The position numbers and the translations under genes were made by a program. Positions 1 to 30,124 of a DNA stretch of 30,124 nucleotides are shown one piece after another (the first letter of the stretch is position 1; each line of letters begins with the position of its first letter). The notes beneath the pieces were generated by a model. The model was not told the DNA's origin and made no database searches. It saw only the letters and a list, made by a program, of their open reading frames with translations. The stretch is from Immundisolibacteraceae bacterium (GTDB taxonomy: Bacteria > Pseudomonadota > Gammaproteobacteria > Immundisolibacterales > Immundisolibacteraceae). The stretch is taken from NCBI GenBank assembly GCA_016763355.1, contig JAESTY010000294.1, positions 1 to 30,124 of the forward strand, written 5' to 3'.

Positions 1-56
1 AACCCAACGGCTATGAGCACCGGCGATAGAGACCTTAAAACCTTTGAGCTGTTCAT
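1..56 (-). CDS. 5' part of an ORF running off the window (MNSSKVLRSLSPVLIAVG...), hydrophobic N-terminus; possible membrane or lysis accessory protein
   Basis: Manual translation; ATG overlaps the TAA of the upstream 34-aa ORF (TAATG coupling). Only 18 codons visible. Confidence 0.45.
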   Translation of the reverse strand, partial: MNSSKVLRSLSPVLIAVG

Positions 57-160
57 TAGCTTGACCGGCTCTTTTTTGATTTAACTCTGGTTTTCGTTGG
101 AGGCTTAATTCGCTGAGTCTTCTTTTTCCGTGGTGGCAACGTGCCTTCTGTTCCAGCCAT
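56..160 (-). CDS. 34-aa highly basic peptide (MAGTEGTLPPRKKKTQRIKPPTKTRVKSKKSRSS)
   Basis: Manual translation, below the ORF-track cutoff; 12 K/R and 1 acidic residue; upstream promoter-like sequence; coupled to the next ORF. Confidence 0.55.
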   Translation of the reverse strand: MAGTEGTLPPRKKKTQRIKPPTKTRVKSKKSRSS

Positions 161-193
161 GATGATCGCCCTGTGGTTAGTTAATAAAGTTTA

Positions 194-223
194 ATTGTAT
201 CGCCTAAGTGGTGCGCTAGTCAA
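194..223 (-). promoter_or_regulatory. sigma70-like promoter TTGACT-N18-TACAAT
   Basis: Reverse complement gives TTGACT at 223-218 and TACAAT at 199-194; intergenic and facing the ORF that starts at 160. Confidence 0.55.
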
Positions 224-231
224 TTATGGTG

Positions 232-624
232 CTATTCGTCAAGCTCAAAGTGCGGCATATCTTGCCAACTTTTCCATAAGCCTCCCCATTTAAGCTTGTA
301 TCCCAGCTCGCTAGCAGCCTGCAACATGGCACAGGCAACCATCGATAAATGATATTCATCCCAACTAGCTTTGCCATCAACGTAGGCGTAAACGTCCAAG
401 GCAATGCCTTTCTGGTGGTTAGATATGTTGTCTAATCCGTCGCATTTAGATTTTTTATCAACGAATAGACTAAGCTGAACCTTTCGCGATCGCCTACCAC
501 CATGCTTAGGTATGCCAAAATCAACTCTAGATATCTGGATGGCTCTATTGGCTATCCGAATTAACCTAGCGTCAACGCCTGACATTCTTATTCTTGATGA
601 ATCGCTGAACTTGAAGTTGTTCAT
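232..624 (-). CDS. Endolysin, peptidase M15 family (L-Ala-D-Glu peptidase-like, T5 lysin type)
   Basis: Zn-binding motifs SNHQKGIALD (SxHxxGxAxD) and WGGLW...DMPHFEL; typical size. Confidence 0.9.
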   Translation of the reverse strand: MNNFKFSDSSRIRMSGVDARLIRIANRAIQISRVDFGIPKHGGRRSRKVQLSLFVDKKSKCDGLDNISNHQKGIALDVYAYVDGKASWDEYHLSMVACAMLQAASELGYKLKWGGLWKSWQDMPHFELDE

Positions 625-671
625 TGGTTATCCTTAGCCAACTAACCTGAGCTAGCTGGCGTTGTTGGTTG

Positions 672-1043
672 TTATCCGCGCTGACCGCCGTAGCCACCTT
701 GTTGAGGTGCTTGCTGCTGCTGTTGACCACCGAAACCGCCTTGTTGCTGTGGCGCTGCTTGTTGCTGGTTAAAGCCGCCCTGTTGAGGTGCCGCCTGTTG
801 GTAGCCGCCTTGTTGCTGGCCTTGCTTGTTATTGTCAGCCTCAAAGAATGAAACGATCACGCTGTCTTTGTTGTCAGGATTTGGAACACCTGCCGCATTG
901 AATGTGCGCTTTAGAATTAAGAACATTCCGTTTTCGCCCTGCATGATAGAACCAACGTTTTCGTAACGCCCCTTAACTTCATTGTTACCGTTAGTGTATT
1001 CGCCCGTTTTGACTACTGCGTCAAATAATTTTGTAGCTGCCAT
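672..1043 (-). CDS. Putative single-stranded DNA-binding protein with Gln/Gly-rich low-complexity C-terminal tail
   Basis: About 70-aa beta-rich N-domain (GEYTNGNNEVKGRYENVG) plus QQGGY/QQGGF repeats; lies in the RecT/Exo operon. SSB function is inferred. Confidence 0.55.
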   Translation of the reverse strand: MAATKLFDAVVKTGEYTNGNNEVKGRYENVGSIMQGENGMFLILKRTFNAAGVPNPDNKDSVIVSFFEADNNKQGQQQGGYQQAAPQQGGFNQQQAAPQQQGGFGGQQQQQAPQQGGYGGQRG

Positions 1044-1077
1044 TATCTTTCCTTTGGTTTGATTGTTTACTGGTTAA

Positions 1078-1095
1078 GCCGCCTATGTGGGCGGC
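1078..1095. terminator. GC-rich hairpin GCCGCC-tatgtg-GGCGGC
   Basis: Perfect 6-bp stem, intergenic; U-tract weak on both strands. Confidence 0.45.
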
Positions 1096-1104
1096 GTGAA
1101 TTTG

Positions 1105-1524
1105 TTATTTATTTGTCGCCTGCCATTCTTTTAACTCGACAATGCTAATCTTGCTTAACTTCCACTGATCGCCTGTTAGGGTTGGCAATTTGATTGGTGA
1201 CTTATGTCCAGTATTTGCATTGTGGATAAACCAGTAGCCAGCCATATTACATTCAATGTAAACGGTGTCATCAGTAAATAAATCAGCATCAGGCAGATAT
1301 TCAAGCCATGGGCGAGGGTCAATTTTGGATACCAAATAAGGGCGACTTCCGCAGTCACGCTCCACAAACGATCCGTCACACCGTTTAAAAGTTTCGTGGT
1401 AATCCCCAGCGGGGTACTTACCAATAGTCACAACATCCAACGAGCCCATTATAACAATGGAATGCACTATGCCGCCGCTATCAACAAACTCATCCCCAAC
1501 TTCCGCGTATGTTAAATCAATCAT
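1105..1524 (-). CDS. Hypothetical phage protein (139 aa)
   Basis: ORF with AAGGA RBS, directly downstream of box promoter A. Confidence 0.75.
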   Translation of the reverse strand: MIDLTYAEVGDEFVDSGGIVHSIVIMGSLDVVTIGKYPAGDYHETFKRCDGSFVERDCGSRPYLVSKIDPRPWLEYLPDADLFTDDTVYIECNMAGYWFIHNANTGHKSPIKLPTLTGDQWKLSKISIVELKEWQATNK

Positions 1525-1564
1525 TACTATTCCTTTTCATTTCGGCTTAATTGCCTTGATGCTT

Positions 1565-1603
1565 AATATACATCAGTTATCTATTTTGACTGCTCTGACC
1601 AGT
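1565..1603 (-). promoter_or_regulatory. Box promoter A: ACTGGTCAGAGCAGT-N18-TATATT
   Basis: Box 1603-1589, -10-like hexamer 1570-1565; one of 7 identically spaced copies. Confidence 0.75.
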
Positions 1604-1850
1604 GGATATGCTTCCAGTCGTGCGCCTTTATTTTCTCAACCGTTACGTTTGCTTTGTTCAGCGCAACCATTGCCCGCGCTAAATTCTGCTGCTTAACCTC
1701 TCCGCCAACTACAGCCATCGCCTCTATTTGCCCGTTTACTAGGTGATTATTAATCGCCTTAATCAATGGCTCGCTTTCAATCCTGGTGAATTCAAGGAGC
1801 AGCGCCACCCTCTCGGCGCTCTCGTTACCTGGGAGAAGTTTAATTATCAT
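1581..1850 (-). CDS. PapB/FocB-family (adhesin biosynthesis regulator-like) DNA-binding protein
   Basis: Pattern LLPGNESAERVALLLEFTRIESEPLIKAINNHLVNG...NLARAMVALN resembles PapB/FocB; likely start is ATG 1850, overlapping the exonuclease stop. Confidence 0.65.
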   Translation of the reverse strand: MIIKLLPGNESAERVALLLEFTRIESEPLIKAINNHLVNGQIEAMAVVGGEVKQQNLARAMVALNKANVTVEKIKAHDWKHIHWSEQSK

Positions 1851-2670
1851 TCCACTGCATTCCAAATGACATGCCAAGATTATCTAGCATTATGTCCATA
1901 TCTTTAATGAAGCTTGCTAACCCTTCGCGCTGTTCAGCGATCACCTTTTCGTCACGTTCGATTATTACATGGTGAAGCTTTTTGCAGTTAACGTTGCGCG
2001 GGTCAAACTTGGCGAAACCCCATTCTTTAAAGTCGGTGATCATCATTGAGAATTGGCACTGGATTATTTCCTCTGGCTTGATGTAACCATTGTGAGCAAA
2101 ATCAACCCATACGGCGCTAGACCATGGGCACTTTAATTCAAGCCCTTTTTCTTCGCCTGAAATCAAACCGTCTGGACTGCATCCTGCTCGCATTGTTTTG
2201 TCTTGATAGATAAACGCTATGCTATCGATTGTTTCAAACGTTGCCGCGCTGTATGCGTCGTTAGCTTCTTGTTCGTGGTCCTTGCCCCACTGTAGCGGCC
2301 TAGCTTTTATTTCATCAGGGAGCAATCCAGTTGCTACGCTAGCCACTAATTGACTCATGTAAGTTTGGCGAGTTGCTGACGGTATAATCGGCAATCTATT
2401 TCTAACAAAGTCTGTGCACGCTTGTTTTGTGCCAGTAAATACCTCGCCTTCAAAGCTAACTGAATTAACGCCGCGCTTATCACCTGAGATAATTTCAATG
2501 TCTTTAGGGAATGGAGCAACCGATCCTTTCATGAGCAAGATGTAAGCGTTTGACGCCGAAACAACGCCAGCTTTTGAACGGTGCCATTGGTCTGTTCCCT
2601 GCTCAATCTTCGACAAATCAAAACCAAGCGTTTCGCTATGTAGCTGCTGCTCTTCAATGAAATTTCTCAT
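1840..2670 (-). CDS. YqaJ-like / lambda-exonuclease family 5'-3' exonuclease
   Basis: WHRSKAGVVSAS, WGKDHEQEA, GCSPDGL, LELKCP, QCQFSM motifs; adjacent to recT. Confidence 0.92.
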   Translation of the reverse strand: MRNFIEEQQLHSETLGFDLSKIEQGTDQWHRSKAGVVSASNAYILLMKGSVAPFPKDIEIISGDKRGVNSVSFEGEVFTGTKQACTDFVRNRLPIIPSATRQTYMSQLVASVATGLLPDEIKARPLQWGKDHEQEANDAYSAATFETIDSIAFIYQDKTMRAGCSPDGLISGEEKGLELKCPWSSAVWVDFAHNGYIKPEEIIQCQFSMMITDFKEWGFAKFDPRNVNCKKLHHVIIERDEKVIAEQREGLASFIKDMDIMLDNLGMSFGMQWNDN

Positions 2671-3551
2671 GATTTGGCGCTCTCCATGTGTTCAATTACC
2701 TTTACCGATTCTTCGGCGGTTACATCTTCAAGTGATAAAACTTCGTGGCCTAGCTTCTTGCTTAACCATGGCAAATATTTATCTTGTGGTTTGCCGGCAA
2801 AAAGGCTGATAAGTTTATCACCGTAATTTTCGACCGGTGGCGGCGTAATATCTTTTTCAGTATTTGGATCAAATGCCATGTTCATTCCCTGCTCGCACAT
2901 CTGGACCATTTCCGATGCGTTGGGCAGTCGGCGGCATAATCGATGCGTAACAGCTTTGCAGCCCATTCGATCGTACCAGTCAACCCATGGACCAAAACCG
3001 CTTGTCTTGCTGGCTGCTTTAACCTTATCAATATCGGCCTTGGTCATTACTTCAATTAATAACTCGCCATTGGTAAGCTTGGCGTATGAGAAGCAAAGCA
3101 ATAAATTACCGCGATCACCAAACGTTGGGCGGTAGTTGTAATGCTCGCCGTTTTCGTCCATCCAATAATCGAATGCGTCATTCTCATAAACTGCCTTTGA
3201 TGCCATAGATGCTATTTGACCAGACATGCGGGCCCGCTTTATAACGCCATCAATCATCGGTAGGTATTGAGCTTTTTTAACCCAGGTGTAGGTTGTTTTA
3301 TCTTTAGTGTTGAACGTCACCAATGCCGCTTCTTTATTGTCAGGAACCAGGCCATCTCTGGCGCACATTGTTAGCGCCATAATAACAGAATCTTGATTGG
3401 CTTCGCATAGGTCTTTACTCTGGACCATGGCGATTGATGCACATCGGATAAACTGGTCGATAGTGGTGCCGCTCGGAAGCATAGCGTCGACGCCTGCCGC
3501 CATGAGTGCGCCGCTAAGTTCATTTTGTACTGTTGCTAATTCCATTTTCAT
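2667..3551 (-). CDS. recT: RecT/Red-beta family single-strand annealing recombinase
   Basis: MCARDGLVPDNKEAALV, QYLPMIDGVIKRARMSG, VYENDAF, WVDWYDRMGCKAVTHRLCRRLP; start probably ATG 3551 or 3545. Confidence 0.92.
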   Translation of the reverse strand: MKMELATVQNELSGALMAAGVDAMLPSGTTIDQFIRCASIAMVQSKDLCEANQDSVIMALTMCARDGLVPDNKEAALVTFNTKDKTTYTWVKKAQYLPMIDGVIKRARMSGQIASMASKAVYENDAFDYWMDENGEHYNYRPTFGDRGNLLLCFSYAKLTNGELLIEVMTKADIDKVKAASKTSGFGPWVDWYDRMGCKAVTHRLCRRLPNASEMVQMCEQGMNMAFDPNTEKDITPPPVENYGDKLISLFAGKPQDKYLPWLSKKLGHEVLSLEDVTAEESVKVIEHMESAKS

Positions 3552-3575
3552 TCTCGCTTGTTGTTTGATTCGGTA

Positions 3576-3614
3576 AATATACATCAGTTAACTGATTTAA
3601 CAGATTAGACCAGT
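3576..3614 (-). promoter_or_regulatory. Box promoter E: ACTGGTCTAATCTGT-N18-TATATT
   Basis: Box 3614-3600, -10-like hexamer 3581-3576; spacer contains the perfect palindrome ATCAGTTAACTGAT (3583-3596). Confidence 0.75.
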
Positions 3615-4105
3615 TGATCTCTATCGATTAACGTCACGCATTTACTTGATGATGGGCAGTGACCGCGCCAAATGAATAGCACCGAACCCTTGTTATTACC
3701 GTTGACTGGCTTTTTAGTTGCGGCATTGATGAAGCTTATGCGCCCACTAATAAAACGTACCTCGTTGCAGCTCTCGAACGCCATCTTGAACCACTTTACC
3801 GAAGTATCGGACGGAACTAGCATTACGGTTGTTGATCCCTGCTTGTGATGAAGCGCCGCGGCCTCTACCCATGGCTTAATGTTTGAGTAAGGAGGATTGC
3901 ACCAGTTGGATCCGCCCCAGGCTTGCCCAAATTTTAGCGCGTCATCTTCTTCATTCAGCCAGTCAGGGCATAGGCGATTTTCGTCACTAGCCGCAACATC
4001 ACATGTAAAATTAAACTCGTCATTTAGCTTATCGAACAGGCTTTGCGGCGTCTGCCATAGATCTTTAATATCAGCAGGCGTATTGCTTTTATGCTCGGTG
4101 CTCAT
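3605..4105 (-). CDS. dam: Phage N6-adenine DNA methyltransferase (phage Dam family)
   Basis: WQTP, DVAAS, WCNPPYS, VMLVP.DTSVKWF, GRISF motifs typical of the phage Dam family (T1/HP1 type). Confidence 0.9.
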   Translation of the reverse strand: MSTEHKSNTPADIKDLWQTPQSLFDKLNDEFNFTCDVAASDENRLCPDWLNEEDDALKFGQAWGGSNWCNPPYSNIKPWVEAAALHHKQGSTTVMLVPSDTSVKWFKMAFESCNEVRFISGRISFINAATKKPVNGNNKGSVLFIWRGHCPSSSKCVTLIDRDQLV

Positions 4106-4106
4106 T

Positions 4107-4343
4107 TCATTCTCCTAAAGTGATTTCAGTTGCAAAGCGGTCTAATATTTTAGCGTGAATTGCCTTTGCTTCTTCGGGGGTTTCGAATGTCCACACCTCG
4201 GTGTAGCATTCTTCATTATTCATTGCGGCGTAGCAAAAGTGTATTTTACCCTTTTGCATCTCTGTTTCTGGAAACCAGACACTTGCAACATTAGTTAACT
4301 GAATAGTCGTTGTTTGTTTCGGATGGCTTATAAGCATGGTCAT
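4107..4343 (-). CDS. Hypothetical protein (78 aa), first gene of the leftward operon
   Basis: ORF downstream of box promoter G, tightly spaced to dam. Confidence 0.7.
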   Translation of the reverse strand: MTMLISHPKQTTTIQLTNVASVWFPETEMQKGKIHFCYAAMNNEECYTEVWTFETPEEAKAIHAKILDRFATEITLGE

Positions 4344-4375
4344 TATTCTATTCCCGTTAGTTGTTTGATGCCGCT

Positions 4376-4414
4376 ACATTACACCCTGGATGGCTGGGAA
4401 CATATCCGACCAGT
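4376..4414 (-). promoter_or_regulatory. Box promoter G: ACTGGTCGGATATGT-N18-TAATGT
   Basis: Box 4414-4400, -10-like hexamer 4381-4376. Confidence 0.7.
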
Positions 4415-4420
4415 GGAGTG

Positions 4421-4448
4421 TTGACTTGTGTCACATTAAGAGTAACAT
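4421..4448 (+). promoter_or_regulatory. sigma70-like promoter TTGACT-N16-TAACAT for the arc-like/replication operon; spacer holds TGTGTCACA
   Basis: Direct reading; AAGGAG RBS at 4465-4470 follows. Confidence 0.65.
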
Positions 4449-4476
4449 TAACCACTCATAAATAAAGGAGCTAACA

Positions 4477-4638
4477 ATGCAAACAATACCAGTAGTAGTA
4501 AAGCCGACTAAGAGTCATAAAACAATGCGTATGGATGACAGGCTGATAATGAAGGTTCAGGAAATGGCTATAGCAGAGCGCCGAAGTTTCGGTAACATGA
4601 TCGAAGTCTTGGTTTATAAGTCAATGGAGAGTAAATAA
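4477..4638 (+). CDS. Arc/Mnt-like ribbon-helix-helix DNA-binding protein (53 aa)
   Basis: Manual translation MQTIPVVVKPTKSHKTMRMDDRLIMKVQEMAIAERRSFGNMIEVLVYKSMESK: beta strand KTMRM, helix A, RRS turn, helix B; strong RBS; TAATG overlap with the next gene. Confidence 0.75.
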   Translation: MQTIPVVVKPTKSHKTMRMDDRLIMKVQEMAIAERRSFGNMIEVLVYKSMESK

Positions 4639-4979
4639 TGATAGATGAAAACTGCGTAATCGTTAGCGACCTAGCATCATACTGTGCGCACTGCGGACAT
4701 ATTGAGCCATCAAACCTTAAGGATTTCGACGAGTCAGGATGCACTATAGGTCTAATATTTATTCATAAGGATGATTGCAACACCATGAGTGACGCAATGT
4801 CACACAGTATGTTTGTTGCATTATGGAACGCCAGAACTCACATGGAGGATAACGACGTGTTGTTGCGACGAGCATGCGAGAGTATTGACAGCGCAATGGA
4901 ACCGTTTTCTGATAAGTTTTTAAATAAAAATAGCCATTACATTAAGTGCGTAAGAGATCGAAACAAAGTCATGCACTAA
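4638..4979 (+). CDS. Hypothetical protein, weak Lar (restriction alleviation)-like pattern
   Basis: CAHCG ... HKDDC ... LWNAR pattern; coupled to the arc-like gene. Confidence 0.45.
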   Translation: MIDENCVIVSDLASYCAHCGHIEPSNLKDFDESGCTIGLIFIHKDDCNTMSDAMSHSMFVALWNARTHMEDNDVLLRRACESIDSAMEPFSDKFLNKNSHYIKCVRDRNKVMH

Positions 4980-5062
4980 CCACTCCGACCAACTTTATTA
5001 AGGTTGTAAAAAATCCCGCAGCAACGGGATAGTTAATTAACAAGATAAGAGGTAATTGTAAC

Positions 5063-5806
5063 ATGGCTAGATCAAGAAATATAAAGCCAGCATTCTTTGA
5101 TAACGATGACTTAGCCGATGTTGAGCCGTTAGGTAGATTGTTGTTTATTGGATTGTGGACGCTGGCAGATTTTAGAGGCAACCTTGAGTGGCGAGAACGT
5201 CGCATTAAAAAACAGTTGTTGGCGTATGACGATTGTGATGTTTCAAAACTCGCGATTAATCTGGATAAATCTGGATTCATACGGTTCTACTCGGACGGCG
5301 ACAAAACGTACCTGAATGTTAGTAATTTTAGCAAGCATCAAAACCCACACAAGAATGAGCGCGACAAGGGCAGTGAAATTCCAGAGTTAACAAATGACAT
5401 GCGCCAAGCCATTGATTTAAATACACTCACGATTAATCGCGATTTATCTGGATCAGAACGGAACGACTCTGATAGTAATCCTGCTGATTCCCTGATCCTG
5501 ATTCCTGATTCCAGATCCCTGATTCCTTCGTCTGGGCAGTCGGTTAAAAAACCGAAACCTGCCAAGCGGTTTGCACCGCCGACACATGAAGAAGCTTATA
5601 ACTATTTTTGTGAGAAGGGTCTTACTGATCAAAACGAGTCAGATAAATTTGTCGACTTCTACGAAATGAAAGGTTGGGTTGTCGGTAAAAGCAAAATGAA
5701 GGATTGGAAAGCAGCTGTTAGAAACTGGATGAAGAATTGCAAACCAGCACAACAGGAAGCCGATAGTTGGGATGATGACAGCTGGCACGAAAACTTAGGA
5801 ATGTAA
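5063..5806 (+). CDS. Phage replication initiator (O-like replisome organiser)
   Basis: N-terminal MARSRNIKPAFF...GRLLFIGLWTLAD domain, LIPDS linker, C-terminal FVDFYEMKGW...MKDWKAAVRNW; followed by a P-like gene. Confidence 0.85.
   Translation: MARSRNIKPAFFDNDDLADVEPLGRLLFIGLWTLADFRGNLEWRERRIKKQLLAYDDCDVSKLAINLDKSGFIRFYSDGDKTYLNVSNFSKHQNPHKNERDKGSEIPELTNDMRQAIDLNTLTINRDLSGSERNDSDSNPADSLILIPDSRSLIPSSGQSVKKPKPAKRFAPPTHEEAYNYFCEKGLTDQNESDKFVDFYEMKGWVVGKSKMKDWKAAVRNWMKNCKPAQQEADSWDDDSWHENLGM
5484..5526 (+). repeat. About six tandem CTGATTC-like heptamers within the initiator linker
   Basis: ctgattcc ctgatc ctgattc ctgattc cagatcc ctgattcc read directly. Confidence 0.7.
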
Positions 5807-5808
5807 CC

Positions 5809-6510
5809 ATGAAAGATTTAAAAGCCGTAATGAACAAGATGCAATCGAACATGCAGCAAACTCACATTGATAATCAACAGAGCGAGCTGCTTAAAAAACA
5901 AGTGTCTGATAATGCCAAGTACGTTATCGACAATCTTTTTATTGAACTCAAGTCATGTTACCCGGCGTGGAAGCAAGCGTTTGAAAATAAAGAATCGTGG
6001 TTATCTGCCAAAAAGACTTGGACCAAGGCGTTTATCGAAAATGGAATATCCAACCAACACCAGGTTTCAATAGGACTAGTCGAGGCTAGGAAAGGGACTA
6101 ATCCATTCTGGCCTAGTGCTGGTCAGTTTATTAGCTGGTGCGATGGGCCTCAAATAGACACGGACGAGGCTTTTAATCGCATGATCTCCCGCAAGAGGTG
6201 CCAATGTATTGCTGAATTTGAAACACGCACAGAATGCTCTACACGGTGCCGTAAGGAGTTGCCCGAAGATAAGGCGCGAGCGTTATTTAAGAAAGTGTTT
6301 CTTCGTCACCTTCAGCGCGTTAAAGATGGATCGCTAGTCGAACGTGATTTTAACCCGGCGCAGATAGTTAGTCCGGAGGTATTCCGCGAAACCGAAACGC
6401 CAGAGCAGCGTAACGTTAGGCTGGACGCTCAGATAATTGAAATGTTAGCGGCCGGCACTCCATTGCGTGGGCCATTTAAAAAACGTCACTTAGAAACTAA
6501 AGGTAAATAA
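5809..6510 (+). CDS. Lambda P-like replication protein (helicase loader)
   Basis: LFIELKSCYPAWKQAF, KKTWTKAFIENGI, GLVEARK...PFWPSAGQFISWC. Confidence 0.85.
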   Translation: MKDLKAVMNKMQSNMQQTHIDNQQSELLKKQVSDNAKYVIDNLFIELKSCYPAWKQAFENKESWLSAKKTWTKAFIENGISNQHQVSIGLVEARKGTNPFWPSAGQFISWCDGPQIDTDEAFNRMISRKRCQCIAEFETRTECSTRCRKELPEDKARALFKKVFLRHLQRVKDGSLVERDFNPAQIVSPEVFRETETPEQRNVRLDAQIIEMLAAGTPLRGPFKKRHLETKGK

Positions 6511-6511
6511 T

Positions 6512-7237
6512 ATGAGCAAAATTAATCTAATGCTAGGCGATTGCCTCGAGCGCATGAAGGAAATTGCAGACTGCAGTGTCGATATGATATTAACCGACCC
6601 GCCTTACGGTACCACAATGTGTAAATGGGACTCTTTGATTGATCTTGATTTGATGTGGCTGCAGCTAAAAAGAATTATCAAGCCTAGTGGCGCAATTGTG
6701 TTAATGGCTCAAACACCATTTGATAAAGTTTTGGGGTGCAGTAATTTAGAAATGCTTAGGCACGAATGGATTTGGGAAAAAACAAACGCCACCGGTTTTC
6801 TTAACGCTAAAAAAATGCCACTTAAAGCGCACGAAAACGCTTTGGTATTTTATAAGTCCCTACCGGTGTATAACCCGCAATTTACCCATGGCCACGAAAG
6901 GAAAACAGCAAAGCGCAAAACCGTTAATTCAGAGTGCTATGGCAAGGCGTTAAACCTTACAGATTACGATTCAACAAGTCGGTACCCAAGGAGTGTAATT
7001 AAATTTCAAAGCGACAAGCAAAAACAAAACCTTCACCCAACACAAAAACCAGTCGCGCTAATGGAGTACTTAATAAAAACCTACACCAACGAAAATGAAA
7101 CAGTACTCGACTTCACAATGGGAAGCGGTACCACTGGTGTTGCCGCTAAAAACCTGCAGCGTGATTTTATTGGCATCGAAATGGATAAAGGTTATTTTAA
7201 TGTTGCCAAGGAAAGGATTAATAAACATGGATGCTAG
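6512..7237 (+). CDS. DNA methyltransferase, N6/N4 (beta class)
   Basis: Catalytic ILTDPPY N-terminal, HPTQKP, SAM-binding VLDFTMGSGTTG C-terminal. Confidence 0.93.
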   Translation: MSKINLMLGDCLERMKEIADCSVDMILTDPPYGTTMCKWDSLIDLDLMWLQLKRIIKPSGAIVLMAQTPFDKVLGCSNLEMLRHEWIWEKTNATGFLNAKKMPLKAHENALVFYKSLPVYNPQFTHGHERKTAKRKTVNSECYGKALNLTDYDSTSRYPRSVIKFQSDKQKQNLHPTQKPVALMEYLIKTYTNENETVLDFTMGSGTTGVAAKNLQRDFIGIEMDKGYFNVAKERINKHGC

Positions 7238-7595
7238 TGACGTAGTTTATAACGGTATTTACAAGGGCGCAAAGGCTAAGGGTGCCGCTGATATCTCGGC
7301 GGTTAAGTACGCCAACATGGGCGCAAGGATGTACCGGCAATCATCGTTTTCTGGTGGCTCAGTTTCTAAGCTTATCGACAGCATGATACTGGAGGCTAGC
7401 AAGGAATCTAAGAAGTCTAAAAAGAGAATGGCACCAATGCCTGCGGTGATTGTCGCGGATAAAGTTAAGCCTAAGCCCAGGAGTAAGCCGTCAAAGCCTA
7501 AAGCGTTCGCAAGTAAGCCGTCGAGCATTGCAAGTCAGACGGTTCGCGATAGAAAGTTTGCTAGTGATGACGGCCTTTGGAGCAAGCCAATCTAA
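7227..7595 (+). CDS. Hypothetical 122-aa protein with Lys/Pro/Ser-rich basic C-terminal tail
   Basis: Likely start ATG 7227, overlapping the MTase stop; tail KVKPKPRSKPSKPKAFASKPSS. Confidence 0.7.
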   Translation: MDASDVVYNGIYKGAKAKGAADISAVKYANMGARMYRQSSFSGGSVSKLIDSMILEASKESKKSKKRMAPMPAVIVADKVKPKPRSKPSKPKAFASKPSSIASQTVRDRKFASDDGLWSKPI

Positions 7596-7633
7596 CTGGT
7601 CAGAGCAGTGTTTCAAGCAAAGTGATGTAATGT
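7595..7633 (+). promoter_or_regulatory. Box promoter B: ACTGGTCAGAGCAGT-N18-TAATGT
   Basis: Box 7595-7609, -10-like hexamer 7628-7633. Confidence 0.75.
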
Positions 7634-7653
7634 GAGTTAACTTAATTAAACGG

Positions 7654-7863
7654 ATGAACATCATGAGCAATCACAGCCCTTTCAACCCGAACATGACAGA
7701 GATAATCGAAGATCGCCAACGTAGCAGCCTTGGCAATCCTGAGAAAGTTAACGCGAAGATTAGCCAGGCAAGGTTAGCAACACGCCAAGGTATCGATAGC
7801 ATCTTGTATAGCCGCGAAATAGCCAAAATTAAATCATGCGCTATTGAGTGGTCGGAGCAGTGA
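7654..7863 (+). CDS. Hypothetical protein (66-69 aa)
   Basis: ORF directly downstream of promoter B. Confidence 0.65.
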   Translation: MNIMSNHSPFNPNMTEIIEDRQRSSLGNPEKVNAKISQARLATRQGIDSILYSREIAKIKSCAIEWSEQ

Positions 7864-7885
7864 AACCCGCTTAACGTGTTCTAAT
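7847..7885 (+). promoter_or_regulatory. Box promoter D: AGTGGTCGGAGCAGT-N18-TCTAAT
   Basis: Box 7847-7861, hexamer 7880-7885 with TGn extension. Confidence 0.65.
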
Positions 7886-7894
7886 TAGTCATCG

Positions 7895-8235
7895 AAACAA
7901 CAACGGAATTTGAATTATGAGCAAAAAAGAACAAAGTGAAGTTCTTGAAATTATTAGCAGTGGTGCTGATTCTGCGTACGGCATACTTCATGATGCTGAC
8001 CCTAAGTTAATATCTCGATTTAACCGAGTGGACGCGTCAATAGTTAAGCTACTAAGTGACGTTAAAGTGCATTTTCCTGACGCTATTTATTATACCGCTT
8101 CCGGAGGGTTTAATTTGATGCTGGGCGAGCCTCACAATGCGGATGGCGATAATCAAAGTGAGCTTATAGCTTGCGGCGGTAAAGCAAGCATTTCAGATGG
8201 CGATTTTTAAACAACAATGGAATTTGAATTATGAG
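7895..8235 (+). repeat. 27-bp direct repeat AAACAACAAYGGAATTTGAATTATGAG (7895-7921 and 8209-8235)
   Basis: 26/27 identity; each copy contains the RBS region and start codon of a gene. Confidence 0.9.
7917..8210 (+). CDS. Hypothetical protein (97 aa)
   Basis: ORF bracketed by the 27-bp repeats. Confidence 0.75.
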   Translation: MSKKEQSEVLEIISSGADSAYGILHDADPKLISRFNRVDASIVKLLSDVKVHFPDAIYYTASGGFNLMLGEPHNADGDNQSELIACGGKASISDGDF

Positions 8236-8482
8236 TACAACAATTGGCGAAAGCGTCACAATCGATATTAACGGTAAGACTCACGATGCAGTTGTAAGCG
8301 TTGACTATACCAAATTTGAAGCGGCAACTAACGATGACGAACAAATCGATGAGTTTTTCTACCTGTACGACTTTGCCATAAAGGATGGCGACGAATGGGA
8401 GCCAAGCAATGACATCAACCTTAGCTTTGTACGTGAAGATATTATCGAGCAACTCAAGGCGGCAAAGCGTGAGTCGATTTAA
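8231..8482 (+). CDS. Small acidic protein (83 aa)
   Basis: About 20 D/E versus 7 K/R by hand count. Confidence 0.75.
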   Translation: MSTTIGESVTIDINGKTHDAVVSVDYTKFEAATNDDEQIDEFFYLYDFAIKDGDEWEPSNDINLSFVREDIIEQLKAAKRESI

Positions 8483-8579
8483 CTCGGGGCGCAAAGTCCC
8501 GCGTCACGTTTATACGCTCATTGGATGCGTATTTGCCGTGGCGTTAATTGCAACTGTTATTAATGGAGTGTGGTGGTGA
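8469..8579 (+). CDS. 36-aa single-TM peptide (MSRFNSGRKVPRHVYTLIGCVFAVALIATVINGVWW)
   Basis: GTG start inside the upstream gene end; stop overlaps the next ATG. Confidence 0.5.
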   Translation: MSRFNSGRKVPRHVYTLIGCVFAVALIATVINGVWW

Positions 8580-8941
8580 TGAATTATTTAGAATTGAAGC
8601 TAATAAAGAAGATTGCTGACATTGAGGGTATTGATGTTGCGATGAACCTATCCAAAACTTATTGGTTAGACAAGGGCAGAGCAATACCTAATCCGGATGG
8701 CGATTGGTCGCTTGGTTATGAAGAGTACAACCCACTAACCGACAAAGCTTTGCTGTTTGACTTGATGGTTAAGCATAAAGTTGAGATTAACCACAATGAA
8801 GATGATAGTAATTTGGCGGTAATATGGCCTGGTGACATCGAGACATCAATGCTTATCGGTAATTACTTCGCGGAATTTAAAGGCATCGAAGACCTTCCCC
8901 GCGCAATCCTCGAATGCATAGTTGAGGCTAACCATGAATAA
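8579..8941 (+). CDS. NinX/ABA-sandwich-like phage protein
   Basis: YNPLTDKALLFDLMVKHKVEI...LPRAILECIV pattern resembles P22 NinX/DUF2591; start probably ATG 8579. Confidence 0.5.
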   Translation: MNYLELKLIKKIADIEGIDVAMNLSKTYWLDKGRAIPNPDGDWSLGYEEYNPLTDKALLFDLMVKHKVEINHNEDDSNLAVIWPGDIETSMLIGNYFAEFKGIEDLPRAILECIVEANHE

Positions 8942-9137
8942 CTTAAACGATTTAACGCTAGAGCAGAAAGCTACGATAGTTAAGAAGGCTAGATTTCGTG
9001 ACAAGCAACAAATGTCGATAAAGAATGTTGACCTTGTGGCATTCTTATTTGATTTAGAGCGAGCGCAGTCTATAAAATTATGCCATGAATTAGAGATATT
9101 CGACGGCGGAACAAGAGGAAAAGGCAGCAATATATGA
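8934..9137 (+). CDS. Hypothetical protein (67 aa)
   Basis: Coupled overlaps on both sides; start ATG 8934. Confidence 0.65.
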   Translation: MNNLNDLTLEQKATIVKKARFRDKQQMSIKNVDLVAFLFDLERAQSIKLCHELEIFDGGTRGKGSNI

Positions 9138-9322
9138 GCACCAAGACATCACCAGGCTTGATTACATTGCTTGAGAAGCACGATTACACGCCTACCGGTA
9201 AATGGCGGATAGACGTTAAGCAGGCGCATGAGTTTATGCCGCCAGCTCGCGTACCAGTCGAGAAGGAATCGCCGGTTGTGAAGAAGGTATCAGCGCTAGG
9301 CGTTACGGTAACTAAGCCGTGA
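9134..9322 (+). CDS. Hypothetical protein (62 aa)
   Basis: ATGA and GTGA overlaps with neighbours. Confidence 0.65.
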   Translation: MSTKTSPGLITLLEKHDYTPTGKWRIDVKQAHEFMPPARVPVEKESPVVKKVSALGVTVTKP

Positions 9323-9756
9323 AAATCGAATGTATCAAAGAGGCCGGCGGAATGTTTCGACCGGTCAACGATGCCGAATATGAGAAGACGGTTAAATTCA
9401 AAACGGGCGAGCAATACGTGATCGCCGTTAACCTTACTCGTAACCCGAAGTTTCACGCAAAAATGTTTGCCTTCTTTAATTTTTGTTTTAAATATTGGCG
9501 CGGAGATAATGAGTTTCAGTGTGAGGCTGCTCAATTTGATGTGTTTAGAAAGCACTTAACCGTGCTGGCTGGGTTTTATGATGAACTCTATACGATTAGT
9601 GGCAAATTAAGAATAGAGGCTAAATCGTTATCCTACGCGCAAATGAAGCAGGAAGAATTTGAGCAATGTTACAGCGCTTTAATTAACGCATCGATTAAAC
9701 ATGTATTTAAAGATGCTGACAACAACACGATCAATCAATTATACAATTTCTTCTAA
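9319..9756 (+). CDS. DUF1367 family protein (nin-region)
   Basis: RNPKFHAKMFAFF, FRKHLTVLAGFY, EAKSLSYAQMKQEEFEQCY. Confidence 0.85.
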   Translation: MKIECIKEAGGMFRPVNDAEYEKTVKFKTGEQYVIAVNLTRNPKFHAKMFAFFNFCFKYWRGDNEFQCEAAQFDVFRKHLTVLAGFYDELYTISGKLRIEAKSLSYAQMKQEEFEQCYSALINASIKHVFKDADNNTINQLYNFF

Positions 9757-9794
9757 CTGGTAAGAGCAGTTAAATCACTTATGTGATGTATATT
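9756..9794 (+). promoter_or_regulatory. Box promoter C: ACTGGTAAGAGCAGT-N18-TATATT
   Basis: Box 9756-9770, -10-like hexamer 9789-9794; spacer contains ATCACTTATGTGAT. Confidence 0.75.
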
Positions 9795-9819
9795 GGTTGC
9801 ATCTAACAAGGAGTATCAC

Positions 9820-9918
9820 ATGAAAAAGTTTAAGAAACATTGGGAAGTATTTAGTAATTCGCCTGCTATCGTAGTGCTGGCGTTTTTGGGTTTTGTTTTA
9901 ATTATGTGGAAATTTTAA
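9820..9918 (+). CDS. 32-aa single-TM peptide (MKKFKKHWEVFSNSPAIVVLAFLGFVLIMWKF)
   Basis: Manual translation; AAGGAG RBS; first ORF after promoter C. Confidence 0.65.
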   Translation: MKKFKKHWEVFSNSPAIVVLAFLGFVLIMWKF

Positions 9919-9934
9919 TTATGTGGAAATTTTA
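9901..9934 (+). repeat. Perfect 17-bp tandem duplication ATTATGTGGAAATTTTA x2
   Basis: 9901-9917 equals 9918-9934. Confidence 0.9.
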
Positions 9935-9936
9935 AT

Positions 9937-10674
9937 ATGAATACGGATAAATTAATACCGGCCAGCTTTGCGCGAAAGATTACGCCGTTTGTAATGAAAG
10001 ACGTTATGTGTGACGCCCACGGAAGGGAGTACACAATTAAATCACAGTCTCAACTTGACGATTTTAATGGTAAGCATAAGAGTGATGGTTATTTCTTCGT
10101 CGTATCATTCGCAGACCGCCCGAACACAGGTAAGCAGCCCGTTGGCGATGATGTGGTTGTTGATACGTCATGGAATGATGGGCTCGCAAATAATGAAGGA
10201 GATTCAAAAGCTAGCGAATATACATGGGTATCTCGTTCTGGGCTGGTGTCATGGAAACCTAACCACGCCGCAATGCTCGCGCAATACCTCGACAGCAAGT
10301 GTCCCGCCGATGATTTTATGGAGGCTGTTGAGGTTGGCGTTGAGGTTAAACCAATCTACACGCAAGCTATGTGCGATGCGGGTGAGTTGCCTCCGGTCGG
10401 TAGTGATTTTATTGATGAGGATGGAGATGTAAATCTATCGGTTGCTCATTACAAAGGCGATGTTATAGGCATGTGTGCCGACTCGCCATTCACAACTCTC
10501 GCTAAGGATTGCAAACCAATCCGCACCAATGCCGATAAGTTGCGTGATGCTATCTTGGTAATAATCGATAAACACGTTGGCTTTTCATTGCTAGAGGCTA
10601 ACAGTGATTTGTCTGCTGAGTTGCTAGCATCCGACAAATTCACTATCACACTAAACGAGCCTACTAGTGAGTAA
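9937..10674 (+). CDS. Hypothetical mosaic phage protein (245 aa)
   Basis: Long ORF containing a KPIYTQAMCDAGELPPVGS block that I recall from other phage hypotheticals (not verified). Confidence 0.75.
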   Translation: MNTDKLIPASFARKITPFVMKDVMCDAHGREYTIKSQSQLDDFNGKHKSDGYFFVVSFADRPNTGKQPVGDDVVVDTSWNDGLANNEGDSKASEYTWVSRSGLVSWKPNHAAMLAQYLDSKCPADDFMEAVEVGVEVKPIYTQAMCDAGELPPVGSDFIDEDGDVNLSVAHYKGDVIGMCADSPFTTLAKDCKPIRTNADKLRDAILVIIDKHVGFSLLEANSDLSAELLASDKFTITLNEPTSE

Positions 10675-11257
10675 CGCTAAACGCCGATGCTGCCATTGCA
10701 AGGAGTATCAATTAAAAGATAGCGGGTTAATAATTCCCGCTGGCTTTTTCTGTAATCTCGATCACGCAATGGCGTACGGAAAAAAGAAAGGCAAGGCGAA
10801 GCGTGTTAAGCAGGAGCGCGCCGAACATAGAGCGGCTAAGGTTAGGCTCAAGACGGCAGGCGAATACGTCAAAGAGGCTCAGGCGTCGATTAATGCTTAT
10901 GTTAGAATTAGGGATTATGGTAATACTTGTATTTGCTGTGGCGCCCAAATGAATTGGCATAAACTGGGCGGAGCTGTTGACGCTGGTCACTACCGCTCAA
11001 GGGGTGCCGCTAGTCACATGCGGTTTAACCTGTTTAATATTCACGCGCAATCGGTTAAATGCAACCGGTTTCTGTCGGGCAATGTCGTCGACTATCGAAT
11101 TAACTTGATTAAGAAAATAGGATTAGCAAAGGTCGAAGCGATAGAATGCGATAACACGCCAAGAAAATTCACCATTGAATATTTGCAGCGAGTGAAAAAG
11201 ATATTCAATAAGAAAACCAGACTTTATAAAAGGAAATTTAGGGATGCTGGCAACTAA
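10667..11257 (+). CDS. ninG: NinG/Rap recombination endonuclease
   Basis: RRCCHCK, EAQASINAYVRIRD, CICCG, DAGHYRSRGA, RFNLFNIHAQSVKCN, GNVVDYRINLIKKIG. Confidence 0.92.
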   Translation: MSNAKRRCCHCKEYQLKDSGLIIPAGFFCNLDHAMAYGKKKGKAKRVKQERAEHRAAKVRLKTAGEYVKEAQASINAYVRIRDYGNTCICCGAQMNWHKLGGAVDAGHYRSRGAASHMRFNLFNIHAQSVKCNRFLSGNVVDYRINLIKKIGLAKVEAIECDNTPRKFTIEYLQRVKKIFNKKTRLYKRKFRDAGN

Positions 11258-11411
11258 CGACATAATAGCGGCGTTCATACTCGGCGCCTGCGTGTGGTTA
11301 GTTGTGTTTGCTCTAATCGGCTGGCTCACTTGTCGCGAAATGGAAAAGATTGAGCAAGCCGAAGTGCCAGAGGATTTAGACGATCGCGACGAGTTTAGTG
11401 ATTTCTATTAG
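11244..11411 (+). CDS. 55-aa peptide with N-terminal TM helix and acidic tail
   Basis: Manual translation MLATNDIIAAFILGACVWLVVFALIGWLTCREMEKIEQAEVPEDLDDRDEFSDFY; overlaps the ninG stop; its stop overlaps the convergent gene stop. Confidence 0.6.
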   Translation: MLATNDIIAAFILGACVWLVVFALIGWLTCREMEKIEQAEVPEDLDDRDEFSDFY

Positions 11412-11803
11412 TTTTTTCCCTTCCAAAATGCCTCGCCTCCACCGTACTTAACTCCCCAGTAATATTTAAGGGCACGGCGGCGCTGTAGTCTTGTTGGCTT
11501 AAACCATTTGTGACTGTCGCGAGATATCAGCCTGAACATGTTATTTTTAAATGTCCTATCTGCTATTTCGCGATCTTCCTCGGTCACTCCAAATTCATAC
11601 TCCCAATCATGCGAGATACAAGCCGCTAAAATACTGGTGCCGTATATCGTTGATGGTGGCATAAACCACGAGCCAGCCGATCCGCAACCGTTACAAACCC
11701 TAACTAGTTCACACCGTGAAGCTAGCTTAAATGCGGCCGATGAATGAATTACACCCGCCCAAGCTAACTTCTGAGCATTCAGTAAGTCGTTTATATCAGT
11801 CAT
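11408..11803 (-). CDS. Phospholipase A2-like / DUF1353-like protein
   Basis: CNGCG loop, ACISHDWEY (CxxHDxxY), ADRTF, basic aromatic C-terminus. Confidence 0.6.
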   Translation of the reverse strand: MTDINDLLNAQKLAWAGVIHSSAAFKLASRCELVRVCNGCGSAGSWFMPPSTIYGTSILAACISHDWEYEFGVTEEDREIADRTFKNNMFRLISRDSHKWFKPTRLQRRRALKYYWGVKYGGGEAFWKGKN

Positions 11804-12212
11804 TAGGTATCACCCACAAATCACGAGGGCTAACTCCCGATAAATCCGACCGCACCAATGGTGTCCCGCCAGCCTCGGCAATTGCCGCAACCAGCTCCGA
11901 GCAATACCATCGAGTATTGTCCTGCCATCTAGCGCGAAAAGGAAAGCTGATTAATCCCGCCTTATCGTAGCCCTTGCCAATTTGAGCCATGCCAAACTTA
12001 AGCGCAGCATCTTCATCATCAAGCTTGTGATTAACGATTTGATATTCGCCGCGAGCCTTGAAGTCATCGATAGGTGTTCTGATGACTCCAATGAACCTAG
12101 CTTCAATCACAAAGCCGTCAAACACTACGCCGACATGATGCCAGCGACAACTAGTTATGGCGCGTATAAGCTTGCTTAGCGGCTCGTCATCAGTTGCAAA
12201 AATAACCTGCAT
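11796..12212 (-). CDS. Permuted papain-like amidase (YiiX/YebB/YaeF, C92 family)
   Basis: His motif WHHVGVV precedes Cys motif RWYCSELVA; QIGKGYD. Confidence 0.85.
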   Translation of the reverse strand: MQVIFATDDEPLSKLIRAITSCRWHHVGVVFDGFVIEARFIGVIRTPIDDFKARGEYQIVNHKLDDEDAALKFGMAQIGKGYDKAGLISFPFRARWQDNTRWYCSELVAAIAEAGGTPLVRSDLSGVSPRDLWVIPND

Positions 12213-12748
12213 TATGCGGTTATCCCGAAAGTAACCGTTGGCTTTTCGATGCCCCAGTCTGCACCGATAACCGCTAGTGATGCGTTAATTCTAGCTGCTG
12301 TCAGCTTCCAGTTTCCTGAGTTTTTAAACTTGCCAGATACGGTGATCACTCCTGCAACAAGCGTTGCTCCTAGATAGATCTCGTCATCGGTCGCTTTGCT
12401 GCCTGCATACCGCGTAACAGGTAGTAATAGCGGTGGATAACCCAGTGCCGCCGCATCCAATTGAGTTTGCAACGCGCCTTGATCGTCAACGATATCAAAC
12501 GACATATTTATCGTGTCACCCTCGGCGCCGATGTAAAAAGTGTTGAATGGTTGAGTTGCAAAGCCGTTAACTGTTACCGCCTCGTTAGCTGTGGTGAATA
12601 CGTCGAGCGGTGCGGGTGCTACTTGCTCAGGGTGCCACTCGTAACGCTTGACTGATGTGCCATTGGTTTCCTCAACCCAATCACCGTCAATAGGGTCGCG
12701 CTGAGGATCAATCGGTAGGCCGGTTTCCTTATCTAAAATAATAATCAT
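12212..12748 (-). CDS. Hypothetical tail-module protein (178 aa)
   Basis: Coupled in the tail operon; beta-rich. Confidence 0.7.
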   Translation of the reverse strand: MIIILDKETGLPIDPQRDPIDGDWVEETNGTSVKRYEWHPEQVAPAPLDVFTTANEAVTVNGFATQPFNTFYIGAEGDTINMSFDIVDDQGALQTQLDAAALGYPPLLLPVTRYAGSKATDDEIYLGATLVAGVITVSGKFKNSGNWKLTAARINASLAVIGADWGIEKPTVTFGITA

Positions 12749-12749
12749 G

Positions 12750-13388
12750 TTAATCCTTGTGTAAATATGGAACTCTAGTTATGCCAGTACGCAACCCTAG
12801 AGATGCAGACGATGGCGAGGCGCTTACTTGTATGGTGACCTTTATCGAGTCAGTGTAAGAAATTCCATAACCCAGTTCGACCGCCTCTCTTGGAAGTTGG
12901 AGTAAAACTATATTGCTAGAAGTGTTCCAGCTTAAGTCGTGATTAGCTCCAGCGCCCGCGCCAGATCCGTCGTTTGATGCGCGACTGTACGGCTTAAAGA
13001 AACCAACTAGTCCGCGACCGTCGGCAATGATCGACGTCGGCGTAATAAATGTTCTTAATGTGCCATCAGTCGTCACTCTCACAGTGCAGAAATCTCCGAC
13101 ATTTGTTGTTGATGGGCATATAACGTTAGTTAACACCCCTTCAACTCCTGATTCGTCAATAATAGTTTGCTCTGTCGTGTTCTGCACCATCGTTATGAAC
13201 GAGCCGTCAGCCGCCAATGATTTGGCACTGGCGGCTGTTATGGCGCTCCAAAAACTGGCGTTTTGCGGCTGAGTCGTTCCCGCCGAATCAATTTGAACGC
13301 CGCTAGATACTACTTCAAGAATGTCCATTCGCGTCTTGCTTAGTAATCCACTACCACCAATCTCGCCGCACTTTCCAAAGTTAGTCAT
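12750..13388 (-). CDS. Hypothetical tail-module protein (212 aa)
   Basis: Coupled downstream of the fibre gene; T/S/G-rich beta composition. Confidence 0.7.
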   Translation of the reverse strand: MTNFGKCGEIGGSGLLSKTRMDILEVVSSGVQIDSAGTTQPQNASFWSAITAASAKSLAADGSFITMVQNTTEQTIIDESGVEGVLTNVICPSTTNVGDFCTVRVTTDGTLRTFITPTSIIADGRGLVGFFKPYSRASNDGSGAGAGANHDLSWNTSSNIVLLQLPREAVELGYGISYTDSIKVTIQVSASPSSASLGLRTGITRVPYLHKD

Positions 13389-15367
13389 TATTGACCTCCT
13401 AAATATTTAATTTCGTCTATTGTTAGATTTTCTTTGTAGAATCGTAGGTCGGCGATGCGGCCGAACTGCTGACTGGCGGAGTTAAGGTTTGCCCCTACGT
13501 TAACCGTACTCAACCCGATCGGCATGGAGACTGTAGTGTCTACGCCGATGCCAACCCCATCAACGAGCAACTCTACGTTGTCCTCTTGATAGTTTACAGC
13601 TATCGCATATCGGGTCCCTGCGTCCATGTTAAACGCCGTGAACAACGATGCTTGGAGCACCCCCCCCGCCGTTATGGACAAAGATATCCTCTCGGATGGA
13701 TTTCTAATTAATAATATCCTGTTATTAGTTGTCCCGTCATGTATATCTAGTATCGTTTGATTCGCGCCAGTATCACCAATAACGTCCGCCTTCAAAAATA
13801 TACTCCCCTCGCTCATGCGGAAGTTTCCTTCGACGGGGATTGATTGATTGTCTGCTGCTCGGGTTGATGCTTCAGATACGCTTGACGGAAATGATAACTC
13901 CTCCATCCGAGAGAATGCAATCTCTACATCTATCGGATTGTTTGACGAGTCAGTCCGTATTCCGAAATTCTGATTAGTACCAGTAGCTGATGTGTTTGAT
14001 AGCGAAAATCTAGTCCATTCCTCGGTTGCTGTCTCGTCCGTAGGGCTTTGTCCTGCTGTTTGTAGTCTAAAGGTCTGAGTTCCTGATGTTGCCCTCACCC
14101 AAAACGAGACTGTGCCATCGGCACCCGCGCCGCTTAACGACTGGAGTTGTCGTATCGATGCCTCACCGGCGGCCGCATTCTGAAACCTGAAGGCGGAAGC
14201 TAAACCGTCTGGGCCCGTCACGCCGGGCGTTAGAATCTCGTTAACCCTCGCCCACGCAGCATTACTAAAATCATCTGGAAAATCAAAAATATTAGGTACG
14301 CTACCCTCGAATAACCAGCCCGTCGTTTCTTCGCGTGGAAAATCGACCGCAGCAGTACGCAACACGTCGTTAATGTCTACGGATGTTGCTGTAGTGTTTC
14401 TTATTGAGCTTAACGACGTTGCAGGCTCATTGATTACGCGCACTAAATCATTTTTAGCGTATACGTGTAACAGCGGGTTATCGAGTTTTGAAAAATCAAT
14501 GTTGTCGATGTTTACAATAGGCAATTCTTCAAATCTAGCTATTGTGGTCGAGCCCGTGGCAACGCCTTTAAACACATCGCCGGGCTTCAAGGTTATATTG
14601 GTGCCGCCGGTGATCGTGCCTTCGTTGTTAGTAATAGATAACGCCGAATTAACCAGTGTGATATTGCTAACTGAGCTAGGGTCGGACTTAACCAGTATCG
14701 GGTCGCCAATCGAGTAAGACGCTTTAAGCGTTGCATTGATCGCCGTCGCAGCCGTTACTAAATAATTAACCGATGCGTTAACGTTAAACGATGAGCTTTT
14801 TGGTATCCATTTTTTAGACGATGCAGGCAACCAGTTTGTGCCGTCATCTGTCGTTGGGTCGTTGCCAAGATTATTAGCGGTTAATGATTTCCACATGCCG
14901 CCGTCAGTAGTTTGAGCCACCTCACCAATCGGATAGCTAACACCTGCACTGTAAATGCCGTTAAATGGTATCTCTTTCCACGCTGAATCAACTAGCGTCG
15001 GGTCATTGCCAACATTGCCGCCACCAACTGATTGATAGAAATTACCATCAGAGCCCTCAACAAAGTCGCCTTTATCGTAAACAACGATGCTATCCCATGG
15101 AGAGAAATCGCCAAGCTCTTTCTCGCCGCCAACTGGATCGCGCTCTGCGTATTGAACGTTGAATTGATCGAAGTAGACAACTTTTGCTGAGCCGCTAAAG
15201 AAAACGTTACCTAAGTTTCCATTTGGTCCGACTGGAACATTGGTTGGGTTGTTTATTTGTTCCAGCTCGTCCTTGAATGTTTCCAGTGCTGTGTTTGTGC
15301 CAGACTTGAAAAACAGCAAGTGACCGTTAGATTTCATGTCCGTGATTGGCGATACAAATCGTCCCAT
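13388..15367 (-). CDS. Tail fibre/receptor-binding protein: N-terminal virion anchor, two CBM5/12-like repeats, CBM4-like domain, C-terminal LamG/ConA-like lectin
   Basis: Position equals P22 tailspike; WDSIVVYDKGD..GNDPT and YSAGVSYPIGE..GNDPT repeats; GWLFEGSVPN..TRAAD; IAVNY..LLVDG..RIADLRFY. Likely start ATG 15367 with GGAGAG RBS. Confidence 0.8.
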   Translation of the reverse strand: MGRFVSPITDMKSNGHLLFFKSGTNTALETFKDELEQINNPTNVPVGPNGNLGNVFFSGSAKVVYFDQFNVQYAERDPVGGEKELGDFSPWDSIVVYDKGDFVEGSDGNFYQSVGGGNVGNDPTLVDSAWKEIPFNGIYSAGVSYPIGEVAQTTDGGMWKSLTANNLGNDPTTDDGTNWLPASSKKWIPKSSSFNVNASVNYLVTAATAINATLKASYSIGDPILVKSDPSSVSNITLVNSALSITNNEGTITGGTNITLKPGDVFKGVATGSTTIARFEELPIVNIDNIDFSKLDNPLLHVYAKNDLVRVINEPATSLSSIRNTTATSVDINDVLRTAAVDFPREETTGWLFEGSVPNIFDFPDDFSNAAWARVNEILTPGVTGPDGLASAFRFQNAAAGEASIRQLQSLSGAGADGTVSFWVRATSGTQTFRLQTAGQSPTDETATEEWTRFSLSNTSATGTNQNFGIRTDSSNNPIDVEIAFSRMEELSFPSSVSEASTRAADNQSIPVEGNFRMSEGSIFLKADVIGDTGANQTILDIHDGTTNNRILLIRNPSERISLSITAGGVLQASLFTAFNMDAGTRYAIAVNYQEDNVELLVDGVGIGVDTTVSMPIGLSTVNVGANLNSASQQFGRIADLRFYKENLTIDEIKYLGGQ

Positions 15368-15421
15368 TAAAAATCTCTCCAATATTGTGTTAAGCTAATT
15401 ATAATACACAAGGGGGTAATT

Positions 15422-15514
15422 ATGAACAACGAAGACGAAAGCGGGTATGGCGCAACGTATAGGCTGATAGTTTTAATCATATCATTCATTGTTTGCGCCT
15501 TCATCTTTAAGTAG
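15422..15514 (+). CDS. 30-aa antisense-strand single-TM peptide (MNNEDESGYGATYRLIVLIISFIVCAFIFK)
   Basis: Manual translation; AAGGGGGT RBS, TATAAT at 15400-15405; overlaps the 3' end of the large ejection gene. Confidence 0.5.
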   Translation: MNNEDESGYGATYRLIVLIISFIVCAFIFK

Positions 15515-17176
15515 CGATCCCGCTGATAACGCAGAAGACGCTTGTAATAACTCGCGCTTAAATTGAGCTGCCTTAACTGCGTCCTTCACTGTCTCGTTAG
15601 CGATATTATCCAGCGCTTTTAGGTCGATATCGGTATCAAGCAACAAGTCAGAAAGATCGGAAATCCTCCGCTTATTCTTAGGTACAGCTCGTAGGTAAGC
15701 TTTTGTTATCCTTTCTGCGTCCGTACCAGCACTTGCCATAGTCTGTAAAAACTGTGCTCTATTCTTAGTTATGCGCTTGGCTATGCTCTTTGATATCGTA
15801 CCAACTGTGATAGCGCCAATCGCTATGGGAGCTATTGCGCCACCAAGTCCAGGGACGGTACTAGCTATTGCGCCAAGACCACCACCGCCAATTATACTGC
15901 TAAATAGGCTCGGGCTGTTTTCCAGTTTTAACCCCATACCACCAACCAACGAGGCGAAGTTTTGCTTAAAATCACCATCGGTTACTTTTCTGATCGCCGC
16001 AATATCCTCTGAGCTTAGGAATTTTTTGCTTTTCTTTCTGTTCAATAAGTTATTAAGCTCGTTTCTAATTCCTTTCTCGACGCCAGCTTTCCTGCTAGCT
16101 CCCATTTCGATGGCATCTTGAAGCATTTCGGCGCGCTTTGCTCTGCCCCATAATTTACGGGCTGCACGGTATTTCTTGCCAACATCGGCGGCGCTAACTT
16201 TTGAGCCCTTCTGTATGTCGATGGATTTTATTTCATCCAAAAAGCTATCAATTTCATCAACAACAGCAAGGCCAACTCTCATTTTATTTGGATCAGATGA
16301 TACCACTGCGTTTTTAGCTACCGTTCTTAAGGTGTCCATTTCGCTAGTTGGTATCGCTCCACCTTTGGCAATCGATTCTTTAACGGCGTCAATTGCCCCG
16401 GCCGCTTCCGGCGTCACTCTAATGTCGATACCTTCTTTTTTAGCCACAGAGTCAAGGCTGGATTCTAATCGTTTTAATGCCCGTTGATTAATCGATACTC
16501 CAGACTGATCAAGCTCGTCAAATATAGCTCTTGACGCCTTCTTAATGTTTGCGATATCTGGTGCCGATTCGATTATCGTGTTCTTTATTAGCTTGCTAGT
16601 TGGGCTTTTTATCGCGGTTAGTTTCCTTGAACCTTTAATTCCTAATAGCTCAAGCGCCGCTGTTGGCAGTGTGTGCGCGACTGTTGCTAGCGCTGGGCTA
16701 CCAGTTAATTCAAGCACGTTATCGCCTAAGAATTTCTCGGCTTTAGATAGAGCTTCGCCCACTGGCTTTATCGCCTCGCCTATAGCCTGCTGTTGAGATA
16801 TTCCCGCCTCGGTTGATGGCTGGAAGGTTAAAGCTTCGCGAGTCGCCTCAACCGCTCTAGCTCCTGCACCCTTATCAGCGAATGGGTTGATTGCCTGTGC
16901 GATTCCGGCTATTCCAGTCAATGGCTCGGCTACGATACCCGATGCTAACGCGCCCACGTTTTCTAGCACGCCAATAGCCTGATCACCAAAACTCGGATCT
17001 TGCTGTTGAGCTGGTAATTGTGGCTGCGGTTGAGGCTCGGGAGTAGGTGTCGGCGCTTGCTGATCAAAAAGCCCTTGCGACTTAGCGAAATTAAAAATCT
17101 GCTCGTCCGTCGCCCCCTCGGGAGCTTCGATTTTAAACGACTGCCCCGATGGGGTTTGTATGGTTACAATTGGCAT
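15482..17176 (-). CDS. DNA ejection (injection) protein, P22 gp16-position analogue
   Basis: Last and largest of the ejection-like genes; helical Ala/Gly-rich with hydrophobic GG segments. Confidence 0.7.
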   Translation of the reverse strand: MPIVTIQTPSGQSFKIEAPEGATDEQIFNFAKSQGLFDQQAPTPTPEPQPQPQLPAQQQDPSFGDQAIGVLENVGALASGIVAEPLTGIAGIAQAINPFADKGAGARAVEATREALTFQPSTEAGISQQQAIGEAIKPVGEALSKAEKFLGDNVLELTGSPALATVAHTLPTAALELLGIKGSRKLTAIKSPTSKLIKNTIIESAPDIANIKKASRAIFDELDQSGVSINQRALKRLESSLDSVAKKEGIDIRVTPEAAGAIDAVKESIAKGGAIPTSEMDTLRTVAKNAVVSSDPNKMRVGLAVVDEIDSFLDEIKSIDIQKGSKVSAADVGKKYRAARKLWGRAKRAEMLQDAIEMGASRKAGVEKGIRNELNNLLNRKKSKKFLSSEDIAAIRKVTDGDFKQNFASLVGGMGLKLENSPSLFSSIIGGGGLGAIASTVPGLGGAIAPIAIGAITVGTISKSIAKRITKNRAQFLQTMASAGTDAERITKAYLRAVPKNKRRISDLSDLLLDTDIDLKALDNIANETVKDAVKAAQFKRELLQASSALSAGSLLKDEGANNE

Positions 17177-18354
17177 TATCTGATCACCTTGAATCCTGAG
17201 AATTCGCCTGGTTGATCGTTAACTGCTGGCGGCTGATCTTGCTCTCGCTCTTTGCTTCGTAGGAAACCGGCAACCGTACCGCCTTGGTCAAGAAAGTTTA
17301 TTTGCTCGCTATAATAAGATCTCAGCTTTTCCTGTGCTGATTTACGTCTATTCAGATGATCAATAAGCTGCGGGGTATCTAAACCAGTTGGCAAGGCAAC
17401 TTCTTTAGCCAAGTTTAGCTCACCCTCAGATAGCGCGCCAAATGTAACTGAGCCGATAACATCAAGAGCCATGGACTTTTGAATGTTGTCAAGCTCTACT
17501 GATGAAGCTTTAAACGATGGTAAAAACTTCTGAATAGCACCAACGCCAGCGCCAGAATTAAGGACCGTAATAGCTCTATCGATGTTAAGAATTCCAGCGT
17601 TGATTTTTTCAATCTTGCTAAAACCGTTATCAATAACCTTTGACCGCCTTGTCGCCGTTAATTCACCGAACTTTTCACGCTGCTTAATGGTCGCCTTAAC
17701 CTTGCCTATTTGATCCGCTAGACCTTGGTCGCTAATAGTCTGAATTGCTGAGCCAACGGCGCGAGGTGATAATCCAAGCTTAATAAGCGTTGCCTCTTTC
17801 TTCTGATCATCAGTAAGGCCACCAGTTAGAGATTCAAATTCTCGCTCGCCTGCTGTTTTACGCTTGATAGCTTCGGCTTCCGTATCCTTTAGAAAACCAA
17901 GCTGAACACCAGCCTCTTTTGCTGAATCAAGGCCTCTAAGCACCCCCGCGCTATCACCGCTTGCCATTTTAGTAAGAACAGCGTCAGTTCCGGAGGTGTC
18001 GCCATTGAGATTGACAATTGCAGACCGCCTATCGGTAAATAGATCGATAGCACCTTGCATATTGTTATTGGCAACCATATTTCTAGCGCTAACAACATCA
18101 TCAAAGTATGCCTTCTGGCGATCCTTTGATAAGCCTCGAAAAGTAGACGCCACCTGCCCCGCTCGCTGAGGGTCTAACGCCGTCAGCTCTTGAAAGTCCA
18201 AGCTTTGCGACGGGCTAAACGCGCCCTGACCAGCCTGCTGCGCGATACCCTGCTGCAAAGCGTTTATCTGTTGTTGCCGCTGCTGTTGCTGTAGCGCTTG
18301 CCCGGCTTGTTGGCCCTGCGAAAAAGACGCTACTGGGTTAAAATTACTAGCCAT
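17176..18354 (-). CDS. DNA ejection protein, P22 gp20-like position
   Basis: Gln-rich N-terminus, helical; synteny. Confidence 0.65.
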   Translation of the reverse strand: MASNFNPVASFSQGQQAGQALQQQQRQQQINALQQGIAQQAGQGAFSPSQSLDFQELTALDPQRAGQVASTFRGLSKDRQKAYFDDVVSARNMVANNNMQGAIDLFTDRRSAIVNLNGDTSGTDAVLTKMASGDSAGVLRGLDSAKEAGVQLGFLKDTEAEAIKRKTAGEREFESLTGGLTDDQKKEATLIKLGLSPRAVGSAIQTISDQGLADQIGKVKATIKQREKFGELTATRRSKVIDNGFSKIEKINAGILNIDRAITVLNSGAGVGAIQKFLPSFKASSVELDNIQKSMALDVIGSVTFGALSEGELNLAKEVALPTGLDTPQLIDHLNRRKSAQEKLRSYYSEQINFLDQGGTVAGFLRSKEREQDQPPAVNDQPGEFSGFKVIR

Positions 18355-19634
18355 TAATTACTCCCTAAACCTTGTGATAGTCCAAACGCCCCAGCCAAGT
18401 TACCAATTAATTGCGTGGTGTTTTGCCCTGCTGCTAGAGCGGCCTGCGCCTGTGCGTTACCTGACCCTAAAGCTAACGAGCTTAACTGAGAGCCTTGGCC
18501 GGTAGATAGATTGGCCAATAACTGCGCTAACTGAGACTGCTGCTGAGCTGTAGTTAGTCCCGCCTGGCTTTGTATGTTACCTAAGTTTACGCTGCCTGCA
18601 CCGATTATATCAGATAATCCAGCGCCCTGCTGTGCCGCCAATTGCGATAGCTGACTGGTAGTTAAACCGATTTGATTAGCAATGTCTCTGCCAGCCTGTA
18701 ATCGACCTGATGAAACTTGTTGTCCGGTGCCAGCGAATAATCCAGATGATGCTAAACCGCCCTGCTGCTGAAATCCAGCGCCCTGACTTGTTAATTGCGC
18801 GGCTATTCCAGCGCCCTGACCAAATAAGTTAGATTGAGCTCTCGCTGCGCCTAGTCTGTTTGCTGCGCTCGCTATATCGGCTTGCGTGCCGAGTTGAGCG
18901 TTAGTTGATGCTAGTTGCCCTTGCTGCTGCCCTGCTTGGCCCAAGAATGCGCCCGCTTGTCCTGCTGCTTGCAAGCCTTGCCCGCTCAATGCCGACAGGT
19001 TAGCTATTTGCTGTTGAACTTGCTGCGCTGCCTGCGCCTGACCTAGTTGTTGCAATTCTATTCTAGCTTGCCCGCTACCTAAACCACCCAGCGACGCAGC
19101 CTGATTTATTAAAGCTTGCTGTCCTCTTTGGTTTAATAGATCTTGTTGTGGGCTCGATAATAGGGCTTGATCAAAAGCTTCCTGACCGCCAATGCCAGAT
19201 AACGCAGCCTGTAATTGTTGAGCCTGCAAGCCTGCGCCAGAAAACCGATCAACCCCTGCCGCAGCTTGCTGAAACAATGGCTGACCTGTCAGTGGATCCA
19301 CGGATTGCGCTTGCGCACCAAAATCGCCACCTAAGGCGCTTACGCCTCGTTGTATCTGCTCTTGTGCCAAACCTTGCCCAAACTGCAAAGTCCTAAGTGC
19401 TGAGCCTGTGCCTTGCTGTATGGCACCAAGACCACCAGTGAGGCTGCCTCTTAATGCCGCCTCCGAACCAGCTAAACCAAACTGCTGTTGTTGCTGTTGC
19501 TGAGGTTGAAACCGCTGTTGAGGTTGAGGTGCTCCAGCGCCGACTGCTGTAGGTACATTTGATATCGCCCCTTGTTGCGGTTGTGCAAAGGTTGGCCCTG
19601 GGTTTCTGCTAAATTGCTGTAGTGGTGACGCCAT
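18354..19634 (-). CDS. Gln/Gly/Ala-rich DNA ejection/pilot protein
   Basis: Low-complexity amphipathic QAGL repeats typical of ejection proteins; synteny. Confidence 0.65.
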   Translation of the reverse strand: MASPLQQFSRNPGPTFAQPQQGAISNVPTAVGAGAPQPQQRFQPQQQQQQQFGLAGSEAALRGSLTGGLGAIQQGTGSALRTLQFGQGLAQEQIQRGVSALGGDFGAQAQSVDPLTGQPLFQQAAAGVDRFSGAGLQAQQLQAALSGIGGQEAFDQALLSSPQQDLLNQRGQQALINQAASLGGLGSGQARIELQQLGQAQAAQQVQQQIANLSALSGQGLQAAGQAGAFLGQAGQQQGQLASTNAQLGTQADIASAANRLGAARAQSNLFGQGAGIAAQLTSQGAGFQQQGGLASSGLFAGTGQQVSSGRLQAGRDIANQIGLTTSQLSQLAAQQGAGLSDIIGAGSVNLGNIQSQAGLTTAQQQSQLAQLLANLSTGQGSQLSSLALGSGNAQAQAALAAGQNTTQLIGNLAGAFGLSQGLGSN

Positions 19635-19656
19635 AATTATTCCTAATATTTAATGT

Positions 19657-20208
19657 TTATCTTACCAACCCGGAAAAGTTACCCGGTCCGCCAAGTTTGT
19701 TTTGACCAAAAATCCCAGACAAAGGATCGCGAGTGGTAACCAGTGGACCAACAAATTCCCCTCCTGGTTGCTGCGCTTGTTGTGCGAATGGGTCATTGAA
19801 TTGCGGGAGCTGCTGCTGAAAGAAACTTAAATCAGGCTGCTGCAATTGCGTTGGTTGTAACTGGCTAAGATCGACATTGCCGCCTAATATTGCGTTTTGG
19901 AATTGCGGCAAGCCTGATAATAGTTGCTGTTGCGCTGCTACATTGCCCTGTTGAAACACTTGAGACTGAGCAGGTAAAGACTGGCCGAAAACATCTAGGG
20001 CGCTCTGAAATCCCGCTGCTGCATTTTCTTGCGCGGCAGGGAATAGCTTGAATAAATCGTCTCTAGCCTTATTGGTTGCTCGTGTTGTTGCGGCTTCCGC
20101 TGATGCCACTCCCGCCGCCGTGGCCTTTGACGCCTTACTTGACGCCTTACTTGACGACACCGCGCCTATGATTGCCGCGCCCGCTATTGCTGTTGCTACT
20201 CCTGACAT
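19657..20208 (-). CDS. Small DNA ejection protein, P22 gp7-like
   Basis: N-terminal hydrophobic MSGVATAIAGAAIIGAVSS then SSKASSKASKA; synteny. Confidence 0.7.
   Translation of the reverse strand: MSGVATAIAGAAIIGAVSSSKASSKASKATAAGVASAEAATTRATNKARDDLFKLFPAAQENAAAGFQSALDVFGQSLPAQSQVFQQGNVAAQQQLLSGLPQFQNAILGGNVDLSQLQPTQLQQPDLSFFQQQLPQFNDPFAQQAQQPGGEFVGPLVTTRDPLSGIFGQNKLGGPGNFSGLVR
20127..20156. repeat. 12-bp tandem repeat (TTGACGCCTTAC x2.5) encoding SSKA-SSKA-SKA
   Basis: Read directly. Confidence 0.85.
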
Positions 20209-21074
20209 TTTAAGTCCTCGCTTTCTAATCTTAGTTTTAGTAGGTGAGAGTAATTTATAGTTATCTCCTCGAATGGCTCGATATCTTTAAGCGCTATCAC
20301 ATCAATGTTTTTATCAACGAGCTTCATAGTTGCGTTGGGTTGCTTGGCGTGGTTGATGTATCGACCTGCTGGAGTTCGCTTCCCGTTTATTCTTGATGAG
20401 CAGATAACGTGATCAGCATCTATCTTGCAGGTAGAAAAGAAACCCTTACCTTCAATTTTTGAATCGTCTACATAAAGGTTTTCATAACCGATAGGCATAT
20501 TCATTTGATCAAGCTTACTCTCCACTTGCGATCTTATTTCTTGCTCTGTCATTTCCATCTTATCCACCATGGCTAAGTAATCCATTCTGTTTAGTGACGC
20601 CGTAAATATTTCTAATTCCTCGAAGGTATCAGCGGTGATCATGCTTTGTATTTCGTCGCCGTTATTACCGGTCACCGGATGGACAGTTATCCAAGTTGTA
20701 TCCTCGTGGGCATACCCTGCTCGTTTCTTTCCTGCCATGCCGCTAAAGCAGTTATACCCGGTGAATCGTCGAGTTTCTCCGCTGTCGGTTGATACTGTAA
20801 TGTCGCCACTAATCATAATATCTAAGTGGTTAAACTTATAAATCTGCCCGGTGATCACAGTGCCTTTTGGAATTGTGATTTCTCGCGCATACATCCCACC
20901 GTGGATAGTATGGGTCACTGGGATGCCCACTTGAGGCATAGTCTTTGCGACTTCTTCATACTTAAGCAGCATATCCCTGTTAAGCGTCTTGCTGCCTACG
21001 CAGATATCACCAACCAATGATATTAGATGGCTCTCTATCTGGACCTTCGTGTATTCTTCTGCTGCACAATTCAT
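20196..21074 (-). CDS. Cupin-like domain fused to a SET domain (putative protein lysine methyltransferase)
   Basis: aa 50-135 cupin-like HTIHGGMYAREITIPKGTVITG..NH..MISG..AHEDTTWITVH; aa 199-276 SET motifs GKGFF, RYINHAKQPNA, ALKDIEPFEEITINY. Confidence 0.85.
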   Translation of the reverse strand: MNCAAEEYTKVQIESHLISLVGDICVGSKTLNRDMLLKYEEVAKTMPQVGIPVTHTIHGGMYAREITIPKGTVITGQIYKFNHLDIMISGDITVSTDSGETRRFTGYNCFSGMAGKKRAGYAHEDTTWITVHPVTGNNGDEIQSMITADTFEELEIFTASLNRMDYLAMVDKMEMTEQEIRSQVESKLDQMNMPIGYENLYVDDSKIEGKGFFSTCKIDADHVICSSRINGKRTPAGRYINHAKQPNATMKLVDKNIDVIALKDIEPFEEITINYSHLLKLRLESEDLKCQE

Positions 21075-21340
21075 ATTAAGATCCAGCCTTTTGTTTTGTC
21101 GCCAAGGATATTATCGTCGCGCTTTGCGTATCTGATGTTGCTAGCTGTGCCAGCGCTATCTTGATACGTTGCGCCCTCTGTAGCATCGACCACACCCTCG
21201 GGGTTGCCAGTACCAATGATTAACGATTGGTCGGTGATAATCTTTGTCCATGAGCGCATCTGAGCGGACTGCGAGCCATCACCCTCAACTATTGGCCGGT
21301 CGGTCGGTGGCTGAGTAACTCTAGTTACCATTTTGACCAC
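21071..21340 (-). CDS. Small tail protein at the P22 gp26 (needle/plug) position
   Basis: Follows the gp10-like gene; GTGNPEGVVDA..G..Y..GW motif seen in tail appendage tips. Confidence 0.6.
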   Translation of the reverse strand: MVKMVTRVTQPPTDRPIVEGDGSQSAQMRSWTKIITDQSLIIGTGNPEGVVDATEGATYQDSAGTASNIRYAKRDDNILGDKTKGWILI

Positions 21341-22793
21341 CTCTCATATTTAGCTCTAATTTTATCATTGCCGGTTTAACAGGGTCTGACATCGTAAATC
21401 TAAATACCACGAATCGAGAGAATCGGCCTAGTCGATACCAAATAGCTCGCCTGTTGTACTCGCCAATCTTACCAATCGATCTGCTTAACTCGTCGCCGAA
21501 TGAAACGCCATTGCTTGAAATGTCTAGCCTTACTTGAGGGTTAGTAATCGTTAGGTCACCAACGCCACTTTGAAAGGTCGCCTCAAGCTGTGTAATCGCG
21601 ATAGCGTTGCCTAAATCTGAGATAGGCTGTATTGCCATTACTCTGATTATCTCACTGCCATACTCGCTGAACGTGTCGATATCAACATGTCCAATGCGCC
21701 CGTCTTGAGAGTCGCCGCACAATACCCGGTTGTAAGCCGTGCCGATTGAGTTTGCTCGCCATCTAATGTTTTCGGTCAAGCCTTTGGTGTTGATAATGCG
21801 TGACTTGCGCTCATTCCATTTGTTAGTAATAGTGTTGAATTCAAGTGTGATCGTCGGCAGTGAGAAGCCAATAAAATAGGCCCCTTTCTGCGCGTATGAG
21901 TAAGAGAAAGCTGCCTTTATCTGCGCGTCAGTAAAGCCTTGCAATACTGAATCGATAGCCGTTGTTGACACCTTTTGCACAGTGTTACCCGATAAGGCCC
22001 ACACTGCCGGTGATTCATTGGCACCACCACCGATAAACATAAACGTGTCATTAGTCGGTATTAACGAGAACGCAGAAAACACGCCTTTAGCAATGAAAAA
22101 ACCGGTCCGTTGGAATAAGCCGCCGATGTTTTGAAACTCTTCAATGGTTTCTGAACCCGCAATGTACAGCTTGTTTTTGAAAACGACCGGCGCGACGATA
22201 TCATCTGGATCTGACTCGGCGCTAAATACATCTAACGCGCTCCATACCAACCCTTGATTGGCACTTGAGCGGATAAACTTCTTACTGTCAGTGGTGACAA
22301 CGAAAAACGAATCGATGAAAACTACTTGTTGAGGCGCGCCGTTAGCCGTAAAGCCTGGGCTGGTTATCTGCTGAAATGGCGTACCTGATGTTTCGTCGAT
22401 AATGTAACCGTTGCCGCCTGGTACTAAAATCATTAGCTCTTTGCCGTTGTCAGCCATTGACACGCGATCTTCACCGGGTATGGTCCCAATAGTCACATTG
22501 GTAAATACTTCTGCGCCTTCACCGTCAAAGCTGCGATCAACTCTGATCAACGTGTCGCCATTCAAAAAGTAAGGTAGACCCGCTTTTACATGCATGCCGC
22601 GATTAACCTGCTTGATACTATCGCCGGTTGTTTGTATCTGCTTTAGTCCAGCGCAACCGAATAGGCTACCAGTCGTTAAGGCGCCCTCAGTTTGAGGGAT
22701 GTTCACGTACCAATTGACACACTCTTGCGCGCTAATTGGTAACGAATCGGACTCATAGAATCCGCCATCGATCGGTATGTTTACGCGAGGCAT
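21321..22793 (-). CDS. Tail hub / packaged DNA stabilisation protein (P22 gp10-like)
   Basis: Beta-propeller-like; AESDPDDIV, SETIEEF, EFNTITNKWNER, SRSIGKIGEYNRRAIWYRLG. Confidence 0.9.
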   Translation of the reverse strand: MPRVNIPIDGGFYESDSLPISAQECVNWYVNIPQTEGALTTGSLFGCAGLKQIQTTGDSIKQVNRGMHVKAGLPYFLNGDTLIRVDRSFDGEGAEVFTNVTIGTIPGEDRVSMADNGKELMILVPGGNGYIIDETSGTPFQQITSPGFTANGAPQQVVFIDSFFVVTTDSKKFIRSSANQGLVWSALDVFSAESDPDDIVAPVVFKNKLYIAGSETIEEFQNIGGLFQRTGFFIAKGVFSAFSLIPTNDTFMFIGGGANESPAVWALSGNTVQKVSTTAIDSVLQGFTDAQIKAAFSYSYAQKGAYFIGFSLPTITLEFNTITNKWNERKSRIINTKGLTENIRWRANSIGTAYNRVLCGDSQDGRIGHVDIDTFSEYGSEIIRVMAIQPISDLGNAIAITQLEATFQSGVGDLTITNPQVRLDISSNGVSFGDELSRSIGKIGEYNRRAIWYRLGRFSRFVVFRFTMSDPVKPAMIKLELNMRGGQNGN

Positions 22794-24419
22794 CTATCTA
22801 GCCTCTAGTATAAAGAATGAATCCAACTCTGCCGTAATATCAGCCGTTGACGGCGACACCTGAGCAACCTGTAACTTGACGTAATCATTTTGATCTAGAG
22901 TGATGTGATCGGACATAACAAAATAAGCTACATTTCGACCGCCTTGCAAGTTGTTTATAACTCTGCGAATAGTTTTCCCATCCTCGAAACTGGTTGTTGC
23001 CGCTCTAAATATAACAAGCTTCAAGTCAACCTCGTCGTTGGACGATGATTCTAAAACTAACTGCCCTGTTACGTCAAACTCTCTCGGGGAGTTGCCCAAA
23101 TGCCTAAGCTGTCCGTTTGCCGGGCTATCAAAGTGTTGAAGATCTGAAGTTGTATAGGTTCCTGCTAAATCTTCAAATGTTGCAGTGGTTGTTATTGTGG
23201 TTGTTATTTCCGCCGTTATATTCGCCTCCCCACCCACAAAGGTGTTAGGAATTCCGTTGTTATCCGTCCACTTGCTTATTAGTGCGCTAGCTGCGACGTT
23301 GGGAGTTATGTTTGAATCGGTCGCATCGAATACACCGCCGCGACTAATCAGGCATCCTTCAAATTGTAGAGTCGAAGGGTTTACAAAGTTGCTTGCTGAA
23401 AAATCAACAAATGAAGTGCTAGCGGGTAAGTCGATATTTTGATTGGTCCTAAACCTCGAGGTCATAACAAAGCCTGCACCCGCTTTAAACAGGGAGTACG
23501 CGCCATCGTCAAGACTTCTAACTATTGATGTGTCGATGAAGTAACCGCCCAACCATGCGCCGATTAGCTCAAGTTCTGGCTTGCCACCAAATCGACCAGT
23601 GCCAACTTCTAGCCCTTGTCTGTAATTGTTAATAGAGCCCAGCGATTCGCAGTCATTGTAATTAACGCGAGAAAACTCGAACGCTTCAAATCCCGTATCA
23701 GATGTTAGGTTATAAACTTGAGAGCCCGCACCTGTAACCTCGATAGCGTAGTCTTTGCCTATCAAGTTACCTGAGCCACCTGCTGGACTAGTAAACATCG
23801 TGTAACTGGCTGTGCTTGATATTAGCTTTGATACGTCGAAGTTATAACCGGTCAACGATAACCCACCCGCAGGCACTTCGATCGATTGACTGCCCATGTT
23901 GACAATGCCGTCAATGAAATATTCTTTAGTGCTATCCAGTACCCCTGATAAGTCTGCCGCCTCAGTAACAACGACTCGATTTGATAAGCCGGTCGCGGGA
24001 TCGACTGTATTAGTTAGGGTAATCTTATCGCCGTCTTTAACAATTGATATGCCCTGGCCTGCGAACAAAGATGAAATGACAGGCTCGGAATTATTAAGGC
24101 CACTAGTTAGTGGTACGCCGATGTTATCTTGCGCAACATTCCACTTTATCGTGATGCCGCTTTCAGGTGAGATAGATGCAAGGATGCCGGGGCCACTTTC
24201 AATATTGCGGATCTCGTTAATGCCTGCCGCTGGCTGATTTAACACCGGCGTACCTGATGGGGCGCCAATAGGCTCGAGCGTACCAGTAACGCCAAGCGAG
24301 TTAATAAGCCCGGTAAACGTTACGTTAAAGTTTGTTCCAGCTCTGACGAATGTAATTAAATCGGTGCCGGTTAATGCCGCCTCACCAGTAAACGAGCTTA
24401 TTTTTTGGCTATGACTCAT
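22794..24419 (-). CDS. Second fibre/appendage protein with C-terminal C1q/TNF-like jelly-roll
   Basis: N-terminal SQKISSF..D..FVR anchor motif; C-terminal GQLRHLG..FDVTGQL..ITLDQNDYVKLQV; likely start ATG 24419. Confidence 0.6.
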   Translation of the reverse strand: MSHSQKISSFTGEAALTGTDLITFVRAGTNFNVTFTGLINSLGVTGTLEPIGAPSGTPVLNQPAAGINEIRNIESGPGILASISPESGITIKWNVAQDNIGVPLTSGLNNSEPVISSLFAGQGISIVKDGDKITLTNTVDPATGLSNRVVVTEAADLSGVLDSTKEYFIDGIVNMGSQSIEVPAGGLSLTGYNFDVSKLISSTASYTMFTSPAGGSGNLIGKDYAIEVTGAGSQVYNLTSDTGFEAFEFSRVNYNDCESLGSINNYRQGLEVGTGRFGGKPELELIGAWLGGYFIDTSIVRSLDDGAYSLFKAGAGFVMTSRFRTNQNIDLPASTSFVDFSASNFVNPSTLQFEGCLISRGGVFDATDSNITPNVAASALISKWTDNNGIPNTFVGGEANITAEITTTITTTATFEDLAGTYTTSDLQHFDSPANGQLRHLGNSPREFDVTGQLVLESSSNDEVDLKLVIFRAATTSFEDGKTIRRVINNLQGGRNVAYFVMSDHITLDQNDYVKLQVAQVSPSTADITAELDSFFILEAR

Positions 24420-24894
24420 GCGTACCATCCTCTAGTAATATTGATCCACCTTGCTCTGTCAGTACTTCTGACTCTGGACAACCGTAGAAATGATTATTGT
24501 TAAACGTGTTTTCGCCTTCGTTGCCTGAGCCAATAGGTAAGGTGCAAGGCATGCTCGTTGGCCTAACTGTGATTGATAGCTTACGCATTGCGTTCTTGCC
24601 TTCGCGCGCGCTCACTGCAAGCGTACCGGCAACAGGGATGTCGTAAGAGGTAACTAATCGCATTGCTAGATTGAATATCAACCCCTCAATGGCACCGTCG
24701 GGGATCGTGATTGGGTCAGTAGGGTTGATAACCTTAGTGTATCCAAGAGAGATACCACTAGCGGCAAACGATGCCATCATGCGATTCATATAGCGCTTGG
24801 CTGTCTGAAAATCAACAGACTGAATGTCCTGCTCGCTAGCCTGAACTAGGATTTCTTGCAGAACATCTTTGATTACCGTTTCGGCGGTTTCCAT
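24409..24894 (-). CDS. Head-to-tail adaptor (P22 gp4-like)
   Basis: TAETVIKDVLQEI, MNRMMASF..GISLGY, IFNLAMRL..YDI, LPIGSGN. Confidence 0.88.
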   Translation of the reverse strand: METAETVIKDVLQEILVQASEQDIQSVDFQTAKRYMNRMMASFAASGISLGYTKVINPTDPITIPDGAIEGLIFNLAMRLVTSYDIPVAGTLAVSAREGKNAMRKLSITVRPTSMPCTLPIGSGNEGENTFNNNHFYGCPESEVLTEQGGSILLEDGTHES

Positions 24895-24953
24895 TTATAA
24901 CCTCATTGATTAACACTTAATGATGCGCACTCATAGAATGCGCATTTTAAATA

Positions 24954-25094
24954 CTACTTAGGTTTGGTTAGCGTGAAGCCTTTTAAATTTTTGTCACCGG
25001 CCTTTAGCAGTTTAACCATTTCAGGGTTAACCGTTAGCTTCTTGCCAGTTGGTGTATATATTACCGAAGGCTTATCTTCGTTGCTGTCAGACAT
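24954..25094 (-). CDS. 46-aa small protein between coat and gp4-like genes
   Basis: Manual translation MSDSNEDKPSVIYTPTGKKLTVNPEMVKLLKAGDKNLKGFTLTKPK; AAAGGT RBS. Confidence 0.65.
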   Translation of the reverse strand: MSDSNEDKPSVIYTPTGKKLTVNPEMVKLLKAGDKNLKGFTLTKPK

Positions 25095-25118
25095 AATTAT
25101 TACCTTTTCAATTAAAAT

Positions 25119-25140
25119 TAGCCGCCCGTTAAGGCGGCTA
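25119..25140 (-). terminator. Intrinsic terminator after coat gene (TAGCCGCC-N6-GGCGGCTA then ATTTTAATT)
   Basis: 8-bp stem immediately after the coat stop. Confidence 0.75.
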
Positions 25141-25144
25141 CAGT

Positions 25145-26428
25145 CTAGTTACCATGGCCTTGACCAGCGAAGAACGGATTAAGAACACCGTAAGCTGGGC
25201 GGAAATCGATACGAACCTTGTTTTCGTTCTCTAAGAAGCCAGAGCCCTTAGATACACGAAGCTGCATGCCGTCTGCTGTTTCTGCAAACGTATCAGTTGA
25301 GTGAAGGCGCTTAATAGGTACAGAAGCAACGGTAAACGCTTGCTTGTGCCAGAACAAGTTAGGCTGGATGATTGTATCAGCAGCACCGCCAAGGGTGATT
25401 ACTGCGCCTGCAACGATAGCTGCATCGGCTGTGTTGTACTGACCGTTAGCTTCGTTGATACAAGGACCAGTAACCGTAATGTTACCAGCGCCCGCGCCAT
25501 CAAGAGTCACATCGGCTGTCACTGTTGCAGTCCATGCTACTTGTGAGCCAGTTTCGTCGATTACAGCTAAACGAGTTGACAAGTTCAAGCGGCTAGGCCC
25601 AACGATTGTAACTGTTTCGCCTGCTTTGATTTCTAGGTCGAATTCAAATGCTGTTACACCGATAACCTGAGTCATAGTGTCTTTAGCTGCTAGGTAAGTA
25701 GCAACAGGAGTGCCGACAACAGTACCAGCACGATCCGCGCCTTGGTCACCAGTGCGGTAGTTAGCTAAAGTGGTTGCAGTCATTACTCGCATACCAGCAA
25801 AGTTCTCACTAATAGTTGCGCGAGTGTTAGCTGTCATTGAACCAGTCTCGCCGCCTAAGCTACGTTGATCACCAGCTAGTTTACGTTGAGCGAATGGGTT
25901 AACAGCATAATTCCACATGCCATCATTCGGGATGCCACTGGCTTGCATGATTGCGCCTGCTTCTGCTACATCACCCCAAGCATCACCGCCTGCGCCGATA
26001 GCCGTACCAACCGTACCAGCAAGTAATGCTGTGTTTGCCATCATGAACTTGGCGAAGTCTGTTTCAAAATCCGTAACAACACGAGTTGCCATAGGCGCCA
26101 ATAGTTCATCAAGCTGATCCATTTTGATTGCTTCGTCCGCCTCTTCGTAATCTACGAATACAGTGAAGTAATCTTGAACAACCGCTGATGCTTTACCGGT
26201 TATGATGTCGGACTTGCCTGAGCCGCTTGATACGTCACCGTTAGAAGTTCGGCGAGTGATGAAATCAGTAGGGCGTTTTACATCGATGGTATCGCCAGTT
26301 GAGCCATTGAACTTACCTGCGAACATTTGTGTATCAACGTTTTTAGTTAGGACTCGTTCAGATTCAAACTTGTCCAAGAAAGAGCGCATTAGTTTGCGCG
26401 TAAAATTACTGTCGAAATTATTAGCCAT
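25145..26428 (-). CDS. Major capsid protein, P22 coat family
   Basis: MANNF.., GDTIDVKRPTDF, EEADEAI, QPNLFWHKQAFTVASVPI, RIDFRPAYGVLNP. Confidence 0.93.
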   Translation of the reverse strand: MANNFDSNFTRKLMRSFLDKFESERVLTKNVDTQMFAGKFNGSTGDTIDVKRPTDFITRRTSNGDVSSGSGKSDIITGKASAVVQDYFTVFVDYEEADEAIKMDQLDELLAPMATRVVTDFETDFAKFMMANTALLAGTVGTAIGAGGDAWGDVAEAGAIMQASGIPNDGMWNYAVNPFAQRKLAGDQRSLGGETGSMTANTRATISENFAGMRVMTATTLANYRTGDQGADRAGTVVGTPVATYLAAKDTMTQVIGVTAFEFDLEIKAGETVTIVGPSRLNLSTRLAVIDETGSQVAWTATVTADVTLDGAGAGNITVTGPCINEANGQYNTADAAIVAGAVITLGGAADTIIQPNLFWHKQAFTVASVPIKRLHSTDTFAETADGMQLRVSKGSGFLENENKVRIDFRPAYGVLNPFFAGQGHGN

Positions 26429-26445
26429 GAGTGGCTCCTTTTAAA

Positions 26446-27267
26446 TTAATAGAATTTTGCGCCCTTGATGTTCTTATAACCATCATCGGGTACTGCGCCA
26501 TTACCAGACAGATTAGCCGCTGGAGCTGGGGCGTTGCTTGTTTTCGGTTTCAATGAGCTCGCCTTGGCTTTAATGGTATCTAAGAATGAACCAACATCAT
26601 ACGGACTCATGCCAGCCAACTGATAGCCGTCCTGCGGGTTTGCCGCCAGGTGTTTAACTATCAATGGACCATCGTCGCCGCCAATTATATGCATTACCAA
26701 ATCATCTGATAAGCCGTAATTAGCAACAGCGTTACCCGCCGCTTGTAATTCATCTTGCTTGATACCTAACTCAGTAGCTTTCTTGCTATAACTAGCGATC
26801 GTTTCCTGAGTCTTTACTGCTTTAGCTTGCTCTGCTTGTTGTTGACTTTGTTGCTGCTGCTGTAAATAAGCATTATTCTGCGCGTTGAAATTCGCGTTAG
26901 CCACAATAGCTTCGTCGCGAGCCTTCATCTTTGCATCGAAATCATCATCAAACGAATCTGGCATGTCTGGAATAGTACCAATTGCCGCTGCTTGACGTTC
27001 ACGCTCTTGCTGTTCAAACTGTGCGATTCTTGATGCTTGCGCGTCATTGTCTCGCTCTGCTTGCTTTAGCTGGCCGTACTGCTTATTAAATGCATCGTTA
27101 GACTTTTGCTTTGCTAACTCAACTTCATCAACTTGTTCATTGGATTCAGCCTGAACTTGCTCCCCACCTTCCGAGTGTGGGACAGAATCATTTGTTTCAA
27201 TGACTGCGTTAACGTCTTCGTTAATCGTTTCGCTAATCGCTTCATCGTTTTGCGGAGTATCACTCAT
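26446..27267 (-). CDS. Scaffolding protein
   Basis: Acidic, helical/coiled-coil, immediately upstream of coat. Confidence 0.85.
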   Translation of the reverse strand: MSDTPQNDEAISETINEDVNAVIETNDSVPHSEGGEQVQAESNEQVDEVELAKQKSNDAFNKQYGQLKQAERDNDAQASRIAQFEQQERERQAAAIGTIPDMPDSFDDDFDAKMKARDEAIVANANFNAQNNAYLQQQQQSQQQAEQAKAVKTQETIASYSKKATELGIKQDELQAAGNAVANYGLSDDLVMHIIGGDDGPLIVKHLAANPQDGYQLAGMSPYDVGSFLDTIKAKASSLKPKTSNAPAPAANLSGNGAVPDDGYKNIKGAKFY

Positions 27268-27337
27268 GTAATCGACCTTGTAGGCATAGGCTTTCGCCTG
27301 AGCAGCTATTAAAGGTTAGCTGTTGACCTGTGAACAA

Positions 27338-27366
27338 AGTATAACGCAATTAGCCGCAGTGGTCTA
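27338..27366 (-). promoter_or_regulatory. Candidate promoter for scaffold-coat operon: TAGACC-N17-TATACT
   Basis: -35-like at 27366-27361 (inside box F), -10 at 27343-27338, 71 nt upstream of the scaffold ATG. Confidence 0.5.
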
Positions 27367-27396
27367 ATCAGTGTATTTAGAGTGTCGTGTTAAGAT
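27358..27396 (+). promoter_or_regulatory. Box promoter F: AGTGGTCTAATCAGT-N18-TAAGAT
   Basis: Box 27358-27372, extended -10 TGnTAAGAT at 27388-27396. Confidence 0.72.
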
Positions 27397-27422
27397 TGGG
27401 ATACTAATTAAAGGGGAATGAA

Positions 27423-27590
27423 ATGAACAAATACAATGCTACCTTCGACTTGTCAATGGGCAGGATGCAAATGTTTAAAGTTGGGCTTAGTTGCATATGG
27501 CACTCAGTACTAGGTACTGGTCACATTCACTTCCATGAAATAGGGTGTGACAACCTTATCGCTGAAGTTAAGGGGGTTAAAGATGATTGA
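27423..27590 (+). CDS. 55-aa hypothetical protein (His/Cys-containing)
   Basis: Manual translation MNKYNATFDLSMGRMQMFKVGLSCIWHSVLGTGHIHFHEIGCDNLIAEVKGVKDD; AAGGGG RBS. Confidence 0.6.
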   Translation: MNKYNATFDLSMGRMQMFKVGLSCIWHSVLGTGHIHFHEIGCDNLIAEVKGVKDD

Positions 27591-27760
27591 ATACAACGTG
27601 GTATTCCCGTCGGGAAACACCTTAATAATTTCCGCTGACTTTGCTGAGGTAGATAACGGCGAGCTATTCTTATACAAAGATGGTAGTTTCATCGAGATTG
27701 TGGCGCACATAAAGGTTTACGACCTATTTTATGTCATGGGGGTTAAAGATGATCGAATAC
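27572..27760 (+). repeat. 23-bp direct repeat GGGGGTTAAAGATGATYGAATAC (27572-27594 and 27738-27760)
   Basis: 22/23 identity; each copy spans an RBS and a start encoding MIEY. Confidence 0.9.
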
Positions 27761-27771
27761 TTAATGCTTAG
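27583..27771 (+). CDS. 62-aa hypothetical protein
   Basis: Start ATG 27583 within repeat copy 1. Confidence 0.65.
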   Translation: MIEYNVVFPSGNTLIISADFAEVDNGELFLYKDGSFIEIVAHIKVYDLFYVMGVKDDRILNA

Positions 27772-27925
27772 CTATCTGATAATGTTTTTCTTTTGCTCTT
27801 ACATGTCGATTAAAGAGGGTGAATATAAGGTGGGGATCAAATGGTTTATATTCTCTCCTATAACTCTAGCGATACTTGCTCTTGCCTGCGTCGGGTCTTT
27901 CTTCGCTTGGATATTTAAGGAGTAA
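27749..27925 (+). CDS. 58-aa two-TM membrane protein
   Basis: Start ATG 27749 within repeat copy 2; two hydrophobic stretches. Confidence 0.65.
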   Translation: MIEYLMLSYLIMFFFCSYMSIKEGEYKVGIKWFIFSPITLAILALACVGSFFAWIFKE

Positions 27926-27928
27926 GAA

Positions 27929-28135
27929 ATGACTGGCAGAGTTATCGAAGTGGATTCAATTGACGATTTAACTATAAACATCAACGGCACAATAATCCTC
28001 GATCCAAACACGGTATACATTTTTAACAATGCTATTGAATTTAGCTGCGTAACAACTTGCAACCTAAAAAGGAAGCTCAAGAGGTTTAACCGAAAACGAT
28101 ACCAGACTGTAACAAGGACACAAAATGATAACTGA
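27929..28135 (+). CDS. 68-aa hypothetical protein with basic C-terminus
   Basis: AAGGAG RBS; coupled to the next ORF. Confidence 0.65.
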   Translation: MTGRVIEVDSIDDLTININGTIILDPNTVYIFNNAIEFSCVTTCNLKRKLKRFNRKRYQTVTRTQNDN

Positions 28136-28295
28136 ATACACAATACGCGACATAAACAGAAACGACACGCTGCACAAGGAGAAGTTTGTGTTGGCGCGTG
28201 AAGCTGTGGAATTGCTTGAGAAGTTTATAGCAGCGGCGGTTAAGGCTGGCGCTAGTGAAGATAAATTGATGGAGATTATTAGTGATGTCAAATAA
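28125..28295 (+). CDS. 56-aa hypothetical helical protein
   Basis: Manual translation MITEYTIRDINRNDTLHKEKFVLAREAVELLEKFIAAAVKAGASEDKLMEIISDVK; AAGGA RBS. Confidence 0.6.
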   Translation: MITEYTIRDINRNDTLHKEKFVLAREAVELLEKFIAAAVKAGASEDKLMEIISDVK

Positions 28296-28503
28296 GCCGC
28301 ACTTTACTGGCTCTCAGGTTGCTGCTGCTATTAGAGCGAAAGAAAACGGCATTAGATGGGAGTTTAGACCGTCGCGCCTACCTATAGATTCGAGAGTAAT
28401 CGATCCGAGTCTAGCCTCAATCGCTACCGCTACCGAGGATACAGAAAGCGGTTTTATGTCATTTATGCGCCACGCCGTACTAATGTTCGGCGTTGCTAAG
28501 TAA
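28285..28503 (+). CDS. 72-aa hypothetical protein
   Basis: Coupled to the previous ORF; ends before the hairpin. Confidence 0.6.
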   Translation: MSNKPHFTGSQVAAAIRAKENGIRWEFRPSRLPIDSRVIDPSLASIATATEDTESGFMSFMRHAVLMFGVAK

Positions 28504-28524
28504 CATCACTTAACTGATGTAAAC

Positions 28525-28542
28525 GCCGCCAATTAAGGCGGC
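28525..28542. terminator. Bidirectional terminator GCCGCC-aattaa-GGCGGC
   Basis: Between the convergent portal and small-ORF array; T-rich tail on both strands. Confidence 0.75.
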
Positions 28543-28548
28543 TTTACT

Positions 28549-30124
28549 TTACTCGTTCGGTAACTCAGGGTTGAGCTTGCTATCCACATCTTGTGCATCA
28601 ATCACGTTACGGCTCTGATTGATAAATGCGGCCTCTGTGCCTGGGCCCGTAAATACATCAACACCGCTAGCCTCACGGATTAACTTCCATGTTTCAGCCT
28701 GCTTCTTGAGATCGTCAATCTCCTGTTGCTTAGCTTGCATGATTTGATCGAATTGCTGTTGCTGCGCTTCGAGGTCAATCTTCTGCTGACCTTGGTCAAT
28801 CTTAGCAGCGTCAACGTTGAACTTGTCATCCTGCCCCTTAACAAACTTCTGCACATCAAACTGTAACTTCTCGCGCTCGAGTGCAACCTTGTCTTGGTCT
28901 AGCGTAACCTGAGCTGATTTAACTTGAGCATTGAACTGAGCCTCCGATTGCTTGGTCTGAGCGTTTAACTGTTCAGCTTGCGCCTTGCCTTCTTCGGCTC
29001 GAGCCAAGACCATGTTTGGATCTTCTTGTGGCGGCTGTTGTTGTGCCGCTTCCTGTTGCGCTTGTATTTGCTGTCGCTCTTCGTCGGTCCACTGTGTTTC
29101 GGGTATCATTCCAGCGTTGAGCAATTGAACCCTAAAGCGCTCTGACATTTGATCCATGCCTGGGACCGCTAAGTTTTTAAGCCAGATGTCCATACCATTT
29201 TGAGCAATGGTCGGGTCGATAGCTGCCATGTCTAAGAATGCTTGAGCCGTTTCTTTCTGTTGACTGTTGAACGCTGGGCCAAAGTCACACACAACATCGT
29301 AATCTCCGATAGTTAAGTTGTTGAGCTCGACATTAGTTTGTGACTCCTGATCGAATACGGTTTGATTAAGGGTAACCATTGAGCTTGTACCGTCTTCCTC
29401 AAGTATTCTAACTTGACGGGTTGAGTCGTAGCTCTTAGGGATAGCGCCAATCAATATGCGCCCAGTGTGACAAACAGCAACCTCAAGCGCTTTAAACCAC
29501 TTGATGCTACCGATATTACCTTGCTCAATCTGCTGACCGCCAGCAATGCCGCTTTGAAGTGGGTTGGCGTTGCCCTGCATAGCTTGGAATGTATTAGACG
29601 ATGCGCCGATCATCTGCTGCATGTTGGCAATGGTTGTTTGCAATCCGTTACTAATCTGTACGCCGCCTGACATTATTGGTGCCATCGGGTGATCTTCGTC
29701 GGGTTCGAATGTTCTTACCGGGTGGCGATCGGTGTTCATGTTTGAGTAGTCGTTATCGCCTATTTGCTTATCTGTCATCCAGTAGAAAGGGCTAGGACTT
29801 AACGCACCATCTTCAATGTCGCGACTCATTGCGTAATTCAATACACGCTGGTGATCATAAAGGTTTTCGATCTTACCGCTGTATACCGGCTTGTTTTCAA
29901 TGATGTCAAAGTTTCCGTAAATTGGCACGACGGGGATAAAGTTAAACACCGTCTTAGTTTCAGCTTCTAGCCAGTCACCGCCATCAAACATGCGTGAGAA
30001 AACTTCCCATGATTTGCGAGTGCGCCGCTTTTCTTCGCCGTTAGCATCCGTCTCTATTTCAATTCCGCCTTGGGCTAGTTCATCTTTGACCTTTTCAAAG
30101 TCGTCATCATCGCGATAAACGGCA
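28549..30124 (-). CDS. Portal protein, P22 gp1-like (5' part outside the window)
   Basis: Frame is open from the window end; IPVVPIYG, QRVLNYAMS, GDYDVVCDFGPAFNSQQKE, Gln-rich coiled-coil barrel at the C-terminus. Confidence 0.93.
   Translation of the reverse strand, partial: AVYRDDDDFEKVKDELAQGGIEIETDANGEEKRRTRKSWEVFSRMFDGGDWLEAETKTVFNFIPVVPIYGNFDIIENKPVYSGKIENLYDHQRVLNYAMSRDIEDGALSPSPFYWMTDKQIGDNDYSNMNTDRHPVRTFEPDEDHPMAPIMSGGVQISNGLQTTIANMQQMIGASSNTFQAMQGNANPLQSGIAGGQQIEQGNIGSIKWFKALEVAVCHTGRILIGAIPKSYDSTRQVRILEEDGTSSMVTLNQTVFDQESQTNVELNNLTIGDYDVVCDFGPAFNSQQKETAQAFLDMAAIDPTIAQNGMDIWLKNLAVPGMDQMSERFRVQLLNAGMIPETQWTDEERQQIQAQQEAAQQQPPQEDPNMVLARAEEGKAQAEQLNAQTKQSEAQFNAQVKSAQVTLDQDKVALEREKLQFDVQKFVKGQDDKFNVDAAKIDQGQQKIDLEAQQQQFDQIMQAKQQEIDDLKKQAETWKLIREASGVDVFTGPGTEAAFINQSRNVIDAQDVDSKLNPELPNE

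Follow-up and report, generated by a model that had tools for sequence, protein, structure and literature searches.

Phage promoters with a FadR-type box in place of the −35 element suggest use of a host lipid regulator

Introduction

The window analysed here, a 30,124-nucleotide stretch of phage DNA, carries seven copies of a 15-bp box, each followed at a fixed distance by a −10-like hexamer. Which protein reads this box, and is it supplied by the phage or by its host? The first-pass annotation favoured the phage and proposed an early-encoded dimeric activator of a middle regulon. Here, the box, its position relative to the −10 region and its occurrence in other phages and in host genes are compared with this proposal and with its alternatives.

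Results

All seven boxes, A to G, were recovered at the positions and on the strands originally assigned to them, a degenerate pattern giving seven matches in the window and none in 100 shuffles. Scanning the window with a weight matrix trained on 99 sites, all from other phages, returned exactly these seven sites above 8 bits and nothing else. Six of them scored 18.6 to 39.4 bits, whereas shuffled sequence gave 12.9 at most. Box G reached 11.1 bits and is kept in the close relative L049; its variant also occurs in BS5, HS2 and G001:C84. The palindrome is imperfect, with a nearly invariant left half, ACTGGTC (CTGGTC among the seven boxes), and a variable right half. The elements of the window are as follows.

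1589 to 1603, minus strand: box A, ACTGGTCAGAGCAGT, a FadR-type site, 39.4 bits
1565 to 1570, minus strand: −10 of promoter A, TATATT, 18 nt past box A
Promoter A operon: 139-aa gene (1105-1524), 123-aa gene (672-1043), endolysin (232-624)
3600 to 3614, minus strand: box E, ACTGGTCTAATCTGT, 29.8 bits
3576 to 3581, minus strand: −10 of promoter E, TATATT
Promoter E operon: RecT-like gene (2667 to about 3551), exonuclease (1840-2670)
4400 to 4414, minus strand: box G, ACTGGTCGGATATGT, inside a 134-bp divergent control region
4376 to 4381, minus strand: −10 of promoter G, TAATGT
Promoter G operon: 78-aa gene (4107-4343), DNA methyltransferase (3605-4105)
4421 to 4448, plus strand: TTGACT-N16-TAACAT, a sigma70-like promoter that lacks a box and serves the rightward early operon
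Rightward early operon: 53-aa RHH-like, 113-aa, O-like initiator, P-like loader and methyltransferase genes
7595 to 7609, plus strand: box B, ACTGGTCAGAGCAGT, 36.2 bits
7628 to 7633, plus strand: −10 of promoter B, TAATGT, serving a 69-aa gene (7654-7863)
7847 to 7861, plus strand: box D, AGTGGTCGGAGCAGT, 32.5 bits
7880 to 7885, plus strand: −10 of promoter D, TCTAAT, with TGT before it (extended −10)
Promoter D operon: 97-aa gene (7917-8210) through NinB (9319-9756)
9756 to 9770, plus strand: box C, ACTGGTAAGAGCAGT, 35.4 bits
9789 to 9794, plus strand: −10 of promoter C, TATATT
Promoter C operon: 32-aa membrane peptide (9820-9918), 245-aa gene (9937-10674), NinG (10667-11257)
27358 to 27372, plus strand: box F, AGTGGTCTAATCAGT, 18.6 bits
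27391 to 27396, plus strand: −10 of promoter F, TAAGAT, with TGT before it
Promoter F cassette: antisense small ORFs (27423-28503) between portal and scaffold

The gap between box and hexamer is exactly 18 nt in all seven copies, and the boxes point at gene starts, with 20-40 nt between the −10 and the likely start codon. Promoters D and F have an extended −10 (TGn); at the TATATT of A, E and C and the TAATGT of B and G, the TG stands one base nearer to the hexamer than in the canonical TGn, which is present in 54% of 121 box sites. A TTGACA-like hexamer is absent from all seven promoters, and among the 121 sites the best match to TTGACA reaches at most three of six positions in 118, i.e. the −35 is poor or absent. 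These features uphold the view that such promoters form a class of their own: a dimer-type palindrome stands in for the −35 at a fixed distance from the −10, which corresponds to class-II-like activator geometry. The rightward early operon is the only operon of the window without a box. Its putative sigma70 promoter is a consensus match, and shuffled sequence contains matches of this kind at least as often.

Two further boxes were found on contig C312, which probably supplies the end absent from this phage sequence. One of them heads the terminase (late) operon, as does a box in BS5, and the term middle regulon is thus too narrow. An arrangement like that of the promoter F cassette exists in H6/1, where a box drives gp08-gp05.

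The sequence of the box pointed to a host regulator. The published 17-bp FadR consensus is aaCTGGTCnGACC(T/A)Gtt (PMC9329746), with the core TGGT...ACCA. Together with their flanking bases the seven boxes agree with it at 11-14 of 16 positions, and the E. coli fabA site itself at 14 of 16. A G at box position 11 (GAGCAGT) is off the consensus yet conserved. Perfect FadR palindromes, e.g. ACTGGTTAGACCAGT and ACTGGTCTGACCAGT, occur at the same N18 position in promoters of related phages. The DNA-binding head of FadR is almost identical in Thalassotalea and E. coli, which would explain why the box is invariant. A literature search retrieved the box sequence from no paper, nor any paper tying FadR to phage promoters; text matches to 'FadR' in phage papers were mostly the author name Eloe-Fadrosh.

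Other identities were rejected. The spacing of the box is CTG-N7-CAG, as opposed to CTG-N10-CAG in a LexA box. A sigma54 promoter (GG-N10-GC) would have a different spacing and would not account for the conserved −10 at 18 nt downstream. Against a T7-type phage polymerase promoter stand the bipartite motif with a sigma70 −10 and the lambdoid gene content with no polymerase.

The same layout is found at host genes. The fabA promoter of E. coli reads box-N19-TATCCT, and Henry and Cronan (1992) reportedly placed its 17-mer at −47 to −31, in agreement with the computed layout. In genomes of the Thalassotalea order, fabA is preceded by ACTG(T/A)TCGGAGTTGT-N19-TAAAGT, a site identical at 14 of 15 positions to the phage variant ACTGGTCGGAGTTGT. 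A fabB-like gene of Thalassotalea has box-N18-TATGAT. Activation of fabA by FadR is known from E. coli, Vibrio and Shewanella, and acyl-CoA releases the protein (PMC5733061, PMC4537474, PMC9329746).

The module of box, N18 and −10, with or without TGn, is conserved across unrelated phages. Over 100 promoters have it, in phages with no regulator gene in common with the window; the closest isolate, H6/1, is among them, as are BS5 and HS2, all three being Pseudoalteromonas phages. Searching the whole IMG/VR collection for box, spacer and TAnnnT gave 68 stretches with N18, four with N17 and none with N19, although the looser pattern used, ACTGGTNNGACCAST, also matches P-loop (GTGKTT) coding sequence and about half of the 68 sites are not promoters. 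Among 112 box matches picked irrespective of a −10, TAnnnT stood at offset 18 in 25 and at other offsets in about two. The isolated carriers infect FadR-bearing taxa, namely Pseudoalteromonas (H6/1, BS5, HS2) and Enterovibrio. Vibrio phage 41E34.2 is without boxes, though it has a replication-initiator gene in common with the window. On one and the same host, for which multi-omics data are published, phage PSA-HS2 has seven boxes and PSA-HP1 none.

Some box-bearing phages do encode a FadR-like protein. This mini-FadR of about 75 aa consists of the FadR winged-helix head only; homologues are present in G002:C1, G001:C84, L210/L214 and L215, and their genes sit inside the box-driven operons of these phages, which ties the box to FadR-type recognition. 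Searches of the window and C312 with phmmer, with hhalign and with a profile built from five mini-FadRs yielded no such gene, nor was one detected in H6/1, BS5, HS2 or G004. The Pfam GntR model gave no GntR domain in the window, BS5 or G004. A protein family common to the window, H6/1, BS5, G004 and G002:C1 was not obtained (blastp, 1e-2). In the latter four, phmmer (E≤5) found no homologue of the 53-, 113-, 78-, 69- and 97-aa candidates or of the ORF at 7095-7595. This ORF takes in the 122-aa protein named as a candidate earlier. Neither the PapB-like identity of the 97-aa gene nor the annotated SSB gained Pfam or PHROG support, and the Arc-like identity of the 53-aa protein is reduced to a weak RHH_5 match (E 0.059).

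These searches bear on the alternative that the box is bound by a dimeric activator of the phage itself, which would be made from the early operon and would switch on a middle regulon; the 53-aa RHH-like and 113-aa proteins and the product of ORF 7095-7595 are the candidates. An undetected analogue of mini-FadR would fit as well. Such an activator would suit the class-II-like geometry and the fact that the early operon alone is box-less; moreover, several other box-bearing phages encode the FadR DNA-binding head, and the contig is incomplete. However, the early-operon candidates are without homologues in four entities that all have the same box, the mini-FadR and GntR searches came up blank, and copying of a FadR operator is not expected of an RHH protein. 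The box is thus not phage-specific, as it matches the host FadR operator and recurs unchanged in phages without a shared regulator, and we consider an activator encoded in the early operon unlikely.

Discussion

As the boxes match FadR sites and are placed as in fabA and fabB, most operons of this phage, and of many marine phages unrelated to it, are probably switched on by a lipid regulator of the host. Judged from sequence, the probability that the boxes are operators at which host FadR activates phage promoters devoid of a −35 is roughly two in three. FadR, a fatty-acid-responsive member of the GntR family, would occupy the box at about −45 to −31 of the predicted transcript, upstream of a sigma70 −10 that is often extended (TGn). 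The ligand-free dimer would bring in host RNA polymerase or hold it in place, as happens at host fabA and fabB. All operons except the rightward early replication operon would then depend on a host protein, i.e. the recombination genes, the methylase, the nin region, the lysis genes and the accessory cassettes, and the late operon on C312 would probably follow. Since long-chain acyl-CoA frees FadR from DNA, the box promoters should be turned down by it. A host activator present from time zero is insufficient by itself to explain temporal ordering.

The direction of the effect deserves consideration. FadR is a repressor at most host sites, and its repressing sites overlap the transcription start (PMC9329746). 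Hence the phage box might act mainly negatively, by occlusion until acyl-CoA rises, or as a sponge that soaks up FadR and derepresses the fad regulon. With about nine sites on every copy of the phage genome, the operators could outnumber the available FadR, and fatty-acid degradation functions are up in HS2- and HP1-infected Pseudoalteromonas (PMC11170926). Yet a location at −45 to −31 is not that of a repressing site, and the strict 18-nt phasing, the lack of a −35 and the identity with the fabA/fabB layout favour a positive role. The rise in fatty-acid degradation also occurs with HP1, which has no boxes. A mainly negative or titrative function is therefore quite unlikely.

Activation by FadR presupposes a host that possesses it. 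FadR_C was found neither in the MAG holding the window nor in any of 14 genomes from the same family. Two MAGs of Cellvibrionaceae in which box-bearing fragments occur are likewise without FadR. The window's MAG has almost no GntR domains. Its matches to CTGGTCnGACCAG were dismissed as regulatory sites, all of them being intragenic, and its fabA has no FadR site; no FadR-like regulon is thus visible in this MAG. Were the binning correct, FadR could not be the binder, and the box would be bound by another host factor of FadR-like specificity or read directly by a modified RNA polymerase. Against this speaks, besides the absent regulon, the coat protein of H6/1, which infects Pseudoalteromonas: it is 61.5% identical to that of the window. 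The binning of such contigs is also demonstrably unreliable, since one from a BS5-like Pseudoalteromonas phage was placed in an 'Arcobacter' MAG. The GC content is 45.6% in the window vs 50% in the MAG. We regard a FadR-less true host as very unlikely and the window contig as probably misbinned. The Thalassotalea and Rheinheimera MAGs in which sister phages occur do have FadR, as do 40 of 61 Thalassotalea-order genomes, and it is listed among the proteins of the Pseudoalteromonas host of HS2 (PMC11170926).

On a wider scale, it is conceivable, though doubtful, that a large group of phages of marine gamma-proteobacteria has placed almost all transcription other than early under host FadR. Infection might then be gated by the acyl-CoA status of the host, e.g. 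through fatty acids set free from lysed neighbours or algal lipid, replicating operators might titrate FadR and reprogram host fatty-acid metabolism, and the sensor-less FadR head of some phages might be an escape from ligand control. Should host FadR indeed act at these promoters, they would be a clear example of how virulent-type phages have made a single metabolic regulator of the host their general promoter factor, and phage gene expression, perhaps even burst timing, would be linked to host lipid status in abundant marine heterotrophs. HS2 and HP1, with seven boxes and none on one host, are an existing model system for direct testing. The promoter model, FadR box-N18-TGnTATAGT with a leader of about 29 nt, can aid annotation of transcription units in phages of Pseudoalteromonas, the Alteromonas group and some Vibrionaceae. 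It also serves as a warning, because box-bearing contigs are often misbinned.

Several known systems resemble these promoters. T4 MotA, Mu Mor and C and P2 Ogr are phage-encoded activators whose boxes differ from those of the window. As here, their sites replace or overlap the sigma70 −35 in many copies per genome; in contrast to them, no phage activator co-occurs with the present box, which matches a host operator. Phage P1 also has many dispersed copies of one 15-17-bp site over its promoters. The P1 operators, to which a phage repressor binds, have no symmetry, and their likeness to the boxes (a TCTAAT core) is superficial. The C1 operator was rejected as an identity because there is no C1-like gene, the host fabA parallel is stronger, and phasing and fabA point to activation. 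The phages with a mini-FadR have the same boxes and promoter module as the window phage, in which that gene went undetected.

The closest counterparts are the fabA and fabB promoters that FadR activates in gamma-proteobacteria such as E. coli, Vibrio and Shewanella. They share the operator sequence with the phage boxes, and their site likewise adjoins or overlaps the place of the −35, an element that is poor or lacking in both; release by long-chain acyl-CoA is expected in both. The phage 17-mer, predicted at about −46 to −30, lies 1 bp nearer to the −10 than that of E. coli fabA, the gap being 18 instead of 19 nt. Further differences are a spacer without a FabR operator, a frequently extended −10 and the conserved right half-site variant GAGCAGT. 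In the phage, such a promoter would serve as the standard one for most operons, with 7-9 copies per genome.

Seven box promoters in a P22-like phage

The first-pass annotation had placed seven 15-bp palindromic boxes (A to G) in the window, each 18 nt upstream of a -10-like hexamer, and had proposed a phage-encoded dimeric activator as their binder. Positions and strands of all seven boxes were borne out by a pattern search, in which a degenerate pattern for the seven copies gave exactly 7 matches in the window and none in 100 dinucleotide-preserving shuffles. The 18-nt distance is exact in 7/7 copies, in promoter orientation, the hexamer being TATATT (A, E, C), TAATGT (G, B), TCTAAT (D) or TAAGAT (F), and 20-40 nt past each hexamer come a ribosome-binding site and a start codon. 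A weight matrix built from 99 sites of other phages only recovered the seven window sites and none other above 8 bits; six boxes lay well clear of the best-scoring shuffle, with box G the weakest (11.1 bits). With its flanking bases, the box in the window reads (a)ACTGGTCnGAGCAGT(t).

The window is the whole of contig C233 and represents a P22-like podophage whose early region is lambdoid. Repressor, integrase and GntR-type genes were looked for in the window and none was found.

Operons of the window and their promoters
Box G, leftward: 78-aa gene and methyltransferase
Box E, leftward: RecT and exonuclease
Box A, leftward: two genes of unknown function and endolysin
Box-less promoter TTGACT-N16-TAACAT, rightward: 53-aa RHH-like protein, 113-aa protein, O-like initiator, P-like loader, methyltransferase
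Boxes B, D and C, rightward: nin region (NinB, NinG)
Box F: antisense small-ORF cassette between portal and scaffold

The gene which the first-pass annotation called SSB may be that at 672-1043 (-); its product, of 123 aa, carries a long tail rich in Gln and Gly, and the only PHROGs it matches are of unknown function. Contig C312 of the same metagenome-assembled genome (MAG), 6.7 kb long with a GC content of 43%, is probably the missing end of the phage genome, in which case the late operon is headed by a box.

Features of C312
3-689: large terminase, N-terminal part, running off the contig end
689-1141 (-): small terminase
3807-3821 and 5848-5862 (-): two boxes, one identical to E, one to A

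Three further observations concern the promoters themselves. Starting 3-6 nt past the hexamer, promoters A, C, D, E and G share a conserved leader start, (C)ATCAAAC(A)AC or a near match (for instance at 4358-4370 (-) and 7890-7903 (+)), which may serve as an initial-transcribed element or enhance translation. On the strand opposite box F, a TATACT facing the scaffold gene lies only 14 nt downstream (27338-27372), so that a protein sitting on box F would overlie the -35 region of a possible leftward promoter. The variant ACTGGTCGGATATGT, with its weak right half, is found without any change in unrelated phages ahead of different genes, a leftward early-type operon in the window and the terminase operon in Pseudoalteromonas phage BS5.

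Sites of the ACTGGTCGGATATGT variant
Window: 4400-4414
Phage BS5: 36856-36870
Pseudoalteromonas phage PSA-HS2: 11279-11293
G001:C84, BS5-like contig: 23220-23234
L049, close relative of the window: variant present

The module is shared by unrelated phages

An exact box search of IMG/VR returned many contigs with the same succession of box, 18 nt, -10, short leader and gene. Complete genomes with 6-9 box promoters have essentially no proteins in common with the window.

Box-bearing genomes with 6-9 promoters
Pseudoalteromonas phage BS5
G004, IMG/VR genome of 43.9 kb
G002:C1, 31.8-kb contig in a Thalassotalea MAG
G001:C84, BS5-like contig in an 'Arcobacter' MAG

Over all IMG/VR, the arrangement box-N-TAnnnT occurred in 68 stretches with N18, in 4 with N17 and in 0 with N19. 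Among 121 distinct sites, TATAGT and TATATT were the commonest hexamers, 54% had a canonical TGn extended -10, and the best -35 match was at most 3/6 in 118. The leaders, short and with very little variation in length, span a median 29 nt from -10 to start codon (interquartile range 28-31).

The closest isolate to the window, Pseudoalteromonas phage vB_PspP-H6/1 (coat protein 61.5% identical), has the same boxes, one of them ahead of an antisense cassette between portal and scaffold as in the window. PSA-HS2 (L348) carries seven box promoters, whereas PSA-HP1 (L349) carries none. Both infect one Pseudoalteromonas strain, and time-resolved multi-omics have been published for both, making the pair a ready-made natural control.

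Enterovibrio phage 1.070.O (L351, Zobellviridae) has two FadR-type sites 67 bp apart in a leftward control region (43712-43793), one with the N18-TATATT layout. On each of four contigs of 1.6-3 kb from Cellvibrionaceae MAGs (L129, L131, L136, L144) lies a 60-nt promoter module, nearly the same in all four, of box, GC-rich spacer and TATAGT. The contigs are related to IMG/VR loci L219, L240 and L246; repeats of this kind may cause assemblies of these phages to fragment.

The box as a probable FadR operator

FadR is a fatty-acid-responsive host regulator of the GntR family. Its published operator is aaCTGGTCnGACC(T/A)Gtt, and activating FadR has its binding site upstream of -35 (PMC9329746). Sister phages have perfect FadR palindromes at the same position as the window boxes. 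At host genes the same layout recurs: E. coli fabA has ACTGATCGGACTTGT, 19 nt and TATCCT, and fabA in Thalassotalea-order genomes has ACTG(T/A)TCGGAGTTGT-N19-TAAAGT, one base off the phage variant ACTGGTCGGAGTTGT. The E. coli layout seen here agrees with the classical fabA site, which Henry and Cronan reportedly placed at -47 to -31 in 1992. The Thalassotalea MAG has box, 18 nt and TATGAT ahead of a fabB-like ketoacyl synthase, and two sites upstream of an acyl-CoA dehydrogenase; the FadR it encodes and that of E. coli have almost identical DNA-binding heads. FadR is an activator of fabA in Vibrio and Shewanella, and acyl-CoA releases it (PMC5733061, PMC4537474).

A box that stays the same where everything else has diverged suggests a conserved host protein as binder. 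The phage-encoded dimeric binder of the first-pass annotation has a counterpart in other phages: box-driven operons of G002:C1, G001:C84 and three IMG/VR loci (L210, L214, L215) encode homologues of the FadR winged helix, about 75 aa long, with a conserved C-terminal SEEH(F/Y) tail.

FadR-head genes
G002:C1, about 14384-14600 (+)
G001:C84, about 11160-10940 (-)

However, no such gene was detectable in the window, nor in C312, H6/1, BS5, HS2 or G004. The small early-operon proteins originally suggested as activators had no phmmer match, even weak, in H6/1, BS5, G004 or G002:C1, and no protein family was common to the five complete box-bearing phages (blastp, 1e-2).

Host FadR as binder has to be reconciled with the 2.69-Mb MAG containing the window contig (C233). 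This MAG lacks FadR_C, and none was found in 14 genomes of its family; the MAG has almost no GntR domains, a FadR site is missing at its fabA, and every CTGGTCnGACCAG match in it falls within a gene. Either the contig has been placed in the wrong bin or the box binder is something else. FadR is also absent from two Cellvibrionaceae MAGs with box-bearing fragments. Misbinning of the window contig is probable, favoured by its GC content (45.6% versus 50% in the MAG), by the Pseudoalteromonas host of the nearest isolated phage and by the location of a BS5-like contig in an 'Arcobacter' MAG.

Proposed mechanism and relation to known systems

Judging from the box/-10 geometry and by analogy with fabA and fabB, a ligand-free dimer of host FadR would bind at about -45 to -31 and aid RNA polymerase at a -10-only promoter. 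Most operons of the window phage would then need host FadR, long-chain acyl-CoA would damp them, and the many operators on replicating phage DNA might titrate FadR. In published multi-omics, fatty-acid degradation functions rise in infected Pseudoalteromonas (PMC11170926). As this rise also occurs with HP1, a phage without boxes, it is not evidence for titration.

Neither a link between FadR and phage promoters nor the box sequence itself was found in the literature. Relative to that literature, the box promoters would represent a promoter mechanism already known, but in a context that is new and widespread.

What the first reader, a model, noticed from the sequence alone, without database searches (positions are those of the whole stretch)
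20196..21074. Cupin-SET lysine methyltransferase fusion coupled to the DNA-ejection proteins
Seen: a 292-aa ORF whose C-terminal ~80 aa carry the three SET signature motifs (G209-K-G211; R238-Y-I-N-H242..P-N; E269-E-I-T-I-N-Y275) and no post-SET Cys cluster. It is preceded by a cupin-like domain. Its stop overlaps the start of the gp7-like ejection gene. Established: SET domains are SAM-dependent protein lysine methyltransferases, and the equivalent slot (after needle, before ejection proteins) holds a GNAT acetyltransferase-like gene in P22 (gene 14) and T7 (gene 13). Inference: the slot is reserved for a protein-modifying enzyme, and this phage has swapped acetylation for lysine methylation of ejection or virion proteins, or of a host protein on injection. 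The cupin could be a reader or a second catalytic unit: H83-L-D85 plus H123/H132 recall an Fe/2OG HxD..H triad, but the His I would expect in the family's GKIHK motif is Tyr here, so metal binding is uncertain.
Basis: partly seen in the sequence, partly recalled or inferred. Interest (0 to 1): 0.88.

Follow-up and report, generated by a model that had tools for sequence, protein, structure and literature searches.

The report
Phage cupin–mini-SET methyltransferase before ejection genes
A marine P22-like phage encodes, just ahead of the proteins it injects with its DNA, a small barrel (cupin) domain fused to a stripped-down but apparently active SET-type protein-lysine methyltransferase. Related phages carry other protein-modifying enzymes in the same gene slot, which suggests that the first injected protein is chemically modified before packaging.

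Summary
A 292-aa ORF on the minus strand (20196-21074) folds with high confidence (pLDDT 92.5) into a small cupin barrel, a helical linker and a SET domain. The SET domain matches MLL1 SET at Z 10.4 and vSET at Z 9.2. Its catalytic residues are invariant across 42 divergent relatives, but the usual SET-I insert is missing.

The cupin is the constant part. It defines a large phage family (over 3,600 cluster representatives) that sits directly upstream of the first ejection-protein gene. The SET domain is optional and occurs in both domain orders.

In homologous modules the same slot holds P22 gp14-like DUF2824, true GNATs, GNAT-cupin fusions, AspH-like hydroxylases or sulfotransferases.

The cupin co-occurs with a hydrophobic N-terminal segment on the first ejection protein (16 of 16 distinct loci). 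A complex prediction docks that segment onto the cupin, but only with weak support (0.59 against 0.00 for the best control).

The substrate and the enzyme activity are untested. The lysine-rich tail of the ejection protein is not specific to SET-bearing phages. The Fe/2OG reading of the cupin is not supported.

This scan has already reported the same fusion on at least 17 other genomes. I found no paper on it.

The parts
20196..21074 (-). Whole 292-aa cupin-SET gene
   Evidence: ORF. PHROG phrog_34170 matches over the full length at E 2e-84. 267 homologues were found. AF2 pLDDT is 92.5.
20946..21047 (-). Two N-terminal helices (residues 10-43) that pack on the cupin
   Evidence: DSSP on the model. 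Residues 13-20 and 40-44 lie in the predicted interface with the ejection protein.
20670..20939 (-). Cupin beta-barrel (residues ~46-135). The canonical metal positions are H83, D85 and H123. The family-invariant residues are Y62, R64 and G90, with K117, R118, W128 and T130 above 90%.
   Evidence: Foldseek and VIA matches to small cupins (DddK, HP0902, PpnP, KdgF; Z about 8.6). Conservation table. phrog_12032 and phrog_24280 match.
20523..20660 (-). Helical linker (residues 139-184)
   Evidence: Helices 139-146, 151-173 and 177-184 in the model.
20223..20498 (-). Minimal SET domain (residues ~193-284) with GxG (209-211), NH (241-242) and catalytic Tyr275. It has no SET-I insert and no post-SET Zn cluster.
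   Evidence: Pfam SET. A profile search of PDB sequences hits MLL and vSET. VIA gives Z 10.4 and rmsd 1.6 A over 80 residues to MLL1, and Z 9.2 to vSET. The motif residues are invariant in 42 representatives.
19657..20208 (-). First ejection protein (P22 gp7-like, 183 aa), translationally coupled by a 13-nt overlap. Residues 1-16 are hydrophobic (20161-20208); the lysine-rich stretch K21-K28 lies at 20125-20148.
   Evidence: phrog_21132 'DNA ejection'. 44% identical to H6/1 gp16 over residues 22-148. Predicted to contact the cupin through residues 1-14 and 16.
21071..21340 (-). 89-aa gene upstream, coupled by an ATGA overlap. Its counterpart in H6/1 is the 86-aa 'head completion' gp14.
21321..22793 (-). 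P22 gp10-like head closure / tail hub (Hc3)
   Evidence: phrog_578, E 4e-97.
15482..19634 (-). Three further ejection-type proteins (426, 392 and 564 aa)
   Evidence: phrog_598 'DNA ejection' and a lysin-like hit. Synteny with P22 genes 20 and 16 and with H6/1 gp17-19.

Best explanation
This is a late, morphogenesis-associated protein of a P22-like marine podophage, built from two working parts.

(1) The cupin domain is the conserved core of a large phage family. Together with or in place of the GNAT-fold 'internal virion protein A' genes (T7 gp13, P22 gp14), it occupies the slot just ahead of the ejection-protein genes. I infer that it acts as an adaptor or chaperone that holds the hydrophobic N-terminal segment of the first ejection protein (gp7-like) while that protein is made and loaded into the procapsid.

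(2) The C-terminal mini-SET domain is an active SAM-dependent lysine methyltransferase brought to this complex by the cupin. I infer that it methylates a lysine of the bound ejection protein, or of a neighbouring virion or ejection protein, before packaging.

Shown: the folds, the conservation of the catalytic motifs, the slot synteny, the interchange of domains, and the co-occurrence of the cupin with the N-terminal segment.

Inferred: the binding, the enzyme activity and the identity of the substrate.
For: Folds: AF2 pLDDT 92.5 and pTM 0.83. SET matches MLL1 at Z 10.4 with 31% structure-based identity; the cupin matches at Z about 8.6.

The enzyme is probably active. S205, G209, G211, N241, H242, N247, E270 and Y275 are invariant in 42 cluster representatives whose SET parts are only 27-46% identical to this one.

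The cupin is the core. The family has 3,610 representatives. Of the best 150, 97 are stand-alone proteins shorter than 195 aa, 9 are SET-less proteins of 195-239 aa, 41 carry SET, and 3 are long without SET.

Slot. The cupin gene abuts or overlaps the gp7-like gene in Thalassomonas phage BA3, Ralstonia phage RSK1, Rhodoferax phage P26218 and Pseudoalteromonas phage PH1, and in nearly all of the 80 IMG/VR loci where the downstream gene lies on the fetched DNA.

Functional coupling of the domains. Both orders exist, cupin-SET and SET-cupin, and both sit in the same slot.

Parallel with GNAT. In Bordetella phage BPP-1 the order is bbp24 (Acetyltransf_1, E 6.5e-7), bbp23 (cupin), bbp22 (gp7-like). 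GNAT-fold + cupin fusions sit in a T7 gp13-type slot.

Non-orthologous replacement. H6/1 has DUF2824 in this slot.

Binding.
- The complex prediction scored 0.59 against 0.00 for the best control. The tool's verdict was 'weak support'. The pass mark was reached by 58 of 80 solved complexes and 2 of 110 mismatched pairs, and passes at or below 0.60 are more often wrong than right unless the guess was likely beforehand.
- The interface is residues 1-14 and 16 of the ejection protein against cupin residues that include the family-invariant R64 and the highly conserved K117, R118 and W128-T130.
- Independently, the window's ejection protein and H6/1 gp16 are 44% identical from residue 22 onward, but only the cupin-bearing phage has the hydrophobic N-terminal 21 residues.
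- Among 78 loci chosen by the body of the ejection protein, every cupin locus has the hydrophobic N-terminus (16 of 16 distinct). Among distinct DUF2824 loci 8 have it and 20 have the other N-terminal type; 4 more could not be classed (Fisher p 2.7e-6, not corrected for phylogeny).
Against: - No experiment exists for activity, binding or methyl-lysine.
- The complex verdict is only 'weak', my own alignments were used, and the partner's fold was uncertain in one run. No contact with the SET domain was predicted.
- The lysine-rich stretch after the hydrophobic segment is present in SET-bearing and SET-less phages alike. Some SET-bearing phages lack a Lys at the common position (L029, L021).
- The hydrophobic N-terminus also occurs with DUF2824 alone (8 distinct loci), so it does not require a cupin.
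- SET is missing from close syntenic relatives (L032, L033, L040), so it is dispensable.
- Without SET-I the substrate groove differs from every characterised SET enzyme, so activity cannot be taken for granted.
Confidence: 0.45

Rival explanations
1. The SET domain targets a host protein. Either the fusion is packaged with the ejection proteins and injected, so that it methylates a host factor (a nucleoid, ribosomal or defence protein) at the start of infection, or it acts on host proteins late in infection. The position next to the ejection genes would then reflect co-packaging.
For: - Bacterial and viral SET enzymes that have been characterised act on proteins of another organism or on chromatin proteins (vSET and the bacterial effectors NUE and RomA; own knowledge; review PMC3980110 listed).
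- The gene is co-transcribed and translationally coupled with proteins that are injected.
- SET behaves as an accessory cassette that is gained and lost, as counter-defence genes often do.
Against: - No evidence shows that slot proteins are in virions. By my recollection P22 gp14 is not a virion component.
- No virion proteomics was found for any carrier.
- A host-directed enzyme has no obvious need for a cupin that always accompanies the ejection protein's N-terminal segment.
- No signal or packaging motif was identified.
Confidence: 0.2
2. The cupin is itself a metalloenzyme (oxygenase, hydroxylase or lyase) that uses H83, D85 and H123. The protein would then be a bifunctional modifier, for example hydroxylation plus methylation, or a methyl-lysine writer plus eraser.
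For: - H83, D85 and H123 occupy the canonical cupin metal positions in this protein; G120-x-x-H123 fits cupin motif 2.
- AspH-like 2OG hydroxylases occupy the same slot in homologous modules.
- The nearest solved folds include metal-dependent small cupins (DddK, KdgF, ectoine synthase).
Against: - The three positions are not conserved across the family: His83 about 64%, Asp85 about 36% (Asn is as common), His123 about 77% of 151 representatives. Y62, R64 and G90 are the invariant residues.
- The barrel is about 90 residues, far smaller than JmjC or 2OG double-stranded beta-helix enzymes. No JmjC or 2OG hit appears among the top structural matches.
- The Pfam Cupin_2 and 2OG models do not match the protein.
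Confidence: 0.1
3. The SET domain is catalytically dead and serves only as a protein-binding module, so the protein is purely an assembly chaperone.
For: The SET-I insert, which helps to form the substrate and cofactor site in known SET enzymes, is absent. The span is 85 residues here against 124 in MLL1 and 105 in vSET.
Against: All cofactor and catalytic motif residues (GxG, NH, Tyr275) are invariant across relatives at 27-46% identity. The GxG-to-NH spacing is fixed at 29-31 residues. That pattern is expected for an enzyme, not for a scaffold.
Confidence: 0.08
4. The protein is a short tail fibre or adhesin, as the PHROG and RefSeq names for the cupin family say.
For: phrog_12032 is named 'short tail fiber protein' and phrog_24280 'tail fiber adhesin'. 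RefSeq records repeat these names.
Against: - The fold is a single small cupin with no fibre-like repeats or trimerisation helices.
- The gene lies between the tail hub or needle genes and the internal ejection genes, or between terminase and portal in BPP-1. It is not among the fibre genes.
- The name traces to 'putative' annotations (RSK1). No supporting data appeared in the papers I could search.
Confidence: 0.03

Closest known systems
vSET (PBCV-1 A612L; PDB 1n3j, 3kma)
   Same: A minimal viral SET-domain lysine methyltransferase with no pre-SET or post-SET zinc clusters. The structural match is Z 9.2 with 31% identity over 75 aligned residues; the profile match is E 2.3e-5.
   Different: vSET is a stand-alone protein of a eukaryotic giant virus and methylates histone H3K27. 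This domain is about 22 residues shorter (no SET-I), is fused to a cupin, belongs to a bacteriophage, and has an unknown, non-histone target.
MLL1/KMT2A SET domain (e.g. PDB 6u9k, 2w5z)
   Same: The best structural match: Z 10.4, rmsd 1.6 A over 80 residues. It shares the GxG, RxxNH and ExxxxY motifs.
   Different: MLL1 has a SET-I insert of about 40 residues and a post-SET region, and it needs WRAD partners. It is a eukaryotic chromatin enzyme.
P22 gp14 (Pfam DUF2824) and T7 gp13 (Pfam Phage_T7_Gp13), the 'internal virion protein A' slot
   Same: The gene position is the same, immediately upstream of the first ejection-protein gene. The nearest cultured relative, H6/1, has DUF2824 exactly where this phage has cupin-SET. 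Cupins are found fused to or next to GNAT-fold slot proteins.
   Different: There is no sequence similarity to gp14, and the folds differ (cupin + SET against GNAT-like). The molecular function of gp13 and gp14 is itself unknown.
Bordetella phage BPP-1 bbp24-bbp23-bbp22
   Same: bbp23 is a homologue of the cupin (34% identity). It is followed by a gp7-like protein with the same kind of hydrophobic N-terminus.
   Different: The enzyme partner is a separate GNAT gene (Acetyltransf_1), not a fused SET. The trio lies between terminase and portal.
Small single-domain cupins (DddK, KdgF, HP0902, PpnP, ectoine synthase)
   Same: The fold of residues 46-151 matches (Z about 8.6; TM 0.6-0.7 on the target).
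   Different: Identity is 10-14%. Those are small-molecule enzymes with conserved metal sites, whereas the metal positions vary in this family.

Membership tests
SET-domain protein lysine methyltransferases (PF00856) | SET fold (beta-sheets with the C-terminal pseudoknot) | tested here: met
   AF2 model pLDDT 92.5. VIA gives Z 10.4 and rmsd 1.6 A over 80 residues to MLL1, and Z 9.2 to vSET. Pfam scores 41.6 bits against a cut-off of 22.4.
SET-domain protein lysine methyltransferases (PF00856) | Cofactor and catalytic motifs: GxG, (R/H)xxNH, ExxxxY with the catalytic Tyr | tested here: met
   G209/G211, N241-H242 and Y275 are present and invariant in 55 close homologues and 42 distant representatives.
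SET-domain protein lysine methyltransferases (PF00856) | SET-I insert between SET-N and SET-C, forming part of the substrate groove | tested here: not met
   The model spans residues 193-277 (85 residues), against 124 in MLL1 and 105 in vSET. The GxG-to-NH spacing is fixed at 29-31 in the whole family.
SET-domain protein lysine methyltransferases (PF00856) | SAM binding and methyl transfer to lysine | not testable with these tools
   This needs biochemistry.
Cupin superfamily (RmlC-like, Cupin_2) | Small double-stranded beta-helix barrel | tested here: met
   Foldseek probability 1.00 and TM 0.6-0.7 on the target to several cupin_2 structures. VIA Z 8.6. ESM Atlas neighbours carry Cupin_2 or AraC_binding.
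Cupin superfamily (RmlC-like, Cupin_2) | Conserved metal-binding motif residues | tested here: inconclusive
   H83, D85 and H123 are present here but vary across the family. The Pfam Cupin_2 model does not match this protein; one tandem-cupin relative reaches 26.3 bits, below the cut-off of 27.2.
Fe(II)/2-oxoglutarate oxygenases (JmjC-type) | Invariant HxD/E...H triad plus a 2OG-binding basic residue in a large DSBH | tested here: not met
   The triad is not invariant. The barrel is about 90 residues. No 2OG or JmjC structure appears among the top matches, and there is no Pfam hit.
P22 gp14 / DUF2824 and T7 gp13 family | Sequence or fold homology to DUF2824 / PF11090 | tested here: not met
   BLASTP finds no significant match. 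Only SET passes the Pfam cut-off. The protein is a positional analogue only.
Phage tail fibre / adhesin (PHROG name) | Fibre architecture and a location among the tail-fibre genes | tested here: not met
   The model is globular cupin + SET. The gene position is among the ejection genes.

The most novel reading that the evidence does not exclude
The gene slot ahead of the podophage ejection proteins is a general 'tailoring station'. Interchangeable enzymes (GNAT acetyltransferase-fold, SET methyltransferase, AspH-like hydroxylase, sulfotransferase) post-translationally modify the first ejection protein before it is packaged. A cupin adaptor often recruits them by gripping that protein's hydrophobic N-terminal segment. 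If so, the long-unexplained T7 gp13 and P22 gp14 would be members of a substrate-directed modification system, and the cupin-SET protein would be the first phage enzyme known to methylate lysine on a virion or ejection protein.
Probability: 0.3. Interest if true: 0.8.

Novelty: new variant of a known kind. Interest (0 to 1): 0.6.

Why it matters
Protein lysine methylation is almost unexplored in phage biology. The roles of T7 gp13 and P22 gp14 have been open for decades.

This locus, read together with its relatives, gives a concrete and testable picture. A conserved adaptor (the cupin) is tied to the N-terminus of the first ejection protein. Swappable modifying enzymes (methyl, acetyl, hydroxyl, sulfo) are attached to it or sit next to it.

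Two cultured phages carry the fusion (Pseudoalteromonas phage PH1 and Rhodoferax phage P26218), so virion mass spectrometry and gene deletion are feasible.

The SET domain lacks SET-I and may be among the smallest SET domains with a full set of catalytic motifs. That makes it of interest for the enzymology of the fold.

Tried and rejected
- Lysine tail as a SET-specific substrate. I compared the N-termini of the downstream protein in 26 SET-bearing and about 50 SET-less loci. The lysine-rich stretch is present in both, with no enrichment.
- Lysine content of the other ejection proteins. The lysine-free gp20-like protein occurs in SET-bearing phages and in a SET-less relative (L033), so it is not linked to SET.
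- Stand-alone relatives of the SET part. None were found in the word-indexed search.
- Tree of cupin domains with SET mapped on it. There were 32 changes against 36.8 for shuffled labels. The tree of this short domain is too weak to count gains and losses, so I did not use it.
- P22 gp14 as a GNAT. phmmer against PDB gave nothing useful. BLASTP against a true GNAT and against the GNAT-fold domain gave nothing or E 0.013. hhalign gave E 0.006 but only 6% probability. The question is left inconclusive.
- Literature. Nine searches and several papers gave nothing on phage cupin-SET proteins, on P22 gp14 or T7 gp13 chemistry, or on virion proteomics of carrier phages.
- Complex prediction. The verdict was 'weak support', score 0.59 with best control 0.00. 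The mark was reached by 58 of 80 solved complexes and 2 of 110 mismatched pairs, and passes at or below 0.60 are more often wrong than right unless the guess was likely beforehand. I use it only together with the independent co-occurrence data.
Full report
**1. The observation.**
- The window carries a 292-aa ORF at 20196-21074, on the minus strand.
- Its start overlaps the stop of an 89-aa gene by ATGA. Its stop overlaps the start of the next gene by 13 nt. It therefore sits inside a tightly coupled late operon.
- On the minus strand the gene order is:
  - Ad3 adaptor, a 544-aa protein, and Hc3 (P22 gp10-like);
  - the 89-aa gene, this ORF, and a 183-aa 'DNA ejection' protein;
  - three more ejection-type proteins of 426, 392 and 564 aa.
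- This is the P22 order 4-10-26-14-7-20-16.

**2. What the protein is.**
- Pfam finds SET (E 1.8e-10).
- A profile of 56 homologues hits MLL, SMYD, EZH2 and vSET among PDB sequences.
- AlphaFold2 with 55 homologues gives pLDDT 92.5 and pTM 0.83. The model has two helices, a beta-barrel (residues 53-132), three linker helices, and a beta-rich C-terminal domain (residues 200-284).
- Foldseek and VIA-align assign residues 46-151 to small cupins (DddK, HP0902, PpnP, KdgF, ectoine synthase; Z about 8.6).
- They assign residues 193-277 to SET domains: MLL1 at Z 10.4, rmsd 1.6 A over 80 residues and 31% identity; vSET at Z 9.2.
- The SET part spans 85 residues, against 124 in MLL1 and 105 in vSET. 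The SET-I insert is missing and there is no post-SET cysteine cluster.
- S205, G209, G211, N241, H242, N247, E270 and Y275 are invariant in 42 cluster representatives whose SET parts are only 27-46% identical to this one. The GxG-to-NH spacing is always 29-31 residues.
- That pattern argues for an active enzyme with a family-wide minimal architecture.

**3. The cupin is the constant part and SET is optional.**
- The N-terminal domain alone finds 3,610 cluster representatives.
- Of the best 150, 97 are stand-alone proteins shorter than 195 aa, 9 are SET-less proteins of 195-239 aa, 41 carry SET, and 3 are long without SET.
- Two representatives have the reverse order, SET-cupin. One of them lies in a P22-like module in the same slot.
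- Close syntenic relatives of this phage (L032, L033, L040; same gene order, cupin 58-61% identical) have a 142-148-aa cupin without SET.
- Across the family the invariant cupin residues are Y62, R64 and G90, with K117, R118, W128 and T130 above 90%.
- The canonical metal positions vary among 151 representatives: H83 about 64%, D85 about 36%, H123 about 77%.
- An Fe/2OG-type catalytic role is therefore not supported for the family, although this particular protein retains H83, D85 and H123.

**4. The slot.**
- The cupin gene abuts or overlaps a gp7-like gene in Thalassomonas phage BA3, Ralstonia phage RSK1, Rhodoferax phage P26218 and Pseudoalteromonas phage PH1. The same holds in nearly all of the 80 IMG/VR loci where the downstream gene lies on the fetched DNA.
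- The nearest cultured phage by coat protein is Pseudoalteromonas virus H6/1 (61.5% identity). At exactly this position it has a DUF2824 gene, the P22 gp14 family.
- In Bordetella phage BPP-1 a true GNAT (bbp24), the cupin (bbp23) and a gp7-like protein (bbp22) form a trio between terminase and portal.
- A family of 286-aa proteins fuses an N-terminal domain to the cupin. That domain matches phrog_308 'internal virion protein' and folds as a GNAT, with top matches SpeG, Ard1 and RimI. The fusion sits in a T7-type arrangement before a T7_gp14-like gene.
- I then fetched 80 loci by the body of the ejection protein, regardless of the slot gene. Of the 78 in which a gp7-like ORF could be called, the upstream gene was:
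  - DUF2824 in 41;
  - cupin in 9 and cupin-SET in 9;
  - among the remaining 19: Acetyltransf_1 GNATs (L126, L155), Asp/Asn beta-hydroxylase-like oxygenases (L120, L136), a sulfotransferase (L115), short needle-like ORFs and unclassified genes.

**5. How it may work.**
- The gp7-like proteins come with two kinds of N-terminus. One is a hydrophobic Gly/Ala-rich segment (MSGVATAIAGAAIIGA... here). The other is a '..DTFFGGAEKK..' type.
- Every cupin locus has the hydrophobic type (16 of 16 distinct sequences). Distinct DUF2824 loci split 8 hydrophobic to 20 of the other type, with 4 more unclassed (Fisher p 2.7e-6, not corrected for phylogeny).
- In the orthologous pair of this phage and H6/1, the ejection proteins are 44% identical from residue 22 onward. 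Only the cupin-bearing phage has the hydrophobic 21 residues.
- A complex prediction placed residues 1-14 and 16 of the ejection protein on the cupin. The contacts include R64, K117, R118, W128-T130 and the two N-terminal helices.
- The score was 0.59 against 0.00 for the best control. The tool's verdict was 'weak support': the mark was reached by 58 of 80 solved complexes and 2 of 110 mismatched pairs, and passes at or below 0.60 are more often wrong than right unless the guess was likely beforehand.
- Taken together, I consider it more likely than not that the cupin binds this N-terminal segment.
- The SET domain would then be held close to the adjacent lysine-rich stretch (K21, K25, K28). 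This last step is inference only:
  - no SET contacts were predicted;
  - the lysine-rich stretch is equally present in SET-less phages.

**6. Known or new.**
- PHROG lists the fusion as phrog_34170, 'unknown function'. It names the cupin family 'short tail fiber protein' or 'tail fiber adhesin'. The fold and the gene position argue against those names.
- NCBI and JGI give automatic names: 'SET domain-containing protein-lysine N-methyltransferase' and 'cupin family protein'.
- I found no paper on it.
- This scan has already reported the same fusion on at least 17 other genomes. It has also reported GNAT or hydroxylase pairs in the same slot on about 15 genomes. My independent tests agree with those notes.
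- My tests add four things: the contrast with H6/1, the N-terminal-class contingency table, the complex prediction, and a sulfotransferase occupant of the slot.

**7. Verdict.**
It is a new architectural and contextual variant of a known enzyme kind.
- The substrate and the activity are unknown.

Noticed in passing
window 18354-19634 (-): The 426-aa gp20-like ejection protein has no lysine at all and is 21% Gln. Its counterparts in related loci have 0-0.5% Lys, in SET-bearing phages and in a SET-less relative (L033). The reason for this lysine avoidance is unexplained.
   Followed up: partly
L115:2225-2872 (also L117, L118); L120:2279-2881; L136:622-1200; L126:2558-2998; L155:2483-2929: In modules with a homologous first ejection protein, the gene just upstream can be a sulfotransferase (Sulfotransfer_2, E 2e-6), an Asp/Asn beta-hydroxylase-like oxygenase (E 1e-9) or a true GNAT (Acetyltransf_1). 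The slot collects several modification chemistries.
   Followed up: partly
window 20161-20208 (-) and loci L092-L171: Homologous gp7-like ejection proteins carry one of two N-terminal types: a hydrophobic Gly/Ala-rich segment or a '..DTFFGGAEKK..' motif. The swap boundary lies about 20 residues into the protein, so the slot gene and the 5' end of the ejection gene appear to be exchanged together.
   Followed up: yes
window 20196-20208: The conserved C-terminal 'CQE' of the fusion proteins lies in the 13-nt overlap with the next gene's start (ATGTCAGGAG = MSG...). Its conservation is probably due to dual coding rather than to SET function.
   Followed up: partly
window 21071-21340 (-): The 89-aa protein upstream carries a 'GTGNPEGVVDATEGATYQD' motif. 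Small ORFs at the same position in relatives share it (L122, L139, L160, L168). Its counterpart in H6/1 is the 86-aa gp14 'head completion protein'. It sits where P22 has the much longer needle gene 26.
   Followed up: no
RefSeq records NC_005357 (bbp23), NC_009990 (BA3_0007), NC_022915 (gp13): The cupin family is named 'short tail fiber protein' or 'tail fiber adhesin' in PHROG-derived annotation. The fold and the gene position suggest that this name is wrong and is being propagated.
   Followed up: partly
P0223 (264 aa, metagenomic): One relative is a tandem duplication of the cupin domain with no enzyme domain.
   Followed up: no
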